In this document: positions 1-64,000 of the stretch, piece after piece
Numbering within the stretch: the stretch's first letter is position 1
Layout: each line of letters starts with the position of its first letter
Assembly: GCA_035285545.1 (NCBI GenBank)
Contig: JAYKGY010000094.1
Coordinates: 1-64,000 of the forward strand
Length of the DNA stretch: 64,000 nucleotides
Direction: 5' to 3'
Source: Snowella sp.
GTDB lineage: Bacteria; Cyanobacteriota; Cyanobacteriia; Cyanobacteriales; Microcystaceae
Program-made: the position numbers and the translations under genes
Notes under the pieces: model-generated
Told to the model about the DNA's origin: nothing
Seen by the model: only the letters and a program-made list of their open reading frames with translations
Database searches by the model: none

Positions 1-203
1 GGACTCATTTGAGAGATAGTTATCCGAGCATTTGCTAGGGAAATAACCGTCCACCTAGCTAGTGAAGTTAGCGTTCGCTAAAATGTACCAATTTCGTTCC
101 TATTGACTTTTCGGATAGGCTCTTAGCGGAAGGAGAAGGAGACAGCGAAGAATAAATTAAAAATAAGTTCAAATTTTTTTGTTAGATTGTTGCCAAGATA
201 GTA

Positions 204-797
204 ATGCTTTTTCCGCTTCATTCACAATCGGAAGAAAAGAGTATGAAACATCTCGGCAACTTTTTTTGGGGATATCTTTCGGGGAGTTTGTTAATTGGGA
301 ATTGTCGTAATGACGAGATTCGTGAAATCTGGGCATTTTCTAAAGTTATACGCCTGAGAAAGTATGGTCGTAAAAGACTAACGATTATTCATGAACAAGC
401 CGATTTGAGTGACTCCCCTCGCTTTTTATTGACTGATGCCCATCATTGGGATGCTTCCAAGGTATTTGCGACTTGGAGTTTTCGATGGCCCGTAGAAACC
501 TTTCATCAGTTTGCCAAACAACTGGTCGGTTTTGAAGACGCTCAGCTCCGCAACAAGGAAGCGGTAAAACGCCACTTCTGTTTAAGTTGTGTCGCGCAGT
601 CTGTTCTTCAGGACGCTAGTGGTTGTGGGCAAAATTCTGAGCGGTTCAACTTTGCTGATGTTAATGAGCAAACTATTGGTCAACGTCTCTACTCCCTTTC
701 TCGTGAAGCCTTACAGCAAGTGGTGGAGTTTACTCAGACTCTATTGACTCAAGGTAAGTCTGTTAATCAAATTAGGTCGGTTTTAATGCCTATTTAA
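204..797 (+). pseudogene. C-terminal remnant of an IS701/IS4-like DDE transposase
   Basis: RFLLTD...RWPVETFHQFAKQLVGFEDAQLR resembles the catalytic-Glu region of IS701-type transposases; the first ~35 codons do not look transposase-like, so the N-terminus appears lost. Confidence 0.7.
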
Positions 798-882
798 AGC
801 TATTTTTCTTTTGCCTACTTTATAACCTTCCAAGTCGTGTAAGTGAGGACTTCAATGTTAAGATAGATCCTCAGTGAAACAT

Positions 883-954
883 GCCGATGTAGCTCAGTGG
901 TAGAGTAGTTGATTCGTAATCAATTGGTCGTGGGTTCAAATCCCATCATCGGCT
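883..954 (+). tRNA. tRNA-Thr(CGT); CAST homing target
   Basis: Acceptor stem GCCGATG/CATCGGC, D-arm TAGCTCAGTGGTAGAGT, anticodon arm GTTGA-TTCGTAA-TCAAT, T-loop GGTTCAAATCC; no encoded CCA. Confidence 0.95.
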
Positions 955-999
955 TTCTGTAAATTAACCCATTCTTTGTCATTGTCAACCCATTAATGT

Positions 1000-1084
1000 T
1001 GTACAGTAACAAATTATTTGTCATCGGTAACAAATTCTTGTCGTTATAACAAATTATTTGTCATCGTAACAAATTCATGATACC
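1000..1084 (+). repeat. CAST left end with four TnsB binding sites
   Basis: TGTACAG followed by TAACAAATT(A/C)...GTC repeats at 1007, 1028, 1047 and 1067 (last one degenerate). Confidence 0.9.
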
Positions 1085-1131
1085 TAAGAACGCATTTTAA
1101 TTCATCTCGAAATGGAATAAACATTAGGGCA

Positions 1132-1169
1132 AAAGCCGATGATGGGATTTGCTTTCAATCCACTCTGAA
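1132..1169 (-). CRISPR. Homing crRNA unit: 20-nt spacer against the tRNA-Thr 3' end plus the spacer-proximal part of a degenerate repeat
   Basis: 1132-1151 AAAGCCGATGATGGGATTTG is the exact reverse complement of 937-956; PAM GTT at 934-936; followed by repeat-like CTTTCAATCCACTCTGAA. Confidence 0.92.
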
Positions 1170-2666
1170 CTGGAGTTTAGACTAAAGGAGAAACTGGATT
1201 GAAAAGGCAGCCAGAAAAAAGCTCAGACTGCCAATCAGGGAAAATGAAGAAGTAACCAACTAATTCAAATCCCTAAAATGAAATGTGAATCAATCAAGCA
1301 ATTTCGTCAAGAGATATACGCAACACTAGACAAAGGAAAAGAAGCGGTATTTGAGCTGATGGATGCAGTGCTATTAAGCCAAAAAGTGTCATCCTTCGCG
1401 GAATTGTCATTATCCCCCGTATTTAGAAGAAAGTGGTCATCAATCTACGAATGTCTAGCAGATAATCGCCCTATGGCGAAACGGCAAAGAAAAGTATTAA
1501 TTAAGCAAATCCCAACAGTAGAAAGAATCCTACTGGCAGGAGACCATACAGCATGGGGAAGACGGGAAGCCAAAACCCTCAAAGACAGAACGTATGAACA
1601 TGGAGCCAAAGTCGTCTCAGGCAAACCGATAACAGTCGGTCATGGTTATAGCACGATAGCTTGGATACCGGAAGAAAAGGGAAGTTGGGCATTACCCTTA
1701 TGCCATCAAAGAATTACTAGCTTTGAAAATCCTCTCAAAAGAGCCGCCTTCCAACTTAAACAAATCTGTAAAAATCTCTCGCAAAGACCCTTGAGCCTCT
1801 GGGATAGTGAGTATGGATGTGCTAAATTTGTCCAGCAAACCGCCGACATCGCCGCCGATAAAATCCTACGCTTGCGTCCGAATTTGTGTTTGTGGCAAGC
1901 CCCGCCGCCTTATTCAGGGAAAGGACGACCGAGAGAACATGGAGATAAATTCAAACTTTCCGATACCGCCACTTGGCCCGATGCCATTGAAAGTCAAGAA
2001 ATAGATGACCCAGTTTGGGGCACAATCGAGATGAAGCGTTGGAGTCAACTTCATTTCCGTCAATCAGCCCGAATTGAGATGGAACTGATTCTTATCCAGA
2101 GAAAAGGCGATTCCCTCAAATTAGAGCAGCTTAAACCGATTTGGTTAGCCGCTTTGTTAGAAACCCCTCTTCCGTTAGCCGAATACTGGTCTCTGTATCA
2201 AAAACGATTTGCCATTGACCATTGGTATCGCTTTGCTAAACAAAGGTTGCATTGGACTATCCCTCAATTTCAAAACCTTCATTCCTCTGAGCGATGGAGT
2301 GATTTAATGCCTTTGCTGACATGGCAACTTTGGCTGGCTCGTGAGATAGTTGAGGATATCCCTTTGCCTTGGCAGAAGCCCCAAGCCTCTGATTCTTTGA
2401 CCCCTGGACGGGTTGCCCAATCGATAGGAGGAGTTTTAGCGGTGATTGGAACTCCTACTTCTGTTCCCAAACCCCGTGGAAAGTCTTTGGGATGCCCTCA
2501 AGGTCAACAACGCCTTCGGAAAATTCGCTATCCTGTCGTCAAAAAACGTTTTTCACCCAAAAAGAAGAAAGCAACTAACTCTTCTTAGCCACTAAAGCTT
2601 GATTCTATTCTTATTTTCTCAGCTTTTCTGATTGGCTGGGTTCTTTTTGCTTAGTCTAAACTCCAG
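1170..2666 (+). mobile_element. IS element (IS701/IS4-like) with 16-bp TIRs and 6-bp TSD
   Basis: CTGGAGTTTAGACTAA at 1170-1185 and TTAGTCTAAACTCCAG at 2651-2666; TCTGAA duplicated at 1164-1169 and 2667-2672. Confidence 0.92.
1278..2588 (+). CDS. DDE transposase (IS701-like), 436 aa
   Basis: LAGDHT, WDSEYG and YQKRFAIDHWYRFAKQRLHW motifs; lies between the TIRs. Confidence 0.88.
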   Translation: MKCESIKQFRQEIYATLDKGKEAVFELMDAVLLSQKVSSFAELSLSPVFRRKWSSIYECLADNRPMAKRQRKVLIKQIPTVERILLAGDHTAWGRREAKTLKDRTYEHGAKVVSGKPITVGHGYSTIAWIPEEKGSWALPLCHQRITSFENPLKRAAFQLKQICKNLSQRPLSLWDSEYGCAKFVQQTADIAADKILRLRPNLCLWQAPPPYSGKGRPREHGDKFKLSDTATWPDAIESQEIDDPVWGTIEMKRWSQLHFRQSARIEMELILIQRKGDSLKLEQLKPIWLAALLETPLPLAEYWSLYQKRFAIDHWYRFAKQRLHWTIPQFQNLHSSERWSDLMPLLTWQLWLAREIVEDIPLPWQKPQASDSLTPGRVAQSIGGVLAVIGTPTSVPKPRGKSLGCPQGQQRLRKIRYPVVKKRFSPKKKKATNSS

Positions 2667-2724
2667 TCTGAACTGGAATGCTTATAAAAATTTTACTGGT
2701 CGAACCTGTCTCTCTTGTTTCTAC

Positions 2725-3695
2725 CTTTCAACCCACCCCGAACTGGGATGGTCATTGAAACTTTCGGTGGAAGGTGTCATTGCTTTCATTGGAGTTCCTT
2801 TCAACCCACCCCAAACTGGGATGGTCATTGAAACTACAGCCCGACCAGAGGGATCGCGCCTTTACTTCGCCTTTCAACCCACCCCAAACTGGGATGGTCA
2901 TTGAAACCTCGTATTCGGCGGGATGTTCCACTGTGATTTGCTCGCTTTCAACCCACCCCAAACTGGGATGGTCATTGAAACATTTCACCCCTAAAAAGGG
3001 TAATCCCCATTCGCCCCCTTTCAACCCACCCCAAACTGGGATGGTCATTGAAATTTTACTAACAAAGCAGGGAAATAAATGAGCTTAGGCTTTCAACCCA
3101 CCCCAAACTGGGATGGTCATTGAAACCTAAAGTCGAGCAGTTCCTCGTCGCTGAGTAGCTCTTTCAACCCACCCCAAACTGGGATGGTCATTGAAACCTG
3201 ATAGAATTCCCGCAACACAACTATTTAAGGCTTTCAACCCACCCCAAACTGGGATGGTCATTGAAACTACAAATTCTGTACCTTAATGGGTTAAATAAGC
3301 ATCTTTCAACCCACCCCAAACTGGGATGGTCATTGAAAGCAAGGGTGAATAGATGGCTTTAGTTGATGCTTTTCCTTTCAACCCACCCCAAACTGGGATG
3401 GTCATTGAAACCGTTAGGGATTAAAGCCAATCCTGCGGGACTTACTTTCAACCCACCCCAAACTGGGATGGTCATTGAAACTTCCAAATGCAAGTCAAGA
3501 AGGGATTCTACCGACCTTTCAACCCACCCCAAACTGGGATGGTCATTGAAACCTATGGACAACGGATGCGCTCATGGTTTGGACAACTTTCAACCCACCC
3601 CAAACTGGGATGGTCATTGAAACATTAGGATTACCGATAGATGAAATTCTTACTTTTGCTTTCAACCCACCCCAAACTGGGATGGTCATTGAAAC
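2725..3695 (-). CRISPR. Type V-K CRISPR array, 14 repeats of 37 bp (GTTTCAATGACCATCCCAGTTTGGGGTGGGTTGAAAG on -), 13 spacers of about 33-37 bp
   Basis: Repeat starts on + at 2725, 2798, 2871, 2945, 3018, 3090, 3161, 3231, 3303, 3375, 3445, 3516, 3587, 3659; GGGTTGAAAG 3' end is typical of V-K. Confidence 0.97.
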
Positions 3696-3942
3696 TCCCT
3701 AATGATAAAATCCTGACTGTGCCAAGAATTGAAGAGAGGTTTGCGCGACACATACTTAACTTGGCCATTTTAGTTCCAATAAAATGGAACTTGACCATCC
3801 CAGAATACACTTAAACCTAGGTTATACGGGCTTCTCAGATTTTGCGCGGGGCATTTCATTAAACTTAGGCTGAACTCGTTATACAGGGCAGATTGTACTG
3901 ATCAGAGTTTGTACAGCTATAGAGCCGCGCAAAAAAGAAAAA

Positions 3943-4162
3943 GTGGATTCCTCCTTGCTCGGAGGTGATTCAGTAGCCATAACTGTGGTAAACCCACGCC
4001 ACTTAATGCTGGGTGCAACCTTATTCCTGTCCGAAGACAGCAGCTTCAGGGTGTACAGCTACTAGGGTCAGAAAGCAAAACTGTCTTCCAACAGTCAAAC
4101 TAACCCGTTTCTCATCGATCAGAGGTTTACCAAGAAACATGACCGATGGTGCTTTTAATTAA
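3943..4162 (-). ncRNA. Cas12k tracrRNA (ends approximate)
   Basis: Minus strand carries the blocks GGGTTAGTTTGACTGT, GCTTTCTGACCCT, CACCCTGA-GCTGCTGTC and TGGCTACTGAATCACC, recognisable from the ShCAST tracrRNA; lies between cas12k and the array. Confidence 0.9.
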
Positions 4163-4199
4163 TCCTAATATATTTTCAAGGTTCAGGGTTTTACCAATT

Positions 4200-6101
4200 T
4201 CATGTATGAATTCGGGCATGGTAGGCGGCGATCGCCATTACCTTTGCCTCTTCTTGGGGACTACCGCGAATTACCTGCGTTTCCTCTTCAATAACGATGC
4301 CCAGTTTAGTAGCTTGGGCACTAATATTTTCAATTAATCTGCCATAGCTCCATTGGTGGATATTGACTCGGTATTCTTTGGCATAAGTTTTTTGAGCTTC
4401 GATGGAACCAGCAATTTTTTCTTCTGCTCTGACTTGGATTTCTGATTGAACAATTTCTCTAATATTGCCTAATTTAGGGACAACAATGCTTCCTGTATGA
4501 TAGGACTGAGCTACCTGAACAATTGCTTGGGCTAAGAGACGATCTATATGTTGACCTAATTCTGATTCGCCAAACTGAGCAGAGGCTCCTTTCCTTTGAG
4601 CTTTATGACGCTCATGTGTCTGAGCTTGCTTCTGTTGCCTTTGAAGATTTAGTAAATTATAGTTTTTGCCTAGTAATTGTTTGAGACTCCGATAAGTAAT
4701 CGCTTTCCCCTTAAGACCATCGACTAAGGCAACTGTCGCAGGCTTTTCTAAACCAAAGGCGACTCCCAGAAGAATATGGGAATGTCCTTGATACAAGGGC
4801 TGGCTAGGACGCGGAAAAGGATTAGCCATTCGGATCAATGTTGAGTTTTTGCGTTGAACAAAGGATTCTTGTTGTTCGCTTAAATCTCCTTTTTCTTTCA
4901 TGGTGGTGAGTCTTTTAGTAATTTCACCCGCTTTTTCCTGACGCACTAAATCCGTTCCTTCTGCACTCCAGAAACGGGTATCAAGGGTACAATACAGGAC
5001 TAAATAATGGAGATTCCAAGGCTCACCCTTTCCACTGCCTTCTTGCCATCCAATCCGTCCAGAACGGAGCGTAAATAAGGCACTAGAATGCTGATTCTTG
5101 CTCTCCCTTTTGATCTGCTGATCTTCAAAAAAACGATTAAACCACTTCAGTTGGCGTTGATCACAATAGATCTCAAAAGAATGTTCGCTTAATCCATTAA
5201 AATGAACGCAGAGACGGCCCTTCTCATTTTTACTCCAAATTAAGTCTTCATTAGTCACAAAATCTATGGGATAAGGCAAAATTTGGGAATGAGTCAGTAA
5301 TTTATCTTGCCAAGAACGAACTTGATTGGGGTCGGTAGTGGCTGTTGTACAAGCCATAATCAATGTTTCTAGCCACCGTTGTCCCGTTAGATCTCGTCCT
5401 TGGGGAAGGCGGCCTTCGAGTTGATCAGTAAGACGTTGAGTTTTGATTTCTGCTTTCCGACGACGTTGCCTGAATTTTTTGCTGTCCTCTTTCTGGCTAG
5501 GTAATTTACAACCATTTTTTAACAAATAGGCGATCGCGGAACGAATTTGTAAGTCTTCTGTTTTTTGGTAAGCATCGAACAATAGTTTGGATAAAGAGAG
5601 ACCTTCTTTGGTTTTCTTCTCTTTCTTGGTTTTCTTAATACTTTTAGTTGGCAGAGCCTCAGCTTGCGGTGTTAAGTTCGTCAAAATATCAGAGGCTTTA
5701 GTCCGAATCTCGTCAAGGCTCAAGTCACTGAGTTGGGTCAATTCCTCATCACTTTTGAGAATTTCCAACCATTTTTTTTGACCATCCAATTGAGACTGTA
5801 AGCGTCTCTGAAGTTTAAGCCACGATTTAAAAATATATTCAACGAGATGAATGGCTGAAGTATAAAATCTTGCGGGTTGACCGATAAAACGAGGATCTGA
5901 TTTTAAAGATTTTCCTAATGTAGCAATAACCCCTGCTTTTGGCTTGCCGACTTGCCGCCACTGTTCAAAGTCGGGATGCTCCCTCACTTGGGCTAAAAGC
6001 TCATTGATAAACGGGGTATTCAATTTAGCCATCAAGTCCCAAAGATATTGACGGGAGGCTTCTTTTGCGACAAGGCGGCAGTGAATCGTAATTTGACTCA
6101 T
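4200..6101 (-). CDS. cas12k: Cas12k (C2c5) effector with inactive RuvC
   Basis: MSQITIHCRL N-terminus, QHSSALFTLRS; degenerate RuvC motifs LLGVAFGLEKP and IVVPKL; start placed at ATG 6101 rather than TTG 6113. Confidence 0.95.
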   Translation of the reverse strand: MSQITIHCRLVAKEASRQYLWDLMAKLNTPFINELLAQVREHPDFEQWRQVGKPKAGVIATLGKSLKSDPRFIGQPARFYTSAIHLVEYIFKSWLKLQRRLQSQLDGQKKWLEILKSDEELTQLSDLSLDEIRTKASDILTNLTPQAEALPTKSIKKTKKEKKTKEGLSLSKLLFDAYQKTEDLQIRSAIAYLLKNGCKLPSQKEDSKKFRQRRRKAEIKTQRLTDQLEGRLPQGRDLTGQRWLETLIMACTTATTDPNQVRSWQDKLLTHSQILPYPIDFVTNEDLIWSKNEKGRLCVHFNGLSEHSFEIYCDQRQLKWFNRFFEDQQIKRESKNQHSSALFTLRSGRIGWQEGSGKGEPWNLHYLVLYCTLDTRFWSAEGTDLVRQEKAGEITKRLTTMKEKGDLSEQQESFVQRKNSTLIRMANPFPRPSQPLYQGHSHILLGVAFGLEKPATVALVDGLKGKAITYRSLKQLLGKNYNLLNLQRQQKQAQTHERHKAQRKGASAQFGESELGQHIDRLLAQAIVQVAQSYHTGSIVVPKLGNIREIVQSEIQVRAEEKIAGSIEAQKTYAKEYRVNIHQWSYGRLIENISAQATKLGIVIEEETQVIRGSPQEEAKVMAIAAYHARIHT

Positions 6102-6168
6102 TTTATTGAACAAATCCGTTTAATACAAACATAAGTGTATTTTAACGAATTTTTATAAGATCGGCTAT

Positions 6169-6621
6169 ATGGAAAAAAGTTTTTTTAGCAGCAAAGAAGC
6201 CGCGACTTTAACGGAATGTACTTTACGCCAACTACAGTATTGGCGTGAAAATGAAGTTGTTGTACCGATAGTTGGAGCGACAGGAACAGGAAAGAGTATT
6301 TATTACTCTTATCGTGAATTAATCGAGTTGACATCGATGAGATATCTGTTGTTTGTCGGGTTGAGCTTTGATGTGGCACGGAATATTCTGCGATCGCTTA
6401 AGGACAAAGTTCCAGAATATGCAAATCCTGATATAAAAGCACGATTAATGTTGATTTTGGACACTGATTCGGGAATACTAGACTTAGTAAAATTTGACCG
6501 TGAACAGGCGATCGCGTTTCTAGATAACGGTCAGCCGATTATTCCATTGTGGTTGGATCTTATCCATCAAAAATTACAACAGCAATTAAGCAAGAAAGAT
6601 TCGATTATGTCGAATAAGTAG
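6169..6621 (+). CDS. cvkR: MerR-type CAST repressor, CvkR-like
   Basis: MerR HTH (FSSKEAATLTECTLRQLQYWRE); divergent from cas12k as in described V-K loci. Confidence 0.85.
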   Translation: MEKSFFSSKEAATLTECTLRQLQYWRENEVVVPIVGATGTGKSIYYSYRELIELTSMRYLLFVGLSFDVARNILRSLKDKVPEYANPDIKARLMLILDTDSGILDLVKFDREQAIAFLDNGQPIIPLWLDLIHQKLQQQLSKKDSIMSNK

Positions 6622-6644
6622 TAAATAGTCCAAAAATCTCTTAT

Positions 6645-8870
6645 TTGGAGAATCAGAAACAGGTTGATAGCTTGAGTAACGAAACAGATGCCCGAATTAT
6701 TATTGATGACCAATTGCGTCAAGCAGGCTGGAATCCTGCCGATAAGACTCATGTTCTAACCGAAGTCAAAACAGACAGGGGTAAACCTGATTACGTTTTG
6801 CTGGATCAAAGAGGGCGATCGCTGGCCGTCATTGAGGCTAAAAAAGACGCGATTGATCCCTATACAGCCAAACAGCAAGCTCTTCCTTATGCCCAAAGTT
6901 TAAAAGCTCCTTTTATCTTTTTGACGAATGGAGAACTGATTTATTTTTGGGATTATCTCAATGATGATGCGCGGCTCATTCAATCTTTTTTTTCGCGGCG
7001 CGACCTAGAGCGTTTGGTAGAAATGCGATCGCAGCGTCAACCCTTAGCCACGATTGCTATTCCTGAATACTATCAACGAGAAGGGGAAACTCGCGAAGTC
7101 CGTCCTTACCAACGGGAAGCGATGCAGGCGATGGATCATGCGATTGAGTTGGGTAAACGTCGTTTCTTGATGGAACTACCGACAGGGACGGGAAAAACTG
7201 ACCTAATCTGTTTACAAATTAAACGGTTAATTGAAGCGGGAATTGCTGAAAAAATTCTGTTTTTAGTAGATCGGGAGCAATTGGCGAAGCAAGCCAGGGA
7301 AACTATTACCGATATTTTGGCCCAATATGATAGTTACTGGTTAAAACCTGGGATTGTCCGACAAGAGAAACAAATTACGATCACACTCTTGCAGACGATG
7401 ATCGGGCGTTATACCGAATTTACTAGTGGTTATTTTGACATTGTGATTGCGGATGAATGTCATCGTTCTATCTATGGAGCTTGGCAGACGGCCCTTACTT
7501 ACTTTGATGCGTTTCATTTAGGACTGACGGCAACTCCCGCAGGGTATATTGACCGCAATACCTTTAATTTTTACCAATGTCGTAACGAACAGCCCGATTT
7601 TTCCTATCCCATCCAAGAAGCCTTTAAAACAGGTTATTTAGTTCCTTATACCTTTGCTGAGGGAATTACTGAAATTTTAGCGGATGGGGCCGAGAAAGAT
7701 GGTGTGCAGTATGATCCAAAAGCATTTGAGCGCAAATGGACAAATGACGACACTAATCGCTTAATGATGGAGGAATTTGATCGGCTGGCTTGGGACAATT
7801 ATCTGGAATTAGCTCCCTATCAAAAGATTGGCCCTGGTAAATCTATTGTTTTTGCTATCACTAAAAGTCATGCGGCCCGATTAACTCGTTATTTGAACGA
7901 ATTGCATCCCGAATGTAAGGGCAAGTATGCCGAAGTGATCACCAGTGATGTTGCTGATGCTGATGACTTAATTCGTCGCTTCAAATACGAGGATTATCCC
8001 CAAGTCGCGGTCAGTGTGGATATGCTCAGTACGGGGTTTAATTGCCGCGAGGTTTTGCATTTGGTGATGGCTTGCCGCATTCGTAGCCCGATTTTATACC
8101 AACAAATTCGAGGACGAGGAACTAGAGTCGCTCCTCATATCGGTAAAAAGCGATTCATGATCTATGACTTTTTTAAGAATCATCAATATTTTAATGACAG
8201 TGATGAGGACTTTTTTTCTGGTGCGGGAACAGGCAGCAGTTCGGGCGGTTCAGGTGGTGGCCCCCGTCCTCCCAGAGAATTAATCGAATTGGGAATCGGC
8301 GATCGCTGGAAGGAAGCGGTGCAGTATGTGGAAATCGGTAATGATGGCGAGCAATTAGATAAACGGCGTTATGTCAGCATTTGGGAAGAAACGATCAATA
8401 ACCAAATAGCCGATGATCCTATTTTGCAAAAAATTCGGGCAGGAGAATTTTTGACCGAAGCAGAAGAAACCCAGTTAGAACAACAACTTAACCAACCCAA
8501 GTATTACTTTAACGAAGAGAATTTACGCCGAGCCTACAATAACCAACAAAGCAATCTGATTGATTTTATTAAGGCAGCCTTGAAACTGGTTAAAATTAAG
8601 AGCCTCGCAGAACAGAAGGAAGAAATCTTTCGAGCTTGGTTGATCGCCAAATCCTTTACGCCAGAACAAGCCCAATACTTATCTTTGCTCAAAAATCGAG
8701 GCATCGCTAAAGGCAAACTAAGTCTCGAAGATCTCTTTCAGCCTCCTTTGTCTGTTTTGAATGCGGCAGGCTTAGGGATAGAATTATTTGGAGAGCAAGG
8801 CTTACGGGATCTGTTTGAAGACTTAAATCGTTCCGTTTTTCTCAACGACACGACAGGAACCGATGGTTAA
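6645..8870 (+). CDS. hsdR: Type I restriction enzyme R subunit (EcoAI/EcoEI-like)
   Basis: PD...IEAKK nuclease motif, Walker A PTGTGKT, DECH, LTATP, QIRGRGTR. Confidence 0.9.
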   Translation: MENQKQVDSLSNETDARIIIDDQLRQAGWNPADKTHVLTEVKTDRGKPDYVLLDQRGRSLAVIEAKKDAIDPYTAKQQALPYAQSLKAPFIFLTNGELIYFWDYLNDDARLIQSFFSRRDLERLVEMRSQRQPLATIAIPEYYQREGETREVRPYQREAMQAMDHAIELGKRRFLMELPTGTGKTDLICLQIKRLIEAGIAEKILFLVDREQLAKQARETITDILAQYDSYWLKPGIVRQEKQITITLLQTMIGRYTEFTSGYFDIVIADECHRSIYGAWQTALTYFDAFHLGLTATPAGYIDRNTFNFYQCRNEQPDFSYPIQEAFKTGYLVPYTFAEGITEILADGAEKDGVQYDPKAFERKWTNDDTNRLMMEEFDRLAWDNYLELAPYQKIGPGKSIVFAITKSHAARLTRYLNELHPECKGKYAEVITSDVADADDLIRRFKYEDYPQVAVSVDMLSTGFNCREVLHLVMACRIRSPILYQQIRGRGTRVAPHIGKKRFMIYDFFKNHQYFNDSDEDFFSGAGTGSSSGGSGGGPRPPRELIELGIGDRWKEAVQYVEIGNDGEQLDKRRYVSIWEETINNQIADDPILQKIRAGEFLTEAEETQLEQQLNQPKYYFNEENLRRAYNNQQSNLIDFIKAALKLVKIKSLAEQKEEIFRAWLIAKSFTPEQAQYLSLLKNRGIAKGKLSLEDLFQPPLSVLNAAGLGIELFGEQGLRDLFEDLNRSVFLNDTTGTDG

Positions 8871-8888
8871 GGGGACACTGAAAATTTT

Positions 8889-10520
8889 ATGGATCAAGAT
8901 TTACGGCGCAAATTGGATGGTCTCACCGATACCTTATGGGCGGGAGGGGTCACAAATCCTGTCACCTATATCGAGCAGATTTCCTATCTAATTTATCTGA
9001 AATTGTTGGATGAGGAAGATGCTCAGCGTGAAATGCAGGCACGTTTGACAGGTAATAACCAAGTATTTCCCTTACAAGCAGAACGGTATCGTTGGTCAAA
9101 ATGGCGATTCAAAAGCGGGATTGATCTAAGAGATTTTCTGCGGGATGAGGTCTTTCCCTACATGGCCAATTCCCTCGTTAAGGATGCGCCCAAGGTAGCA
9201 GAATATTTTCGAGATGCGGTCTTGGAAATTTCCGACCCAAATGTTCTAAAAACAGTCATTGATGAGTTGGATTCGCTGGAACTCAGTAAGTTAGGACAGG
9301 ATATCAAAGGAGATATTTTTGAGTATTTACTAGCCCATTTGGGACAATCGGCGTTAAACGGTCAGTTTCGCACTCCGCGCCAAATTCGTTCGTTTATGGT
9401 GGAGATGGTTGATCCAGAGTTTGGGGAGAGTATTTGTGATCCTGCGATGGGAACAGGGGGCTTTTTAATTGATTCGTTAGATTATATTTTGGCGAAGTAT
9501 AGTGAAAATCCTGTTGAAATTCCTATTTATGGAGAGGATTGGTTGGATAAGCGGGGGCAAAGTCTGACGGAGGTAAAGAAGGAGATTCCCAATCTACAAA
9601 CCTATCGCAAAGGAATTGGAGACAAGTTACCTGAGTGGGCGTTATTAGAATCCTCTATTTATGGGTTTGATGTGTCCCGCCAGATGGTACGCATCGCGAT
9701 GATGAATTTGGTTCTCCATGAGGCGAAAAATGCCAAGATTAAACTGGCCAATGTTTTATCTGATCTGGGGGGATTGAGTGAAGATGATTTACGTCGCCGC
9801 TATAAGGTGATGCTGGCGAATCCTCCCTTTGCAGGGACATTACCGAAAGATTCAATTCGAGAGGATTTACCGACTAATTCCAAAAAAAGTGAGTTGTTGT
9901 TTCTCGCGGCAATTATGAAGTCTTTGGCCGACGGGGGACGTTGTGCGGTGGTCGTGCCAGAGGGGTTATTGTTTGGTTCAACGAATGCCCATACCGACTT
10001 AAGACAGACGTTATTAGATGAGTTTGACTTGTTGGCGGTGGTGTCATTGCCTGCGGGGGTATTTAAGCCCTATACAGGAGTTAAAACGGCGGTGTTAGTC
10101 TTTCGTAAGCCTATTGATCCTGAGTCTAATCGTCTGAAGCAGGTTTGGTTTTATGAAGTTAAAAATGATGGGTATGATCCTGACAAGATTACGGGGGGAG
10201 GACGGCCAGAAACACCAAATGCTAATGATATTCCTGCGTTGTTGAAGGCTTGGCATGACTATAAGGTTTCAGATTTTACGCAACCACCTGGGGTTGAGAC
10301 AGGGACGTTATTGGAAGCGGGAAGTGAGGAACCTCGTTGTTGGTGGGCGAGTTTGGAAACGGTGATTGCCAATGATTGCAATTTAGCGGCGGGACGCTAT
10401 AAACCCCAAGTCGCTGAAGTAGTTTCGGAAGATGATCCAACGGAGTTAATTAAGGAAGTATTAGGTATTGAGCAAAAGATTGCGTTAGGATTAGAGCAGT
10501 TATTGCAGGAAATTGGCTAG
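8889..10520 (+). CDS. hsdM: Type I R-M N6-adenine methyltransferase
   Basis: GQFRTP, DPAMGTGGF and NPPF motifs. Confidence 0.92.
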   Translation: MDQDLRRKLDGLTDTLWAGGVTNPVTYIEQISYLIYLKLLDEEDAQREMQARLTGNNQVFPLQAERYRWSKWRFKSGIDLRDFLRDEVFPYMANSLVKDAPKVAEYFRDAVLEISDPNVLKTVIDELDSLELSKLGQDIKGDIFEYLLAHLGQSALNGQFRTPRQIRSFMVEMVDPEFGESICDPAMGTGGFLIDSLDYILAKYSENPVEIPIYGEDWLDKRGQSLTEVKKEIPNLQTYRKGIGDKLPEWALLESSIYGFDVSRQMVRIAMMNLVLHEAKNAKIKLANVLSDLGGLSEDDLRRRYKVMLANPPFAGTLPKDSIREDLPTNSKKSELLFLAAIMKSLADGGRCAVVVPEGLLFGSTNAHTDLRQTLLDEFDLLAVVSLPAGVFKPYTGVKTAVLVFRKPIDPESNRLKQVWFYEVKNDGYDPDKITGGGRPETPNANDIPALLKAWHDYKVSDFTQPPGVETGTLLEAGSEEPRCWWASLETVIANDCNLAAGRYKPQVAEVVSEDDPTELIKEVLGIEQKIALGLEQLLQEIG

Positions 10521-10531
10521 GGAGATGAGAT

Positions 10532-11104
10532 ATGGAAACCTTAGTCTTAAGTTTGGATCGGGTTAATCTAACGGATGAGCAGTTCTTGCGTTTATGTGAG
10601 GCCAATGAGTTATTGCAGTTGGAGCGTAATGCACAAGGGGAGTTGTTGATTATGCCGCCCATTGGGGGAAAGAGTGGTAAACGGGAGGCGGATCTTATTA
10701 CGGCGGTGAGTCTCTGGAATCGGCAATCTGGTTTAGGGGAAGTGTTTAGTTCTTCAACAATTTTTCGATTACCGCGTGGGGGAAATCGATCGCCTGATGT
10801 GGCTTGGGTGACGCGAGAACGATGGGAGAAATTAACGGAAGAGGAGCAGGAACGGTTTCCACCTTTATGTCCTGATTTTGTGATTGAGTTAAGGTCACGC
10901 ACGGATGATTTGGGTTTATTGCAGGCCAAGATGCAGGAATATTTGGCCAGTGGTTTAAGGTTGGGTTGGTTAATTGATCCACAAAATCAAAGAGTGGAAA
11001 TTTATCGGCAAGATCAAACGGTTGAGGTGGTAGTATTACCGACGACGTTATCAGGAGAAGATGTTTTGTCTGGATTCGTAATGAATTTACCGTTATTTAG
11101 TTAG
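10532..11104 (+). CDS. Uma2 (DUF820) family putative endonuclease
   Basis: ERNAQGELLIMPP, SPDVAWV, CPDFVIELRS, GWLIDP motifs. Confidence 0.9.
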   Translation: METLVLSLDRVNLTDEQFLRLCEANELLQLERNAQGELLIMPPIGGKSGKREADLITAVSLWNRQSGLGEVFSSSTIFRLPRGGNRSPDVAWVTRERWEKLTEEEQERFPPLCPDFVIELRSRTDDLGLLQAKMQEYLASGLRLGWLIDPQNQRVEIYRQDQTVEVVVLPTTLSGEDVLSGFVMNLPLFS

Positions 11105-11129
11105 TTTAATTAAGGTGCAAGGAAATTTT

Positions 11130-12344
11130 ATGAAATGGCTAAAGGCTTCACTTTTAGATATATGTAATCCTAAACAGTGGCCAACTATTTCCAGCAAGGA
11201 ATTAACGTCTTCTGGTTATCCTGTTTATGGTGCAAATGGTCAAATAGGATATTATCATTCCTATAATCACGAAGAGCCAACAATTTTAGTAACTTGTAGA
11301 GGGGCAACTTGTGGAACACTTAACATTTCTCCTCCAAAAAGTTATACAACTGGTAATGCAATGGCCTTGGATGATATAAGGTCTGATTTAGTAGATTTCA
11401 AGTTTTTATATTATTCTTTATTGTCAAGAGGTTTAAAAGATACAATTACGGGAGCAGCTCAACCACAAATAACTCGAAAAAATCTCAGTATTGTTAACTT
11501 ATCAATTCCTTCACTATCTGAACAAAAGCAAATTGTTAAAATTTTAGATCGCGCTGATGAACTTCGCAAACAGAGGGCCGAAGCTGATGCCTTATCAGAG
11601 CGCATTTTACCCGCCTTATTTATTAAAATGTTCGGCGATCCTGCTACTAATCCAATGGGTTGGGATGTTATAAAACTTGGTGATTTATCTGAGGTTCAAG
11701 GTGGCCTTCAGTTAACCCCAAAAAGAAAAGATAATCCTTTGACTTTACCTTATTTAAGAGTGGCGAATGTTTATCGTAATAAATTAAAATTAGATGAAAT
11801 CAAAGAAATTAACGTCACAAAAGAAGAAGTTAAACGAATAGCTTTACAAAAGGATGATATTTTAATTGTAGAAGGACATGGTAATAGAGATGAAATTGGA
11901 CGTTCTGCTATTTGGGATAATTCAATAGTTTCTTGCTTGCATCAAAATCATCTTATTCGAGTTAGAGTCAATAAATCTCAAATAAATCCAATATATCTGA
12001 ATACTTTCATCAATTCAGCAGGTGGGAGAGAGCAGTTATTCAAGGTAGGAAAAACGACATCTGGATTGAATACAATTAGTGTGTCGAACGTAAGAAAAAT
12101 AAATATTTTAGTTCCTCCATTAGAGAGCCAAATAAATTTTGCTCAAAAAGTTGATGATTTTCAGCGTATAAGCGAACAACGAGAAATAGCTAACACAAAA
12201 ATAAACGAGTTATTTGACAATCTTCTTTATCGTGCCTTTTCAGGAGACTTAACCGCACAATGGAGAGAAGCCCACATGACTGAACTCTTACAGGAAATGG
12301 AATACCAAACCAAAGCCCTCAATCTTCAGCCTACCCTCTTTTAA
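11130..12344 (+). CDS. hsdS: Type I R-M specificity subunit
   Basis: Two variable TRDs with conserved regions PSLSEQKQIV, FIKMFGDP, PPLESQINF, RAFSGDLT. Confidence 0.9.
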   Translation: MKWLKASLLDICNPKQWPTISSKELTSSGYPVYGANGQIGYYHSYNHEEPTILVTCRGATCGTLNISPPKSYTTGNAMALDDIRSDLVDFKFLYYSLLSRGLKDTITGAAQPQITRKNLSIVNLSIPSLSEQKQIVKILDRADELRKQRAEADALSERILPALFIKMFGDPATNPMGWDVIKLGDLSEVQGGLQLTPKRKDNPLTLPYLRVANVYRNKLKLDEIKEINVTKEEVKRIALQKDDILIVEGHGNRDEIGRSAIWDNSIVSCLHQNHLIRVRVNKSQINPIYLNTFINSAGGREQLFKVGKTTSGLNTISVSNVRKINILVPPLESQINFAQKVDDFQRISEQREIANTKINELFDNLLYRAFSGDLTAQWREAHMTELLQEMEYQTKALNLQPTLF

Positions 12345-12375
12345 ACCTTATTTATACCTAAAAAACTGAATTCAA

Positions 12376-12744
12376 ATGTTAACTACAGATCAGGCTCCCA
12401 TCTCTCTTAATAATCATATTATTCAGCAAATTACTGAAAAATATACCTTGTTTGAACCCGACTGCATTCTCACCTATCTAAGTCAACATAAAAACCTAAC
12501 CTTTGCCTTACTAGAAGCTGAAAAACAAATCCGAAAAATTTTCCTCCACGAGAAACTAATCTTAAAAATTGTTTATGATCCAGAAATTCCTAATTGGGAA
12601 AAACTGTTTATTATTATTAGCACCCAACTTGATGCCGATACAGCCTTTGATAAACTCAAACAACTCGATCAAAATTGGTGGTTAGATGCCTCAGATTTAG
12701 TTAATAATGACCTAGAAATTCATATAGACTTTGATGAAATTTAA
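12376..12744 (+). CDS. Hypothetical protein, probable partner (antitoxin-like) of the downstream HEPN protein
   Basis: 122-aa ORF overlapping the HEPN gene start. Confidence 0.55.
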   Translation: MLTTDQAPISLNNHIIQQITEKYTLFEPDCILTYLSQHKNLTFALLEAEKQIRKIFLHEKLILKIVYDPEIPNWEKLFIIISTQLDADTAFDKLKQLDQNWWLDASDLVNNDLEIHIDFDEI

Positions 12745-13132
12745 TTGGGAAGAGTATTTTACCCTAGCTCAGGATCTCATAAAAACAGAAACAAATGAAG
12801 CTAAACAACGAGCATCTATTAGTCGAGCTTACTATGCCGCTTTTTGTGTTGCCAGAAATTACTTAAGAGATTATCATAACGAAAATCCTACACGGGGTGA
12901 AAACGAACATAAATTTGTCGCGGATAAATTCCAATCTCTTGCTTATATCGATCCACGAATGCGGGAAATCGGTAATGACTTGAGCCGTTTACGTAGAGAA
13001 AGGAATCAAGTAGATTATAATGATCTCGTGTTAAACTTACCTAACAGAACAAAATTATCCTTAAAATTTGCCCGAAATATCCTTAATAAAATTACAGAAT
13101 TAATCCAAGAAATCGAATCAAAAAAAACATAG
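12734..13132 (+). CDS. HEPN-domain protein
   Basis: ISRAYYAAF and LRRERNQVDY motifs of the UPF0332-like HEPN family. Confidence 0.75.
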   Translation: MKFNWEEYFTLAQDLIKTETNEAKQRASISRAYYAAFCVARNYLRDYHNENPTRGENEHKFVADKFQSLAYIDPRMREIGNDLSRLRRERNQVDYNDLVLNLPNRTKLSLKFARNILNKITELIQEIESKKT

Positions 13133-13214
13133 TCTTTTTCCGATAACAACTCGACTGGAATTAAACTTTAAAGAACAAAATAAATAAGGTTTTACATTCT
13201 GATTTCCCATGCAA

Positions 13215-16200
13215 TTAAAAATCATCAAATTTCTCTTTGCAAATATCATTGTAGAGACAAACCAGACAAGTTTTTAAAGAAGGCTTTGCTGTGTAATTCC
13301 TGTTTTCTATATCCTTAACTAAAACCTTTGCTTCTTGGTTAATTGCTCGTAGATCAAACTTTGAAAAAGACATTAAATCATCATGTCGTAGATAAGCAAG
13401 GTAAGCTTGGGATTTTTTCGCAGCCTTTGCATAGGCCCACACTTGAAAACGATGCTCTTGGGGCTTCACTTCTTGATCGGTTTTTATATCCAGAATGAAA
13501 TCATCACCGATTAAGTCAGCAGAACCGTTAAATACAATCGAGCCTAACTTAAAAGACAAAAACTGTTCCCAAACTCCATTCTGGACAGATGAATAGGTTG
13601 GCGATCGCCGAAATGTATCCGCGAGATCTAAAGCTTCTTGCACCTTATCCAGCGACAAACTGGAATTATATTTCTGAAGCTCGGTTACAGTTTCAATCCC
13701 TTGCGCCAAAGCCCTATGAGTCAGAATGCCGACTTCGCGCCCATAGTTGCCTGTGCCTGTTACTTCTCCTGGATATCCTTCAATGTATTTGTAATAAAAT
13801 CCCTGCGGACAACGAGCATAATCGGTTAAGGCTGTAATCGGTAATTCCAGACCCCCAGAACGAATCGGATTAAGTAGAGCATAGGGGGGAACATCGGGCA
13901 GAGGGGGATCAACCAGAGTGGAGTTTTTGAGATTTTCGGGATCAAAAAGAACTTCTTGTGGGATAAATGGCCCCTGTAAGCCAGGCTGTAAAACATTCCA
14001 TAGATGTAATTCATTTTTTCCCTGAGTAGTCGTCAAAATTAGGCGATCGCGGGCACGAGTAGCTGCTACATAGAGAAGCCGTTTCATTTCGTCTTTTTCT
14101 CGTTGCTTTTGTCGTTGCTCTAACAGCAAATAAAGGGCTGATTTTTGTTTTTCTCCTTCATCATCCTCTGGTTTCAGGGCAACCCCTAACGTCGGATCAA
14201 AACGAATTAGGGGATGATCACCTGACGACTTACCGCTTAAATTCGGGATAATCACAACTGACCATTCCAACCCTTTGGCCGAGTGGATCGTCATCAAGGT
14301 AACCGCATTGACTGCTTCTAGAGGAGGACGCTCAATCTCGATTTGGCTTTTGACAATTCGCTTGAGGCGACGAACCACCATAAACACCTCGGCGGTTCCT
14401 GTCTCCAATTTTCGTACAATATCCAAAAAGCCTCGCCAATCGGCCAACCGACGCTGATGATTAGGGAGATTGGCAATCACGGCAGTATAACCCGTCAATT
14501 GATCGGCTAATTGCAATAAGCGGCTGGGAGGATCAATTGATTGGCTATTTCGTAATTCTTTTAGAACTTTGATCGCATGGGTAAATTCGGGCTGTTCCGC
14601 TTGTTGAAGGATTTGCCACCAGTTAGTATTCTCCTCTGTAGAAGATTGACGGAGATTTAATAACAGGCGATCGCTTAGGGCAAAAAAAGGACTTTTAAGG
14701 ACAGCAACTAGGGAAATATTATCTCTAGAATCCGCTAAAAATTGGAGTAGGGCAAAAGCATCCTTCGCTTCACGGGTATCTAATAAATTGCCACCCCCTG
14801 CCTGAAGAATGGGAATGGGTTGCTCATCAACAACACGCTCAGCGATCGCCTGTCCATAATCATTTAAAGGCTTCCAGGTACGAGAAAGAATCGCAATATC
14901 CCCAAACTGGATCGGTCGGTGTTCCTTCGTCTTTTTATCCCAAATTGGTAGCCTTTCCTGAAGCATGGTTTGGACAAGATCGGCGATATGCTGGGCTTCT
15001 GCTTGACGACACTGATCCACACTGGGTTTATAGGCAACTTGAGCATCAGCCGCCAAAACAAAAATTTCTACATGGGGAGCAGGATGGGGAGCGTCTAAAC
15101 GATCAGCATTTAGGTCTTGATGCAAATCCTCTAAAATCGGTGCAAAAAGTTGATTGATGTTTTGAATGAGAGGATTATGAGTACGAAAGCTAGTATTAAG
15201 AGGTAACGTATTTTTTAGGCGATCGCGCCAGGTCTTAAATACTTCAATATCTGCCCGTCGAAAGCCATAAATAGATTGCTTCTCATCTCCGACGAGGGTT
15301 AAAGTCGCATTTTGAGTTAAGATTTCCAGTAATTTTCCTTGAGTTGGATTCGTGTCTTGAAACTCGTCAATTAAAAAGGCTTGCAAGCGTCGATGATAAT
15401 AATCTTGAACATAAGGCTTTTCTAATGCCTGTAGAGCGTGGACTTCCAAGTCGTTAAAATCTAAGACTCGCTGTTTACGTTTGGCTTCAGTTAAATGAGA
15501 GCGAACGAAAGCAAAGGCTTCTTGAAGGATAGGAATCATCTCTTCGGCTTGAAAATCTATTGCTCCAACTTGAATGGTGAGTAACGCAATATCAGAAAAA
15601 TCCTTAGTAAAATCTCGCCAATCAATTAGGATTCTCCTCACCTGCTTCAAAATTTCTTCGCTTTGCCAATTTTTCTTGCTACCAACATTGCCAACTTTAA
15701 AATCAAGCCAAGTTTGCAACGTTGCCTGAAAGTGATTTCCTTGAACATCGTGGGCGTGATGCTCGATTTGCTCAATTAACTCCAAAGCGTTTTGTCGAAC
15801 AAGTTCCAATCTATCCCCTGATTGACCCGCATTGTGACGGACAATTTCTTTCGCTTCCAACCAAAAATCGTGGTTGATTAAAGCTTCAATAATTTTCTCC
15901 TGCGTTTTTTTGAGAATCGGCAACCAATCCTGTTGACTTCGTGTTAAGGCTTTTTCGGCACTGAGAGGGTCTTGTAAAAATGCTTCGATTGCTGATCGCA
16001 TTAAAGAATAGGGAACTTGGGCATAAAGGTTGTCGGGTAATTGCTCTAACGCGATCGTCACTTGTTCCGCTTGCCATAACTTTCCTTCCCACTCGTCCAA
16101 TGGCGTAAAATCCGCAGGGACTCCTGCCGCTTCAGGATGTTCTCGACAAATACGAGCGGCCAGGGAATGAAACGTACAAATAGGAGCCGTTTCCAATTCT

Positions 16201-16442
16201 GCCAGCCAATCCAATCGGTCTTGGGCTTGAGCGGTAACAGTTTGACGAATGCGAGAACGTAACTCAGTGGCCGCTTTATCCGTAAAGGTCATCGCCACAA
16301 CTTCCAAAGGAGAAAGTCCCGCTTTCAGGTGAAATAAATACCGCTCTGCCAACATATAAGTTTTGCCCGTACCAGCCCCCGCCGTGATTGTCACGCTTCC
16401 CTCTGCTGTAGCGGCTTTTTCTTGTTGTTCTGTTAAACCCAT
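13215..16442 (-). CDS. AddA/AdnB-like UvrD (SF1A) helicase with C-terminal PD-(D/E)XK nuclease
   Basis: AGAGTGKT, DEFQD, GDEKQSIYGFRRA, MTIHSAKGLE, YVAATRARD; C-terminal CP...ADL...LDIKT...QVWAY...CLVCLYNDIC; start placed at ATG 16442. Confidence 0.88.
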   Translation of the reverse strand: MGLTEQQEKAATAEGSVTITAGAGTGKTYMLAERYLFHLKAGLSPLEVVAMTFTDKAATELRSRIRQTVTAQAQDRLDWLAELETAPICTFHSLAARICREHPEAAGVPADFTPLDEWEGKLWQAEQVTIALEQLPDNLYAQVPYSLMRSAIEAFLQDPLSAEKALTRSQQDWLPILKKTQEKIIEALINHDFWLEAKEIVRHNAGQSGDRLELVRQNALELIEQIEHHAHDVQGNHFQATLQTWLDFKVGNVGSKKNWQSEEILKQVRRILIDWRDFTKDFSDIALLTIQVGAIDFQAEEMIPILQEAFAFVRSHLTEAKRKQRVLDFNDLEVHALQALEKPYVQDYYHRRLQAFLIDEFQDTNPTQGKLLEILTQNATLTLVGDEKQSIYGFRRADIEVFKTWRDRLKNTLPLNTSFRTHNPLIQNINQLFAPILEDLHQDLNADRLDAPHPAPHVEIFVLAADAQVAYKPSVDQCRQAEAQHIADLVQTMLQERLPIWDKKTKEHRPIQFGDIAILSRTWKPLNDYGQAIAERVVDEQPIPILQAGGGNLLDTREAKDAFALLQFLADSRDNISLVAVLKSPFFALSDRLLLNLRQSSTEENTNWWQILQQAEQPEFTHAIKVLKELRNSQSIDPPSRLLQLADQLTGYTAVIANLPNHQRRLADWRGFLDIVRKLETGTAEVFMVVRRLKRIVKSQIEIERPPLEAVNAVTLMTIHSAKGLEWSVVIIPNLSGKSSGDHPLIRFDPTLGVALKPEDDEGEKQKSALYLLLEQRQKQREKDEMKRLLYVAATRARDRLILTTTQGKNELHLWNVLQPGLQGPFIPQEVLFDPENLKNSTLVDPPLPDVPPYALLNPIRSGGLELPITALTDYARCPQGFYYKYIEGYPGEVTGTGNYGREVGILTHRALAQGIETVTELQKYNSSLSLDKVQEALDLADTFRRSPTYSSVQNGVWEQFLSFKLGSIVFNGSADLIGDDFILDIKTDQEVKPQEHRFQVWAYAKAAKKSQAYLAYLRHDDLMSFSKFDLRAINQEAKVLVKDIENRNYTAKPSLKTCLVCLYNDICKEKFDDF

Positions 16443-16444
16443 GA

Positions 16445-19135
16445 CTAGACTCCTTTGCGTTGTAAGCGATCGCCTTTGCGACAGACGGGATCGTGTGGAC
16501 AATATTTGCAGGCTTCGCCATCTATATCAGGCGCGACAGGATAGGAGCCTTGAAAATGGGTTTTGAGGCGGTCAACGATTTCACTGAGTTCATCTTGTGA
16601 AATAACTATTTTGGGAGAAATATCCTTGCCTTTACTGAGAGAGTAATAGAGCGTTTTTTCTACCGTTTTATTGGGATGTAAATGAGGTGCAGCAACAGCC
16701 TGGTAGATCGGTAATTGCAGATCAATCTTGGCTTTGCGATTCGCATCTTGAATGCCTAATGGTTCCTTAGATCGAGTTTTATAGTCAATTAACACTAATC
16801 CGCTCTCACGATGATCAAGGCGATCTACTCGTCCCCGTATCTTTAATCCTTGCCATTCCCCTTGAAATTCGGCTTCTAAAGCTAATACTTTGGCTTCTTC
16901 AGGTAGAAAATCAGATTTTTGGATGGTTCTTTGTAAAGTTTTGATATGCTCATAACGTTGACTATTCCAAGCAGGGAACTTCGGTAAATTAATTTCTGTT
17001 TCTGCCTGAACAAACCAATTCTGTAAATTTTCTTTGTCAGCAATGTCAATGCTTGGATCTTTGTTTAAGTCTTTGAGAGCCAATTCTAAAACTTTATGGT
17101 AAAGTGTTCCCTTCAAACTGGGACTGAGTTCTTCTTCTTGTTCAGTTAACTCATCCAGTTTTAGAAGCTTATTCGCAAACCATTTAAACGGGCATTGACC
17201 TAATTGCGTCAGTTGGGAAGCACTAAACCAATGCTCACTATAGTCGAAAGGAATGCCCACAACGCCATCGTATTCATTAAAAGGTTCCGAACTTTCTCGG
17301 TGTTTTTCTATCCTAAAAGCGGCGATCGCCTGTTGTAATAAGGCATCATCCCACTTGTTTTCTCGTCTCAAATAAATCTGTCGGGCAACTTCCTTACTCG
17401 GAATAATCTCAAGGGGAACAGCACTCGGAATAAGCCCTAATCGGTGGAAATAAGAGGATGGTTCTGCCTGAGAGTAGAAGCCATTTTCACGACTCACTGT
17501 AGAGTAGGAAAAGGTGAACTGTTTATTGGGAGTGTGCAATAGAGAGTAAAAAGCAAATGCCTCCCGTCGTGCTAACTCTGCCGCACTATCTAAGTTAATT
17601 CCTTGGTATTGGAGCTTTTTCCGTTCATAAAAATCTAAAACAGGATCATTGACAATTGGTTTGGGTAAATTTCCTTCTCGCCCGTCTATTACAAAAACAT
17701 AATCATATTTTGCCCCCGCAATGGAGCAAGGATTGTGTAGTTCAATGCCCTCTCGTCCAGGTGCGGCGATAGTAGTTAGTAGTGAGAGACTGGTCAGAAT
17801 TTCTTCGCGAAAGGCTTCCCACGTTAAATTTTCATCTTTAAGTTGAGATAACGTCCTGAGTCCGTCAATCAAATTTTTATAGGCAAGGCTTTCCTTCGCC
17901 CAGGTTTTTGCCTGTTCTCGTAACTCAAAGAGGTCGAAAATCATCTCTAACCGTTTCAACCAATCTTGTCTTGATGTACTGAGCGGTAACTGTAAAGGGC
18001 TTAGATCGATGGTAGTTTGGGTTTGAATTAGCGATCGCCATAACTCAAAATTTGTTGGCCTTTCTTCTTGCATCTTTGCCCAAAGATTGCCCCCTATTTT
18101 TCGGCTGAACGGTTGTTGAAGAAATCGGGTGGTTAGTTCAAAAGGCCATTGCTGCTCTATTACTTCTAGTAACAATTGCACCCAGGCCCCTACTCTTGTT
18201 TCGGCGATTGGAATTTTGTACGGTAAGCGCAGACTAATACCATATTCCCAAGCAATATCTACCAAAAGATTTCCCCATTCGGTATCGTTAACGGCAACGA
18301 TCACAATTTCTCTGCTGAAAATACCCTGATGTAGAAGTTTTTTAATCTGAGCCAGAACTCCCCTTGCCTCTGCTTCTGGATGAGAATAGACATGAGCCAC
18401 CATCGAGCCATTATTAGGAAGAGACGGAGAATTTTCTTGAAGAAATTTTGCTGATAACAAGGTTCCAGGAACGGAGGAATATGATGACTTCAATGGTCTA
18501 ATCGTCCAGCCTTGCTTCTCGAATTGCTCTAAAACTCTTTGTTGGGAAGTAAATAAATAATGATCTTCGTATAACGAGTAAAAAACACTGCCATTGTCAC
18601 AAACTTCTTCAATAAAAGCTAATTCGTCGGCACAAGGATCAAAATAGCCATAAATAATGAGCGATCGCCGTTCGGGATTAACCTCTATTGCTCGCCAAAA
18701 AATTTCGCTATTGTCTATCCAATTGTCTTGGTGTAAAAGCTTTTGGTATTCTTGGGTCACTCGAATGAGTTGACTAGCACGTTCTGAAAGTTCTTCAGGG
18801 TCAGGTAAGGAAGGCTGGGATTGTAAAAGGGCTTGAATACTTGGCCGCCAAGTTCTCGCCGTTCCCTCTACATCATGGGGGCCGACAATTCTCTTAATGG
18901 CTTCTCGTAAAAGTTGTTGAGCGACTAAAGGGGGAGCAATCTGAATCTTTTGATCTAGAAGAATTTCTTGAGCAAGATGTTGTAACGAATATTCCCTGAC
19001 TCCTAGACTCCTTGCTGCATTGCGATTAGGTGTAACGACCCGCAAGTTGGGATCATCAGTAATCTCTTCTGCCAGAATATGGGCTTGAGAACTTAGAACA
19101 TGGGCTTGAGAACTTGAGTAAACTAAACGGATCAT
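16445..19135 (-). CDS. AddB-like protein: degenerate helicase scaffold plus PD-(D/E)XK nuclease with four Cys
   Basis: SASQLTQLGQCPFKWF, GTLYH, GRVDRLD, LIDYKT, QLPIY, CKYCPHDPVC; no Walker A in the N-terminal part. Confidence 0.85.
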   Translation of the reverse strand: MIRLVYSSSQAHVLSSQAHILAEEITDDPNLRVVTPNRNAARSLGVREYSLQHLAQEILLDQKIQIAPPLVAQQLLREAIKRIVGPHDVEGTARTWRPSIQALLQSQPSLPDPEELSERASQLIRVTQEYQKLLHQDNWIDNSEIFWRAIEVNPERRSLIIYGYFDPCADELAFIEEVCDNGSVFYSLYEDHYLFTSQQRVLEQFEKQGWTIRPLKSSYSSVPGTLLSAKFLQENSPSLPNNGSMVAHVYSHPEAEARGVLAQIKKLLHQGIFSREIVIVAVNDTEWGNLLVDIAWEYGISLRLPYKIPIAETRVGAWVQLLLEVIEQQWPFELTTRFLQQPFSRKIGGNLWAKMQEERPTNFELWRSLIQTQTTIDLSPLQLPLSTSRQDWLKRLEMIFDLFELREQAKTWAKESLAYKNLIDGLRTLSQLKDENLTWEAFREEILTSLSLLTTIAAPGREGIELHNPCSIAGAKYDYVFVIDGREGNLPKPIVNDPVLDFYERKKLQYQGINLDSAAELARREAFAFYSLLHTPNKQFTFSYSTVSRENGFYSQAEPSSYFHRLGLIPSAVPLEIIPSKEVARQIYLRRENKWDDALLQQAIAAFRIEKHRESSEPFNEYDGVVGIPFDYSEHWFSASQLTQLGQCPFKWFANKLLKLDELTEQEEELSPSLKGTLYHKVLELALKDLNKDPSIDIADKENLQNWFVQAETEINLPKFPAWNSQRYEHIKTLQRTIQKSDFLPEEAKVLALEAEFQGEWQGLKIRGRVDRLDHRESGLVLIDYKTRSKEPLGIQDANRKAKIDLQLPIYQAVAAPHLHPNKTVEKTLYYSLSKGKDISPKIVISQDELSEIVDRLKTHFQGSYPVAPDIDGEACKYCPHDPVCRKGDRLQRKGV

Positions 19136-19145
19136 TTATGCGCTT

Positions 19146-19670
19146 TTAATTGAACGAGGGAGACTGAAAATTTTTCTGATATTTTGCCATGTCCTGAAAA
19201 GGCAAAAAACACCGATGGCACCAACCATCAACCCATAACGAAGGAATCTTAAATCTTGCCCCACAGTTGGGACATTCCGATAACAACGTTAATTTGTGGC
19301 GATCGCAACCCTGCGTTTCCTTAAATTGCCATTCAATCTTGTGGCATGGCGACTCTACATAACAAGCCGCACACAATCGAATTGGCTCCATTTTCATCCC
19401 TATTCCAGCAGGAGGGCACATCTGCTCTAACCTATCGGTATCGACCCCTACAAGCTCAGCCAATGCCTCTAGTTGCTGCCGAGACGGAGGGGGATTAAAT
19501 CGAAATTTTTCCCATCGCGCGATCGCGCCCCCCAGTTTGGTTAACTGGCCCATCATGCTCACTGTTAATTCATTTTCCCTGCGAAATCGTCCTAAAAAAT
19601 GGCTAATGCTTTCCCCCGATAATGGCTCAACCAAAAACCACCAAGCTTGAATCTCTTGAATTTCCATCAT
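19146..19670 (-). CDS. tniQ: TniQ
   Basis: EPLSGESISHFLGRFRREN, RWEKFRFNP, Zn-finger Cys clusters CAAC/CPNC/CHRC. Confidence 0.95.
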   Translation of the reverse strand: MMEIQEIQAWWFLVEPLSGESISHFLGRFRRENELTVSMMGQLTKLGGAIARWEKFRFNPPPSRQQLEALAELVGVDTDRLEQMCPPAGIGMKMEPIRLCAACYVESPCHKIEWQFKETQGCDRHKLTLLSECPNCGARFKIPSLWVDGWCHRCFLPFQDMAKYQKNFQSPSFN

Positions 19671-20503
19671 TTATACTCTTCTGCAACTGCCTCAAGGGTT
19701 TCCAAATCTACCTTATGTAACCCCTTTTTCAAAGCTTGGATCGCGGCCTCTCGTAAAATCATATCGAGCAAACCAATATAGCCACCTGTTGCCGTTCTCA
19801 AAATGTCCAACATCTCCTTACTGGCTAAATTTGAAGCACCTGGCAACATAAATACTTTACGCTCCCAAATATCGACAGTTTGAACAAAATCATTACCAGA
19901 TAACTTACCAAAACGATGACAAGCCCGAAAACGGTTGTAGACCTGCTCATCTCTTTTAATCACTGTGTCTAAACGATCAGTTCCCACCAACACAACTGCA
20001 ATATTCAACTTATCAAAAAAATCTCTTACTTCAGCGAAGGTTTTTGCTTTTAACCGATCAGCTTCGTCAATAATCAACATTTCAACCCCACAGCGTTGCA
20101 GAACGTTAAACGCCCTTTGACGGAATTCTGTAACCGTTCCCTTTGTCATTTGATACTTTAGATGATCGATGATTGTCCAAAATAAATCTTTAGCCCCACA
20201 TTCTTGAGGAATTTGAATATAAACAACAGGGACAATGGGAGGCTTTCCTAATTCTTGAATGGGCTTGTGTCTTAATCGATAAGCATTGCACGCAATCGTT
20301 TTCCCAGTACGAGATTCTCCTACTACACGGCAAGATTGCCTCGCTTGACGTTTTCCTTCCAGCCAATTATGCAATGCTTCCACATGAGAAAGAGTAACAA
20401 TCATCTTTCGATTTAATCGTTGAATTTCATCCTGTAATTTATCGGGAGTCAATTGGAGCTGTCCCAGTTTTTCGGCGACAGCTTGTGCGTCTTGAATTGT
20501 CAT
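19667..20503 (-). CDS. tnsC: TnsC AAA+ ATPase
   Basis: Walker A GESRTGKT, Walker B LIIDEAD, DEQVYNRF. Confidence 0.95.
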   Translation of the reverse strand: MTIQDAQAVAEKLGQLQLTPDKLQDEIQRLNRKMIVTLSHVEALHNWLEGKRQARQSCRVVGESRTGKTIACNAYRLRHKPIQELGKPPIVPVVYIQIPQECGAKDLFWTIIDHLKYQMTKGTVTEFRQRAFNVLQRCGVEMLIIDEADRLKAKTFAEVRDFFDKLNIAVVLVGTDRLDTVIKRDEQVYNRFRACHRFGKLSGNDFVQTVDIWERKVFMLPGASNLASKEMLDILRTATGGYIGLLDMILREAAIQALKKGLHKVDLETLEAVAEEYK

Positions 20504-20506
20504 AAT

Positions 20507-22216
20507 TTAAAATCCGTAATCTTCTTGTAATGCTTCATAGTCGAAAACTTGAACTTTAGATAACTCAGACGAAGAAGAAGAGGGTCGTAAATCGTCCTCT
20601 TCGCGTTCTCCTACATTTGTTTTAATTGGTTGTGACGAAAGCGTTTGTTGTTCCTCCTTATGTCGTTCCTTTTTAGATTTTTTCGCCTTCGGAAACGTTT
20701 GACGATCTTTAATTTCCGACAAAATAGACCGATTGTTGACAGATTTTCCCGCTTCTCGTACCCGTTTACTACTCGCTTTTGCTTCATCTAAAGACATTTG
20801 TTCCGCCTCCAAATCCAACGCATAGGCACGAGACAAAAAAACTTCCTTATTGCTTTCACGTTGATAAATCAGAAGCATAGTAATGTCTCTAGGATCAAAA
20901 CGTAAAATAACGGTCTCTCCCGCGTAACCTGCGAGATTTTCCCCCCGATACATCAAATTCTCAAACTGGATATATCCCCCACGTTGGATTCTACGTTGGG
21001 TCTGTTTCATTAAACAAATATCTAATTCTCGTTCAGAAATGACATCAGGAGCAACAATTAAACCTGCATCCCAACGCTGAAAACGAGTTTGATCGCCCAT
21101 TCTGGCATCGATTCGTTGATTATAGTTGTCCACAATATAACGTACCAGCTTTTTCTCTAACTCTCTCAGTGTTAAGCAGGCTTCTTTCTCGGCCTCTTCT
21201 GGGCGATCCTGAACATTTCCTGCCGTATAACCTGGGAGAGTGGAAAAAAATTCCGTGTTAAAGGTATTAAAAGGACGTTCGACGATTCCTCCCTCGCTGG
21301 GACGGTCTCGTAAATGACAAACAAATCCTAACTGAACAGAAATTTGTTGAAGATGATTAGAACGAAAATCTTTACCTCCATCAGTGTAAAAATGCTCTGG
21401 CTTACCGTAAGTTGCCCATTCTTCATGTAATTGGTATTCACTACTGTAATTCTTCGGTAACATGGCATGACGCAATGCCAACGCAACCACTGTAGAACTT
21501 GGAGCATCGAAACCTAGATGAATCCCTATAATGCAACGGGAATAGGAGTCAATCACCGTTGTTAGCCAAGGACGAGCCAGTATTTCTCCATATTTATCAA
21601 CCAATAATATATCGGCACGAGTATGGTCACACTGCCAAACGTGATTGCTATATTCAACCGATAAATCAAGTACTGCGCGAGTCTTGACAGATAGTTGTGT
21701 CCCTTTCCATCCTGGGCTTCTGATACTTTTCTTTTTTTCTTGTTTTTCAATTAAAGGGTCTAGGACTCGATAAACGGTCATGTGGGATGGAGGCTCAATT
21801 CCCGATGCTAATGCAATCGCCTTTATTTTGAAAAAGACTTGTTTAGGAGTGATTCTACGGCTCCCTTTATTTCCTTCTTCATAGGTTTTGATAATGAGAT
21901 TTTGCAATTTTTCATCAATTCTAAAAGTCCCTTTATCTATCCGTTCAGATTGAATTAGTCCTTCTAACCCCTTCTCTTCCCATTTTTTAACTAACCGTTG
22001 CACTGTTCGCTTGGATACGTTAAGCTTTTCAGCCGCCTCTAACAACCGTTGCCCATAAGTTCGGCGATCGCAGGGTTCTAAAAGCTTTTGAATTATTTCC
22101 AGCTTAAGTTTTGCATCATCGGGCAATTCAGAGACAATGACGCTCTCTTCACTAAACTCATCATTAGAATGATGAATAGATGCTTGCTGAGCAGTAGTTA
22201 ATTCCTGTCCTCTCAT
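20507..22216 (-). CDS. tnsB: TnsB Mu-like DDE transposase
   Basis: VWQCDHT, YTDGGKDF, GGIVERPF catalytic triad; N-terminal HTH. Confidence 0.95.
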   Translation of the reverse strand: MRGQELTTAQQASIHHSNDEFSEESVIVSELPDDAKLKLEIIQKLLEPCDRRTYGQRLLEAAEKLNVSKRTVQRLVKKWEEKGLEGLIQSERIDKGTFRIDEKLQNLIIKTYEEGNKGSRRITPKQVFFKIKAIALASGIEPPSHMTVYRVLDPLIEKQEKKKSIRSPGWKGTQLSVKTRAVLDLSVEYSNHVWQCDHTRADILLVDKYGEILARPWLTTVIDSYSRCIIGIHLGFDAPSSTVVALALRHAMLPKNYSSEYQLHEEWATYGKPEHFYTDGGKDFRSNHLQQISVQLGFVCHLRDRPSEGGIVERPFNTFNTEFFSTLPGYTAGNVQDRPEEAEKEACLTLRELEKKLVRYIVDNYNQRIDARMGDQTRFQRWDAGLIVAPDVISERELDICLMKQTQRRIQRGGYIQFENLMYRGENLAGYAGETVILRFDPRDITMLLIYQRESNKEVFLSRAYALDLEAEQMSLDEAKASSKRVREAGKSVNNRSILSEIKDRQTFPKAKKSKKERHKEEQQTLSSQPIKTNVGEREEDDLRPSSSSSELSKVQVFDYEALQEDYGF

Positions 22217-22276
22217 AAAACAAGCCTGTTTAATAAAACAATTATGTATCTATAACGTTAACACTTTTTTATTTAA

Positions 22277-22514
22277 GTGACAACTAATTTGTGAAGACAG
22301 GCAAATATCAAAAAAAAGTGCCATTCTAGAAAATGACACTTAATTTGTTAAAGGTCTGGAAAATGACATCTAATTTGTTACTGAACTCAGTAGTCATTTA
22401 ATTGTTAGAAATGCAGAAAAATAACCCTCTAATGCTTGCTGTACAAAGGTTATAAGGATTAGCAGCTTCGGCGACACGAACTTGTTACAATGACAAATAA
22501 TTAGTTACTGTACA
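22277..22514 (-). repeat. CAST right end with about five TnsB binding sites
   Basis: GACA-N-AA(T/C)TTGT-type repeats near 22279, 22334, 22364, 22473, 22491; terminal TGTACA at 22509-22514. Confidence 0.9.
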
Positions 22515-22563
22515 GAATTGTTCCGAGGCAATTGATCTGGCAACTTTTGCCGTTGGGGATGAA

Positions 22564-23043
22564 TTAATGATCAGGCTCTAGATCGGGTATTTCGGCTTCA
22601 ATTAAATAGCTTGCCCATTGTGTTTCCCCATTTTGACCGTTTTTAACTTCCCGTTCTAATAAACGCCAGGTTTTTCCTTCAGCCTGTCGTTGCAAATAAA
22701 TTTCAAAGGGGTTTTTCTTCTGGGTAACGGTTTGACGGGGTAGGGTAAGCGTTACATGATAGGTTCCCTGAAGATGGTAGGCGGGTAACTCACTAATCAC
22801 AATGGGTTCAAGGGTGTTGACTTGAATTTGCTTGAGGTCGATCTTGGGTAACGTTGCTTTCAATTGTTGGCTCAGACGGGTTTGAGTATGCTCTAGTTGC
22901 AGCGCGATCGCTTTTTGGACAATATCGCCATCGGGGGCAAATTCCAACGGAGCCGTTTTAGCTTGGCAGGCTGTCAAGACCACCACTAACAGCAAAGTGA
23001 CACAAAGACGAAAACAATAAGCCATCATTATCGACAAGAGCAA
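22564..23043 (-). CDS. Hypothetical lipoprotein
   Basis: Hydrophobic N-terminus ending in lipobox-like LTAC; true start probably at a downstream ATG. Confidence 0.65.
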   Translation of the reverse strand: MLLSIMMAYCFRLCVTLLLVVVLTACQAKTAPLEFAPDGDIVQKAIALQLEHTQTRLSQQLKATLPKIDLKQIQVNTLEPIVISELPAYHLQGTYHVTLTLPRQTVTQKKNPFEIYLQRQAEGKTWRLLEREVKNGQNGETQWASYLIEAEIPDLEPDH

Positions 23044-23117
23044 TGAATTAACGCTTTATCTATTTTCCCTTGAACCGTCAGCAGAAACTTAGATTGAATA
23101 TTAATTTTTTCGACTAG

Positions 23118-23339
23118 TTACAAACCAATTTGTTCTTTATTTCTGGCTTTGGCTGAAGATTTTAACCAAATAGAGCCGGAGATGAGGGAAGGCGCGATCG
23201 CGAAAATGGTGGCCAAAATGATAGGATGGTGTCTTGCTTCGGGGAAAGAAAACATAACAGCCAAAATGAAAGCACAATACAGCAGTCCCAAAATAGGAAC
23301 TCCTGCAACCAATAAAGCAAATTTTGTATCTTTGTCCAT
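23118..23339 (-). CDS. Small membrane protein with two TM helices
   Basis: 73 aa, two hydrophobic segments, GGAG upstream of the ATG. Confidence 0.65.
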   Translation of the reverse strand: MDKDTKFALLVAGVPILGLLYCAFILAVMFSFPEARHHPIILATIFAIAPSLISGSIWLKSSAKARNKEQIGL

Positions 23340-23713
23340 TATTTAACTCCCTAGATTGGGTCAGTTAGGGATAAAAAAATCATTTGATTTAATATTAACT
23401 TGGCAAGAAAATCAATGAACAAAAACCATTATGATTTTAACGATTCTTGATAAAGTCACTATTTCCTAATACTTCTCATTTGAAGAAGAAGTCAATATAT
23501 TTCATGCTAAAATAATTTGAGAAAAATGGATAATTCCGTAACTTAAACTAGATTGATCAGGTCTTCAATAAGCAAAAACCGTTTTGATAAATATTTATCA
23601 TCAAATTAATAAGAAATATTACTCGAATTTAATTCAAGTTTACGCCCCCAAATTTTATTCCCTACCGTCTAAGTGGTAAAATCAGCACAGTCTAAACCTC
23701 TGCGTCGCGCTCC

Positions 23714-24556
23714 ATGAAAAAACTGATTGAAGGGATACAACGTTTTAAATCGGGCTATTTTCAGGCTCACCGAGATTTATTTGAACAGCTTTCCCACGGG
23801 CAGTATCCTCGTATTCTTTTTATTACCTGTTCCGATTCTCGTATTGATCCCAATTTAATCACGCAGACTGACGTTGGCGAATTGTTTGTGATTCGGAATG
23901 CGGGTAATATTATTCCCCCCTATGGGGCAGCGAATGGTGGCGAAGGGGCTTCTATCGAGTATGCGATCGCGGCTTTAAATATTCAACAGGTGATTGTCTG
24001 TGCCCATTCCCACTGTGGAGCCATGAAGGGATTGCTCAAGCTCAATAGCCTGCAAGAAGGAATGCCTCTCGTTTATGATTGGCTGAAACATGCAGAAGCG
24101 ACCCGCCGATTGGTCAAAGAGAATTATCCTAACTTAGAAGGGGAAGAATTGTTAGCCATTACCACCGCAGAAAATGTGCTGACCCAATTAGAAAATTTAC
24201 AAACCTATCCGGTGATTCGTTCCCGCTTACATCAGGGAAAAATGTTTTTAAACGGTTGGATCTATCAAATCGAGACGGGAGAAGTGTTGGCTTATGATCC
24301 TGCGCTCCACGATTTTGTTCCTCCTCAAAGTGTGCTCACCCTACCGGAACCCGAATATAATCTCCATCCAAGCTGTAATATTTTTGGTCAAAACTGCTTT
24401 ATGGAACCCCATCTCGATTCCAATGGCAATGGGAAAGTTCCGACAGCCACCCATGCTTCTAGTGGACAACATGCAGTTTCTACGCCTTCTTCCTTACCGG
24501 GTTATGATCATCTGTCCTTGGAGCAAGCAGAACGGATTTATCGGGGATCTCGCTAA
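23714..24556 (+). CDS. ccaA: Beta-carbonic anhydrase (carboxysomal CcaA/IcfA-like)
   Basis: CSDSR and HSHCGAM Zn ligands; C-terminal extension ending EQAERIYRGSR. Confidence 0.9.
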   Translation: MKKLIEGIQRFKSGYFQAHRDLFEQLSHGQYPRILFITCSDSRIDPNLITQTDVGELFVIRNAGNIIPPYGAANGGEGASIEYAIAALNIQQVIVCAHSHCGAMKGLLKLNSLQEGMPLVYDWLKHAEATRRLVKENYPNLEGEELLAITTAENVLTQLENLQTYPVIRSRLHQGKMFLNGWIYQIETGEVLAYDPALHDFVPPQSVLTLPEPEYNLHPSCNIFGQNCFMEPHLDSNGNGKVPTATHASSGQHAVSTPSSLPGYDHLSLEQAERIYRGSR

Positions 24557-24847
24557 ATAAAAGCACGTAAAGATGCGATCGCGCGACAGTAGATTTTTTC
24601 TTTTTGGCAATCTCCCATCAAGCGTTTACTCAATGATCTCCATTGGTCAGGAAGAATCCTTCAAAAATTTTGTTTATTTTTGTTAATAAATTCTCATAAA
24701 AGGTTACAATCTACATCGTTGCTCGTTGGCATTGTTGGATTTTTCTTCCTTTTTGTTTTCTAAGAGGCGATCGCTAGGAAATCCTGGAGACGATCCCAGA
24801 ATTTGTCCTGGCGTTGTCTGATAGATTCCGAAAGCTAAGACCAATGG

Positions 24848-25978
24848 ATGAGGAAAATAGTAACCCAAACAAAGTCAAGCATCTTAAATTTCAACGATTT
24901 TGGTATTTTTGTGCAATTAAATACTCGTCCTGATCAGATTACGTTTTCTTCTACGGCACGGTCTCATGAGCTACCGTTTACCCTACAAGACCTCAAAGCT
25001 GCGATTCCGGCTGAATGTTTTGAACCCTCTACCTTTAAGTCTTTAGCTTATTTTTTTCTTGATATTGGTCTGATTGCGGGATTGTACGCGATCGCGGCTT
25101 ATTGGGATTCCTGGTATTTTTACCCCATTTTCTGGTTAATGCAGGGAACTTTGTTTTGGTCGCTGTTTGTGGTCGGTCATGATTGCGGTCACGGGTCTTT
25201 TTCTAAATCAAAATGGCTTAACAATTTGATCGGGCATCTGTCCCATATTCCCATTTTGGTTCCCTATCACGGTTGGCGGATCAGTCATCGTACCCACCAT
25301 GCCAACACAGGTAATATCGACACCGATGAAAGTTGGTATCCCGTCACGGAAAGTAAATATAACGAAATGACCTGGTATGAAAAATTATTTCGGTTTTACT
25401 TGCCCCTGTTAGCCTATCCTTTGTATTTATTTAAGCGATCGCCGAATCGCCAAGGCTCCCACTTTTTACCCAGCAGTGACCTCTTTCGTCCCTCAGAAAA
25501 ATGGGATGTGATCACCAGTTCCGTACTTTGGCTAGCAATGGTCGGCTTTTTAGGCTTTTTAACCTATCAATTTGGTTGGTTATTTCTGGTCAAATTCTAT
25601 TTAGTTCCCTACGTTATTTTTGTAATTTGGCTCGATTTAGTCACCTTTTTACACCATTCCGAGCCTGACATTCCTTGGTATCGTGGCAATGACTGGTATT
25701 TCCTCAAAGGAGCCTTATCCACGATTGATCGAGACTATGGTTTTATCAATTCCATTCATCATAATATTGGAACCCATGTGGCTCACCATATTTTCCTGAA
25801 TATGCCCCACTATCACCTTAAAACGGCAACCGAAGCGATTAAACCAATTTTAGGTGACTATTATCGCTATTCTAATGAGCCGATTTGGAAAAGCTTTTTC
25901 ACGTCCTATTGGGCTTGCCATTTTGTCTCCGATCAGGGTTCTCCGGTAATTTATCAAGCGGCTCCCCATCGTAAATAA
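24848..25978 (+). CDS. desB: Omega-3 fatty acid desaturase (alternative start GTG 24911)
   Basis: His boxes HDCGH, HRTHH, HVAHH; PFTLQDLKAAIP. Confidence 0.92.
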   Translation: MRKIVTQTKSSILNFNDFGIFVQLNTRPDQITFSSTARSHELPFTLQDLKAAIPAECFEPSTFKSLAYFFLDIGLIAGLYAIAAYWDSWYFYPIFWLMQGTLFWSLFVVGHDCGHGSFSKSKWLNNLIGHLSHIPILVPYHGWRISHRTHHANTGNIDTDESWYPVTESKYNEMTWYEKLFRFYLPLLAYPLYLFKRSPNRQGSHFLPSSDLFRPSEKWDVITSSVLWLAMVGFLGFLTYQFGWLFLVKFYLVPYVIFVIWLDLVTFLHHSEPDIPWYRGNDWYFLKGALSTIDRDYGFINSIHHNIGTHVAHHIFLNMPHYHLKTATEAIKPILGDYYRYSNEPIWKSFFTSYWACHFVSDQGSPVIYQAAPHRK

Positions 25979-26180
25979 TGCGGCGATCGCAGTAAGATTT
26001 TTTGTTGATCTTCAGACAAAACTTTAAATTACCAAAAACCGAGTTGTCCTGATATCAATCCACTATTTAAACATAGCCTTAGTTTTTTTAAGAAGGAGAA
26101 TTTAAGATTTGTGTCTAAAGACACGCTTAAAGGCTTCTTCTTTTTATTGTAGGTAATATTCCTACTAGGTTTGGTTTGCT

Positions 26181-27428
26181 ATGTTTGTCAAGCTTCGCCG
26201 TCTGATTAGCCAATTTTTTAATAAATCAAGCACTATTAATAATGAGCCGTTAAATAAAGTTAGCTTAATTGTTATTATCTTAATTGATATTTTTATTCTA
26301 ATTAATGTTTTTAATGGACTTAATGATATTAGTAATTGGCATTTAAATCCCAATGAGCAATATCCTTGCTATAGCGAATGGAACAATTTTCAAAAACAAT
26401 CAATTCTTGACAAAGAATATCGTATTATTCGTTCTGTGCTATCCGATAGAGAATTTAAACAGTTTAGTTTACCTAAAAGCAATCAACTCATCCCAAAAAG
26501 CCGATTAGGTCAGGTTAATGAGGTTTGTCTTCGTTATGCAACTTACCGAAAGCGTGTTAACAATAGGAATAATCAGAAAATTGCGAACAATATTGACGGA
26601 AAACAACAGCAAATTAATCAGTTAACCCAAGCCAATCAAACCCTACGTTCCCAATACGATTCAACTCTCTTAGAAAAAATTGCAGGGCAACCCCAAAATA
26701 AATCCATTAATCAAGTAACTGCCGAAAAAACCAAAGAACAATTGGCAGAAAATGATCGTCGCATTATTGCTTTAAAAGACGAAATTAATGATCTTAAGAA
26801 GGATTTACTAACCCCTACTAGTAGCCTACAATTTCTAAATTTTTTAAACAATAAAACACAGTTTGAGCCGGTCAATAGGGGTTATCAAAAGGCCGTTTTT
26901 TGGTATCCAACGATTCAATTTGCTTTTCAATCTCTTTTCTTATTGCCTCTTATTTTTGTTGGGCTATCCATTCACAGATTTGCCCAGCGTAAAAATTATG
27001 GCTTAATCTCACTCATCAGTTGGCATTTGCTGGTTATCTTTTTGATTCCGCTAATCCTTAAGGTTTTTGAGTTTCTGCAATTTGGGGTAATTTTTGATTT
27101 TCTGATTAAGATTATTCAAACCATTTTTGGTGGTTTGCTCTTTTTAATTAGCTACCTCTATATTTTACTGATTCCCTTAATTGGTTTTGGGATTATCAAA
27201 TTTTTTCAAACCTTTATTTTTAATCCTAAAGGGCAAGCAACCAAACGATTTCAACAATCCCGTTGTTTACGCTGTGCCAAACGAATTCGTCCCCAAGATG
27301 CCCATTGTCCCCACTGTGGCTACCATCAATATACCTATTGTGCCCATTGCCATAAACCCACCTATAAACATTTATCCTATTGTAAACACTGCGGTTCTGC
27401 CCAAGACATTCATGATTTTATTCAATAA
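26181..27428 (+). CDS. Membrane protein with coiled coil and C-terminal double zinc ribbon
   Basis: Several TM segments; CLRC, CPHC, CAHC, CKHC. Confidence 0.7.
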   Translation: MFVKLRRLISQFFNKSSTINNEPLNKVSLIVIILIDIFILINVFNGLNDISNWHLNPNEQYPCYSEWNNFQKQSILDKEYRIIRSVLSDREFKQFSLPKSNQLIPKSRLGQVNEVCLRYATYRKRVNNRNNQKIANNIDGKQQQINQLTQANQTLRSQYDSTLLEKIAGQPQNKSINQVTAEKTKEQLAENDRRIIALKDEINDLKKDLLTPTSSLQFLNFLNNKTQFEPVNRGYQKAVFWYPTIQFAFQSLFLLPLIFVGLSIHRFAQRKNYGLISLISWHLLVIFLIPLILKVFEFLQFGVIFDFLIKIIQTIFGGLLFLISYLYILLIPLIGFGIIKFFQTFIFNPKGQATKRFQQSRCLRCAKRIRPQDAHCPHCGYHQYTYCAHCHKPTYKHLSYCKHCGSAQDIHDFIQ

Positions 27429-27508
27429 AATTCAGTTAAAATTCGGTTTTTGATCGAATATTCTGGTGTTAAAATAATGAAAAATACGTTGATTTCGGGA
27501 TGTAGTTT

Positions 27509-28384
27509 ATGAAGCGAAGACTTTTAAAGTTTGGAATTTTGGGATTACTTTGTGCTTTGTTATTAGCAGGACTCAACTATCAAGTACTTGCCCAACGTTC
27601 TCCTGATCTCACTCAACAAACCTGGGAACTCCATCAGCACGATTTCCCTCTTGCGTCTCCTCAATTAGAATTAGCAGCTAATGCCAAGGTTAAGGGAAAA
27701 TGGGTTACCTACGGAACGCTCGATAATCAGCCCTTAAAAGGTTATCTTGCCCGTCCTGCTGGAGCTAAAGCCGATTTACCCGGATTATTAGTGTTTCATG
27801 AATGGTGGGGCTTAAACGACAATATCCAGAAAATGACAGAAAAATTAGCAGCAGAGGGTTATACCGCCTTAGCCTTAGATTTATATGGCGGTCAGGTTGC
27901 TGAGAGTCCCGAAAAAGCGAGAGCCTTAATGCAAGCAGCCATCGGGAATCAACGGAGCTTTGATAGTCACGTTAAGCAAGCTTACCAATATTTAAGCACC
28001 CAGAAAAAGGCGAGCAAAATTGGAACTATTGGCTGGTGTTTTGGGGGAACGTCTTCTTTAAATGCAGCCTTATTGTTACCGCAAAAAATTGATGCGACAG
28101 TGATTTATTATGGCTCAGGAATTGAAACGAATCCGGATCGTTTAAAAACCTTAACGATGCCAATTTTAGGGATTTTTGGGGAATTAGATCAGAGCATTCC
28201 AATGGAGAAAATTAAGCAATTTGAATCGGCCTTAAAAGCAACGGATAAAAAGGTAGAAATTTATGTTTATCCCAATGCGGATCATGCTTTTGCCAATCCA
28301 TCCGGCACTCGATATAATCAGACTGCTGCTGAGCAAGCTTGGTCAAAAACAACGGCTTTTTTAAAGCAATATTTAGCCCCATGA
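27509..28384 (+). CDS. Dienelactone hydrolase family protein with signal peptide
   Basis: HEWWGLN, GWCFGG nucleophile motif, HAFAN. Confidence 0.88.
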   Translation: MKRRLLKFGILGLLCALLLAGLNYQVLAQRSPDLTQQTWELHQHDFPLASPQLELAANAKVKGKWVTYGTLDNQPLKGYLARPAGAKADLPGLLVFHEWWGLNDNIQKMTEKLAAEGYTALALDLYGGQVAESPEKARALMQAAIGNQRSFDSHVKQAYQYLSTQKKASKIGTIGWCFGGTSSLNAALLLPQKIDATVIYYGSGIETNPDRLKTLTMPILGIFGELDQSIPMEKIKQFESALKATDKKVEIYVYPNADHAFANPSGTRYNQTAAEQAWSKTTAFLKQYLAP

Positions 28385-28397
28385 AATCTTACAAAAT

Positions 28398-29918
28398 CTA
28401 ATCTTTTTTAACAATTAGCGTGCCTGCAATCATGTCATGTAGGGCACGTTTCTTTTTTGTCCAACCAGCTAAACAATATCCGATATACAGGGTTGAGATG
28501 GAAACAACTTTGGCCCAATAACGTTTATTCGCTTGTTTTAAAGAAATTTTATAGCCTTCATTATCAACCACGACTAAGCCAAAAAGGAGTTTTCCCAAGG
28601 TAGCTTTTAAAGGGGAAGCTTCAAAAATCACAAAATATAACCATTTAATAACAACGCCTAACATTAAAGCTCCTAAGGATAGACTGTAATGTTGTAAAAA
28701 ATAGCTGGGGTTAACAAACCAAAGGATTAGAAAAATCAACGGAATTAAATAGCCGAGAGGGGTTGTTCCGATTCCTGAGAACAGAGAAATGGTGAATAAA
28801 AAATTTTGGACAGGAACCAAACCGAGATCCATTGTCCAATGGGCTAACAGTTTAGTGGCAATTAATTGTTCTCCGATAAAACTTCCCGCGATCGCGGCTA
28901 AAATTAGGACAATAACACTATCAACGATCGCAGCCTTAGTACGTATCCAAAAACCGGCATAGTGATACAGGGCAATGCCGTGAGGACTCGTCGGAATTTG
29001 TAAAGGGAGGGGTTGGGTTTTGGCAACAATATTAAGCTGTTTTTTGAGCTTTTTCAATATTGTTAAAATAGCATCAATATTTTCAGGGCGTTGATTCACC
29101 TTATCTGCCATTAAAAGATCTATAAAATCTGCCAATGGAGCATCAACCTGGGGGGCTAATTTACGCCAGTTTAATTCATTATGTTGATAGTCATAAATAT
29201 CGGAACTATTGGGGTCTTTTCCGGTTAATAAAAAGACAAAGGTTCTGCCCAAGGCGAAAAAATCCGATTGTTGGACAGCATAGCCCCTTTCCTGTTCAGG
29301 GGGAGCGTAACCTGACGTAAACAGGCGCGTATTTTGTCCGCCGGCTAAGATGGTTTGGGTTACCTGGCGTACTGCTCCAAAATCAATCAACACTAACTGA
29401 CCGTTGGGTTTAAGAATAATATTAGACGGTTTAATATCTCGGTGAAAAAAGTTGTGATGATGAACTTTACCTAAAATTTTGGCCAGTTGTTCTAACCACT
29501 CTAGGGCTAGGGTTTGATCAATAGGTTGGTATTGTTTTTGATATAAATATTCTTCTAAATCCACACCTTCAATTTTTTCCATGACTAAGCAATGAAGGGG
29601 GGTTGAATGATTTCTCAAAAAATAAGTAAAGTAACCTTCTCCGTGGGGAATGCCCGGATGATTGAGTTCATTTAATACCTGAGCTTCTTGTTGAAAAAGC
29701 GCGATCGCGTGGGGATGGCTATTGGTTAAAACTTTTAAGACTTTTAATTGGTCTTTATCTTGCACTTCATAGGTATTGGCAAAGCCGCCTTTATTGCTTA
29801 ATAAACGAGTAACCCGATAGCGGTTAACTAAAATTAATTCTGACCCACAGGATTGACAAAAGCGATTAAGATCAGGGTTTGTCGGATTAGAACAATTCGG
29901 ATTAATACATAGGCTCAT
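28398..29918 (-). CDS. Ser/Thr protein kinase with N-terminal 4-Cys motif and C-terminal RDD domain
   Basis: CINPNC..CQSC, HRDIKPSN, DFG; YAGFWIR..A.IVD, ATLGK, ALHDMIAGT. Confidence 0.88.
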   Translation of the reverse strand: MSLCINPNCSNPTNPDLNRFCQSCGSELILVNRYRVTRLLSNKGGFANTYEVQDKDQLKVLKVLTNSHPHAIALFQQEAQVLNELNHPGIPHGEGYFTYFLRNHSTPLHCLVMEKIEGVDLEEYLYQKQYQPIDQTLALEWLEQLAKILGKVHHHNFFHRDIKPSNIILKPNGQLVLIDFGAVRQVTQTILAGGQNTRLFTSGYAPPEQERGYAVQQSDFFALGRTFVFLLTGKDPNSSDIYDYQHNELNWRKLAPQVDAPLADFIDLLMADKVNQRPENIDAILTILKKLKKQLNIVAKTQPLPLQIPTSPHGIALYHYAGFWIRTKAAIVDSVIVLILAAIAGSFIGEQLIATKLLAHWTMDLGLVPVQNFLFTISLFSGIGTTPLGYLIPLIFLILWFVNPSYFLQHYSLSLGALMLGVVIKWLYFVIFEASPLKATLGKLLFGLVVVDNEGYKISLKQANKRYWAKVVSISTLYIGYCLAGWTKKKRALHDMIAGTLIVKKD

Positions 29919-30603
29919 ATTCAATGAGAGTTAACTAAAATTATAGGGATAATTCAATAATTGTCTGACTTTTTTGTTTATTATTTTTAATGTTTTAAAA
30001 AATCTTTTGTCTTAATGTCGATTATTGAAAAGCAGTTTCCCTTTTATTTTAATAGAAAAATTTAATCTTTCGCACCACTGCTTAAAGATGAACTGTCCCT
30101 CAGGAATTGGGGTTAATCCGCTTTTAGGGCTTGTTTAAGAATTACGTCAGAGCCTCATCTCTCTTCCCTTGACTGTGTACGCTAGAAAGAGGGGGAATGG
30201 ATTTTGTCCTGCAATCATTTTTTATTGGCATCCCTGTCAGCGATCGCTTCAAGTCTTAGAACGCTCATGAAAAAACAGGAATGTATTGTTATTCGTTGTC
30301 AGTCAATCAGGTTACTTACTTTTAGTCGCTTTTGTTGCGGGTATGGTAACCGCCTATTCCGAAAAATTTCAATCAGGTAATCATCCAAATGATTCTTGCT
30401 CGGTTTGGATTGGGGAATTTTCCCGATCAGGCTAATCAGCTTTGGTCTTGGAAACCGGAAGGATGTTCGTTGATTCCAGTCGTTGATTCTTCGCTAATAA
30501 AATAGAGATAAGCCAGCGGTTTTCCTATCTAAACCATCACAAAACAGGTTAAGCCGATTATCTGAATGGATTTACGGTTTTTATGCGAATTTTACCAGGT
30601 CTT

Positions 30604-30861
30604 TTAGGGCAATGATGGGGATTGATGTTTGTTTTTATCCCATAATAATTGGGACTTATTTAAATATAAAGGTTCCCATTCTGAAACATCTTCATCGAGT
30701 AAATATCCTGCCTTCACTAAGGCCCAAAGCCTGAGATATTCTGAATCTGAAGGAAATTCAGGGGTATAGCCCAAGTGGGCTAATATCTTGATCAAAGAAG
30801 CATAATCTGGGTTTTCGTTTGTCCATACGGTGCGTAATCGGCTGAGATACTCTTGCTTCAT
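30604..30861 (-). CDS. Hypothetical protein
   Basis: ORF only; no recognised motif. Confidence 0.4.
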   Translation of the reverse strand: MKQEYLSRLRTVWTNENPDYASLIKILAHLGYTPEFPSDSEYLRLWALVKAGYLLDEDVSEWEPLYLNKSQLLWDKNKHQSPSLP

Positions 30862-31152
30862 GGTCGATTTCAATTTTTAGGTTTACAAAATCAATAACCG
30901 CTTACCACAAAATATTTTTAGCGTTAAAGCTCACACTCCGCCATTATTGATCAATGTTCGTTTAATATTTTCTCTCGCTGGGTTGAAGCCGATTTATATC
31001 CCAGGGAGGATACTTCGCGGTTAAGGATTTCACCTGTCAAGGGTTAAGGGGCGTAGGCCCCTTTTTTACAAGATTTTTGGTAAGATTGCTACCCAATTTG
31101 AGCGGATTAACCCTTTAGTGCAGACAATCACAAGAGTAATGGGGGATTAGGC

Positions 31153-31749
31153 TTAATTTTCAATTTCTTGCACAAAAGCATCCATAAATTGATCGACAAC
31201 GCCTGGATGTTTTCCGGTAATTAAGTTACCATCGATGACTAAATCAGCCGTGACATCTCCCTCATAGATCACTTCTGCTCCTGCATTTTCAACATCACAA
31301 ATAATGTTGTGGGCACAGGTGACTTTTCGGTTTTTCAGTAAGTCCGAATCTGCACAGAGTAGCCACAGGCTATGGCAAATCGTACCAATTTTAATATTGG
31401 GATCGGCGATCGCGTTACGGAGAAAAATGACTGCGGGGGCCTGATTTTTTTGACCTTTTTTGACATTGACCTGATAACGGAGACGATCCATTGCATAGGC
31501 ACCAATACAGATAATGCCTTTGTAATCGCTGGGTTGAACGTCCTTGACTTCGGTGGTGACCGTTACGTGATATTCAATTTGATCATTTTCAGGATTAGAG
31601 CCAAATTTGAGGGATTCATTGCCCCAGAGATGGGATAGGTATTCAACTTCATAGCCTTTTTCGGGAAAGTATTCATTAAAGCGGCGATATTCTGTCGCGT
31701 CAAAATGTTCTTCGATTAAAACACCAATTTTGCCTTTACGGGTTGTCAT
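31153..31749 (-). CDS. DJ-1/PfpI family protein
   Basis: Conserved Glu (FDATEY) and ICH nucleophile elbow; VIDGNLITG. Confidence 0.85.
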   Translation of the reverse strand: MTTRKGKIGVLIEEHFDATEYRRFNEYFPEKGYEVEYLSHLWGNESLKFGSNPENDQIEYHVTVTTEVKDVQPSDYKGIICIGAYAMDRLRYQVNVKKGQKNQAPAVIFLRNAIADPNIKIGTICHSLWLLCADSDLLKNRKVTCAHNIICDVENAGAEVIYEGDVTADLVIDGNLITGKHPGVVDQFMDAFVQEIEN

Positions 31750-31947
31750 GATCGGTTCCTTTTCAAAATAAATGTTGTTTCGAGTTCTAAAATCTAATTT
31801 TGCAGAAGCGAACTTTAGATCCCCTGATCATCTTAGCCATAGGTTTAATCCCTCCCTTTATAAAATCAGGAATTATTAATGATTCTATCCCTGGGTAAAG
31901 GAATTGGTTGTCTGGATCAAACAGGCTCTACCGAGGGATTTTTCTGG

Positions 31948-33651
31948 CTAAAAGGCAAAATTAGTCCGCAGTCCGCCAATAACCAGATCTTGATTGTTGG
32001 CATCCTGGTTGGGGGCCGTAATCCACATCACAAAGGGGGTAATGGCAAATCCTCGCGCAATTTGATAACGGTAAAAGGCTTCGATATGCAAGGAAGTATC
32101 ATTCCTAAAGTTCGCGATCGGTAAACTGGTATTCAGACCCGTGAGCATGGGTTCTACCCCCACCACCAAACCGCCTAAATTTCCTTCCCGGAACAAATCA
32201 GGAAAAATGGCTTGTAAAGAATACGTCCAAATCTCAGCATCACCTTTACCTAACAGTCGGGCTTGGATATAGTTCACCCATCCCCCCAAAGAAAATTGAG
32301 GATTAAAGGCATAGTAACCCCCGACTCCATAGGCATTGGAAACAACCGACGAGGCATCATTAAAAAGAATCCCTGGATCATCAAAGCGATTAGCCAGCGA
32401 CGTTCCCACATAACCCGATCCGGGTCGGAAGGTTTGGCCATTATTAAAGGCAAAGTTTCCGGGGGCAAAATAACCGTGTTGATAAAGTAATTGGAGAAAG
32501 ATGCCTGGGTCAGGATTATAGTTCAGTTGAGCGGCGGCAATATAATCTCCGGCAAAGAGGCCCACGCCTTGATTCGGTGCGCCGGTGGGGACATTGGGAA
32601 GCGATCCCGTTGGGGTTAAATAGGTCAGACTAAATAAGGTGTCTTTCGCCAAGTTCGCTGTTACGGAACCGCCTACCCCACCCCCAATGAGATAGATCGG
32701 GGGGGCAACGGCAAAGGAACTGACAGGGCCAAAACCGAGTTGATAGTCAGGAACAAAGTTCGGGAGTAGGGAGGTGGAAAAGTTGTAGCGGTTAACCGGA
32801 ACAATGGTGGCACTAAAACTTTCCCCAATGGGAAATTGATATTGTAAGGTAATGATTTGTAAATTGTTATTTAAATCTCCGGCTGAGGCAGCGTAGGTGG
32901 TTCCCTCTCTAGTGGCTCCCACATTGCGATCGCTATTAAAGGGAGCGACATCTGCTAGGGTCGTATTGGTTGCGGCAAAGCCGGCGAGTAAGGTATCTCG
33001 TCCCGTAAAACTGGTTACATTGGCGAGAAAAAGATTGTATTGATTGGTAACTTGAGGTTTGCCCCGTTCGGTTTCCCCTGAAAAATAGATATCGGTTTGC
33101 ACAATCAGATTGCCAAATATCTTACTTGTTGGCGAAAAGTTATGGTCTTCTAGATAGGAGAGGCGGCTTTCTAGGTTATCAACGCGGGCGGTTAAGGGGG
33201 CTAATTCTTTCTTAAAGTCTTCCTGGAGTCGCTTTAGGAGCGCAAGATCGTCTCTAGCCAGTTGACTCGCGGATTCTAGATTGGTTAAGAGCTTATTTAA
33301 ACAGGCATTCAGCCCGGCGGCAAATTCCCAACGAGAGAGGGCGCGATCGCCGCGGAAGGTTTGATTCGGATAACCACTAATGCAACCATAGCGTTCTGTG
33401 AGCATTTGCAGGGCTTGATAGGCCCAATCATCGGGGGAAACGTCCTTTAATTCTGAAACATTGGTAATTTGAGAGACTAGGCGCGGGGAGGGGGAGGGAG
33501 AAGCCGGTGTCGGGGGAAGGGTCGGAGCAGAAACGAGAGGAGAAGAAACCTCTGCTAGGGATGGATCGCTGGCCATCATGACCGATAGGCAAGATAGAAG
33601 CGATAGGGCTATTCCCTTCGATAAAAAACGAAAGTTCGTGCATTTAAGCAT
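31948..33651 (-). CDS. Cyanobacterial outer-membrane porin (SLH plus OprB-type barrel)
   Basis: VSELKDVSPDDWAYQAL..L.ERYGCISGYP SLH domain; HIEAFYRY; C-terminal RTNFAF. Confidence 0.9.
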   Translation of the reverse strand: MLKCTNFRFLSKGIALSLLSCLSVMMASDPSLAEVSSPLVSAPTLPPTPASPSPSPRLVSQITNVSELKDVSPDDWAYQALQMLTERYGCISGYPNQTFRGDRALSRWEFAAGLNACLNKLLTNLESASQLARDDLALLKRLQEDFKKELAPLTARVDNLESRLSYLEDHNFSPTSKIFGNLIVQTDIYFSGETERGKPQVTNQYNLFLANVTSFTGRDTLLAGFAATNTTLADVAPFNSDRNVGATREGTTYAASAGDLNNNLQIITLQYQFPIGESFSATIVPVNRYNFSTSLLPNFVPDYQLGFGPVSSFAVAPPIYLIGGGVGGSVTANLAKDTLFSLTYLTPTGSLPNVPTGAPNQGVGLFAGDYIAAAQLNYNPDPGIFLQLLYQHGYFAPGNFAFNNGQTFRPGSGYVGTSLANRFDDPGILFNDASSVVSNAYGVGGYYAFNPQFSLGGWVNYIQARLLGKGDAEIWTYSLQAIFPDLFREGNLGGLVVGVEPMLTGLNTSLPIANFRNDTSLHIEAFYRYQIARGFAITPFVMWITAPNQDANNQDLVIGGLRTNFAF

Positions 33652-33722
33652 AAAATTTTTAACTCACACCAAAAATTTTTAAAATCCCAGAAAGCTATCC
33701 GGGGCAACTGACCTAACGGTAT

Positions 33723-34178
33723 CTAACGGCCAAAGATTAAAAAATCCAGAGAAAATCGCCCGGCTCCTTCTAAGACAAATAGAATAGCGATCGCCAAGTA
33801 GACTAAGGCCGACTCATAGGATTTTCCTGGGGCATCGGGTCTTTCCTTCATCAAAGGAACCCCATCACGAAGGTGCAAATAGAGCGCGATCGCCATTGAT
33901 CCCGTTAACGCTAAAGCAGCTAAAGGAGTCAATAAACCGAGAATAATCGCAATACCTCCACCAAAAATGGTGAATGCGCCCAAGGCTTGAAGCGGAGCGG
34001 GAATACCTGACGGTTTGCCCATATCCATCCAATGCAGGGGATTTTTTAACATGGGTCTGGCATAAAACAACAAGACTGTCCCCCAGACCAAGCGGAGACC
34101 CAGCAAAGCCCAAGGTTCTAATCCCTCATGGAACGGCGGAAAAAAAGGTGCTAGGATTGTCAATTTTTGTGTCAACAT
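33723..34178 (-). CDS. DoxX family membrane protein
   Basis: LLGLRLVWG, LGLLTPLAAL, YE, GAGRFSLD. Confidence 0.85.
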   Translation of the reverse strand: MLTQKLTILAPFFPPFHEGLEPWALLGLRLVWGTVLLFYARPMLKNPLHWMDMGKPSGIPAPLQALGAFTIFGGGIAIILGLLTPLAALALTGSMAIALYLHLRDGVPLMKERPDAPGKSYESALVYLAIAILFVLEGAGRFSLDFLIFGR

Positions 34179-34266
34179 GATTATAAACTTCTCAAACTTC
34201 TACTAAAGTAAACCATACCTTATCAATTAACTTTTATAGTAAATCAATATTAATAAATTAATTTCA

Positions 34267-35238
34267 ATGAAAAATAATCACCGCCTTGTGCAAACATCAA
34301 TTTATTTATCCATGTCTACCAATCTTTCGATGGCAATTCTAGGGATTGGTGTAGGGCTTTGGATTGAATCGGATGCTGTCATGTTAGACGGTTTTTTTAA
34401 TACCGTAAATCTTATCATGGCCTGTGCCACGCTTTATATCAGTAGATTATTACAAAAACCCGAAGGAAAACAGTTTAATTTTGGCTATACCGGCTTTGTT
34501 CCCTTACTCAATCTTTGTAAAGGATTATTAGTATTTGGCGTTTCCATTTTTGCGTTTACTGGCTCTCTTGGTGCCCTATTTCATGGTGGGGTTCCTGCTA
34601 AAACGGGGACTGCTGTTATTTATGCGGCGATCGCTGCCACAGTTTGTTTAATTGTGGCCCTGATTCAAAGAAATTTAGCCAACAAAACCCAATCACCGAT
34701 TGTTATTGTTGATGCCCAAAATTGGCTTATTAATGGCATGATTTCCTTGGCCGTGGGTATTGCTTTCGGATTTGCAACTTGGCTAGGAACGACTCCCTTC
34801 AAAGCTTTTGTTCCCTACTCTGATCCAACCATTGTGATCATTTTAGTCCTTATTTCTTTTCCGATTCCTATCTCGGTTATTTTAACCAGTGTCAAACAAT
34901 TAATGCTTGGGGCACCTCGCAAAGACTTACAACAGCGCATTTATAGCATCATTCAAGAAGGAATAAAAGCCTATCCCTGCGAACGCTATGTGTTAAGAAT
35001 GGCTGAAACAGGCTCTGTCATTTATTTACATTTTTATTGGTTATTACCCAGTAACCATCAAGGGATGCCTTTAACCGAATTAGACCGAATTAGACAAGAA
35101 ATTAATCAGCTTCTTCAACAAGAGTTTCCCGAAATGATTATTGATCTGATTTTTACTCAAGATCAGGGTTGGTTTACGATGATGAATGAAGAACGGGGTA
35201 GCCAATCTCTCCAGCCAGAACTATCGATTAATTCCTGA
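34267..35238 (+). CDS. Cation diffusion facilitator family transporter
   Basis: SDAVMLDG, FNFGY, VDAQNW, DP motifs; six TM segments plus soluble C-terminal domain. Confidence 0.8.
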   Translation: MKNNHRLVQTSIYLSMSTNLSMAILGIGVGLWIESDAVMLDGFFNTVNLIMACATLYISRLLQKPEGKQFNFGYTGFVPLLNLCKGLLVFGVSIFAFTGSLGALFHGGVPAKTGTAVIYAAIAATVCLIVALIQRNLANKTQSPIVIVDAQNWLINGMISLAVGIAFGFATWLGTTPFKAFVPYSDPTIVIILVLISFPIPISVILTSVKQLMLGAPRKDLQQRIYSIIQEGIKAYPCERYVLRMAETGSVIYLHFYWLLPSNHQGMPLTELDRIRQEINQLLQQEFPEMIIDLIFTQDQGWFTMMNEERGSQSLQPELSINS

Positions 35239-35688
35239 AAAAATCAAAATAACTTCAAGAAGCTTAGCCGCTTTTTCCAGGGGATTGCTGTCTAATACCC
35301 CAAAGAATACTTTACTAACCTATATTAATCTATCCTTGATCTTATTTATAACTAAATAATGATAAAGTTGAAGGTTCTTGATTTTTCTAAAAATATGGCA
35401 TCTCTTCCCTGGATGAAGTTATTGATCTTGAATATTGTAAAGAAAAATAACAACCTATCTTTTCATAAAGTGTCAATAATTACAAAATGATAAAATAATG
35501 CATATCTTTATCATCTCTCTTTTACAATTATGAATAAATTTAGTTTACAAAAAACTTAAATTTAAATTCGTTTTTATTCCAGCTATCGAATGGATAAAGA
35601 TTAATTTAGTGTGCATACTTATGTCCACTAATCTTTTTGTTTTGAGTCAAAAAGAACAATTAATTATCTATCAAAGATAACTTCAATA

Positions 35689-37236
35689 ATGTTTTCAACC
35701 ATTGACCCATTAACACGCATTAACTACGCTTCAAGGGATCAAAAAGGAAGATTCACGTTTTATGTTCTCCTGTGGAAACGTGAGGGGATTCCTTTGGATC
35801 TGTTTGATGATTATTGGAGAGATGTCCACGGCCCCGTGTGCGCTCGATTGCCCGGACAGTTCCAGTATTGGCAGCACCATGTTGCCCACGATCGCGGCGG
35901 CTTCTGGCCAACCATTTCAGGACTCGACTCTGACGGGGATGATGAGGATAACTTTGATGGCATTGCTCAACTGACCTTTGAAAGTGAGGCGGATCGTAGC
36001 ACCTGGTTTCAGGCGGCGGGGATTCTCATGGACGATGAGCATAACCTGTTTAAAAAAGCCATTGGTTATACGACCAGTCAGGATAATTCTCTGACCTATT
36101 TGGATGGCATTGTAGACGGCTCTCCCAACGGAGAAACGGGCGTTATCACGTTCCATTCCCTGATCAAAAAAGCTGATTCAGTGGATGTGCCTAGCTTTCG
36201 GCGATACCTGAAGGAGCAATTTGCCCCAACGCTGATCAACAGTCCATTTATTTTGAAATTACGATTGCATCTTTTTGATGAGGTCGATAACTCACGGCCC
36301 GATGCAGCCGGCGTAATCCACTCCGAGGTTCCTGCCAAGCAATATCAAGCCGCCTTAGAAATTGCCTTTGCCAATCATCTCAACCGAGAGCAATTTTTTG
36401 CGTCTCCTGAGTATGCGGCTGCGATTAAAGAAGCTCCCCGTTATCTCAAGCAGGTTAAGACTTTCCCTGAGCGAACGGTCTATACCTTTGTTTATGACGG
36501 AAAAATGACCCTGGCGGGCCAGCGGAGTTCTTCAGTCGCCGCCTTAATTACGGATATTGGGGCAGTTAATCAGCTACAAACGGATATTTCTGATTTGATG
36601 CTGACGCGATCGCTGAAGGGCAATTTTGCTGCCGACTCCAATCCTGCAAACCCAACTCAACAGAACACAATGAAAAAACGGACAAATTATTATCAAGGTT
36701 TAGCCGCCGATTACTCCCGCCCTGGCTTAGTAAGTGCCTACGTTGCTCAAAAACTAATCGAGGACGCAGAAAAAATCGTGGCCATGAAGGAGCCAAAATT
36801 ACCTGAAATCAATCAATCTTACACTCTAGCGCAAATCGAACAAGAAAATAAAGATTGGTGGCCCACCCACTGCGAAGCCTTGAGACAGGGACGGGGAGAC
36901 ATTCTGACGGGAGAATATCGAGATGATCTGATTTATCTCTGCCAGGATGGCCCATTTTTTGGACTCCAGGAACAACGGGAACGGGAAAAACACTGGTGGG
37001 CCTTAATTGCCCAACCCAACGTCACCATGTGTTGGCCCATTGTGATGTTCTCTGGGGAGCATACCTATTTTGAGTGGAAATGCGTAGACGATGAAACCAA
37101 CGAAACCCTAGCCAAAGGCAATGTCACCTGGGTCAGACGGGGCCATCGGGGAGGATGCTATCTCAAAACCGAACAACTCACCTTCTATCGGGATGTCTTC
37201 GCGCCGAACGAACTTTTGCAATTAATCACCACTTGA
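35689..37236 (+). CDS. EthD-domain protein fused to a C-terminal NTF2/SnoaL-like domain
   Basis: LLWKREG..LDLFDDYWRDVHGP...FDGIAQL is an EthD/DABB signature; the C-terminal ~190 aa assignment is tentative. Confidence 0.7.
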   Translation: MFSTIDPLTRINYASRDQKGRFTFYVLLWKREGIPLDLFDDYWRDVHGPVCARLPGQFQYWQHHVAHDRGGFWPTISGLDSDGDDEDNFDGIAQLTFESEADRSTWFQAAGILMDDEHNLFKKAIGYTTSQDNSLTYLDGIVDGSPNGETGVITFHSLIKKADSVDVPSFRRYLKEQFAPTLINSPFILKLRLHLFDEVDNSRPDAAGVIHSEVPAKQYQAALEIAFANHLNREQFFASPEYAAAIKEAPRYLKQVKTFPERTVYTFVYDGKMTLAGQRSSSVAALITDIGAVNQLQTDISDLMLTRSLKGNFAADSNPANPTQQNTMKKRTNYYQGLAADYSRPGLVSAYVAQKLIEDAEKIVAMKEPKLPEINQSYTLAQIEQENKDWWPTHCEALRQGRGDILTGEYRDDLIYLCQDGPFFGLQEQREREKHWWALIAQPNVTMCWPIVMFSGEHTYFEWKCVDDETNETLAKGNVTWVRRGHRGGCYLKTEQLTFYRDVFAPNELLQLITT

Positions 37237-37242
37237 CTAGCC

Positions 37243-37602
37243 ATGACTGAGAAAAATTATCAAAATGCAGTTTTGGATGATTACGAATTGCAATCTGCGT
37301 TAAAAAACCTTAACCCTAAATTTGGCGATTTTGTCACACGGGTTGCGGGGGAAGCGTGGGGATTACCACTGATTGATCAAAAAACGAAGGCTTTAATTAC
37401 AATTGCCATTGATGTGGTTAATCAATCCCAAAATGGGCCAGGCTCACCCTTTGGTGCCCATATTGATATGGCCTTAAAACAGGGAGCGACTAAAGCAGAA
37501 ATTGAAGAATTACTAATTTTCCTGTGTCCCTACGCTGGATTTAATAAGGTTGCGGGATGTATGGGTGTTTTCAATGAGTTCTTTCAACAGCGAGAATCCT
37601 AA
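37243..37602 (+). CDS. Carboxymuconolactone decarboxylase (AhpD-like) family protein
   Basis: IDQKTKALITIA, HIDMALKQGATKAEIEE, PYAGF. Confidence 0.85.
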   Translation: MTEKNYQNAVLDDYELQSALKNLNPKFGDFVTRVAGEAWGLPLIDQKTKALITIAIDVVNQSQNGPGSPFGAHIDMALKQGATKAEIEELLIFLCPYAGFNKVAGCMGVFNEFFQQRES

Positions 37603-37604
37603 TA

Positions 37605-40600
37605 ATGATTGAAACGAAAGCCCAAACAAATTATGCAGAACGGGATCAACTCGGACGGGTTGCCTTTTACGTTCTCTTGTGGAAGCGCGAGGGAATTTCC
37701 CTAGAACTGTTCGATAATTATTGGAAGGATGTACATGGGCCTGTTTGCGCCCGTTTACCTGGTCAATACCAATATTGGCAGTTCCACGTTGCTCACAATC
37801 AAGGGGGATTTTGGCCCCAAATTCCAGGACTGGCCGCTTCTTGCGATCCGAAAGATAACTTTGATGGGATTGCTGAATTAACTTTTACCAGTGAAGCGGA
37901 ACGGGCGATCTGGTTTAAAGCGGCGGGAATTTTGATGGATGATGAGCATAATCTTTTTTCCAAGGCGATCGGTTACACTACCAGTCCAGGCAATTCGATT
38001 ACCTATCGAGATGGTATTGCGGATGGCTCTCCCAATGGGGAAGTCCCTGGAATTAAATTTCATGTTCCCATCCAAAAAGCCGAAGGGGTCAGTGTCGATG
38101 CATTTCGTCAATACCTCACCCAAGTCTTTGCTCCAGCGATCCTACAAAGCGAGGCTCTGTTAAAATTCCGTCTTCATCTTTTTGATGATATTGATAATTC
38201 TCGTCCCGATGCGGCGGGGGTTGTTCATGCAGAGGCTCCTGATAAGCAATACCATGCGGCCTGTGAAATTGCCTTTGCAAATCATCTGGAACGGGAGAAA
38301 TTCTTTGCCTCAACGGCCTATGCGGCTGCTATCCGCGATGCGTCTCGTTATATCAGACAGTTGCAAGTCTTTCCTGAACGAACGGCCCATACCTTTGTTT
38401 ACAACGGTCAAATGACCTTGGCGGGGCAACGCAGTGCGAAAGTGGCTGATTTGATCACCCGGATTGGGGCAGCGAATCAACTTAAACAGGAGATTACTTC
38501 GCTTATGGTTAACTATCAAACCCCCGTCAATGGTCAAGCCCCTAGTTCTAATGGCCAGGCGATCGCCGCTAGTAACGGAACCAATGGCAATGGAAACGGA
38601 ACGATCGCGGCTCAACTCAGTACGAGTACAGCCACCAAGTCCAGCCTCGGCAAATACCTCCAAGGGGTGCAACACTTTGGCATTACAGTCAATGACTTAG
38701 ATAAGGCTCTCGAATTTTATATTGAGGTGTTAGGGGGTCGTTTAGCGATCGGTGGTGATGGCTTTATTGGCGATGAGCTTCATAATTTATTATTCCAAAA
38801 AGAAGATCTTGAAGCGGCTCAACAACATATCAATCCCCGCAACATCGGCATTCCCAGTATCCGTGATGGTTCTCAAGATGCCTTGGATGTGCGTTTTATT
38901 TCCTTTGGCAATACCTGTGTGGAGTTAATTCACTTCCGTCAGGCGAAACTCAGTTCCCACGCGCCCAATGTGTTTGATCCCATTCCGTCGGGGATTGGCC
39001 ATGTCAACGCCCCCCATATTTCTTTCTTTGTTAAGGATGATGTGGATCTTAATGAGTTTGCTCAGATGCTGGAGGCGGAATGTCATCGTCGCGGCATGAC
39101 CAATGTGGTGGCCAATCGAACGATTAATGTTAAGTCAAAAGAAGATCTCGCGATCGCGCCCCATATTTACGCCAAAACCGAGTTTCCTGGGGACTTTGAC
39201 GGCTGGGCCTTGTTTTACTGCAAAGGGCCGAACGGAGAACAACTGGAATTTAACCAGGTTCGCCGTAATGCCAAAGAAAACTTCACCCGCGCCCAACGGG
39301 AATATAACGTCGATAACGACAATCACTACTGGGGATTAAACGGTCAAGCCTTACCCGCTAAGCATCCTGGCATGTCTGCCTCCCATACGGTTCCTGTCAA
39401 CGCCACCGAAGAAGTCATTTGGCAAGTGTTGCTCGACAAAATGGAAAACCCCGGCAAGTATATGCCCTATCCGGTGGAATCCCAGGTCGTCTTGGAACGC
39501 TATGTCAACGGAATGCTACGGCAGATCAAAACCCCTGAAATGCTGGTGACGGAACGGGTTACGGTGGATGAACCCAATCACCGCATCATCTACGACATTG
39601 TTAATTACCCGATGTTCCGCCCGACTTTTATCAATCAGGTCTCTACACCGCCGAGTAATGGGACAAGTTCCTTGCCCTTGTTAACCAATAGCTATCACTT
39701 ACAGCCCTTAACCTATCAGGCATTGGAGCAACCCGAAGCCCAGCATTTCATCCAAGCGGCCCAACCCGACTTGATTGAAAAAGCAACGTTGCACCTCAAA
39801 CACCAAATTGAACAAAAATATCCATCCTCTAAACAACCGCAGGAGAATCCCATGACTCAAACCTTAGTTAGTGCAGGCCCCAAATCGGAAATTGTCCGTC
39901 AAATGTTCCTCGCCGGCGAATCCATGAATGTGGAAAATTTTGTGAAGTTCTACACCGAAGATGCCCACTATCAATTTAGTAATTTCCCTGTTGCCTACGG
40001 GCCTCAAGGGATTAAGGATTCTTCCGTTGGCTTCTTACAAACCGTTGCTAAGGTTTATCACCATATCACCAAAATGTGGGAACAGGGGGATACGGTTATT
40101 TGCGAAATGGAAGTGACCTATATTCGCCATGATGGGAAAGTCTTCCGCCTGCCCTGTTGCGATACCATCGTTTTCAAAGGGGATAAGGTTCAAGAGTTAC
40201 GGATTTTCATGGATATTAGTCCTGTCTTTGAAACGCCTTTTGTTGAACCCGAAAAAACTGCACCTCAGTACAATATCAGTCAGCAACTCACCAAAATGTA
40301 CGACGCGCTCCATGCGGAAAATTGGGCGGAGTTTAAAACCTTCTTTACCGATGATGTCCTCTACAAAATTGGTGCGAACGATCCGGTTATTGGCCCCGAC
40401 GCGATCGCGGGATTACTGCAACATATTTATAAAACCCTGAAACTCACCACCCATAATCAACGGGGATTCTGGGAAATTGGCAACACCATCATTTTAGAAA
40501 TGGATGCCAACTACGTGAACAAACAGAATAAAACCTTTGTCCAAGTTCCCTGTACGGATATTTATCGTTTTACCGGCGACAAAATCTCAGAATGGCGTGT

Positions 40601-40637
40601 CTATCCCGATGCCTCTAAAACCGGCGTACAACTCTAG
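37605..40637 (+). CDS. Multidomain protein: EthD module + VOC/glyoxalase + SRPBCC-like + two SnoaL/NTF2 domains
   Basis: EthD module paralogous to the 35689 ORF; VQHFGITVNDLDKALEFY...ELI...HISF...GPNGEQLEF; VNATEEVIWQVLLDKMENP; two 'FYTEDA/FFTDDV...PC.D..F.GDK' repeats. Confidence 0.75.
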   Translation: MIETKAQTNYAERDQLGRVAFYVLLWKREGISLELFDNYWKDVHGPVCARLPGQYQYWQFHVAHNQGGFWPQIPGLAASCDPKDNFDGIAELTFTSEAERAIWFKAAGILMDDEHNLFSKAIGYTTSPGNSITYRDGIADGSPNGEVPGIKFHVPIQKAEGVSVDAFRQYLTQVFAPAILQSEALLKFRLHLFDDIDNSRPDAAGVVHAEAPDKQYHAACEIAFANHLEREKFFASTAYAAAIRDASRYIRQLQVFPERTAHTFVYNGQMTLAGQRSAKVADLITRIGAANQLKQEITSLMVNYQTPVNGQAPSSNGQAIAASNGTNGNGNGTIAAQLSTSTATKSSLGKYLQGVQHFGITVNDLDKALEFYIEVLGGRLAIGGDGFIGDELHNLLFQKEDLEAAQQHINPRNIGIPSIRDGSQDALDVRFISFGNTCVELIHFRQAKLSSHAPNVFDPIPSGIGHVNAPHISFFVKDDVDLNEFAQMLEAECHRRGMTNVVANRTINVKSKEDLAIAPHIYAKTEFPGDFDGWALFYCKGPNGEQLEFNQVRRNAKENFTRAQREYNVDNDNHYWGLNGQALPAKHPGMSASHTVPVNATEEVIWQVLLDKMENPGKYMPYPVESQVVLERYVNGMLRQIKTPEMLVTERVTVDEPNHRIIYDIVNYPMFRPTFINQVSTPPSNGTSSLPLLTNSYHLQPLTYQALEQPEAQHFIQAAQPDLIEKATLHLKHQIEQKYPSSKQPQENPMTQTLVSAGPKSEIVRQMFLAGESMNVENFVKFYTEDAHYQFSNFPVAYGPQGIKDSSVGFLQTVAKVYHHITKMWEQGDTVICEMEVTYIRHDGKVFRLPCCDTIVFKGDKVQELRIFMDISPVFETPFVEPEKTAPQYNISQQLTKMYDALHAENWAEFKTFFTDDVLYKIGANDPVIGPDAIAGLLQHIYKTLKLTTHNQRGFWEIGNTIILEMDANYVNKQNKTFVQVPCTDIYRFTGDKISEWRVYPDASKTGVQL

Positions 40638-40883
40638 TATTACGCGGTTGTTTATCCACTGTTAAGTCATGACCAGGGGATTTTCCATCCCCTCCCAGGG
40701 CTTTTCAGTGGTCATTTCTGTTTTTAATTGCCCAACCTAGATTAAGCAACCGCCCTAACCTTCTCCTCACACTTTATTTCTTGAATTTAAAACGCCATAA
40801 ACCCGCGTCGAATACATTCATTGCCTCGAATCAAATCAATCATTTCAAGGCTTTTTTTAAATCGATATGGAGAATCTTAAACA

Positions 40884-43019
40884 ATGAGTGGAACCCATGA
40901 TCTGTCCCCGCAAGTCCTGCAAGAATACCAAACCCAGCGGGAGGTTTTTAATAGTCTTGCATCTATTGGAAGTGCAAAGTATGTTCATATCACGAGAAAT
41001 CCGAATGATGTCATTTCTGTAGATTTTACTCGTAACCCCTTTATCTCCGCAGAAGCTCAAAAACCCGATCCCATTCTCAATCCGGCTAGTATACAACCTT
41101 TTAATAAACCAACCTTATACGCTGCGGGCTTTGACCGCGATGGCCAGATACTGTTTAATCAGAGAACCGTTTCGACTTTCCAGCCATCCCAAGGGTTATA
41201 TCAAGATATTGTGACCCTAGAGCAAACTAATAACAAATTTGATGTTTTTGAATTTTTAATCCCGCCAGAAGCAACGACCGTTTTCCATAGTCACACCAAT
41301 GGGGTTGAAATCTTCTATGTATTGGGGGGCGAAACGGCTAATGACGATAATCCCGGTATTCCTAACAACGATGATGTCGTCTTTGAACTGAACGCAGATG
41401 TTGATGGCGTTTTCAATGTCGCTAACCCTAATGACCCATTTTCTATTGTTAAAGATGGTGAAATCGAAATTAACGGCGCAAAAGTGACTAAAGGCTCCTT
41501 TGTTGCGGTTCCTGCGGGTAAGATTCACACCTGGGCGAATACAGGAAAAATTCCGGCTCGTGTCATTGCCTTAATCGTACCTGGGGGGATTGCGGAAGGA
41601 TTTAACACGGTGGGAGCCTCAGCAGGGATTTACGATCCCTCTCCTAAAGTTCATCCCATCTTGGCCAACAATGGAACGAGCAATTTAGTCCCTACCAATA
41701 GAACCCCAACAGAAGTCAATGGCTTAGTTCCGGGCGATCCCAACTTTTATGATTTCTTTCAACAGGTAGCAAATGCTCCTGGTGTTTTAGACCAATTATC
41801 CTTTACCCAATTTCCGACCACATTGCCGGGTGCTGGCCCCGTTGTGGTTTATGGAGTAAAAGCAGATGGTAGCGGTGCTTTTCAGCTTAATCCCTCGGAC
41901 GATGCAGGAACGGGGGGCGTAACGAATCCTCAGGGGGGATCCGCCTTAGTTCCCGATAATTCTCCGGGGGCGGAATCCTTTATTGATGCGCCGACCGATC
42001 CCTTTGCCACTTCGACCTTCTTGAATCCGTTTACGGTGTTACGATTTGGGCAAAATGATGGTTCATTGAATCCTTCTCCCATCGAAACGAAGTTATTTGC
42101 GATTTCCCATGAAGAAGGGGAATACAGCTTTGTTAGTGAAAATCACGAATTATTTGGGGTTTTAAGTGGTCAGGTCGTTTTTGAATTCGGAGAAAATGGG
42201 AACGATCAGGTTCATGTCCAGGTGGCTTCTGAGGGAGATTATATTTACATCAAGCCGGGTTACCATTTCCATATTTGGGCATCCGATCAACTGACCTCTA
42301 GTAGCGCGAAGTTAATTCAGTTTTCAGCTAAGGTTGTCAACATTACGGATTATGTAACGGTGTTCCAACAGATTGCTGAAGCTCAGAATTTAGGTAATCT
42401 CATTTATACGCTGGCAAGCACAGGGATGAATGTAACGGTTACGCCGGATGATGAACAACTCAGCCAAACTGATGCGTTATTCCATAATTTAGTCGGTCTC
42501 TATGAGGTCGTTGATACTACGACAGGTGCGATTCTCGATACCTTTGATGTCAACCAAAATGGTTTAGTAGACGATTTATTAAATCCAGGTGACTTTGGTT
42601 ATGCCCGTACCGCGATCGCTAATCGAGTCAGTAACTTTACCCTACAAGCAGGGGCCAATGGAGATCCCACCAAAAACACCAACTCATCGAATTTTGGGGA
42701 CGTTTTACTTGAAGGTCGTCGATTCTATGCGCCCTTTGTCATTGCTAACGGTGGGCAATTGATTCCTACTAATGGCTCGGTGGAAGACGGATTTAATGCC
42801 TTTTTAGCGCAAAATCCCGATAATGTCGGTGCAACTATCGATAATTACATAACCCATGCAGTTTCCTATTTCGCATTTGGGAGTGCGAATCCCGATGGAC
42901 TTGAGCATTTACAAAATCGAGGTAATAATACCTTTGGCTTTGAAGATCTGCCGGGTAACTTAGGGGTCAGTGATTTTGATTTCAATGACGCGGTATTTAA
43001 ATTCAATTTCTTAGCTTAA
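40884..43019 (+). CDS. Bicupin protein with C-terminal DUF4114-like tail
   Basis: HSHTNGVEIFYVLGG...VPAGKIHTW; second cupin HELFGVLSG...IKPGYHF; tail FGFEDLPG..SDFDFNDAVF. Confidence 0.72.
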   Translation: MSGTHDLSPQVLQEYQTQREVFNSLASIGSAKYVHITRNPNDVISVDFTRNPFISAEAQKPDPILNPASIQPFNKPTLYAAGFDRDGQILFNQRTVSTFQPSQGLYQDIVTLEQTNNKFDVFEFLIPPEATTVFHSHTNGVEIFYVLGGETANDDNPGIPNNDDVVFELNADVDGVFNVANPNDPFSIVKDGEIEINGAKVTKGSFVAVPAGKIHTWANTGKIPARVIALIVPGGIAEGFNTVGASAGIYDPSPKVHPILANNGTSNLVPTNRTPTEVNGLVPGDPNFYDFFQQVANAPGVLDQLSFTQFPTTLPGAGPVVVYGVKADGSGAFQLNPSDDAGTGGVTNPQGGSALVPDNSPGAESFIDAPTDPFATSTFLNPFTVLRFGQNDGSLNPSPIETKLFAISHEEGEYSFVSENHELFGVLSGQVVFEFGENGNDQVHVQVASEGDYIYIKPGYHFHIWASDQLTSSSAKLIQFSAKVVNITDYVTVFQQIAEAQNLGNLIYTLASTGMNVTVTPDDEQLSQTDALFHNLVGLYEVVDTTTGAILDTFDVNQNGLVDDLLNPGDFGYARTAIANRVSNFTLQAGANGDPTKNTNSSNFGDVLLEGRRFYAPFVIANGGQLIPTNGSVEDGFNAFLAQNPDNVGATIDNYITHAVSYFAFGSANPDGLEHLQNRGNNTFGFEDLPGNLGVSDFDFNDAVFKFNFLA

Positions 43020-43138
43020 TTGGCTTAAATAACCGATAAAAATCATCCACTACATCCTAAAATCAAGTGCATTTCTAAAAATGTGGATGGACTCATCTCT
43101 AATAAATTTCCATTAACTATTTTCTAAACTCTATTCTT

Positions 43139-43168
43139 GTAGTTCATTTTTTGTGAGCTACTTTTTTT
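43139..43168 (+). terminator. Probable intrinsic terminator
   Basis: GTAGTTCA/TGAGCTAC stem (one G-U pair) followed by T7. Confidence 0.5.
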
Positions 43169-43953
43169 ATGAAAAATGGCTGGTTTTTCTAATAAGCATT
43201 GTTGATTTATTCTCCCAAAATTTATCAATTTACAGCATCCCAAACTCAGTTTCTCAAGAATTGTAAATCTTTATTTCAACACTCCAACAAGTTCAGCTTT
43301 TTATTGATACCATAGGCTAGTTCTATGATATTTATCTCACTTTTCTTTAGGTCAATTTTAAATTGACTAATGAGCTATGAAAGCTTAATTGAATTGCTTT
43401 TTAGCTTTAGATTTCTGTGTAAAATCACTTTTCGTTCAAACAAAATTTTATTGTTTTTCTTTAAGCAGGTAAAAAGAAAGACTTTTATTTTTCATGTCCG
43501 GTAGAAATCTGTTAGTGAGATACATTGAAAACGACTCAAAAGAAATATTTGTCTTTATTGGGATGAAAGAGCATATTGATTAATCTGTAACAAGGTTTTA
43601 GCTTCTATAAGTTAACTCAATAAGATAAGATGCCTGCAAATTTACTAATCAATTTTTATAGCTGTAATAGGCTTCTTATTCGTGAAACTCCGAAATAAAT
43701 CTCAAATGTTCTTTTTTAGTAGAAAATACTTGACTTGTCTGAAATTTATTGACTTCAATCGTACTAATTGAACAAAAAGAGGAGGTTGCAAAGTGAAAAG
43801 TTTAGTCAGCTTATTATGGAAAACCAATAGGATTTAAATCAAAATAAATTTTTGTCTGTAAAAATGCCGCATTTCTTTAATCAGTTTTTCAATTTACTAT
43901 TAATCTTTCCACTCCCCAATCCGACATTAAGCTAATTTAGAGAGGGTATTCGT

Positions 43954-46900
43954 ATGACCAATTCCCAGTCTGGCAATACAATTACATTTAAACCAACGAC
44001 CTATAATTTAGTGAATGGGTTGAATCAAGACCTAGTTTATCATCAAAAAGTATTTTTTAATGGTTTTCCGGTTGAATTAAATGGAATTATTACCGTTTAT
44101 GATATTCCCAACGATGGAATTGAAAATGCTGGCCCCCAACAATATCTCAATATTATTATTAATCCCTATCTAATCAATCCTGACCCCAATATCCCGCCTG
44201 TACAAAACACACCGGATGCCCCCTACGGACTAACGGATCTCGTTGGTTCTGTTTACTTGTACGACGTATTTGAAGATGATGGCAATGGGAATTTAGTCTA
44301 TGATTCTTCGCAGGGCAATACGGATCCGAATGCGTTTCCTTTTCTTCAACAAAATTATCCAGAATTAGCACTTGAGCATCCAGGCTATGTTGCGTTACAA
44401 GGAAGTGGCCCAAATAAATTATTGGGTCAAGAAGAAGCGAACATAACCCAAACAACTGATTCCAACGGCGTAATATACATAACCAATATCGGAACTATTA
44501 ATATTACTGGTGGTGAAGGGATATTTCAGGGTGCAACAGGGTCTCTTAGCTATGTGGAAAACGGGATTAGCGGTCTTCCTTACACGGGTACGATTACAAT
44601 CGAAGGTGATATTACGCTGAGTGAGATTGGTAATCTCAAAAATGCCTATATTATTGGACAAGAAAACTTTAATTCTTGGAGCGTTGGGTTCGATGCAGAC
44701 GGATATTTAAAAGTTCTACCCCATCCCGATCAAAAAGTAGCCTATCAAGATCCTTTTGCCCAATGGCAACAAGACAATAAAGATTACAAAAACGGAATTT
44801 TTAAATACCAAGCAGATGATGGGAGTTATTACTCTAGTTGGGGCCCCAAAAAAGAGCTAGAAGTGACGCTCACAATGGACGAACTAGAGCAGATAGCAAT
44901 TGATGGTTTTGGCATTCTTCAACAGGGAGATCACCTAATTAATTGGTTAGAGGAAGTTAAAGCTACACCCTACGATTTTTTAAGAGCTTATAACAATAGT
45001 ATTACGGGCCCTATGCTGATTGCTGAGCCTGGCGATACATTAAAAATTACGCTTGTTAATAATTTAGAAGATGTTAGTAATCTTCATACTCACGGATTGC
45101 ATGTTTCGCCGGTCGGCAATGGGGATAACGTTCTGATTCCGCTTCAGCCTGGTGGAAGTTGGGAGATAGAAATTGCAATTCCGGATGATCATTTTATTGG
45201 CCCGGATTGGTATCATCCTCATTTACATGGTGAAACTAACGAACAAGTCGCATCAGGTTTAGGGGGATTTTTACTGATTAATCCTTCCTATGATTTACCT
45301 GATCTGGACAAGTTTGATCCTGTGAAGAATCCTGCCTTTTTTATGGCGATCAATAGTTTTGGGATTCAGCAGGAGTATCGCTCAGGCAGTCCAGATGATC
45401 CATTAAATCAATCGACCACGGGAGTTGTTGTTCCAGCAGGAACCCCACTGAGCTTTACTAGCAGCACGACATCCCAGGAAAAAATTTATCAGCTTTCCGA
45501 AGCTCCATTTGTTGGGTATAACGCTAAACCACAACTTTATAATCCTCAAGCTCCTCAAGGAAATCCCTCAAGCTCTAATTTTTCGTCTGCCTATGGAGAA
45601 GGTGCATTAGCTGAACCCGTAGAAAATGTTATTCATACCGTTAATGGTCAATATAATCCCACCATTGAGACCACAACGGGAGCATGGAATTTGTTTTCCT
45701 TTGCCAATATGACCGTTAATTCATTCCATGTTATTCAGCTTATCAAAGTCGAAGCAGATGGAACGCTAACGCCTCAAGAGATGGTCTTAACGGCCATTGA
45801 TGGAGATGCGGCGGGAGTGGTAGAAGGGGTAAGACGAGATGTTACGGTCAGTCCTGTTCTTAATCCTGGTTCTCGTGTAACGTTACAAAATTGGTTTGAA
45901 GAGCCAGGAACTTATTATTTTATTTCAAACGCAACGGACGAAATTTTGGGGGATGATGCACCGGACATTACAAAGGATAAGGGTTTTAAGGATGGCCATT
46001 TAATTTGGGGATCCCAGGTTTTAGCAACCGTAGAAGTCACGGGAGATCCTGTTAATACAGGGGCCTTTCCTGAACCCTATGATGTCTTAGTTGAACAAAG
46101 TGATGAAATTAATGCGATGGTCGATGCGGCCTTAGCAGGAGATGTCACACGGGAAAGAACGTTTACTTGGTCTGCTAATATCGGCGGGGCGATCGCGGCG
46201 GGTAGGACTCCAGATGATACTGAAGTAGAAACGTTTGAGGGAACTTACACAATTAACGGCAAATATTGGGCGACGGAAGGAGGAGGAATGCCGCCTTTAA
46301 CGATGCCGATGTTGGGGACTCGTGAAATCTGGAATTTACGAAATACTTCGGGAATCAGTGATCCGACCTTAGCCTCCGATCTACCTCTATTAGAATGGCA
46401 TCCGTTCCATATTCACCAAAATGATTTTGTGGTTCTGGAGATTAATGGTATTCCAGTTGAACAAATTGAAGATAACTATCTTGCCAGGGTTTTAAGTGAT
46501 ACGATCGCGCTTCCGCCGTCCTATGCCCCTGGTTCTGTCACTCCCCAAAATCCCTATGGAACGCCTCAGATGAATGGAACGCCTTCGGAAGTCAAAATTT
46601 TAATGGACTTTAAGGATTATCCAGGCACCTATGTTAATCATTGCCATATTCTGTTCCATGAAGATGCGGGGATGATGGCTGCGGTTCGGGTCATTCTCAA
46701 TACGAATTCAACCTGGTTGGGTCTGGGTCAAGACAATTCCGGTTCAGTTCGGTTATCGCTAGCGAGTGATCTGGATCAAACAGTTAAACTGAATCCCTAC
46801 GGAGATAGCTTTAGTGGTGGTGTTCAAGTCGCGATCGCCGATATTAACTTCAAAACGAATCCCCCAGACAATAACAATGTCAGTGATAACGTTACCGATA

Positions 46901-48456
46901 TTGCCACTGTTCAGAAATTCCTGAATAGTACCAGTGAGCGGTTTACGGTCAAAATTTTTGATGGCAAAGATCCCAACTCGCTCCTATCGGAAATTAATCC
47001 TTTCCAAGACTTCCAAGCTGCCCTCCAACAGGGTGCCGCGATCGCTTCAGGGGACATTGATGGAGATGGCTTTGCCGATATTATTGTCGGGATAGGAGGG
47101 GGCATTGCTCCGCGCATTGAACTCTATAGCGGTCAGACGTATCAACTCATGGCCAAATTCAATCCCTTCCATCATGAAGGATTTACGGGCCTGATTAACC
47201 TCGCGGCAGGAGATGTGAACAGCGATAATTTTGATGATATTTTAGTGGCCCAAGGTGACGGCGGACGCGGACTTGTCGAAATCTACAGCGGCATCGAGTT
47301 TTATAATTTAATTAAATCAGGTGAAATTAAAAACTTAAGCCCGAATGGAGTCGCCCACGAAACCTCACTCCTTACCCAAGAATTCAGACCCTACGGCGAT
47401 AGCTATACCGGAGAAGTCAAAATCACCTCTGGCTATATCTTGTCCCGTCCCGAATTTCCCAATGGCCAACCGATTCAAACCAGCAATGCGAATATTACAA
47501 CCCTAGCAACTGGCGATATTCCGGCTGGCAAAGAAAGTATTCAGGTTTGGACGTATATGGGGGGGGGTCATAGCCACGATCATGGCACTGAAACGACATC
47601 AACAACGACAGCAGAAGTGAAATTTAATATCGGATTTACGCCAGCCCAAAAAGTGGTGGATATTTCCGGTACTTTTGCAGATATTCCTAATGGTTTACGA
47701 GGGGAACCGGTCTTGCTCGCCCAAATGGAAGATGGTAGTCAAGAGTTAATCCATTTAACACCGGATAAAGGAGAATTGGAAACGATCGCCGTTCCTCGTA
47801 ATAATAGCCCAACGACCACCTTTAACCCTGCCCCAGGAAGTAATGATCTAGGGAGTCTCATCTATGATTTACAGGGGGTTTCGGGCAACGCTACGGCAAA
47901 AACAGATGATGCGGCCTTACAACAAACCGATGCTTTCTTTTCCAATCTTGTGGGTCTTTATGAGGTTTTAGATGCTACGGGGTCTATCGCCGATACCTTA
48001 GACTTCAATCCCAATAGCAATGTTTTACGGCCAGGAGAAGCCGGTTACGCCCAAACAGCGATCGCCAATCGAATCAATAATTTTATCCTGCAAGAAGGAG
48101 GCAAGGGTCAAAACACAACCGCCTCAGACTTTGGGGATGTCTTTATTCAAGGGGGTCGTCTTTATTCGCCCTTTGTGATTGCGAATGGGGGAAATCTCAT
48201 CCCGAATGGCGGCACCATTAACGATGGAATGAATGCTTTTCTCCAAAAAAATCCGAATAACACCGCGGCAACCCTGGAAAACTATACGAACGTTGAAGTT
48301 GCTTACTTCACCTTTGGATCAGCGAATCCTGACGGGACTGAACATCTCAAAAACTGGGGAGATAATACCTTTGGCTTTGAAGATCTGCCAGGCAACTTAG
48401 GAATCAGCGATTTTGATTTCAATGATGCGGTATTTAAATTTAGTTTCTCTGCTTAA
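43954..48456 (+). CDS. Large multicopper oxidase (laccase-type) with FG-GAP-like repeats and DUF4114-like tail
   Basis: All four Cu motifs present: HTHGLH, WYHPHLH, HPFHIH, HCHILFHEDAGMM; repeats GDIDGDGFADIIVG and GDVNSDNFDDILV. Confidence 0.88.
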   Translation: MTNSQSGNTITFKPTTYNLVNGLNQDLVYHQKVFFNGFPVELNGIITVYDIPNDGIENAGPQQYLNIIINPYLINPDPNIPPVQNTPDAPYGLTDLVGSVYLYDVFEDDGNGNLVYDSSQGNTDPNAFPFLQQNYPELALEHPGYVALQGSGPNKLLGQEEANITQTTDSNGVIYITNIGTINITGGEGIFQGATGSLSYVENGISGLPYTGTITIEGDITLSEIGNLKNAYIIGQENFNSWSVGFDADGYLKVLPHPDQKVAYQDPFAQWQQDNKDYKNGIFKYQADDGSYYSSWGPKKELEVTLTMDELEQIAIDGFGILQQGDHLINWLEEVKATPYDFLRAYNNSITGPMLIAEPGDTLKITLVNNLEDVSNLHTHGLHVSPVGNGDNVLIPLQPGGSWEIEIAIPDDHFIGPDWYHPHLHGETNEQVASGLGGFLLINPSYDLPDLDKFDPVKNPAFFMAINSFGIQQEYRSGSPDDPLNQSTTGVVVPAGTPLSFTSSTTSQEKIYQLSEAPFVGYNAKPQLYNPQAPQGNPSSSNFSSAYGEGALAEPVENVIHTVNGQYNPTIETTTGAWNLFSFANMTVNSFHVIQLIKVEADGTLTPQEMVLTAIDGDAAGVVEGVRRDVTVSPVLNPGSRVTLQNWFEEPGTYYFISNATDEILGDDAPDITKDKGFKDGHLIWGSQVLATVEVTGDPVNTGAFPEPYDVLVEQSDEINAMVDAALAGDVTRERTFTWSANIGGAIAAGRTPDDTEVETFEGTYTINGKYWATEGGGMPPLTMPMLGTREIWNLRNTSGISDPTLASDLPLLEWHPFHIHQNDFVVLEINGIPVEQIEDNYLARVLSDTIALPPSYAPGSVTPQNPYGTPQMNGTPSEVKILMDFKDYPGTYVNHCHILFHEDAGMMAAVRVILNTNSTWLGLGQDNSGSVRLSLASDLDQTVKLNPYGDSFSGGVQVAIADINFKTNPPDNNNVSDNVTDIATVQKFLNSTSERFTVKIFDGKDPNSLLSEINPFQDFQAALQQGAAIASGDIDGDGFADIIVGIGGGIAPRIELYSGQTYQLMAKFNPFHHEGFTGLINLAAGDVNSDNFDDILVAQGDGGRGLVEIYSGIEFYNLIKSGEIKNLSPNGVAHETSLLTQEFRPYGDSYTGEVKITSGYILSRPEFPNGQPIQTSNANITTLATGDIPAGKESIQVWTYMGGGHSHDHGTETTSTTTAEVKFNIGFTPAQKVVDISGTFADIPNGLRGEPVLLAQMEDGSQELIHLTPDKGELETIAVPRNNSPTTTFNPAPGSNDLGSLIYDLQGVSGNATAKTDDAALQQTDAFFSNLVGLYEVLDATGSIADTLDFNPNSNVLRPGEAGYAQTAIANRINNFILQEGGKGQNTTASDFGDVFIQGGRLYSPFVIANGGNLIPNGGTINDGMNAFLQKNPNNTAATLENYTNVEVAYFTFGSANPDGTEHLKNWGDNTFGFEDLPGNLGISDFDFNDAVFKFSFSA

Positions 48457-48625
48457 ATAAGTGCCACGCATTAAAATTGCCAGGATCAATCGCTTATTGC
48501 TTCGACAATTCAGAAAAATTGAATTTTTGAGTAAAGTAACCCCTTCCGTCAACTAATCGCCGCTTGCCAATAACCGACAAAGATCCTGCTAAGCTAAAAC
48601 AAGTTATTGTGATGAGGATAGACCC

Positions 48626-48817
48626 ATGATTTTACCTGGTGCAACAGTTCGCGTAACCAACCCTGATGATACTTACTATTGCTTTGAAGGATTAGTTCAA
48701 CGAGTGAGCGATGGCAAAGCCGCCGTCTTGTTTGAAAACGGAAATTGGGATAAATTAGTGACCTTTCAACTCAGCGAGTTAAGCTTGCTTGACCCGACTC
48801 AAAAAATGAAAAAGTAA
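48626..48817 (+). CDS. ndhS: NDH-1 subunit S
   Basis: [10 protein letters not shown]...[31 protein letters not shown]. Confidence 0.92.
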
Positions 48818-48860
48818 TTTAGAAAAGCTTATTTAAACGGAAATAGATTTTCCTGAAACC

Positions 48861-49529
48861 ATGCGTCTTCCCTTACCGCAATTTGCCATCGACGATCGCC
48901 ACCCTCACCATATTGCTGAAGTCATTGAAACGGCTACCACTCAGTTTTTGGCGCAATGTTTGGAACCGGAAGATCTGAGTTTTCCCGTTATGCCCCCTTT
49001 TGGCAGTTGGATCAAGGCGATCGATGAGGAAACGGGCAATAAAATCTTTGCGGTCGTTACCTATGTCACCACGTCTCCCATTGATTCGATCCATCGTGCT
49101 AGGGCACTAGGGTTATCTTTAGCTGAACTCAGGGAACAGCAACCCCAAATTTTTGCCATGTTAAAAACGGAGTTTCGGGCAGCTATTGTTGGGTTTGAAA
49201 TGCCACCTGGAGGACACAACGGGAAAACCGCTCAAACGGGACAGGTCTATCATTATTTACCCCCTCGTCCTCCCCAAATTCATCAGGCCGTATTCCGCTG
49301 CGATCGCGATGAGATTGTTAATTTCACAGAATCTCCTGATTTTTTACGAATTTTATTACAAGTAACCGATGCTCCGGCGGATGCGCTGATTGCTGCCACA
49401 GTTCGAGAAATTTATCGCTTACGCAAAGCCGATCGCCCTTGGTTAGTAAATATGGGTCGCAATCTGAGTTTGTTATTAAAAGACGACTACGACCGTTTAC
49501 GCTATATTTTGAGCCAAATTAACTTTTAA
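48861..49529 (+). CDS. HAS-barrel domain protein (conserved cyanobacterial)
   Basis: AEVIET.TTQFLAQC, PPFGSW, HRARALG, PPQIHQAV. Confidence 0.7.
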   Translation: MRLPLPQFAIDDRHPHHIAEVIETATTQFLAQCLEPEDLSFPVMPPFGSWIKAIDEETGNKIFAVVTYVTTSPIDSIHRARALGLSLAELREQQPQIFAMLKTEFRAAIVGFEMPPGGHNGKTAQTGQVYHYLPPRPPQIHQAVFRCDRDEIVNFTESPDFLRILLQVTDAPADALIAATVREIYRLRKADRPWLVNMGRNLSLLLKDDYDRLRYILSQINF

Positions 49530-49602
49530 GCTTTTAAACCGTCTAAGTTCAACGCCACGCCTTAGAATCGGTCGATCCCCAGATGAATCCGTTAAAAAAG
49601 CC

Positions 49603-50463
49603 TCAAATTGTCCCTTTAAATAGACCCTGTGGACGTACCAATAAAATAACAATCATAATTAATAGGGCAACGCCTACTTTATAGTCTGGGCCAAACCAAG
49701 GCACACTTAATTCCTGCACAATGCCAATAATCAATCCCCCCGCGATCGCGCCATAGGGATTGCCAATTCCGCCTAAGATCACCGAAGCAAACATCGGCAA
49801 AATCAAAAACCAGCCCATATTGGGTTTAATCGTCGTAATCAATCCATACATAGAACCGCCCATCGCTGTTAACACGGCTGTTACGATCCATGTCCAAATA
49901 ACAACCCACTCTACATTAATCCCTGAAACTCTGGCCAAATCAATATTATCCGCCACAGCCCGCATTGCTTTTCCCACCTTTGTTTTTTGAAGAAGAAAGT
50001 GTAGCCCAATCATGGCAACTAATGCCAAAATAATCACTAAAATGCGGTTATATTCAAGCTTTAATCCCAAAAATTCCTGAGCTGCCACAATGGGAAGTTC
50101 ATAATTTTGGTTATTGCCTCCCCAAATAAATAAAACGCCATTACGTAAAAACAAGGCTAACCCAATGGAAATAATGATCAGCGTAGTAGAAGTGGCTCGG
50201 CGATCGCGCATCGGTTTCCACAACACCCATTCGGAAATGAGCATAGCAATCACGGTTCCGGCTGCCCCCAATCCCATTGATAACCAGAGATTAACGCCAT
50301 TCGTATTCGCTAACCAACTGAGATAAGCTCCCAGGGTCATAAAATCCCCATGGGCAAAGTTAGAAAGGCGTAAAATACCACAGGTTAAGGTTAATCCGAC
50401 CGCAGCTAAAGCAATAATGCTACCAACGGCAATACCATTAAACAGGAGTTGAGGGATTTCCAT
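49603..50463 (-). CDS. natD: Branched-chain/neutral amino acid ABC permease (LivH/NatD-like)
   Basis: NFAHGDF, GKAMRAVADN, ILGGIG, RPQGLF. Confidence 0.8.
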   Translation of the reverse strand: MEIPQLLFNGIAVGSIIALAAVGLTLTCGILRLSNFAHGDFMTLGAYLSWLANTNGVNLWLSMGLGAAGTVIAMLISEWVLWKPMRDRRATSTTLIIISIGLALFLRNGVLFIWGGNNQNYELPIVAAQEFLGLKLEYNRILVIILALVAMIGLHFLLQKTKVGKAMRAVADNIDLARVSGINVEWVVIWTWIVTAVLTAMGGSMYGLITTIKPNMGWFLILPMFASVILGGIGNPYGAIAGGLIIGIVQELSVPWFGPDYKVGVALLIMIVILLVRPQGLFKGTI

Positions 50464-50811
50464 TTAATTTTGACGGGGCGATGAATACTGATTGCTTTCC
50501 CAAAATACAACAAATCGGGAAAAACGCTGCATTAAAATTACGGGATTCAACACTGTAGAGCAACGCGATCGCTTAATTTAGAAAAAATAATCCACGAATT
50601 ATTAATCTTTTTTGGATAAGCTGAAACACCAAAAAGTAAAATAAAAACAGTTAAACATGAAATTTTCTCTTTAACAAAATAATACGACTTTCAACAGATG
50701 TTATTCAACTGAATTTTTAAACGCTTTGATAAGAGGATCAACCTTTGAGTACCAAGGGAATAAGCTGACTAAAAATTTGGTTGAATTTGGTTTAAAGTCA
50801 GGAGTTTGCTT

Positions 50812-51501
50812 ATGATTGACATTTATGGGGGACAAGACCCAAGAGATATTCCCACCTATTCGATTGGTGATGCAGCGCACTATCTCAGAATTCCGAGTGG
50901 TACGATTCGCTCTTGGACAATCGGAAGAAATTATCCTGTTGCTGATGGAGAAAAGTTTTTTCAGCCTCTTATTCAACTTAAAAAACAAAAACCCAGATTG
51001 CTATCATTCACGAATCTTATTGAAATCCATATTCTGCGAGCTATTCGTCAACACCATCAAATTAAACTGGATAGAGTCAGAACTGCTTTAGACTTTATCG
51101 ATAAACAATTTCAAGTCCCCCATCCTTTGGCCAGAGAAGCCTTCCGTACCGATGGGGTTGATCTGTTTATTGAAAAATATGGAGAGTTAATTAACGCTTC
51201 TAAAAAAGGACAAATTCAGCTAAAGGACTCTTTACAAGCCCATTTAGAACGTATCGAACCTGATGATCAGGGTTTAGCGATTAAACTTTATCCTTTTACT
51301 CGTTCCCATGAAGACAATAATCCCAAAATCGTTGTCATCGATCCCCGTATTGCCTTTGGACGCTTAGTGATTGCTGGTACAGGTATTGCCGCCCAAGTGG
51401 TATTAGAGCGTTTTAATGCAGGCGATTCGATTGAATTCCTTGCTCAAGATTACGGCTGCGATCGCGACAAAATCGAAGAAGCCATTCGCTGTGCAGCTTA
51501 A
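50812..51501 (+). CDS. DUF433/HTH antitoxin (VapB45-like)
   Basis: YSIGDAAHYL HTH, LSFTNLIE, IDPRIAFGR...GDSIEFLAQDY. Confidence 0.8.
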   Translation: MIDIYGGQDPRDIPTYSIGDAAHYLRIPSGTIRSWTIGRNYPVADGEKFFQPLIQLKKQKPRLLSFTNLIEIHILRAIRQHHQIKLDRVRTALDFIDKQFQVPHPLAREAFRTDGVDLFIEKYGELINASKKGQIQLKDSLQAHLERIEPDDQGLAIKLYPFTRSHEDNNPKIVVIDPRIAFGRLVIAGTGIAAQVVLERFNAGDSIEFLAQDYGCDRDKIEEAIRCAA

Positions 51502-51538
51502 CAAAACACATCCTAATAAAATGTAGTATTTGGGTGAA

Positions 51539-51976
51539 ATGGAAGAAAATCCTGACAAAATTATCTTTTTTATCGATAGATGTTTAGGAAATCAACAAAT
51601 TGCAGCAGCGATTAAATCTCTCGGTATTAGCGTTGAAACCCATGATCAACATTTTCCCAAAAATGCTTTAGATATTGAATGGATTCCCAAAATTGCTGAA
51701 AAAAGATGGATTATCTTAACCAAAGATGAAAGGATTGGCAAAAACGCCCTTGAACGTCAGGTATTAGCTCGTTCAGGGTTAAGAATGTTTACCCTCGCTG
51801 CCCAAGGTTTATCTGGTGAGGAGATGGTGAGTATTTTTCAAAAAGCCATTATTCCGATGCAAAAATTTATTGAAAAAAATCCTGCTCCTTTCATTGCGAA
51901 AATTTATCGTAATGGCGATGTGAAGGCATGGAAAACGGCTGAAGTTCTGTTAGCAGAAATCAAGAACATCGGCTAA
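51539..51976 (+). CDS. PIN-like toxin (VapC45-like)
   Basis: FFIDRCLG, D.EWI, ILTKDERI. Confidence 0.8.
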   Translation: MEENPDKIIFFIDRCLGNQQIAAAIKSLGISVETHDQHFPKNALDIEWIPKIAEKRWIILTKDERIGKNALERQVLARSGLRMFTLAAQGLSGEEMVSIFQKAIIPMQKFIEKNPAPFIAKIYRNGDVKAWKTAEVLLAEIKNIG

Positions 51977-52037
51977 TTTTCTTTTTTAGCGGGATAGTGC
52001 AAAGGATCAAGGTTGAAAATGTTATTCTAGAGAAACT

Positions 52038-52511
52038 ATGGGTAAACAAGACGACAAAGTTAAAATCATTAGTGACAATCGCCAAGCCCGTCACCTGTAC
52101 GAAATCCTTGAAACCTACGAAGCAGGGATTGAACTCAAGGGAACAGAAGTGAAATCGATTCGGGCGGGAAAGGTCAATCTTCGGGATGGCTATGGGCTAT
52201 TGCGGAATGGAGAAGCCTGGCTGATTAATGTTCATATTTCCCCCTACGAAGCCAGTGGAGAGTATTTTAATCATGATCCCCGCCGCACCCGAAAATTATT
52301 AATGCACAGCCGCGAAATCCGTAAATTAATCGGACAAGTGGAGCAGAAAGGGTTAACCCTAGTTCCCCTTAAAATGTATATGAAAGGCAGTTGGGTGAAA
52401 ATCACTCTAGGCTTAGGCAGAGGGAAAAAACTCCACGATAAACGGGATGACATCAAGCGGCGTGATGATGAGCGGACAATGGCTAGGGCAATGAAACGGG
52501 ATTACGATTAA
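52038..52511 (+). CDS. smpB: SsrA-binding protein
   Basis: [29 protein letters not shown]. Confidence 0.97.
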
Positions 52512-52530
52512 TGCTGACTGGAATGAGTGA

Positions 52531-53211
52531 TTAAACAACTTGGGTTTCTTGAATTTTTTGATAACAATCTGCGACCGATAGCCGTTGGGTCATGGCTTGC
52601 ACTAATGCGTCATACTCAGGACGATGATTGGCTAATAAATTTTCTGCCTGCAATAAAGCCCACCGTTCCTTTTGTTGGTAGCTAGCGGCGGGTAGTTGGG
52701 TCAGCGCAAAGGCGGTTCTCAATTGCTGCCGATCATCGGTGCCCCCCTCTGCGTTGCCATACATTAATTGCTCGGCGGCGATTCCTGCCATCCAAACGGT
52801 TGCAAATCTTTCTAAAATGAGGGGAACGTCTTGCCATTGTTGCTGGAGTCGATTTTTGAGATCTTCGGTGTCAAATTCTACGCCGCCTAAACCGGGCTTG
52901 CCCTGTTGAAAAGTTTCCCAGACCGATAGGGTGTAGCCTTTAACGGGAATTCCCAAATAATAAGCCGCTAAAAAATGACCCGCTTCATGGTGCAAAATGC
53001 GTTGTTGATGTTCCTTTGAGGCCAATAAACCCATCACTAAGTTCCCTACTCGCCCTTGCCAACCGACTTGATCCCAAGTGACAACGCCTAACACGGTAAC
53101 GGTCGCGATCGCCGGAACCAGGGGAGACAGTTGTACAAAGGGCCCAACCAGAACCGAGAGCATCATCAAAAAAATCGCGATCGCCGTAAGATTAAGTGTT
53201 TTATCTGACAT
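52531..53211 (-). CDS. M41-like Zn metallopeptidase lacking the AAA domain
   Basis: HEAGH motif, MAGIAAE, N-terminal TM segments. Confidence 0.8.
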   Translation of the reverse strand: MSDKTLNLTAIAIFLMMLSVLVGPFVQLSPLVPAIATVTVLGVVTWDQVGWQGRVGNLVMGLLASKEHQQRILHHEAGHFLAAYYLGIPVKGYTLSVWETFQQGKPGLGGVEFDTEDLKNRLQQQWQDVPLILERFATVWMAGIAAEQLMYGNAEGGTDDRQQLRTAFALTQLPAASYQQKERWALLQAENLLANHRPEYDALVQAMTQRLSVADCYQKIQETQVV

Positions 53212-53483
53212 AACAAATTTTTCCTGTAAAATAATAAATTTGCCGCAAATTGACCGTAAATACGAAAAGATTGATGATTGCGATTAACTTAGAAAATCGT
53301 AAATTATTCCAGAGTTGATAATAACGATGTGCTACGTTTGGCCTATCTCTGTTACAATATTTTACATTAGCGGGGAAAGACCAAATCCTGACCAATCAAT
53401 CATCCAACTTTTGGCTGAGACGGAAGGCAATGCTTGGTTTAAATCCCCAGATTTCTGAAAAAGGGGTAATAACTTACAAGCGC

Positions 53484-54797
53484 ATGGGCAACAAGCCAAC
53501 GATCGCCATTTCTCACTTAGGATGCGAAAAAAACCGAATTGATTCTGAACACATGCTGGGGTTGCTGGTCAAAGCCGGATACTCCGTTGATGCTAACGAA
53601 GAACTTGCCGATTATGTCATCGTCAACACCTGTAGTTTTATCGGGGATGCCCGACAAGAATCCATCAGAACCCTAGTCGAATTGGCTGAAGCCGAGAAGA
53701 AAATCATTATTTCGGGGTGTTTAGCCCAGCATTTTCAATCGCAATTATTAGAAGAAATTCCTGAAGCGGTCGCAGTCGTCGGGACAGGAGATTATCAAAA
53801 TATTGTCGAAATTGTCGAAAAAGTCGAGCAAGGAGAACGGGTTAAAGCGGTTTCTGCTGACCCCACCTATATTGCCGATGAACATACGCCCCGTTATCGA
53901 ACCACCACTGAAGGGGTTGCCTACCTACGGGTAGCCGAAGGCTGTGATTACCGTTGCGCCTTTTGTATCATTCCCTATTTACGGGGAAATCAGAGATCGC
54001 GCTCCATTGAATCCATTGTGGCTGAAGCGGAACAACTGGCGGCTCAAGGCGTTCAAGAACTGGTTTTAATCTCTCAGATCACCACTAATTACGGTCTGGA
54101 TCTCTACAGTGAACCAAAACTCGACGAATTACTCCGCGCTCTCGGTAAAGTCGATGTGCCTTGGATACGAATTCACTATGCCTATCCCACTGGGCTGACT
54201 CCCAAAGTTATTCAGGCGATCCAAGAAACTCCCAACGTCTTGCCCTATCTAGATTTACCCTTACAACACTCTCACCCGGAGATTCTCAAAGCCATGAATC
54301 GACCCTGGCAAGGTCAGGTGAATGACAAAATCATTGAACGCATTCAAGAAGCCATTCCCCAATCGATCCTCCGTACCACCTTTATTGTGGGCTTTCCTGG
54401 AGAAACGGACGAGCATTTTGAGCATTTAGTGAATTTTGTGCAACGTCACCAATTTGACCATGTAGGAGTCTTTACCTTCTCCCCCGAAGAAGAAACGCCT
54501 GCCTATAATATGCCCCATCAAGTTCCAACATCTGTGATGGAAGCCCGACGCGATCGCTTAATGCAGACTCAACAGCCCATTGCTGCTCAGAAAAATCAAG
54601 CTTGCATTGGACAAACCGTTGACGTTCTCATTGAGCAAGAAAATCCTGAAACTGGCGAATTAATTGGGCGTTCTGCCCGTTTTGCCCCCGAAGTGGATGG
54701 ACTGGTTTATGTCAAAGGGGAAGCTCCCTTAGGCACTATTGTTCCCGTCACGATTACCGCAGCAGATGTTTACGATCTCTATGGAAAAGTGGTGTAA
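53484..54797 (+). CDS. rimO: Ribosomal protein S12 methylthiotransferase
   Basis: [25 protein letters not shown] radical SAM motif, APEVDG TRAM domain. Confidence 0.95.
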
Positions 54798-54901
54798 ACC
54801 TCATCTCAACCTCCGTTATCCATAGAGATTTAGCCCGCTCTCTTTTGATAACCAAAATTTATTGATCTTTTGTCAACTTAATTCTCAAAAAACATTCGAT
54901 T

Positions 54902-56323
54902 ATGACTATTTCTTTTGAAAGCTTGGGATTATCCGTCGAACATGCTAAACATTTAGAATCCTTAGGATTTGAAGCACCGACAGAAATTCAAGCTCAAGCA
55001 ATTCCCTTAATGTTAAGCGGCCAAGATATGGTGGCCCAATCCCAGACCGGAACAGGGAAAACCGCTGCCTACTCCTTACCAATTTTGGAACAAATTGATC
55101 GCCGTCCTGGGATTCAAGCGGTCATTTTAACGCCCACACGGGAATTAGCCCAACAAGTCGCTGAAGCGATGAAAGACTTTACCACCCAGCGTCGTTTGTA
55201 TGTTCTCACCGTTTATGGTGGTCAATCTATTGAGCGACAAATCCGCAGCTTAGAACGGGGGGTTCAGATTGTGGTCGGAACGCCAGGGCGGGTAATTGAT
55301 TTAATTGAACGCAAAAAATTAAATTTAGAAGAAGTCCGCTGGGTTGTCCTGGATGAAGCGGATGAAATGCTGAGTATGGGCTTTATTGATGACGTGAAAA
55401 CCATCCTCAAGAAGACCCCTGCTACTCGTCAAACCGCTTGTTTTTCAGCCACCATGCCCCGCGAAATTCGGGAGCTAGTTAATCAATTCCTCAAAGATCC
55501 CGTAACGGTAACCGTTAAACAGCCTCAAGCAACGCCAACCCGCATTGAGCAACAGTTATACTACGTCCCCCGTGGTTGGTCAAAAGTTAAAGCCCTACAG
55601 CCTATTCTGGAAATTGAAAGTCCTGAATCCGCCATTATTTTTGTCCGCACCAAGCAAACGGCTGCTGAGTTAACGACCAAGTTGCAAGAGGCGGGGCAAA
55701 GTGTGGATGAGTATCACGGTAATTTAAGCCAATCGCAGCGGGAGCGGTTAGTCCAGCGTTTTCGGGAAGGGAAAGTCAAACTCGTGGTAGCAACGGATAT
55801 TGCGGCACGGGGTTTGGATGTGAGCAATTTAAGCCACGTTATTAACTTTGATTTACCGGATAACACGGAAACCTATATTCACCGTATTGGTCGGACAGGT
55901 CGGGCAGGCAAAACAGGGAAGGCGATCGCGCTCGTAGAACCCATTGATCGTCGCTTGTTGCGCCAAATTGAACAACGCTTAAAACAACGCATTGAAATTC
56001 ATCAAATTCCTAATCGTTCCCAAGTGGAAGCAAAACGCTTAGAAAAATTACAAAATCAAATTCAAGAGGCGTTGACGGGAGAACGGATGGCTTCCTTCCT
56101 TCCCTTAGTTCGGGATTTAAGTGCAGAGTATGATCCCCAAGCGATCGCGGCGGCGGCGCTACAAATGATCTATGACCAAAATTGTCCTAATTGGATGAAA
56201 ACGGATTGGGAAGTGCCCGAAAGCGGCATGAATAAGCCTTTAATCAAGCGCAAATCCAATGGCAACAAATCCATGCATCATCGCTCCTCCTCAGACCGAA
56301 AGCCCGTCTTGAGTGACAAGTAA
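54902..56323 (+). CDS. crhR: DEAD-box RNA helicase (CrhR/DeaD-like)
   Basis: QTGTGKT, PTRELA, DEAD, SAT, HRIGRTGR. Confidence 0.88.
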   Translation: MTISFESLGLSVEHAKHLESLGFEAPTEIQAQAIPLMLSGQDMVAQSQTGTGKTAAYSLPILEQIDRRPGIQAVILTPTRELAQQVAEAMKDFTTQRRLYVLTVYGGQSIERQIRSLERGVQIVVGTPGRVIDLIERKKLNLEEVRWVVLDEADEMLSMGFIDDVKTILKKTPATRQTACFSATMPREIRELVNQFLKDPVTVTVKQPQATPTRIEQQLYYVPRGWSKVKALQPILEIESPESAIIFVRTKQTAAELTTKLQEAGQSVDEYHGNLSQSQRERLVQRFREGKVKLVVATDIAARGLDVSNLSHVINFDLPDNTETYIHRIGRTGRAGKTGKAIALVEPIDRRLLRQIEQRLKQRIEIHQIPNRSQVEAKRLEKLQNQIQEALTGERMASFLPLVRDLSAEYDPQAIAAAALQMIYDQNCPNWMKTDWEVPESGMNKPLIKRKSNGNKSMHHRSSSDRKPVLSDK

Positions 56324-56390
56324 TTATCCGTAGGGTTTTCTCAAAGAAACAACGGTTGATCCCCCTCGGTGATCCAGATCATTAATACTT

Positions 56391-56413
56391 GCCCCCTAAT
56401 CCGGGGCTTTTTT
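56391..56413 (+). terminator. Intrinsic terminator
   Basis: GCCCC-loop-GGGGC followed by T6. Confidence 0.6.
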
Positions 56414-56499
56414 ATTGGCAATTATGAGATTTTGTTGCAAATGATAATCTACAATGTTTATTATGGAAACAATCTTGACAAGGGATCGCGCCGTTAATC

Positions 56500-57024
56500 A
56501 TGACTTACACAGCAAACTCTCTTAAATCGGAATTAAATGCTAGAGGTTGGCGGTTAACCCCACAACGGGAAAAAATCTTGCATGTTTTCCAAAATTTACC
56601 CAGAGGGAATCATTTAAGCGCGGAAGAACTCTATGAGTTGCTGGAAAAACGTCAAGAAGGCATCAGTTTATCAACCATCTATCGCAGTGTAAAATTGATG
56701 TCTCGCATGGGAATTTTGCGTGAGTTAGAATTGGCAGAAGGCCATAAACATTATGAACTCCACCAAGCCCATCCCCACCATCATCATATTGTCTGTGTCC
56801 AATGCAATCGCACCATTGAATTTAACAACGATTCGATTTTAAAACACAGTTTAAAACAATGTGAAAAAGAAGGGTTTCAATTGCTAGATTGCCAATTGAC
56901 CGTAACAACTATCTGCCCTGAAGCGATTCGCATGGGATGGCCCTCCGCACTGCCTAGCAACTGGTGCTGCACTCGGACAATTTCTAAAATGCAACCTGAG
57001 CCAGACAATCCTAATCCGAGCTAG
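56500..57024 (+). CDS. fur: Ferric uptake regulator family protein (FurA-like)
   Basis: RLTPQRE, HLSAEE, STIYR, HHHIVCVQC. Confidence 0.9.
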   Translation: MTYTANSLKSELNARGWRLTPQREKILHVFQNLPRGNHLSAEELYELLEKRQEGISLSTIYRSVKLMSRMGILRELELAEGHKHYELHQAHPHHHHIVCVQCNRTIEFNNDSILKHSLKQCEKEGFQLLDCQLTVTTICPEAIRMGWPSALPSNWCCTRTISKMQPEPDNPNPS

Positions 57025-57098
57025 CTAAAATGCAGCCTAATTCTCTCAGTTCATTATCTAAGTTCGTTGAATAATAAATAAAAAATATCCTTAAACAA

Positions 57099-57266
57099 AT
57101 GCCTACCAATCTCTGCTTAAGTTTAGTCACCTTTCCCTTATTAGTCGGGCTAGGGATCTCTCAAACCTTAGCCAAGGGAATGATCGAGTTCGGTCAAGCC
57201 AGTGAAGAAATTTTTCGTGGCGATCGCTTACCCATTTTGCCCTTTCCTGAAGAAATTTCCGAGTAA
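57099..57266 (+). CDS. Small 55-aa membrane protein not in the ORF track
   Basis: MPTNLCLSLVTFPLLVGLGISQTLAKGMIEFGQASEEIFRGDRLPILPFPEEISE, translated by hand. Confidence 0.65.
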   Translation: MPTNLCLSLVTFPLLVGLGISQTLAKGMIEFGQASEEIFRGDRLPILPFPEEISE

Positions 57267-57546
57267 AAATAAAAATTAATCTATTATTCCCCCTTAAATA
57301 TCTCTATCGTTTTGCCTATTTACTAAAGCGTAAATTAACCTTACGCTATGATGGATATAGGGTAACCAAGATAGACATGGCTTTTTAGCCGTCAAATCTT
57401 AACGATATTTTTATTTGAGAAAATACCTTTTTAAGTTAAAACAATATAAATATTTAAAAAATTAATGGATAAATTTGGATAAGTAAGGTTTGCCGTTGGT
57501 TAGCGCAAATTGATACCGCTTTTATCCTATTTTATTTTTCTATAAT

Positions 57547-59160
57547 ATGATTCAATCTCAAAACACTCAAAAAAAATTTTTTTCCTTAACCACTCCCCTC
57601 TATTATGTCAACGATGTTCCCCACATGGGGAGCGCCTATACGACGATGGTGGCAGATGCGGTGGCACGTTTTCAGCGATTGCAAGGCCATTCTGTTCTTT
57701 TGATCACGGGGACGGATGAACATGGGCAAAAAATTCAACGGACAGCCGAAGGTAAAGGATTAACCCCCCAAGATCACTGTGATCAAATTGTGAAGGGATT
57801 TGAATCCCTCTGGCAACGGTTAAATATTCAGTATGATCGTTTTAGCCGCACGACAGCCCCTCGCCATGCCGCGATCGTCAAAGAATTTTTTGAGCGAGTT
57901 TGGCAAGCAGGGGATATTTACCTAGCCCAGCAACAGGGATGGTATTGCGTTGCCTGTGAAGAATTTAAGGAAAAACGGGATTTATTGGAAAATGGCTGTT
58001 GTCCTCTCCATCCGAATTTAGCAGCCGAGTGGCGAGATGAGGAGAATTATTTCTTTCGTTTGTCACGCTATCAAGAGCAATTAGAGAAGTTTTATCAGGA
58101 TTATCCCGATTTCATTGAACCCGAAAGTCGCCGTAATGAAGTGCTGAAGTTTGTGGAACAAGGACTACAGGATTTTTCGATTTCTCGTATTAATTTAGAT
58201 TGGGGGTTCCCCATTCCCGATAATCCTCAACATACCATTTATGTTTGGTTCGATGCTCTGTTAGGGTACGTCACCGCCCTTTTAGAACCGGATCAGGAAC
58301 CGACGTTAGAGAATGCGTTAGCGCAATGGTGGCCGATCAATTTGCACTTGATTGGAAAAGATATTTTACGGTTCCATGCGGTCTACTGGCCGGCGATGTT
58401 GCTCTCTGCCCAGTTACCCTTACCTCATAAGGTGTTTGGTCATGGCTTTTTAACGAAAGATGGGCAAAAAATGGGGAAAAGTTTGGGGAATACCCTTGAT
58501 CCAGTAGATTTGGTAGATCGCTATGGTGCGGATGCCGTTCGTTATTATTTTCTGAAGGAGATTGAATTCGGCAAAGATGGGGATTTTAATGAGATCCGAT
58601 TTATCAATGTGTTGAATGCCGATCTCGCTAATGATTTAGGCAATTTGCTGAATCGAACCTTGGGAATGGTGAAAAAATACTGTCAATCCCGTGGCCCGCA
58701 ATTAACGGCTGCCGATTTACCGGCTGATAACGTCTTATTAAATTTAGGCCAAAGTCTCGGCGATCGCGTCACGGTAGCCTATACGAAATTGTCATTTAAT
58801 CAAGGTTGTGAAGCTATTCTTGAGCTAGTGCGAGCTTGCAATAAATATATTGATGAAAGTGCCCCCTGGAGTCTGTACAAGCAAGGGCAACAATCCGAAG
58901 TCGAGCAAGTTTTATATAGTGTTTTAGAATCGATTCGCTTAGCGGCCTATCTACTATCTCCGGTTATTCCCAACTTAAGTAGTGCGATTTATCAACAATT
59001 AGGTTTTGCTGTTGACTTTAATGATGGGCCAGCCGTGCATCAAGTCGCACCCTTCGAGAAACACCAGCAATGGGGAGCCATGCCGGCCAATGCGGAACTC
59101 GCCTCTGCTCAGCCCATCTTTGCACGATTGGAACTTCCTGTAAATACAGAATCGTCCTAA
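57547..59160 (+). CDS. metG: Methionyl-tRNA synthetase
   Basis: YYVNDVPHMGSAY, GTDEHG, YVWFDAL, KMGKS. Confidence 0.96.
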   Translation: MIQSQNTQKKFFSLTTPLYYVNDVPHMGSAYTTMVADAVARFQRLQGHSVLLITGTDEHGQKIQRTAEGKGLTPQDHCDQIVKGFESLWQRLNIQYDRFSRTTAPRHAAIVKEFFERVWQAGDIYLAQQQGWYCVACEEFKEKRDLLENGCCPLHPNLAAEWRDEENYFFRLSRYQEQLEKFYQDYPDFIEPESRRNEVLKFVEQGLQDFSISRINLDWGFPIPDNPQHTIYVWFDALLGYVTALLEPDQEPTLENALAQWWPINLHLIGKDILRFHAVYWPAMLLSAQLPLPHKVFGHGFLTKDGQKMGKSLGNTLDPVDLVDRYGADAVRYYFLKEIEFGKDGDFNEIRFINVLNADLANDLGNLLNRTLGMVKKYCQSRGPQLTAADLPADNVLLNLGQSLGDRVTVAYTKLSFNQGCEAILELVRACNKYIDESAPWSLYKQGQQSEVEQVLYSVLESIRLAAYLLSPVIPNLSSAIYQQLGFAVDFNDGPAVHQVAPFEKHQQWGAMPANAELASAQPIFARLELPVNTESS

Positions 59161-59279
59161 TATATATGTCGATCGCCGCTTAAGTTTAGGGTATTCTCTC
59201 TAATAGGTTTTAGATTTTAAGTTTTCCAAATTTTAAATAAACAAATTTTAAAAATATTGATAAAAACGAGGAATAAAAA

Positions 59280-59888
59280 ATGTTTGATGAATTTGATAAT
59301 GATCCCCTATTTACCCATGATCAACTTTTAGAAAATCGGGGTCGAGTTGCGATTTTTATCGACGGTTCTAATTTATTTTATGCGGCACTCCAATTAGGGA
59401 TTGAGATTGATTACACGAAACTCTTACTCCGCTTGACTGCCGGTTCTCGGTTACTGAGAGCTTTTTTTTATACGGGGGTTGACCGGACGAATGAGAAACA
59501 ACAGGGCTTTTTACTGTGGATGCGGCGCAACGGTTACCGAGTTATTGCCAAAGATTTAGTCCAGTTGCCCGATGGTTCCAAAAAAGCCAACTTGGATGTG
59601 GAAATTGCCGTCGATTTAATGGCCTTAGTTGGCTCCTTTGATACGGCGGTAATTGTCAGTGGAGATGGAGATTTGGCCTATGCGGCTGATGCGGTGAGTT
59701 ACCGAGGGGCACGGATTGAGGTGGTTAGTTTGCGCTCCATGACCAGTGATAGTTTAATTAATGTGTCAGACCGTTATATTGATCTAGACCAAATTAAAGA
59801 AGAAATCCAAAAAACTTCTAAAACGAGTTTAAGTTATGGGGGATTTCCTACCATTGGGTTGTTAGATCATGATAAATCCCGTCAATAA
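59280..59888 (+). CDS. NYN domain (LabA/DUF88) protein
   Basis: IFIDGSNL, LDVEIAVD, SGDGD. Confidence 0.88.
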   Translation: MFDEFDNDPLFTHDQLLENRGRVAIFIDGSNLFYAALQLGIEIDYTKLLLRLTAGSRLLRAFFYTGVDRTNEKQQGFLLWMRRNGYRVIAKDLVQLPDGSKKANLDVEIAVDLMALVGSFDTAVIVSGDGDLAYAADAVSYRGARIEVVSLRSMTSDSLINVSDRYIDLDQIKEEIQKTSKTSLSYGGFPTIGLLDHDKSRQ

Positions 59889-59902
59889 AGTGTGATCCTA
59901 CG

Positions 59903-61108
59903 TTGGCTCTTAATTTGCTAAAAAATTTTTACTTTTTCCCTCACTGGTTGATGTTGCTCTTGGGTAGCGTCTCGTTTTTGGCGATCGCGGGTTGTCAGCC
60001 GTCTAAACCCATCGCCCAGCCTAGCCCCAAGAATAGCCCTCCCTTAGAAAGCCATTTAACCTTAAATAAAGCAACCTTAGAGCAGACCAACGCCAAAGGA
60101 GAAAGCCTCTGGAAAATTCAAGTCGAAAACGCTGTTTACACCCCTGATCGTAAAAACGCCCAACTCTCTAAGATTAAAGGTAATCTATTTACCGATGGAA
60201 AACTGGTTTTAAAAGTCAGTGCTGATAAAGGGGAAATACAACAAGACGGTGAATTGGTGATTCTACGGGAAAATATTATTGCCATTGATCCGCGCAATAA
60301 AGCCATTATCAAAAGTAATGAAGTAGAATGGCGACCCAAAGAATCCCTTTTACTCGTTCGCAACAACTTAAAAGGGAGTCATCCCCAACTCGAAGTTACA
60401 GCCAAAGAAGGTAAATACGAAACCCGCCAACAACGGTTAGACTTGTCGGGAAATGTGGTGGGCTTTACCAAAGACACTCCCCAGCAAAAGAAACCCCCCA
60501 AAAATCCTAACAAAAAATTACAACTCAAAGCAGAGCATTTGTTTTGGCTGATTCCCCAACAAAAGGTTTTAAATGAGAAGCTAATGACCGTTTCTCGTTT
60601 CCAAGATCAAGTTATTACGGATCAGGTGATTACGAAAAAGGCGGAATTGCAACTCAATAATAAGCTTCTGCATATTCAGGAAAATGTGGATTTTAAATCC
60701 CTCAAACCGCCCCTGCAAATTGCCGCCACCGCCCTAACCTGGCAATACGACAAACGCCTAGTTTCCGCATCTCAACCCATTCAAATTATTGATTATGAAC
60801 AGCAAATTACCTTGACGGGCAATCAGGGCTGGGTGGATCTCAATCAAAATCTTGCCAGTTTGACGGGAGGAACGAAGGGAATTAGCCAAGGCAATCAAGC
60901 GACCCTATTCGCCAATCAGTTGACCTGGAATATCACCAACCAAACCCTAGAAGCCTTGGGCAATGTCATTTATGAACAAACCCAATCCCCTAAATTTAAT
61001 CTGACAGGGGACAGGGCAGTCGGTATTTTGCAAAATAATAGTGTCATTGTCACCAGTAATAATCGCCAAGAGCGAGTTGTCACCGAAATTTATCCTGAGT
61101 CGAGATAA
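59903..61108 (+). CDS. lptC: LPS export periplasmic protein, LptC-like
   Basis: Lipobox IAGC; repeated beta-jellyroll-type segments; start uncertain. Confidence 0.7.
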   Translation: MALNLLKNFYFFPHWLMLLLGSVSFLAIAGCQPSKPIAQPSPKNSPPLESHLTLNKATLEQTNAKGESLWKIQVENAVYTPDRKNAQLSKIKGNLFTDGKLVLKVSADKGEIQQDGELVILRENIIAIDPRNKAIIKSNEVEWRPKESLLLVRNNLKGSHPQLEVTAKEGKYETRQQRLDLSGNVVGFTKDTPQQKKPPKNPNKKLQLKAEHLFWLIPQQKVLNEKLMTVSRFQDQVITDQVITKKAELQLNNKLLHIQENVDFKSLKPPLQIAATALTWQYDKRLVSASQPIQIIDYEQQITLTGNQGWVDLNQNLASLTGGTKGISQGNQATLFANQLTWNITNQTLEALGNVIYEQTQSPKFNLTGDRAVGILQNNSVIVTSNNRQERVVTEIYPESR

Positions 61109-61117
61109 CGAAAACCT

Positions 61118-61813
61118 ATGGTAGCAACCCCTGTTCCGACCAATCCCTATGTCTTATTAGTGAGAACTGATGAGTCCTTAAGCCATAAAGCTAACGTAGA
61201 TTTACAAGAAGCGGGCTATATTCCCATTATTGTTGCGGATATTGATCAAGCCTGGATTGAGTTGAAACGGCAATATCCGGCCATGATTGTATTGGATCGA
61301 ATTCGGGCAGGCAATCAGGGGCTAAAGTTCTGTCAGCAATTACGGGAATTGGCCTATCCGGTCACGATTTTAATGCTGATTGAGAAGGAAACCATTGAAG
61401 AGCGGGTGGCTTGTTTAGAAGCGGGGGCTGATGATTATTTACTCAAGCCCTATCGTTCGGAGTCTTTTTTGCATCGAGTTCGTTTCTATCTCCAACCGTC
61501 GGAAAATCAACAGGAGCATTTGCAGTTTGGCAATTTAGTTTTAAACCTGAGTAATCGGCGTTTGTTTTTAGCGGGTAAGGAAATTGATTTGACCATGAAG
61601 GAATTTGAATTGCTCAAATATTTGATGTCCCATCCGAGAGACGTGGTTACCCGTGAGCAAATTTTAGAGCATGTTTGGGGCTACGATTTTCATGGAGAAT
61701 CAAATATTATTGAAGTCTATATTCGCTATCTCCGCCTGAAGATTGAAACGGATGGACAAAAACGTCTGATTCATACAGTTCGGGGGGTTGGCTATGTTTT
61801 AAAAGAAGCTTAG
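61118..61813 (+). CDS. OmpR-family response regulator with atypical receiver (NblR-like)
   Basis: GADDYLLKP, LTMKEFELL, SNIIEVYIRYLR, TVRGVGY. Confidence 0.85.
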   Translation: MVATPVPTNPYVLLVRTDESLSHKANVDLQEAGYIPIIVADIDQAWIELKRQYPAMIVLDRIRAGNQGLKFCQQLRELAYPVTILMLIEKETIEERVACLEAGADDYLLKPYRSESFLHRVRFYLQPSENQQEHLQFGNLVLNLSNRRLFLAGKEIDLTMKEFELLKYLMSHPRDVVTREQILEHVWGYDFHGESNIIEVYIRYLRLKIETDGQKRLIHTVRGVGYVLKEA

Positions 61814-61906
61814 AATAAGACGGTTTCCCTTGAGATTAATGGACTTACGGAAAGTTAAACGAACCCCCTACTTGCCAAGCATCATAACTGTAATCGGAGG
61901 GCAATA

Positions 61907-62401
61907 ATGCAACGACAAAAAATGGCCTATGGGATAGTTGCAGTTTTATTGCTTTGGGGATGTGTCAATTCCGAATTGTCCCTATCCCAGCCTCAAGCAG
62001 CACTAAGCCAAGCTCAAATGTTACCCATTGGCGCGATCGCGAAAGTAGAACAAAACGTCATTCAATTAGAAGTAGCCAAGACTCCCGAAGAACAGGCAAT
62101 GGGCCTAATGTTTAGAACGCATTTAGAAAAAGATCGTGGGATGATTTTTTTATTTTCCCCGCCTCGTATTACCCGCTTTTGGATGAAGAATACGTTGATT
62201 CCCTTAGACATGATCTTTCTGCGGGATGGCGTGATCCAATCCATTTCTCCTAAGGTTCCGCCTTGCAAAAGTGATCCCTGCCCCTCCTATGGCCCCTTTG
62301 TTGAGATTGATCAAGTGATTGAATTGGCTTCGGGACGGGCCGCCGAATTAGGTTTGAAACGCGGCGATCGCCTACACATCGAATTTCTAAAAACTCCGTA
62401 A
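61907..62401 (+). CDS. DUF192 family protein
   Basis: GLMFR, GMIF, FWMKNTLIPLDMIF, VIEL. Confidence 0.9.
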   Translation: MQRQKMAYGIVAVLLLWGCVNSELSLSQPQAALSQAQMLPIGAIAKVEQNVIQLEVAKTPEEQAMGLMFRTHLEKDRGMIFLFSPPRITRFWMKNTLIPLDMIFLRDGVIQSISPKVPPCKSDPCPSYGPFVEIDQVIELASGRAAELGLKRGDRLHIEFLKTP

Positions 62402-62965
62402 TTCCCTTTACGTATGTCCGTATCGGAATTTACAAAATTTAAGGATTTTTTTGTGATCTTAGTAACATAATTGCGTATAGTATATCAACGGATAGATTAT
62501 CGATCTGCCAAGGCAAGATACGTTGATTTGATCATCCAGCTAATGTCAACCCATTCTTGTCTCCCTGTCCTTAGTTATGACTTACAAAGTCAATCCCTAC
62601 CTTTAGCTTGATTAAGCTTGTCGGGTTGTTAAGTTCAAGGTTGTCTCGTTTGATCAATTTCCTAATCCATTCATTTTTGACTGACTTTTTACAAGCTCTT
62701 CACAAATTTTTCATAAAATTACGATAAACCTATGTCATTCGATCTTAATGATCTCAAAATAATCTTGAAGTTACTGTTTTCAGGAATGAGTCCTAACCCA
62801 TAAAATCTTTTTTTGCCAGACAGCCGATAGGCAGATTAATTTTGGACTTATTTTTGATCCTTCCTGATTCTATCCATAGACTCTTTTAAAACTGACTATT
62901 TTTTTCGCTATTAATTGGTTCGCGCTTTCAAAATGACAATTACACAACCCGATGGAATAACTCAC

Positions 62966-63160
62966 ATGTCCAATTCACCCTATTATGGTCTTTCCACTTT
63001 CTTGCGGGAAGAATTAGACCTTTCCCAAGACTCCCTCGCGATCGCTGAACGTTCAGTCGAACAGAATCACGGTCAATTACCGATTGTGCTATGGCAATAC
63101 GGCTTGATTAACTTGCAAGAACTAGAGCGTATCTACGATTGGTTAGATCAGGGGTATTAA
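62966..63160 (+). CDS. DUF2949 family protein
   Basis: FLREEL...LPIVLWQYGLINLQEL..IYDWL. Confidence 0.8.
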   Translation: MSNSPYYGLSTFLREELDLSQDSLAIAERSVEQNHGQLPIVLWQYGLINLQELERIYDWLDQGY

Positions 63161-63321
63161 AAACGCCGTTCCTCATCAGGATGATGGATAGAGAGCGATC
63201 CTTCGGTTGACAGAAAATAATTGACGTTTAATTCCTTCATTTCTTTCCTTTTCGTCTTAATCAAAATTTATCGGCTTCAACGGCCCCCTTCCAGACCAAG
63301 AGCACAGAATTCCATGGCGAA

Positions 63322-63948
63322 TTAATTGGACTGAGAGGGGGTTCCTTGACGGAAACGATTATTTAGCGCATTGGCAGGATTCGTTTTAGGCGGATTGGAT
63401 GAAGGCGCGTTATTGAACCCAGGCACTGGAGTCGGAAGCGGGGCTGGATTCGAGCTTGATGGCGGTGGGGCTGTTGGGGCTTGATTATCCCCTGCTGAGT
63501 TGGGGGGAGCCGTCAGTGGAGTTGTCGGTGGTGTCGCGGGACTCGGTACATTATTTTGATTCTTGGGCGGAGTGGCTGTCTTTTCTGATTTAGGCGTAGT
63601 ATCAAATCCCAGTAAAAACTGGCTATCTTGAAAATAATTAATCAACGGTTCAGGATTGGGATTACTTAACCATTGTTGACGGCTCATATTGACGCTTAAA
63701 ACCGGAGCAACAATGCCATTATTTTCACCAATGACCACAATCCGAACTTGATTGAGGGTAGAATTTTGACTAAAGCGGCTTTTGAGTTGACTGACTGTCA
63801 GCTTTGTCGCCCGTTGGATAAAGCTCCCATAGCTTTCATTTTGTTCACGAGAGAGGGTAAGGGGAACCTGGGTGACTTGGGCCAAAACAGCGGGGATGGG
63901 GGGCAACCCGAAGCTGACAAAAACACCGCTGAATAGAATTAAACTCAC
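63322..63948 (-). CDS. Hypothetical exported protein with Pro-rich C-terminus (start uncertain)
   Basis: Signal-peptide-like N-terminus, low-complexity Pro/Asn tail. Confidence 0.6.
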   Translation of the reverse strand: MSLILFSGVFVSFGLPPIPAVLAQVTQVPLTLSREQNESYGSFIQRATKLTVSQLKSRFSQNSTLNQVRIVVIGENNGIVAPVLSVNMSRQQWLSNPNPEPLINYFQDSQFLLGFDTTPKSEKTATPPKNQNNVPSPATPPTTPLTAPPNSAGDNQAPTAPPPSSSNPAPLPTPVPGFNNAPSSNPPKTNPANALNNRFRQGTPSQSN

Positions 63949-64000
63949 AGCATAACGAACAGACCAACACGAGTTAGCAATTTTTAATAATTTTGGGTTG

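Follow-up and report, generated by a model that had tools for sequence, protein, structure and literature searches.

An insertion sequence inside the degenerate terminal CRISPR repeat of a type V-K CAST in Snowella sp.

The host transposon and its homing guide

The window, by which we mean the whole 64,000-nucleotide stretch of Snowella sp. DNA analyzed here (GenBank assembly GCA_035285545.1, contig JAYKGY010000094.1, positions 1 to 64,000 of the forward strand), contains what is, by its gene content and ends, an otherwise intact type V-K (Cas12k) CAST. The cas12k gene (4200-6113, minus strand) is intact and encodes 637 amino acids that match the NCBIfam profile NF038191 over its full length (1-629 of 629) with 935.8 bits against a cut-off of 150. 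Divergent from it, in a CvkR-like position, lies a gene for a MerR-type regulator (6169-6621, plus strand; Pfam MerR_1, 2.9e-11), an arrangement like that described in PMC9938897. A Pfam scan covering three consecutive ORFs (22216-19146) identified tnsB (20507-22216; Mu-transpos_C/rve/HTH), tnsC (19667-20503; TniB/AAA_22) and tniQ (19146-19670; TniQ), all of them open and on the minus strand.

The attachment-site gene is a tRNA-Thr with anticodon CGT (883-954, plus strand; called by ARAGORN and by Rfam tRNA at 73.9 bits) that points toward the transposon. A GGTT PAM (933-936) and a 20-nt anchor protospacer (937-956), together occupying 933-956 of the plus strand, are followed at 1132-1151 on the minus strand by the homing (anchor, or att-targeting) spacer, whose 20 nucleotides are the perfect reverse complement of the tRNA-Thr 3′ end and the perfect inverted match of the protospacer. 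The array-side CAST end (1000-1079; TGTACAG..., TGTACAGTAAC...) begins 63 nt after the PAM and carries three GTAACAAATT/TAACAAATTATTTGTCATCG repeats, with a similar end at 22472-22514. The guide thus combines a 20-nt perfect match, a PAM of the GTN type, a 63-nt spacing and an adjoining tRNA, as an att-targeting guide should, and PAM, protospacer and spacing agree with published V-K systems, in which the insertion lies 46-82 nt from the PAM (PMC9938897). The tnsB-side end (22440-22512, finishing ...TTACTGTACA) matches the array-side end. CAST insertion is expected to leave a target-site duplication of 5 bp. None matching was found around this element (AATGT before 1000, GAATT after 22512). Its flanks may have been rearranged, and it may or may not be mobile at present.

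The CRISPR array (2725-3695, minus strand) comprises 14 repeats of 37 nt, which enclose 13 spacers (Rfam CRISPR-DR15, 14 matches), and the 3′ end of the repeats is conserved as GTTGAAAG. Upstream of it lies a putative tracrRNA region (3931-4165, minus strand), recognized by motifs common to related loci; its limits are approximate and follow PMC9938897. It includes CUUUC at 4071-4075, complementary to repeat positions −1 to −5, AAUCCAC at 3943-3949, complementary to GUGGAUU of the homing repeat, and a T-run at 3931-3942. No Rfam family matched the region. The AAUCCAC motif is a perfect complement of the homing GUGGAUU but forms a G:U pair with the GUGGGUU of the array. A preference of the tracrRNA for the homing remnant over the array repeat was considered but is not supported by the predicted duplexes, at −5.3 kcal/mol for the remnant versus −6.8 kcal/mol for the array.

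The insertion sequence and the repeat that it split

Between the homing spacer and the array lies an insertion sequence (IS) of 1,497 bp (1170-2666, plus strand). Its 16-bp terminal inverted repeats are perfect (CTGGAGTTTAGACTAA at 1170-1185, with the complement at 2651-2666; 16 of 16 identical), and TCTGAA is duplicated around it, with copies at 1164-1169 and 2667-2672. Because A and T flank the IS ends in most copies seen, the element may instead span 1169-2667, in which case the inverted repeats lengthen to 17 bp and the duplication shortens to the 4 bp CTGA; both parses give an identical empty site. The transposase gene (1278-2588, plus strand) is an intact ORF of 436 amino acids that, as had been predicted, runs antisense to the homing guide. 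The protein scores 526.9 bits against NCBIfam NF041680 (cut-off 440) and 2e-20 against Pfam DDE_5; two IS701 models remain below threshold (62.3 against a cut-off of 170 and 26.7 against 150). On these profile matches the IS belongs to the NF041680 family and is distantly IS701-like.

The ends of the IS are supported by a solo left-end remnant on another contig of the same genome (C72), where homology starts at CTGGAG, and the loose ends of 90-95% identical relatives in runs X2, X3 and X9 fall at 1169-1171 and 2666-2668. Plasmid copies of cyanobacterial NF041680-family elements in Calothrix and Allocoleopsis share the ends (A)CTGGAGTTTAGACTA with the window IS, although their DNA identity to it is just 67-71%, and copies of the family, like the window IS, have short flanking duplications. 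These measure 7 bp in one relative (L085) and 6 bp in one of three Calothrix copies, the other two having none. A check of target preference from other copies of the IS, which the original prediction had called for, found no common motif among the flanking repeats TCTGAA (window), TAAGTGA (L085) and CAAATA (L082); with these and the two bare Calothrix copies there is no sign that the IS prefers CRISPR repeats. Run X9, the only RNA run, yielded a contig of a 90-95% IS relative together with scattered tracrRNA-like pieces from other organisms.

The IS entered 18 nt upstream of the homing spacer, between repeat positions −18 and −19, inside a degenerate terminal CRISPR repeat of the Cas12k-guided transposon. 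On the spacer side is the retained 3′ part of the repeat (1152-1169, minus strand; positions −1 to −18, ending ...TTCAGAGTGGATTGAAAG), in which 11 of the last 13 nucleotides are identical to the array consensus. Beyond the IS is the severed 5′ part (2673-2691, minus strand), which matches the consensus at 13 of 19 positions. Removing the IS and one copy of the duplication rebuilds, with the predicted 10 mismatches, a degenerate repeat of 37 nt that matches the consensus at 27 positions (11/13 + 8/11 + 8/13). A 33-nt spacer (2692-2724, minus strand), the array's fourteenth, separates the rebuilt repeat from the next array repeat, a distance that fits the array period of 70-74 nt from repeat start to repeat start. 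With the repeat in register and a single 33-nt spacer from the array, the reconstruction indicates that the homing guide was, before the insertion, the degenerate terminal unit of the array. The IS-free state is itself a reconstruction from the letters of the window. The structural part of the original prediction, that an IS split a full-length degenerate repeat abutting the homing spacer, is borne out in all its elements, as is the claim that 23 spacer-proximal nucleotides stay identical whether or not the IS is present and that the spacer now stands about 1.5 kb from the array (1,536 nt).

An assembly error, or a fortuitous likeness of 2673-2691 to a repeat, would undo this reading, and the genome is indeed a draft of 151 contigs with a single full copy of the IS assembled. 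We consider both very improbable. The position of the severed part is dictated by the excision, and there, in the right register, it agrees with the consensus at 13 of 19 nucleotides, against a background of 11 among the 122,424 other 19-mers of the window that score at least 13 (9e-5). The duplication and the inverted repeats are perfect, and an independent 23.7-kb contig from run X1 (depth 15.2) agrees with the window at every position of 918-2797, at a depth equal to that of its flanks. Since this contig spans both IS junctions, both are real. X1 was the only run in the index to hold half or more of the words (share 0.74) and is probably the source; the small-share runs X2-X9 are no evidence of habitat. 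The array interior had little or no cover in all four runs, apart from a repeat-collapsed joint in X1 from 2797 to 3659.

A check for an IS-free allele in related strains, another check suggested at the outset, found none among 41 genomes, 401 genomes of the order, metagenome contigs and X1. A 290-bp query from tRNA to remnant was matched in all 41 genomes searched (the window's own included), and in the five same-genus genomes (G001-G005) the match covered the tRNA part only. The 21-nt pattern of the spacer/repeat junction occurred in one of the 401 genomes of the order, namely the window's own; two metagenome-contig matches to it were set aside as chance, with no transposon end or array there. 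The closest Cas12k relative (locus L024, 89% identical) comes from one of the same-genus genomes (G001 = G414). The contig that holds it runs on for 440 nt beyond cas12k and then stops, and a matching transposon end (C96) stops 16 nt short of the expected guide position. No empty attachment site was found in relatives, which share 74-139 nt around the tRNA and have no match to the flank from 22513 onward. Among the assembled contigs of X1, in which rare variants drop out, no joint skipping the IS was found, and a minority IS-free allele may exist.

The retained guide and its transcription

How much repeat a homing guide needs can be gauged from known guides. An active single guide for ShCas12k has a 14-nt repeat that pairs with the tracrRNA in two segments, −1 to −5 and −6 to −14 (Xiao et al. 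2021, bioRxiv 10.1101/2021.07.07.451486), and natural V-K homing guides are described as retaining about 12-13 nt (PMC9938897; bioRxiv 10.1101/2021.02.06.429022), with Hsieh and Peters reporting no conserved motif outside the homing unit (bioRxiv 10.1101/2021.02.06.429022). We examined 19 related loci, 13 with a homing unit and 10 of those also with an array. In these 10, the homing repeat is identical to the locus's own repeat at 8-13 of the last 13 nucleotides, and farther upstream at 1-8 of 11 and 1-13 of 13. Published work and the 13 loci agree on about 12-14 nt as the length of repeat normally left in a V-K homing guide. Since the IS spares −1 to −18, the guide scaffold survives the insertion by this comparison, and the retained part at 1152-1169 contains all nucleotides predicted to pair with the putative tracrRNA, whose CUUUC and AAUCCAC motifs are complementary to it. 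With −1 to −14 untouched, a homing guide should still be able to form if it is transcribed. The CUUUC and 3′-terminal anti-repeat motifs of the ShCas12k guide, for which the last 14 nt of repeat suffice, are likewise present in the window element, although that guide is a single RNA and the window element is a natural dual-RNA system, known here from its sequence.

The original prediction had offered a natural knockout of homing as one outcome. The anatomy does not call for such an outcome: the cut falls at −18/−19, and the last 13 nt are the sole conserved part in the 10 relatives. A clean knockout would instead have to act through transcription, if the guide relied on read-through from the tracrRNA/array promoter, or if its own promoter lay within the AT-rich 5′ half that was cut away; the guide would no longer be made, or would be fully masked, and tRNA-Thr homing in a new host would then be lost. 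A V2 relative is described as producing its tracrRNA and array as a joint precursor, and array-end guides therefore plausibly need read-through. In the window, 1.5 kb of antisense IS now separates array and guide, and a TAAAAT motif (read by eye) is found where the spacer meets the severed repeat. Against this, the needed repeat nucleotides are intact, the IS is predicted to contain no terminator-like site on the minus strand, and in most related loci the homing unit stands tens to hundreds of nucleotides from the last good repeat. Cyanobacteria are not known to have Rho-dependent termination, which makes long read-through plausible. We hold complete loss of homing to be a possible outcome, though a doubtful one.

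A second consideration is that a read-through transcript is predicted to mask the remnant, a point that also favors a knockout. The IS contains, 27-36 nt inside its end (1196-1205, minus strand), 10 nucleotides complementary to the remnant (read as UUUUCAAUCC in the guide sense), and the predicted duplex of the two has −14.1 kcal/mol. When 46 nt of IS are included upstream, P(unpaired) is 0.03 or less for 11 of the remnant's 13 nucleotides, whereas in the IS-free state it exceeds 0.6 for 6 of 13. Folding thus predicts masking of the remnant in any transcript carrying the IS end. The complement is absent from the IS relatives seen, and it may for this reason be a matter of chance.

Alternatively, an outward promoter at the IS end could yield the guide directly as a short primary RNA that no longer depends on the array and its regulator, an adaptive rewiring that we judge improbable. 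A −10-like TAAACT (1174-1179, minus sense) does lie four nucleotides inside the IS end with a purine at 1166, 7-8 nt downstream; a transcript from 1166 is predicted to avoid the masking hairpin, and a start near −15 would give a 15-nt repeat part, like the length of natural remnants. Yet the −35 region is poor, a TG extension is absent, a promoter scan left the site uncalled, and the arrangement is seen at one locus, with no IS next to any of 13 related homing units. The scan itself, a simple one over 900-4250 of the guide strand, is uninformative, because it called nothing there, the tracrRNA promoter included, and found fewer sites overall (2) than shuffled sequences did (mean 5.5). In the bolder form of this idea, which we also think unlikely, the homing guide is now controlled by the IS: the −10-like box starts a transcript at about −15, and the complement masks longer ones. 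Homing competence would then be set by the transcription start or by IS excision, the guide would be uncoupled from the regulator-controlled tracrRNA/array promoter, and insertions into the dispensable 5′ stretch of a terminal repeat would offer att-guides one route to both physical and regulatory delocalization.

The explanation that we favor, at a probability of roughly 0.55, is that an intact NF041680-family IS recently entered the terminal repeat in a near-neutral hit that left the guide formable and its supply likely reduced. A single-copy IS would have transposed into the repeat-spacer unit that then closed the array, leaving as guide gene an isolated 18-nt repeat remnant with its 20-nt spacer and 1.5 kb between them and the array. 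Its transcription would now depend on read-through over the IS, antisense to the transposase, or on a start at the IS end. Since the IS-internal complement is predicted to tie up the remnant in transcripts that carry the IS end, the likeliest net effect would be a homing-guide supply that is lowered and not abolished. Because an integrated element can persist without its homing guide, we infer that the hit was tolerated as a near-neutral mutation rather than selected as an adaptation. The insertion is real and recent, it is a fairly ordinary kind of mutation, and it is probably neutral to attenuating.

Origin of delocalized homing guides

The layout left by the insertion would be that of the truncated repeat-spacer, or delocalized crRNA, already typical of V-K CASTs. 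Such delocalized crRNAs, or att-targeting units, of V-K CASTs were reportedly described by Saito et al. 2021. The truncated units described in bioRxiv 10.1101/2021.02.06.429022 and PMC9938897 resemble the one in the window in having a repeat remnant that ends GGATTGAAAG, followed by a tRNA 3′-end spacer, and published units share with it a GTN PAM, 63 nt to the transposon end and a position between array and end. They differ in that the window remnant belonged to a full-length, in-register terminal repeat until the IS cut it, in the length of the homing match (20 nt in the window against a usual 17), and in what parts guide from array, which is an intact 1.5-kb IS here and decayed array or spacer DNA in the published units.

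The origin of delocalized crRNAs was termed unclear in a 2024 review (PMC11656645). That IS insertion is a mechanism creating them, as the original prediction proposed, holds at the window locus and does not extend elsewhere: in all 13 related loci that have a homing unit, the gap between it and the array is free of any IS and contains decayed repeat-spacer units or a second tracrRNA-like module. No account of an IS inside a V-K homing repeat was found in the literature searched, and the supplementary catalogues of Hsieh and Peters and of Ziemann et al. may list this locus or similar ones. A comparable case is that of Anabaena sp. PCC 7120, in which an IS5 element (IS1031 group) interrupts the V-K_V2 tracrRNA gene (Ziemann et al. 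2025, PMC12416283). There too the non-coding RNA part of a V-K CAST in a cyanobacterium was struck by an IS, but that IS breaks the tracrRNA and is seen by the authors as degradation, whereas the window IS falls in the dispensable 5′ portion of a repeat and spares the functional nucleotides.

At the window locus the ancestry of the guide as the last unit of the array is directly legible, and related loci show intermediate states in which decayed repeats remain in register. Together these sequences support the descent of V-K homing guides from array termini. The locus also represents a natural experiment on the transcription, the maturation and the repeat requirement of a short V-K homing guide in vivo.

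The V-K element and its homing target

The transposition genes tnsB (22216-20507), tnsC (20503-19667) and tniQ (19670-19146), all on the minus strand, encode proteins with the expected Pfam domains, and the match of cas12k (6113-4200, minus strand) to NCBIfam NF038191 covers the full profile, with 935.8 bits. A MerR-type gene divergent from cas12k occupies the position of CvkR, as located in passages of PMC9938897. Downstream of cas12k lie a tracrRNA-like region and then a CRISPR array made up of fourteen 37-nt repeats, whose 3' ends read GTTGAAAG.

On the array side the transposon end begins at 1000 (TGTACAGTAAC...), and the sole tRNA in the window, tRNA-Thr(CGT) (883-954), is oriented toward it. 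The homing spacer (1132-1151) matches the reverse complement of 937-956, the tRNA 3' end, at all 20 nt, with GGTT directly before this protospacer and 63 nt between the PAM and the transposon end. This is the published homing arrangement of V-K elements, described in parts of PMC9938897 and PMC12416283 as a GTN PAM located 46-82 nt from the end, with a mean of 62 nt for V1.

The CAST is flanked by no matching 5-bp target duplication (AATGT at 995-999 vs GAATT at 22513-22517), and beyond the tRNA neither flank showed synteny with relatives from the same genus; the flanking DNA may have undergone rearrangement since the element inserted. Upstream of the tRNA, an ORF at 204-797 (plus strand) corresponds to a C-terminal piece of an IS701-family transposase, with every score below the family cut-off, and marks a second, decayed IS in the neighbourhood. 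Another V-K CAST, at tRNA-Gly in a same-genus genome (L098; G001:C102, 4233-6370), has about 2 kb between homing spacer and transposon end, holding a 482-aa ORF with an N-terminus that, judged by eye, is serine-recombinase-like. The guide-to-end corner of the CAST thus accepts insertions in other elements too.

An insertion sequence inside the terminal repeat

A 1497-bp IS (1170-2666) separates the homing spacer from the array; it has perfect 16-bp inverted repeats and TCTGAA on each side. Its intact 436-aa transposase, on the plus strand and antisense to the guide, scores 526.9 against NCBIfam NF041680 (cut-off 440) and is only distantly similar to IS701 models. Sequence comparison confirmed the IS ends in three ways: homology to a solo left end elsewhere in the genome begins exactly at CTGGAG, IS copies at 90-95% identity in three other sequencing runs diverge at 1169-1171 and 2666-2668, and plasmids of Calothrix and Allocoleopsis carry more divergent copies that share the end (A)CTGGAGTTTAGACTA. 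Most copies have A and T next to their ends, so the IS may instead run from 1169 to 2667 and be flanked by a 4-bp duplication; either parse leaves the same empty site. The 151-contig genome holds only one full copy.

That the IS is an artefact, or that 2673-2691 resembles a repeat by chance, is very improbable. An independently made 23.7-kb contig from run X1 spans 918-2797 with zero differences at a depth of 15.2, equal to that of the flanks. X1 is probably the source sample, so its contig serves as a check on the assembly and not as a second, independent population. The IS is not an assembly artefact.

When the IS is excised together with one of the two TCTGAA copies, 1152-1169 and 2673-2691 meet in a 37-mer that agrees with the array consensus in 27 of 37 positions. 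The severed 19 nt (2673-2691), whose position was set by the excision and not by searching, match at 13/19, a score reached by 11 of 122,424 other 19-mers in the window. The rebuilt unit lies 33 nt from the next repeat, inside the array's own spacing, and this neighbour already has one substitution. Such likeness and register indicate that the homing guide was formerly the array's degenerate terminal unit. They bear out the original prediction that the IS split the repeat adjoining the homing spacer, and its count of 23 retained spacer-side nucleotides is likewise correct, since the IS opens with the same five bases as the sequence it displaced. The observation is confirmed and its structural reading is right.

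The same identity, with the five bases past the insertion point, extends the direct repeat around the IS to 11 nt (TCTGAACTGGA; 1164-1174 and 2667-2677). The match may be fortuitous (about 1 in 1000) or may point to a preferred target; no comparable match was seen at the IS relatives L085 and L082. The former (NC_019740.1, an Allocoleopsis plasmid, 255-1939) has a 7-bp flanking repeat and lies about 350 nt from a cas6 gene.

What the guide keeps and what it may lose

Counting back from the spacer, the repeat is cut between -18 and -19. Portions of the published work describe an active ShCas12k single guide with only 14 nt of repeat, in which -1 to -5 pair with tracrRNA 87-91 and -6 to -14 with 211-218 (Xiao et al., bioRxiv 10.1101/2021.07.07.451486), att-targeting guides of about 13 nt of repeat and a 17-nt spacer (Hsieh and Peters, bioRxiv 10.1101/2021.02.06.429022), and remnants some 12 nt long, "usually clearly separated" from the array (Ziemann et al., PMC9938897). 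The tracrRNA in the window has CUUUC at 4071-4075 and, just ahead of a T-run, AAUCCAC at 3943-3949, which is complementary to GUGGAUU in the retained remnant. Because the cut spares the short part of the repeat that such guides carry, the guide scaffold probably outlasts the insertion, judging from its anatomy and the published studies. The stretch TCTGGGATGGTCAAG (3790-3804, minus strand), situated between the T-run of the tracrRNA and the array, complements the 5' half of the array repeats over 12 nt and may serve as a second anti-repeat when pre-crRNA is processed.

The guide now lies 1536 nt from the array. A joint tracrRNA-array precursor was observed in one V2 system, according to a section of PMC12416283, and if the guide came by read-through from the tracrRNA/array promoter, transcription would now cross the IS antisense to the transposase. 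No terminator-like sites were predicted on the guide strand within the IS. Cyanobacteria are not known to have Rho, and read-through across the IS is therefore conceivable.

Folding may impose a further cost. At 1196-1205, 27-36 nt inside the left end, the guide-sense RNA of the IS (UUUUCAAUCC) is complementary to the remnant, corresponding in DNA to a 10-nt inverted copy of 1152-1161 (9/10). When an 88-nt transcript that includes the final 46 nt of the IS is folded, the unpaired probability is at most 0.03 for 11 of 13 remnant nucleotides; in the IS-free state this probability exceeds 0.6 for 6 of 13. The predicted duplex energy is -14.1 kcal/mol for the competing IS complement vs -11.6 kcal/mol for the tracrRNA 3' end. 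On the plus strand, this part of the IS resembles the end of a V-K repeat apart from an additional A (TGGATTGAAAAG). Because the complement is absent from the IS relatives read, it may be chance, and its significance is post hoc. A clean knockout of the homing guide is a possibility, though an unlikely one.

A weak -10-like box, TAAACT, four nt inside the IS end would set a start near -15, skipping the hairpin; the promoter scan did not call this site. Rewiring of the homing guide by the IS is doubtful, less probable again than a knockout. The best account, at slightly better than even odds (about 0.55), is a recent, tolerated IS hit after which the guide would still be encodable, its supply probably lowered.

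Homing guides in related loci

The shortness of homing repeats was checked on related elements: of 121 genomes sampled from the order, 31, our own included, encode a Cas12k relative. Twenty downstream regions were fetched and 19 analysed, L081 (620 nt) being dropped for having no TGAAAG-terminated unit. In 13 of the 19, a unit has a spacer that matches 13-22 nt (in most cases 17) of DNA further downstream, next to a GTN PAM; three of these loci (L067, L074, L078) are without an array. In the 10 with one, the last 13 nt are identical to the locus's own repeat at 8-13 of 13 positions, and further upstream identity drops to 1-8/11 and then 1-13/13; a full-length homing repeat is kept in L066 only. 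The homing unit of L070 lies within the array. The array-to-guide gaps of L066 and L072 consist throughout of decayed repeat-spacer units fully in register; in L077 the register is kept only partly. In L066 (G043, 753-971), the two repeats directly ahead of the homing unit have lost the terminal GAAAG (TAAAA and GAAAA instead); these units are probably dead, the homing unit keeping the motif.

The gaps of L063, L068 and L075 each contain a tracrRNA-like module with a 3' hairpin running directly into the remnant, and in these and L074 a short AT-rich loop joins module to repeat remnant and homing spacer. Module limits in the cas12k sense are about 908-1146 in L063 (G025), 920-1108 in L068 (G079) and 1083-1234 in L075 (G131), and up to 395 in L074 (G058). 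The usual tracrRNA, between cas12k and array, is present as well in L063 and L068, where the module is therefore a second copy. The module-remnant-spacer unit resembles a naturally occurring single-guide RNA devoted to homing.

None of the 13 loci with a homing unit has an IS in the array-to-guide gap. The proposal that IS insertion creates delocalised crRNAs holds by definition at the Snowella locus and fails in its relatives. The evidence is consistent with homing guides having descended from the termini of arrays. Their placement by Hsieh and Peters (bioRxiv 10.1101/2021.02.06.429022) agrees with such descent, and a 2024 review (PMC11656645) still describes the origin of delocalised crRNAs as unclear. 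Delocalisation through IS insertion seems to happen occasionally and not to be the usual route. An IS5-family element interrupting the V-K tracrRNA of Anabaena PCC 7120, mentioned in PMC12416283, is a published precedent for an IS landing in a V-K RNA module. The CAST and its guide are of a well-described kind and the IS hit is a new instance, which could at most act as a natural experiment.

Follow-up and report, generated by a model that had tools for sequence, protein, structure and literature searches.

The window analysed here, a stretch of 64,000 nucleotides from Snowella sp. (GCA_035285545.1 JAYKGY010000094.1:1-64000), contains a type V-K CAST of about 21.5 kb sited behind a tRNA-Thr gene (Table 1). 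The CRISPR-proximal end of the element lies 45 bp from this tRNA-Thr(CGT), and its direct repeats span positions 1006-1079; the same terminal TGTACAGTAAC is present at both transposon tips and each end carries four repeats, an organization of terminal inverted ends with multiple TnsB sites. The assignment to the V-K CASTs, already made in a first-pass annotation of the sequence, is correct: the Cas12k protein matches its profile NF038191 over the full length (1-629), the CRISPR array lies by cas12k with the tRNA gene at the adjacent end, the Pfam domains rve/Mu-transpos_C, TniB and TniQ give the order tnsB-tnsC-tniQ, and no TnsA-type domain is found by Pfam in the 19 ORFs scanned at 4200-29924.

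Table 1. Features of the V-K CAST and its flanking tRNA gene (positions counted from the first nucleotide of the window).
Feature	Position	Strand	Evidence
tRNA-Thr(CGT), attachment-site gene	883..954	+	ARAGORN; Rfam tRNA 73.9 bits
CRISPR/tRNA-proximal transposon end	1000..1079	+	terminal TGTACAGTAACA and four close-set TnsB-site-like repeats
IS701-family transposase, secondary insertion within the CAST	1278..2588	+	NCBIfam NF041680, 526.9 bits (cut-off 440)
CRISPR array, 15 repeats	2725..3695		Rfam CRISPR-DR15, 15 matches above gathering score
cas12k	4200..6113	-	NCBIfam NF038191 V_Cas12k, 935.8 bits (cut-off 150)
Divergently oriented MerR-type regulator beside cas12k (CvkR position)	6169..6621	+	Pfam MerR_1
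Cargo: type I restriction-modification hsdR, hsdM, Uma2 gene, hsdS	6645..12344	+	Pfam ResIII/EcoEI_R_C, N6_Mtase/HsdM_N, Uma2, Methylase_S
Cargo: small ORF and HEPN-domain ORF	12376..13132	+	Pfam HEPN for 12731-13132
addA-like gene, 1075 aa	13215..16442	-	Pfam UvrD-helicase, UvrD_C, PDDEXK_1; best NCBIfam addA_Gpos
addB-like gene, 896 aa	16445..19135	-	Pfam PDDEXK_1; weak NCBIfam addB_Gpos and addB_alphas matches
tniQ, 174 aa	19146..19670	-	Pfam TniQ
tnsC	19667..20503	-	Pfam TniB, AAA_22
tnsB	20507..22216	-	Pfam rve, Mu-transpos_C, HTH domains
tnsB-proximal transposon end	22275..22514	-	terminal TGTACAGTAAC starting at 22514; four dispersed TnsB-site-like repeats

The element resembles ShCAST and AnCAST in its Cas12k, in the CRISPR array beside a tRNA gene, in the order of its tns genes and the absence of a TnsA domain from the scanned ORFs, in the TnsB-site repeats at both ends, and in the divergent MerR/CvkR-type regulator, the placement of which agrees with the CvkR architecture in the available part of PMC9938897. 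It also carries defence cargo between tniQ and cas12k, the cargo location of V-K CASTs according to the same portion of that source. The small cargo ORF at 12376-12744 matches no Pfam family; judged from position alone, it would form an MNT-HEPN pair with the ORF that follows. In contrast to ShCAST and AnCAST, an IS701-family element lies near the array, and a 5-bp target-site duplication is not visible when the positions outside the two tips are compared (AATGT at 995-999 against GAATT at 22515-22519). A later rearrangement may explain this, and the CAST call at the level of the genes is unaffected.

Five genes, tnsB, tnsC, tniQ, an addB-like gene and an addA-like gene, stand in succession on the minus strand, with the identities and the junctions originally described; the identities are confirmed by both Pfam and NCBIfam. 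tnsB and tnsC are separated by 3 bp, tnsC and tniQ share an ATGA overlap, tniQ and addB are 10 bp apart (AAGCGCATAA), and addB and addA 2 bp apart, all as read from the sequence. The addB start at 19135 is backed by an alignment of the N-termini of 11 homologues, and the addA start, an ATG at 16442, is preceded at 8 nt by AGGAG; a TTG at 16502 represents an upstream extension inside addB. The first cargo is joined to tniQ on the same strand across a 10-bp gap, which distinguishes the element from ShCAST and AnCAST and is absent from 37 comparators. Such a tight junction speaks against a reading as cargo, since ordinary cargo does not usually adjoin the operon in this way. As for the reads and contigs, in which regions without coverage are uninformative, run X1, which may be where this DNA comes from, places the entire stretch within one contig; run X2, from a separate study, gives short contigs that are 90-99% alike over addAB and the tns genes, with no contig across the tniQ-addB junction among those listed; and run X3 covers mainly addAB.

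The spacing of the genes bears on their expression, which had been proposed to rely on one transcript from the tnsB promoter. A pattern scan found a promoter-like site in the tnsB-proximal end (22351-22323). Promoter-like sites showed no excess, numbering 15 against 17.9 in shuffled sequences. The only terminator-like site in the gene run is a hairpin inside tniQ (19232-19211), which was discarded as a terminator given its weak fold (z-score -1.5) and its position in conserved coding sequence. Co-transcription of addB-addA with the tns genes is plausible from the spacing.

Regarding the encoded proteins, AddA consists of an SF1 UvrD-type motor with a Walker A motif followed by a C-terminal RecB-type nuclease, with the motifs GAGTGKT (22-28), DEFQD (359), DIK (985), QxxxY (1000) and CxxCx5C (1059-1068). 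AddB combines a helicase-like N-terminal part, in which a motif scan finds no Walker A pattern, with a RecB/Cas4-type nuclease containing four cysteines; D771, D784-Y-K786, Q807/Y811, C648, C876, C879 and C885 are invariant in 12 sequences, and the four cysteines are predicted to form an iron staple with putative cluster binding. In the PDB, AddA finds its best match in B. subtilis AddA (3u44_A, 1.5e-37) and the AddB family profile in B. subtilis AddB (3u44_B, 6.1e-13), while a single-sequence phmmer search of the PDB with AddB gave no match. The pair therefore looks like an intact yet divergent AddAB. Scores against the NCBIfam equivalog models lie far under the cut-offs, both for AddA (addA_Gpos, 255.6 bits against 707.65; addA_alphas, 201.9 against 860.75) and for AddB (addB_Gpos, 57.4 against 903.7; addB_alphas, 46.4 against 486.5), and for this reason the pair is best ranked as a divergent relative of the characterised AddAB subfamilies and not as an equivalog. 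That both proteins score so far below these cut-offs also counts against the cargo reading.

The pair shares with the AddAB of B. subtilis (3U44/3U4Q/4CEH) and of the alphaproteobacteria the two-subunit composition, the addB-addA order and the distribution of motor and nuclease domains, and differs from them in being carried on a transposon, in the patchy occurrence of its homologues, in the lack of Walker A in AddB and in the CxxCx5C cluster of AddA. RecBCD-type enzymes are known for their interplay with restriction and phage defence. AddA resembles RecB (TIGR00609, 208 bits, below cut-off) and the same activity on DNA ends would be expected; unlike in the RecBCD system, the genome gave no match to RecC and none to RecB above cut-off. 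A further relative is AdnAB, likewise a heterodimer of two UvrD-like/RecB-nuclease subunits, chains of which (6ppu, 6ppr and related) are distant PDB matches to AddA. Mycobacterial AdnAB has two active motors, whereas AddB here is devoid of Walker A.

The host genome (95.38% complete) has one match to AddB and one AddA-like match, and neither RecC (TIGR01450) nor, over its cut-off, RecB is detected in it; in this search, made for AddA, AddB, RecB and RecC, the pair appears as the sole AddAB/RecBCD-type enzyme of the host. AddB is found in eight of 40 relatives and in 32 of 401 genomes of the phylum, the host included. The nearest AddAB homologues (57-67% identity) occupy ordinary chromosomal sites, the closest of all (57% for AddB, 67% for AddA, in G178) adjoining leuS. 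A copy from the same genus is less similar (53% for AddB, 61% for AddA), and the conserved flank of its addAB site has dnaN in the host genome, without addAB. A scan of genome contigs with AddB alone gave one relative (52% identity). Judged by this distribution, addAB is an accessory and mobile gene pair in cyanobacteria.

In other genomes, the homologues are often surrounded by defence or mobile genes. BREX-type genes (BrxB/BrxC, BrxC(DUF6079), DUF499, BrxL and BrxC_BrxD) directly flank AddB-AddA pairs at 12 of 88 AddB loci, from about eight lineages. Other neighbours include GmrSD, AbiEii, PemK, resolvases, an integrase, a pAgo directly adjoining AddB in G341 (L033/L094), and type I restriction-modification genes (next to AddB in L125; L088 has an hsdR fragment). 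Housekeeping neighbours, such as leuS, RmuC and two-component genes, are about equally frequent, and a solo addB is surrounded by a Rce1/AbrB/Usp set of the same housekeeping type. With homologues split about equally between the two kinds of setting, the AddB family is not strictly a defence family, a further point against the cargo reading. In contrast to the BREX islands, the window gave no tblastn match when queried with two BrxC sequences and one BrxB sequence, and its cargo ORFs are type I restriction-modification and HEPN genes instead of the BREX combination of BrxC/PglY, PglZ and a methyltransferase; AddAB-type pairs are not among the BREX-related helicase-nuclease components in the available part of PMC12839542.

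The first-pass annotation had suggested that the locus might represent an undescribed CAST variant that carries an end-processing machine of its own, and had proposed a survey of the genes 3' of tniQ for recurrent addAB. The survey does not bear this out: no AddA or AddB lies 3' of tniQ at 40 tnsB-tnsC-tniQ loci from 35 other genomes, within the up to ~8.5 kb fetched, and the closest homologues lie away from CASTs. At 37 other CAST loci where a following gene is called, no same-strand gene lies less than 79 bp after tniQ, and the tniQ-addB fusion therefore appears unique to the present locus. AddAB-type CAST cargo is not mentioned in PMC8649781 (with one supplement), PMC9938897 (with nine supplements) or the main text of PMC12416283. 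Cas12k exceeds its cut-off in 50 of the 401 genomes, and only in the host is AddB on the same contig; 47 of the other 49 have no AddB match at all, and in G341 both are present and unlinked. A link in G020 is possible, the ends of its contigs C74, C81 and C122 sharing no overlap.

A looser form of recurrence does survive, since AddAB lies beside V-K CAST parts at two of 80 metagenome loci: at L091 the pair is on the strand opposite cas12k, next to BrxC and GmrSD, and at L138 it has BREX-type genes on one side and GmrSD on the other. With these two loci, and possibly G020, adjacency of AddAB to CASTs seems commoner than random placement would give, an observation that weighs against plain cargo. 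The CAST-linked AddB copies fall, however, into three separate well-supported clades of a FastTree tree, on which the CAST label shows no clustering (a value as low arises in 322 of 500 shuffles). Together with the differing orientations, this looks like repeated cargo capture, not co-evolution.

Taken together, the data argue with moderate confidence that addB-addA is a mobile AddAB-type module captured as the first cargo of the element, and not a part of the conserved CAST machinery; the cargo is probably for defence or repair. The pair sits between both transposon ends and between tniQ and cas12k, alongside the type I restriction-modification and HEPN genes, and the alternative already raised in the first-pass annotation, namely defence or repair cargo with a captured tns promoter, fits better than an end-processing variant. 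TniQ shares 50-75% identity with its counterparts in other V-K CASTs, and the homology stops within the final few codons, which is what a start of the variable cargo at this point would predict; the capture junction would thus be the very 3' end of tniQ. With a junction at this point, transcription from the tnsB promoter most likely continues into the pair, which would consequently share the control of the tns genes, with addA presumably coupled translationally to addB. By analogy with the family, AddA, with its active SF1 motor and nuclease, and AddB, with an inactive helicase-like part and an iron-staple nuclease, would form a complex that loads onto free ends of double-stranded DNA, unwinds these at the expense of ATP and breaks down both strands. 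Since the host is without any other AddAB or RecBCD, the module would supply a missing "exonuclease V" activity, which could destroy linear foreign DNA, including fragments cut by the type I restriction system of the same cargo, and could resect breaks in the host's DNA ahead of RecA repair.

Break resection is the textbook function of AddAB, and a rather unlikely variant of the foregoing would confine the pair to double-strand-break repair in the host, or to offsetting self-damage by type I restriction, making cargo cheaper to carry and doing nothing against foreign DNA. Several homologues in housekeeping neighbourhoods, one of them beside RmuC, agree with it, as do the type I restriction-modification genes directly next to the pair here and by AddB in L125, with the hsdR fragment in L088. 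The recurrent BREX, pAgo and GmrSD neighbours, however, point to contexts of conflict, and most relatives live without any AddAB (as also stated in the available part of PMC12094033). Repair and action on foreign DNA are hard to separate, because one enzyme activity serves both.

V-K CASTs lack TnsA and have a Mu-like TnsB, so that donor flanks stay attached or cointegrates form. AddAB could accordingly be a dedicated transposition accessory that processes strand-transfer products or repairs donor and target breaks, yielding more finished insertions, and, placed in the tns operon, it would be expressed along with the transposase; we consider this improbable. Equally doubtful is the broader version, in which some V-K CASTs recruit their own AddAB in hosts without RecBCD or AddAB, the present one being wired into the tns operon and acting on strand-transfer or cointegrate intermediates or on donor and target breaks, and the independent recurrence reflecting selection for such help instead of hitch-hiking by defence genes. 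The fusion to tniQ unmatched among the 37 comparators, the host without other AddAB or RecBCD and the adjacency at L091, L138 and possibly G020 favour such a role. [quoted passage not shown] Against it stand the 40 other tnsB-tnsC-tniQ loci with no AddAB nearby and the 47 Cas12k genomes without AddB, by which V-K CASTs evidently manage without AddAB, as well as the opposite strand at L091, the BREX-type, BrxC and GmrSD surroundings at L091 and L138, the three unrelated clades of CAST-linked AddB and the chromosomal location of the nearest homologues. If true, this reading would make the pair the first case of a CAST without TnsA encoding its own substitute for a host factor, and it would matter for the cointegrate problem faced by genome-editing tools built on V-K CASTs. 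Finally, a supply of prespacers or guides, in which degradation products are used in CRISPR adaptation or by a pAgo encoded at another place in the genome, is very improbable: AddAB and RecBCD make guides for long-A pAgos (PMC12094033, in the part available) and a pAgo lies beside AddB in G341, but the window ORFs scanned at 4200-29924 include no cas1, cas2 or pAgo and a pAgo query found no match in the window.

If, as we favour, addB-addA is captured cargo, a full AddAB-type exonuclease would be a mobile commodity of defence islands in cyanobacteria, most of which lack both RecBCD and AddAB according to the available part of PMC12094033; a CRISPR-guided transposon can thereby bring in this activity along with a restriction system. 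The finding would bear on how restriction, BREX-like and Argonaute systems operate where the host itself lacks an end-degrading enzyme, and addB-addA offers a compact and testable pair.

Five minus-strand open reading frames (tnsB, tnsC, tniQ, an addB-like and an addA-like gene, identified by Pfam and NCBIfam) lie where the first-pass annotation had placed them, and its observation of a continuous run is real. When read from the sequence, the junctions consist of a 3-bp gap between tnsB and tnsC, an ATGA overlap between tnsC and tniQ, a 10-bp gap between tniQ and addB and a 2-bp gap between addB and addA, the last with an AGGAG ahead of the addA ATG; the start of addB is backed by N-terminal alignment of 11 homologues. 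At its 5' end, addB also carries a tandem duplication that yields a 7-residue repeat, SSQAHVL/SSQAHIL, absent from homologues.

Features of the CAST and of the five-gene run
Feature	Position	Strand	Support	Location
tRNA-Thr	883-954			beyond cas12k
Flank of transposon tip, AATGT	995-999			tip flank
IS701-family transposase	1278-2588		NF041680, over cut-off	between array and tRNA-proximal CAST end
CRISPR array, 15 repeats	2725-3695			beyond cas12k
cas12k	4200-6113		935.8 bits, cut-off 150	
MerR-type gene				divergent from cas12k
Uma2-family gene	10532-11104			between hsdM and hsdS
AddA-like, 1075 aa	13215-16442	minus		
AddB-like, 896 aa	16445-19135	minus		
Tandem 21-bp duplication	19074-19115			addB 5' end
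tniQ	19146-19670	minus		
tnsC	19667-20503	minus		
tnsB	20507-22216	minus		
Top promoter-like site	22351-22323			upstream of tnsB
Flank of transposon tip, GAATT	22515-22519			tip flank

The run lies within a type V-K CRISPR-associated transposon (CAST) of ~21.5 kb, with TGTACAGTAAC at both tips and four TnsB-site-like repeats per end. The stretch from tniQ to cas12k holds addB and addA, then a HEPN gene paired with a small ORF, and lastly a type I restriction-modification (RM) operon that includes a Uma2-family gene, of which the same genome (G000) has at least 10 other paralogues with 48-65% identity (contigs C67, C75, C19, C57, C70, C124, C150, C128, C8 and C56). No 5-bp target duplication is visible at the tips, and the differing flanks may indicate rearrangement after insertion. 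In V-K CASTs the anchor spacer resides between the tRNA-proximal end and the CRISPR array and, because the IS701-family transposase is inserted in that region, it may influence homing. In the parts of PMC9938897 used here, the V-K layout comprises variable cargo from cas12k to tniQ, with RM cargo being frequent, and CvkR sites are located at the cas12k and tnsB promoters. As for expression signals, promoter-like sites show no excess between 12900 and 22700 (15 versus 17.9 in shuffles), and the run has just one terminator-like site ahead of addB, a hairpin that is weak (z-score -1.5) and falls within conserved tniQ coding sequence.

Both subunits score far under the NCBIfam equivalog cut-offs, and the pair is filed here as a divergent AddAB-type enzyme, not an equivalog of any characterised subfamily. 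AddA combines a Walker A sequence (GAGTGKT) and a motif II (DEFQD) with a RecB-type nuclease signature (D-I-K plus QxxxY) and a CxxCx5C cluster, and its closest solved structure is B. subtilis AddA (3u44_A, 1.5e-37). In AddB, a motif search found no Walker A, while the nuclease residues D771, D784-Y-K786, Q807 and Y811 and the cysteines C648, C876, C879 and C885 are invariant across 12 sequences; the top solved relative of the family profile is B. subtilis AddB (3u44_B, 6.1e-13). Around the AddA nuclease domain, C878 and the CxxCx5C at 1059-1068 extend the iron-staple pattern to both subunits; in B. subtilis this pattern is known from AddB only.

The first-pass annotation had proposed that these genes are the end-processing machine of an undescribed V-K CAST variant, with defence or repair cargo that captured the tns promoter as the alternative. 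A dedicated role in transposition draws some support from the tight tniQ-addB fusion and from the recurrence of AddAB near V-K CAST parts, but we consider it unlikely, since nearly all V-K CASTs sampled are devoid of AddAB, the orientation of the genes differs between CAST-linked loci, and the trees are not congruent; the cargo alternative is favoured. TnsC relatives (E<=1e-40) were located at 47 places in other genomes, and 40 of these, from 35 genomes, were taken once 7 fragments or duplicate copies had been dropped. Neither AddA nor AddB was found 3' of tniQ at any of the 40 loci, over ~8.5 kb for most and less in 7 cut by contig ends. A tniQ ORF was callable in 38, and in 37 of these a next ORF of >=100 aa followed, on the opposite strand in 21 and on the same strand in 16; since the same-strand gaps span 79-409 bp, the 10-bp tniQ/addB junction is unique in the set. 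Likeness of TniQ to that of other CASTs stops within its final few codons, which would fit a cargo boundary at that point. AddB matches occur in only 3 of the 50 genomes having Cas12k over the cut-off, namely G000, G341 (AddB and Cas12k on separate large contigs) and G020 (on short, non-overlapping contigs). Among 68 AddB proteins placed in a FastTree phylogeny, the entries linked to CASTs (the window, the metagenome loci L091 and L138, and the unproven G020) require three changes and show no clustering, since 322 of 500 shuffles score as low. The sister of the window's AddB is the leuS-linked copy of genome G178 (support 100).

Metagenomes scanned with the AddB alignment gave 80 loci, two of them with CAST parts. 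At L091, a tRNA, TnsB-site repeats, a pair of CRISPR repeats and cas12k clearly mark the end of a V-K CAST; next come GmrSD and then, on the strand opposite cas12k, AddB, an AddA of extended length and BrxC/DUF6079. L138 has the order BrxB-BrxC with PDC-M28 genes, AddB-AddA, GmrSD, a TnsB core-only ORF and, at the contig end, a MerR gene; this ORF (17584-18279, 231 aa) matches only the TnsB catalytic core (residues 194-402). AddB-AddA directly adjoins genes of BREX type in 12 of the 88 AddB loci (L025, L033, L094, L091, L105; L087, L090, L097, L138; L093, L124, L132), or ~8 lineages after merging near-identical copies. The BREX-type genes occur as BrxC/DUF6079 after a C-terminally extended AddA, as a divergent upstream BrxB-BrxC, or as DUF499, BrxL or BrxC_BrxD nearby. 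None of the BREX-associated helicase-nucleases listed in the consulted part of PMC12839542 is AddAB-type, and the association in cyanobacteria may be undescribed. Further neighbours include pAgo, type I RM, AbiEii, PemK, resolvases and an integrase. At L033 (5051-8419, genome G341) and L094, a 1123-aa pAgo stands immediately upstream of AddB, with a full-length match to the PADLOC pAgo model and with Pfam Schlafen/AlbA_2 and PIWI domains; long-A pAgos obtain guides from AddAB or RecBCD, according to the part of PMC12094033 used. A DUF6361 protein recurs next to AddB-AddA at three loci (L085, L116 and L144), accompanied by a large ORF that lacks annotation. Housekeeping neighbours are found at many other loci and throughout a solo-addB clade, whose genomes, where checked, encode addA at another place. 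Rce1-like, AbrB-like, Usp and DUF456 neighbours are conserved in this clade (L107-L117, L129, L131, L140 and similar), suggesting that a chromosomal branch passed on vertically exists alongside the mobile operon branch.

Within G000 (95.38% complete, 151 contigs), the pair represents the sole AddB and the sole AddA-like gene; searches gave no RecC, nor any RecB match over the cut-off. Of 40 related genomes, 8 have an AddB relative, at 34-53% identity, and AddB is present in 32 of 401 genomes of the phylum, G000 included, a sample in which absence means not found among those searched. AddA co-occurs with AddB, though adjacency is not constant. The nearest relative, in G178, adjoins leuS (AddB 57%, AddA 67% identity), and the flank of the addAB site of G004, of the same genus, is conserved in G000, which has dnaN and no addAB at this site. 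The portions of PMC12094033 and PMC5101192 consulted describe RecBCD and AddAB as missing from most cyanobacteria.

Literature searches on AddAB with Cas12k and cargo, and on BREX with AddAB, turned up no account of AddAB as cargo linked to CASTs or BREX. AddA, AddB and RecB are unmentioned in the readable text of 9 supplements of PMC9938897 and in the main text and one supplement of PMC8649781, and the main text of PMC12416283 does not mention cargo. For type I-F CASTs, the part of PMC12757027 consulted describes altered efficiency in E. coli upon recA and recD mutation, and cites a part played by RecBCD in Mu insertion repair.

Taken as a whole, the evidence fits best with cargo capture of a mobile AddAB module, which would have been joined to the 3' end of tniQ by chance or selection, with addB-addA probably being read through from the tns promoter. 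The locus is a new architecture of a known type of element, whose AddAB activity may complement the restriction cargo and would provide a host devoid of other RecBCD or AddAB with an end-degrading and end-resecting enzyme.

Follow-up and report, generated by a model that had tools for sequence, protein, structure and literature searches.

A widely shared, uncharacterised cyanobacterial gene island joining a stress-protein module to multi-domain enzymes and putative surface-bound oxidases

We analysed a stretch of 64,000 nucleotides from Snowella sp. (GCA_035285545.1, JAYKGY010000094.1:1-64000; hereafter the window), in which the genes between positions 31,153 and 48,456 are part of a widely shared, uncharacterised cyanobacterial island joining a stress-protein module to multi-domain enzymes and putative surface-bound oxidases. 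The locus, anchored by the C-terminal domain of ORF5, was found in 244 species genomes, and about one in every twenty of the sampled cyanobacterial genomes has the island. Its distribution is patchy. The region most likely forms a single functional unit, modular in build and horizontally mobile. What it does is harder to say. The explanation that we favour, while giving it slightly less than an even chance, is that this mobile island processes phenolic or quinone-type electrophiles with the help of lectin-tailed surface oxidases. A previous sequence-only reading had seen here an undescribed pathway for making or detoxifying such compounds, and as a whole it is partly supported. Its divergent arms were confirmed in coordinates and domains, with the minus-arm DoxX and plus-arm CDF genes starting 88 bp apart, as were all ten ORFs and, with few exceptions, the domain calls. 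The features are as follows.

31153..31749, minus strand: DJ-1/PfpI protein, 198 aa, YhbO / general-stress-protein-18 type (PF01965, 65.6 bits)
31948..33651, minus strand: outer-membrane porin with SLH and OprB domains (Pfam), of a cluster-specific orthogroup (NCBIfam por_somb, 369.8 bits)
33723..34178, minus strand: DoxX-family membrane protein, 151 aa (PF07681, 28 bits, above cut-off)
34267..35238, plus strand: CDF-family metal transporter, 323 aa, rare subtype (Cation_efflux, 102.4 bits)
35689..37236, plus strand: ORF5, 515 aa, tandem EthD module (aa 1-315) and 189-aa Slr1852-like, SnoaL-like domain (nt 36670-37233)
37243..37602, plus strand: CMD protein, 119 aa, PcaC-like, without CxxC (PF02627, 47 bits)
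37605..40637, plus strand: ORF7, 1010 aa, tandem EthD, VOC (aa 338-576), SRPBCC/AtaL (aa 593-700) and SnoaL_2 (aa 760-875 and 890-1005) (Pfam)
40884..43019, plus strand: ORF8, 711 aa, metal-cupin with C-terminal DUF4114 (Cupin_2 48.8 bits, DUF4114 38.4 bits)
43139..43161, plus strand: terminator-like hairpin with T-run after ORF8 (pattern scan, weak)
43954..48456, plus strand: ORF9, 1500 aa, modelled eight-stranded beta-barrel at the N-terminus (nt 44134-44703), laccase-like multicopper oxidase (MCO; about nt 44986-46692), FG-GAP region (about nt 46804-47853) and DUF4114 (nt 48235-48447) (Pfam)

The domains come from a Pfam scan of 14 window ORFs, in which matches were accepted above the curated cut-offs. 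These were DJ-1_PfpI, OprB with SLH, DoxX, Cation_efflux and CMD; EthD in ORF5 (53 bits) and in ORF7; Glyoxalase/VOC (31.7 bits), AtaL (SRPBCC) and two SnoaL_2 in ORF7; Cupin_2/Cupin_1 and DUF4114 in ORF8; and Cu-oxidase_3 (56.1 bits), Cu-oxidase_2 (54 bits), FG-GAP and DUF4114 in ORF9. Polyketide_cyc2 fell slightly below its own cut-off (23.4 vs 27.4 bits). Two of the earlier calls had to be amended: ORF8, called a bicupin, has one cupin domain according to Pfam, and the EthD fusion of ORF5 stands, corrected to a tandem EthD module followed by a 189-aa domain that matches no Pfam family. The scan found no ring-hydroxylating oxygenase, MarR-type quinone sensor or reductase in the window. The total of terminator-like sites in the region is not above that of shuffled controls, so the hairpin after ORF8 is a mere hint that ORF9 is transcribed separately.

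A three-gene core and its neighbours across genomes

Three proteins or domains recur together: the 189-aa SnoaL-like domain, the CMD protein and the PfpI protein. All three are in the window, where PfpI lies on the opposite arm and the SnoaL-like part is fused to EthD, and their genes are adjacent in the 80 related loci that we examined. The SnoaL-like domain was grouped with SnoaL-like proteins by a language-model look-alike search and assigned as 'putative SnoaL-like protein' in the Atlas (score 0.98). It has 919 homologues, all the organism-named ones being cyanobacterial and labelled hypothetical protein, and just 81 matches in 1.84 billion representatives. It is encoded by a stand-alone gene in four of five relatives, and the listed homologues, from several cyanobacterial orders, share 77-93% identity.

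The PDB matches of the CMD protein are 4-carboxymuconolactone decarboxylases. We found it in 72 of the 80 related loci, and in many loci it forms the N-terminal part of a fusion with the ORF7 homologue. We rejected an identity with the PcaC of the beta-ketoadipate pathway: the protein scores 35.2 bits against the TIGR02425 equivalog, below the cut-off of 155.7, and none of the other genes of that pathway (pcaB, pcaD, pcaIJ) lies beside it. A dienelactone hydrolase gene does lie near it in the window, yet in none of the 80 related loci. The PfpI protein, present in 62 of the 80 at a median identity of 80%, has SAV1875 and YhbO as closest solved structures, and Cys125-His126 of its nucleophile elbow is invariant in 58 sequences. 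Its score against the TIGR01382 subfamily (75.5) is below the cut-off of 139, hence we take it for a divergent member of the YhbO/PfpI subfamily.

The co-occurrence check across genomes bore out the claim of a conserved cluster. Neighbourhoods were counted in 80 loci fetched from other genomes, 57 of which have full 20-kb flanks. The core recurs around the anchor in all 80, in a gene order common to them, which puts the arrangement far beyond chance. The counts for the 57 full-flank loci are 53 for CMD, 50 for tandem EthD, 49 for DJ-1/PfpI, 47 for SnoaL, 42 for VOC, 21 for the porin and 10 for the giant MCO. None of the 80 has the DLH hydrolase or HAS-barrel genes that flank the cluster here, and the edges of the cluster thus fit the extent first proposed. 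Accessory families recurring in the 80 loci include ABM monooxygenases (13 and 8), SDR (19), CHRD-cupin-RTX (14) and cupin-RTX (6) proteins, NADPH-FMN reductase (8), nitroreductase (6), OYE (4), MFS (5 and 4) and LysR (4). None of these recurrent families is a MarR family.

The steady neighbours of the core are of a different kind. A gene for an epimerase-like protein of 606 aa is found in 42 of the 57 full-flank loci, and isoamylase GlgX, STAS, GH77 and GH63-like genes also recur, with DUF4432 mutarotase-like, SDR and lactonase-like genes in some loci. In the window's own genome the epimerase-STAS-GlgX block is on contig C119 (5267-10071), not beside PfpI. The minimal form of the cluster, seen in 11 named loci, runs from the SnoaL-like 189-aa protein through CMD, PfpI, the epimerase-like 606-aa protein, STAS, isoamylase and a second STAS to a kinase and a PP2C phosphatase.

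By gene order and published annotation, not by sequence, the three-gene core corresponds to slr1852-slr1854 of Synechocystis 6803. There, slr1852 is a protein of unknown function (PMC5714215), and excerpts of the literature give slr1853 as a carboxymuconolactone decarboxylase (PMC3564720) and slr1854 as 'general stress protein 18' (PMC3726282), both raised by ethanol and butanol (PMC3564720, PMC3726282). An excerpt of PMC8670252 follows with Slr1855, an N-acetylglucosamine 2-epimerase, Slr1856, an anti-sigma antagonist, GlgX1 and IcfG, as one salt-repressed operon. The pathway is thus less undescribed than had been proposed: its core genes are already known from the published icfG operon region, yet they are uncharacterised there.

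Enzymes and envelope proteins around the core

The domains of ORF7 are encoded by separate genes in two related genomes (G002 and G003). Residues H20, E103, H134, E208 and E211 of its VOC domain are invariant in 53 sequences, and we take this H/E/H/E set to be a glyoxalase-I type site, not the two-His-one-Glu site of extradiol dioxygenases. In ORF9 the four copper motifs (HxH, HxH, HxxHxH and HCHxxxHxxxxM; H128/H130, H171/H173, H566/H569/H571 and H646/C647/H648/H652 in the aligned segment) are all invariant in eight orthologues. Together with the Cys-His pair of PfpI, these invariant residues suggest, on sequence grounds, that the enzymes are active. The metal-cupin of ORF8 conserves H135, H137, E142 and H215 in the three sequences compared. 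Its orthologues are in two of the 80 related loci, and the other secreted cupins, CHRD-cupin-RTX and cupin-RTX, occupy its niche elsewhere.

The oxidase of ORF9 matches Thermus laccase and CueO in the PDB over its first cupredoxin domain (E 2e-21 to 1e-14), and another part of the protein matches the C-terminal domain. Against the NCBIfam equivalogs CueO, laccase and PhsA it scores far below the cut-offs, the CueO model being the most similar (88 vs 525). Full-length orthologues were found in five of 401 genomes of the phylum; all five, from four families, are no more than 8 kb away from the cluster, to one side or the other, which makes the MCO part of the cluster as had been claimed. The nature of the N-terminal barrel is less clear. 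Its segment hits no Pfam family even at E up to 10, Dirigent included, and its model (pLDDT 76) has no Foldseek match at E<=0.001. VIA-align gave Z 5.7 with allene-oxide-cyclase-type AOC 1z8k, 5.3-5.5 with dirigents and 7.5-7.7 with PagL and NspA, all below 8, a range that possibly reflects just a common arrangement of the fold. Four of 12 homologues of the barrel have sub-threshold AOC_like matches (20.2-24.5 bits, cut-off 25.9), at profile positions 69-114 only. Stand-alone homologues bear signal peptides and PEP-CTERM anchors.

ORF8 and ORF9 both end in DUF4114 (PF13448; 38.4 and 38.9 bits, cut-off 27), described in an excerpt of PMC9109919 as a Ca-dependent, lectin-like sugar-binding domain. 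By analogy, these tails point to polysaccharide-bound surface enzymes. Neither protein has a recognisable N-terminal signal peptide, and their export is therefore assumed. Two other DUF4114 proteins of the window's genome bear RTX-like repeats, read by eye.

The porin also proved to be part of the cluster. Its orthogroup is found in 25 of the 80 related loci, with a median identity of 54.8%, whereas six other porin paralogues in the window's own genome share 31-38% identity with it (best 37.7%). It is present in 21 of the 57 full-flank loci, where, with 7 porin genes per 4.16 Mb, we would expect about 3% by coincidence. The place of the CDF transporter in the cluster, where it might supply cofactors as the earlier reading proposed, is weakly supported, this rare subtype adjoining it in six of 80 loci. 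The transporter falls below the cut-offs of all NCBIfam equivalogs, the most similar models being FieF, MamB and MntE. It has four matches at E<=1e-30 in the 401 genomes (G000; G007, 45%; G124 and G353, 28-29%), and G007 has no ORF5 or ORF7 match. The DoxX gene is beside the cluster in three of the 80 loci and also in G003, at 83% identity.

Substrate and direction

The heart of the island would be a three-part stress module made of the Slr1852-type SnoaL-like domain, the PcaC-like CMD and the YhbO/GSP18-type DJ-1/PfpI. Here, it seems to have been enlarged by two multi-domain proteins of cofactor-free barrels (tandem EthD, SRPBCC, SnoaL and a VOC domain whose metal site is intact), around which a dedicated porin, a rare CDF, DoxX, the DUF4114-tailed metal cupin and the giant MCO would form an envelope set. 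Their overall job may be the handling of redox-active aromatic electrophiles, i.e. phenols, hydroquinones and quinones. Oxidases bound to polysaccharide would act on extracellular phenolics by oxidation or cleavage, small products would pass through the porin, and the cytoplasmic barrels and PfpI would isomerise, cleave or neutralise them. A phenolic or quinone substrate is plausible by analogy. As to direction, the earlier reading left open making or detoxifying. The fold types, along with the ABM monooxygenases, FMN reductase, nitroreductase, OYE and secreted cupins of related loci, fit detoxification or turnover better than synthesis.

The option of making has its merits nonetheless. The island might modify an aromatic compound of the cell's own (a quinone, a tyrosine derivative or the precursor of a pigment, for instance), which laccase, beta-barrel and cupin would then couple or polymerise outside into a surface pigment or polymer. 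Aromatic polyketide pathways classically use SnoaL, EthD-type dimeric alpha-beta-barrel, SRPBCC and cupin folds as cyclases and tailoring enzymes, and the high identity that the listed homologues of the core domain share suggests that a single, specific substrate has been conserved. The laccase bears an AOC/dirigent-like barrel lead, and its lectin-like tail, as DUF4114 is presented in part of PMC9109919, would place it in the polysaccharide layer. Yet, the absence of PKS and NRPS domains, correctly noted before, holds for the 14 window ORFs and extends to the families seen in four or more of the 80 loci, which include no PKS, NRPS, terpene synthase or other scaffold-forming or activating enzyme. 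The minimal form consists of just three small proteins ahead of glycogen and regulatory genes, and an extracellular coupling step would be optional given that the MCO is in only 10 of 57 loci. We thus find such tailoring unlikely, and the 'sheath pigment' once suggested as its product is not supported as written.

Against our favoured reading, the carbohydrate and regulatory genes that are steady neighbours of the core in most genomes point to sugar-derived rather than aromatic substrates. The presumed glyoxalase-I type site of VOC, the lack of a ring-hydroxylating oxygenase, a MarR-type sensor and a reductase in the window, and the merely assumed export of ORF8 and ORF9 also count against it. 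The island might accordingly control reactive carbonyls, detoxifying dicarbonyls and other sugar-derived electrophiles from glycogen breakdown, with the oxidase genes as a later add-on. PfpI is closest to YhbO and SAV1875, and an excerpt of PMC5270733 describes YhbO and its Bacillus counterpart YfkM/GSP18 as glyoxalases/deglycases. The invariant H/E/H/E set of VOC fits, as do the epimerase-like, GlgX and STAS partner-switching genes and the occasional mutarotase-like, SDR and lactonase-like ones. Excerpts of PMC8670252 and PMC12329169 present the operon slr1852-1862 as a unit of carbon metabolism. But this leaves unexplained the hydrophobic-pocket folds (two to five SnoaL, SRPBCC, four EthD), the secreted cupins, the laccase and the porin, and the location of the epimerase-STAS-GlgX block on contig C119 shows that the two parts are separable. 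We regard carbonyl or sugar-damage control as equally unlikely.

A role in metal oxidation or traffic is very improbable. The surface MCO would then be a ferroxidase, cuprous oxidase or Mn oxidase working with an 'iron uptake porin', as the por_somb model matched by our porin is called, and with the CDF, while the cytoplasmic genes would be passengers. The nearest models of the CDF (FieF, MamB and MntE) and of the MCO (CueO) speak for it, with all matches sub-cut-off. However, we take por_somb for a broad model of this porin type, six porin paralogues lie elsewhere in the genome, the CDF and the MCO are beside the cluster in few loci, and in 401 genomes the MCO is never away from the EthD-type cluster, which argues for the cytoplasmic genes as partners, not passengers. 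Least probable of all, a chance neighbourhood of several unrelated small operons would suit the rarity of DoxX and ORF8 orthologues beside the cluster and the probably separate transcription of the units, to which the hairpin and the gaps of 450, 246 and 934 bp point. It is already largely refuted where the core, porin and MCO are concerned, since these recur together across several families in differing orders and orientations.

Comparison with known systems

The island can be set beside several known systems. ORF9 has all four copper-binding motifs of three-domain laccases such as Thermus thermophilus laccase and CueO, but it is three times longer, with an extra N-terminal barrel, FG-GAP and DUF4114, and no signal peptide. 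The window resembles type II polyketide tailoring in its clustered small cofactor-free folds, SnoaL, SnoaL_2 and AtaL being above Pfam cut-offs; we liken these folds to SnoaL, TcmI/ActVA-Orf6-type alpha-beta barrels, TcmN-type SRPBCC and cupins. In contrast to such pathways, no ketosynthase, chain-length factor or ACP was found in the 14 window ORFs or the recurrent families of the 80 loci, and the domains are fused into proteins of 515 and 1010 aa. Plant laccase and dirigent systems, which serve phenoxy-radical coupling, combine a laccase-type oxidase with an eight-stranded beta-barrel, as ORF9 may do, but dirigent proteins are stated in an excerpt of PMC7450108 to be absent from cyanobacteria. 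In ORF9 the barrel is fused to the oxidase, and outer-membrane barrels score higher.

MhqP and CatD are DoxX proteins. With its VOC and DoxX the window resembles the MhqR and YodB/CatR regulons of Bacillus subtilis and Staphylococcus aureus, a match at family level only, to which 6, 8 and 4 of the 80 related loci add nitroreductase, FMN reductase and OYE. According to an excerpt of PMC6798810, Bacillus quinone-detoxification regulons contain sets of azoreductases, nitroreductases and ring-cleavage dioxygenases, and VOC-type dioxygenases/glyoxalases, nitroreductases and FMN-dependent quinone/azo reductases jointly confer quinone resistance. Yet, the window lacks a MarR-type regulator, the reductases are found in just some related loci, and EthD, SnoaL, SRPBCC, CMD, porin and MCO have no counterpart in these regulons.

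The icfG region matches the island in gene order, the minimal form of the cluster running in the same gene series as the published annotation gives for slr1852-slr1862. The window differs from it in lacking the epimerase-STAS-GlgX block, which 42 of the 57 related loci have adjacent, and in adding tandem EthD, VOC, SRPBCC and SnoaL domains, a porin, CDF, DoxX, a cupin and a giant MCO.

Anatomy and recurrence of the gene island

The sequence-only reading had proposed two divergent arms of oxidative genes and a cluster lacking PKS and NRPS. ORF listing together with Pfam and NCBIfam scans bore out this anatomy, and the Pfam scan held no PKS or NRPS domain. One detail had to be corrected: the ORF8 product, taken for a bicupin, has a single cupin domain by Pfam, not two.

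Genes of the cluster (coordinates in the window, strand, content)
31153-31749, minus: DJ-1/PfpI protein (ORF listing, Pfam)
31948-33651, minus: SLH+OprB porin (ORF listing, Pfam and NCBIfam)
33723-34178, minus: DoxX (ORF listing, Pfam)
34267-35238, plus: CDF transporter, first gene of the plus arm
35689-37236, plus: ORF5, tandem EthD and a 189-aa domain without Pfam match
37243-37602, plus: carboxymuconolactone-decarboxylase family (CMD) protein, 119 aa
37605-40637, plus: ORF7, tandem EthD, VOC, AtaL/SRPBCC and two SnoaL_2 domains
40884-43019, plus: ORF8, cupin and DUF4114
43954-48456, plus: ORF9, multicopper oxidase (MCO), FG-GAP and DUF4114

The starts of the two arms lie 88 bp apart in the ORF listing. 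ORF5 and ORF7 are paralogous over their first 310 residues (66-68% identity), EthD domains are absent elsewhere in the window's genome (4.16 Mb, 151 contigs searched) and the cluster genes are single-copy there. The CMD gene stops 3 nt ahead of the ORF7 start (37243-37605). The window's CMD is single and unfused. Most Nostocales loci have two, one joined in frame to the ORF7 homologue as a domain and the other a gene of its own ahead of ORF5. No Rfam family reached its gathering score over 29000-50000, the promoter scan (36 sites vs 39.3 in shuffles) and the terminator scan (22 vs 20.5) were uninformative, and all seven intergenic regions lack the NtcA-type motif GTA-N8-TAC. Among sequencing runs, the stretch turned up in no RNA run and only in DNA runs from one lagoon-metagenome study, one of which may be its source.

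Conservation of the gene set, on which the earlier proposal depended, was confirmed in relatives and in 80 loci of other genomes. ORF7 homologues occur in 7 of 41 related genomes including the window's own, one of them being a weak SRPBCC match only. The cluster regions of five relatives keep PfpI (83-85% identity), tandem EthD and several SnoaL genes; four of the five have CMD, and in four the 189-aa domain is a stand-alone gene (identity 71-82%). With this domain as anchor, a relative was encoded in 244 of 185,579 species genomes. We analysed the best 80 loci, a set sharing one locus with the five relatives (identical sequences). Named hosts of anchor relatives are cyanobacterial, with the exception of a single Chitinophagaceae-binned contig of 4 kb; a few bins are named only 'uncultured bacterium'. 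The island is real, modular and uncharacterised.

Gene content of the loci (tblastn, E<=1e-6, query coverage at least 40%): number among all 80 loci; number among the 57 of them with full 20-kb flanks
CMD: 72; 53
Tandem EthD: 66; 50
PfpI: 62; 49
SnoaL: 61; 47
VOC: 54; 42
Epimerase-like 606-aa protein: 52; 42
SRPBCC: 35; 30
Porin: 25; 21
FG-GAP: 11; 11
DUF4114: 11; 10
MCO: 10; 10
CDF: 6; 5
DoxX: 3; 2
ORF8 type: 2; 2
Flanking dienelactone hydrolase (DLH) gene: 0; 0
Flanking HAS-barrel gene: 0; 0

The 189-aa domain has 919 homologues in a set of 5.8 billion proteins. Among the matches listed (120 of 919) these are 77-93% identical, and all organism-named ones are cyanobacterial and labelled hypothetical. 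Just 81 matches appear in 1.84 billion 50%-identity representatives, eight of them below 1e-30, and by these comparisons the domain is a tight family. The ESM Atlas groups it with a 'putative SnoaL-like protein'. A profile search of the PDB gave no match at E<=1 for this domain; the tandem EthD module had none either, and the VOC domain and ORF8 had only marginal ones (E 0.008-0.08). An AlphaFold2 model of the 189-aa domain, built from six near-identical sequences, was discarded (pLDDT 42.5).

Gene order, rearrangement and probable movement between genomes

The usual order begins with [MCO] [porin] CMD, tandem EthD with the 189-aa domain, and a CMD, tandem EthD, VOC (and SRPBCC) fusion with two SnoaL domains; it continues with more SnoaL genes, PfpI, an epimerase-like gene, STAS, isoamylase and STAS. 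Besides this expanded form, in which the 189-aa domain comes with tandem EthD, there is a minimal form of 189-aa protein, CMD and PfpI only, found in 11 loci (L083, L086, L087, L089-L096). Epimerase-like, STAS and GlgX genes, named by Pfam scans, come next in 10 of the 11, with a kinase and a phosphatase where the locus is long enough; the remaining locus, L089, stops at PfpI.

The closest relative, L017, is 94% identical at the anchor and laid out as the window, with the epimerase-STAS-GlgX block in addition after PfpI. In the window's genome this block lies on another contig (C119, 5267-10071). Since it follows PfpI in relatives, a rearrangement at 29925-31152 cut the ancestral operon after PfpI in this genome. 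The 1.2 kb downstream of the PfpI gene (29925-31152) hold one ORF (30604-30873, 89 aa, no Pfam match); epimerase-like, STAS and GlgX genes follow PfpI in L017 and in 42 of 57 loci. A DLH gene 2.8 kb from the cluster (27509-28384) would suit aromatic catabolism. It is probably unrelated, as none of the 80 loci carries one.

Within the genus the cluster was found in the window's genome, G002 and G003; with these queries it was not found in G001 (93% complete), G004 (84%) or G005 (99%). In G002 and G003 the variant has split genes, and a TTHB210-like gene and cupin-DUF4114 proteins come with it. The window's EthD module is 64-65% identical to theirs vs 72-74% to genomes of other families, and the flanking permease is 90-96% identical within the genus. 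We built a midpoint-rooted FastTree tree from 73 EthD modules and read it without support values; in it the window groups with L017-L019 and one family-level relative, beside Nostocales and distant from G002 and G003. By source names, homologues lie on plasmids of three strains and in one Bryobacteraceae bin, which argues for horizontal movement of whole cluster variants. No empty insertion site could be demonstrated among the five same-genus genomes, because the flanking kinase and LivH-type genes are on separate contigs in all five. Within a lineage, the EthD tree often pairs the ORF5-type copy with the ORF7-type copy instead of grouping copies by position (e.g. Stigonema, Rivularia, Aphanizomenon, Cronbergia; window 35689-36633 and 37605-38550; L017-L077), which suggests that the two have undergone gene conversion or duplication more than once.

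The giant oxidase and the other outer genes

We searched a phylum sample of 401 genomes with ORF5 and an MCO segment. ORF5 matched in 26, of which 22 have the 189-aa domain, 11 in expanded and 11 in minimal form (match table read by eye); two are distant and EthD-like only, and two more, at E about 1e-4, look spurious. Full-length orthologues of the MCO occur in five genomes (G000, the window's own, G118, G139, G300 and G351), the remaining 29 matches being ordinary oxidases of ~500 aa that align to one cupredoxin domain. All five lie 1.7-7.5 kb from an ORF5 homologue on the same contig, in four families and on differing sides of the cluster. Hence the giant oxidase was found only with the expanded cluster, in 5 of 11 such genomes vs 0 of 390 others, counts in which kin are not independent. 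The enzyme itself is unusual: a laccase-like oxidase of 1500 aa to which a barrel, a propeller-like region and a lectin-like tail are added, and which was seen solely beside this cluster.

The tail is a C-terminal module of ~190 aa with DUF4114, common to four proteins of the window's genome (64-72% identity). Besides ORF8 and ORF9 these are a 1466-aa protein (C56:43935-48335, minus) and a 592-aa protein (C104:15463-17241, plus), both with RTX-like repeats rich in glycine and aspartate (by eye). ORF9, its orthologues and the CHRD-cupin-RTX proteins lack N-terminal signal peptides; C-termini are DUF4114 in the former two and RTX-type in the last. The module looks like a common surface-anchoring or export tag of this organism. 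A passage of PMC9109919 describes DUF4114 as Ca-binding, lectin-like and sugar-binding, and proposes exopolysaccharide binding.

Residues 61-250 of ORF9 have no Pfam match. Their homologues either are free-standing proteins equipped with signal peptide and PEP-CTERM anchor or lie within 931-aa cupin proteins and other cluster MCOs; a word-based protein search returned only four proteins. AlphaFold2 models the segment as an eight-stranded barrel (pLDDT 76, core above 90). Foldseek gave nothing at E<=0.001. With VIA-align, outer-membrane barrels had Z 7.7 and 7.5, followed by a DUF3224 protein (6.8), an allene oxide cyclase (5.7) and three dirigent proteins (5.3-5.5), with several Diels-Alderases at similar values; all of these lie below the level safe for a shared fold. 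Four of 12 homologues match Pfam AOC_like slightly under its cut-off. That the segment is an AOC/dirigent-like barrel is a lead with about even odds. Dirigent proteins are stated in a passage of PMC7450108 to be absent from cyanobacteria.

The other outer genes differ in their ties to the cluster. The porin has a median identity of 54.8% to cluster-linked porins elsewhere vs at most 37.7% to six same-genome paralogues, and occurs in 21 of 57 loci vs ~3% expected by chance (our estimate); it is a dedicated orthogroup. The CDF transporter is a rare subtype with one close relative in the 401 genomes (G007, 45% identity, a genome without ORF5 or ORF7 match); it adjoins the cluster in 6 of the 80 loci, spread over three lineages. 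DoxX and the ORF8 type are rare beside the cluster. Other secreted cupins recur, CHRD-cupin-RTX in 14 and cupin-RTX in six of the 80 loci.

Possible functions and known systems

The sequence-only reading is confirmed in what it observed, and its interpretation, the making or detoxifying of phenolic or quinone compounds, is partly supported. Catalytic residues are kept: VOC H20, E103, H134, E208 and E211 in 53 sequences, PfpI C125-H126 in 58, ORF8 H135, H137, E142 and H215 in three, and all four copper motifs of the MCO in eight. We lean, at a little under even chances, towards an island that processes phenolic or quinone-type electrophiles with putative surface-bound oxidases. The closest matches of the CMD protein are 4-carboxymuconolactone decarboxylases, yet it scores far under the PcaC cut-off. 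Recurrent accessories in the 80 loci include ABM monooxygenases (13 and 8), NADPH-FMN reductase (8), nitroreductase (6), SDR (19), MFS (5 and 4), Old-Yellow-Enzyme (4) and LysR (4), besides two-component genes, a mixture resembling the quinone-detoxification sets of Bacillus described in part of PMC6798810. Should the island serve as a defence against phenolic or quinone allelochemicals, it would matter for how cyanobacteria tolerate compounds of plant and humic origin in lagoons and blooms.

Biosynthetic tailoring is an unlikely alternative: the cyclase- and oxygenase-like folds would suit it, and scaffold-building enzymes are missing from the families present in at least four of the 80 loci. 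If true, it would mean a new route to aromatic surface compounds. Control of carbonyl or sugar damage we also consider improbable. SAV1875 and YhbO are the closest structures to the PfpI protein, and YfkM/GSP18 is given in a passage of PMC5270733 as a deglycase and counterpart of YhbO. Unlike the quinone-type accessories, the carbohydrate and partner-switching genes that steadily neighbour the core point towards carbon metabolism. Some Nostoc loci have GH77, GH63-like and aquaporin genes; in L044, L059 and L060 the gene for tandem EthD with the 189-aa domain sits among an MFS transporter, GH77 4-alpha-glucanotransferase, FMN reductase, aquaporin, SDR and a GH63-like (mannosylglycerate-hydrolase-like) gene, a neighbourhood that may link the core with the metabolism of compatible solutes or glucans.

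Quite unlikely is a bacterial equivalent of the laccase-dirigent pairing of plants, making or remodelling a defined aromatic envelope product. A giant surface laccase fused to an AOC/dirigent-like barrel would be tethered to exopolysaccharide by its lectin-like tail and would work with secreted cupins, a dedicated porin and cytoplasmic cofactor-free cyclase/isomerase domains; the product, located in the cyanobacterial envelope, might for instance be a pigment, a polymer or a coupled phenolic. No PKS, NRPS or other known scaffold enzyme would take part in such a pathway. Metal oxidation, which the MCO and the CDF transporter might suggest, is very unlikely, both genes being present in a minority of loci. 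A chance neighbourhood is the least credible reading given how the gene set recurs.

A conserved island is now defined, carried by ~5% of sampled cyanobacterial genomes, whose proteins were so far annotated just 'hypothetical' or 'EthD domain-containing'. In our literature search the expanded cluster and giant oxidase were undescribed, and titles and abstract openings of the DUF4114 literature held nothing concerning this cluster. The minimal form, in turn, matches the front of slr1852-1862 of Synechocystis 6803 by gene order and printed annotation, not by sequence. Passages of published studies describe slr1852-1862 as a single salt-repressed operon including the epimerase Slr1855, Slr1856, GlgX1 and IcfG (PMC8670252), and the icfG cluster slr1856-1861 as a partner-switching hub in which Slr1861 is the anti-SigC factor (PMC12329169). 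In similar excerpts, slr1852 has NtcA binding within the gene and encodes an unknown protein (PMC5714215), whose level is reduced in a c-di-AMP mutant (bioRxiv 10.1101/2023.11.14.567006); slr1853, a carboxymuconolactone decarboxylase, and slr1854, an unknown protein, are both raised by ethanol (PMC3564720), and slr1854, as 'General stress protein 18', is up in butanol (PMC3726282). The uncharacterised first genes of the icfG operon region are thereby tied to a larger family, and this link offers a tractable model for finding its function.
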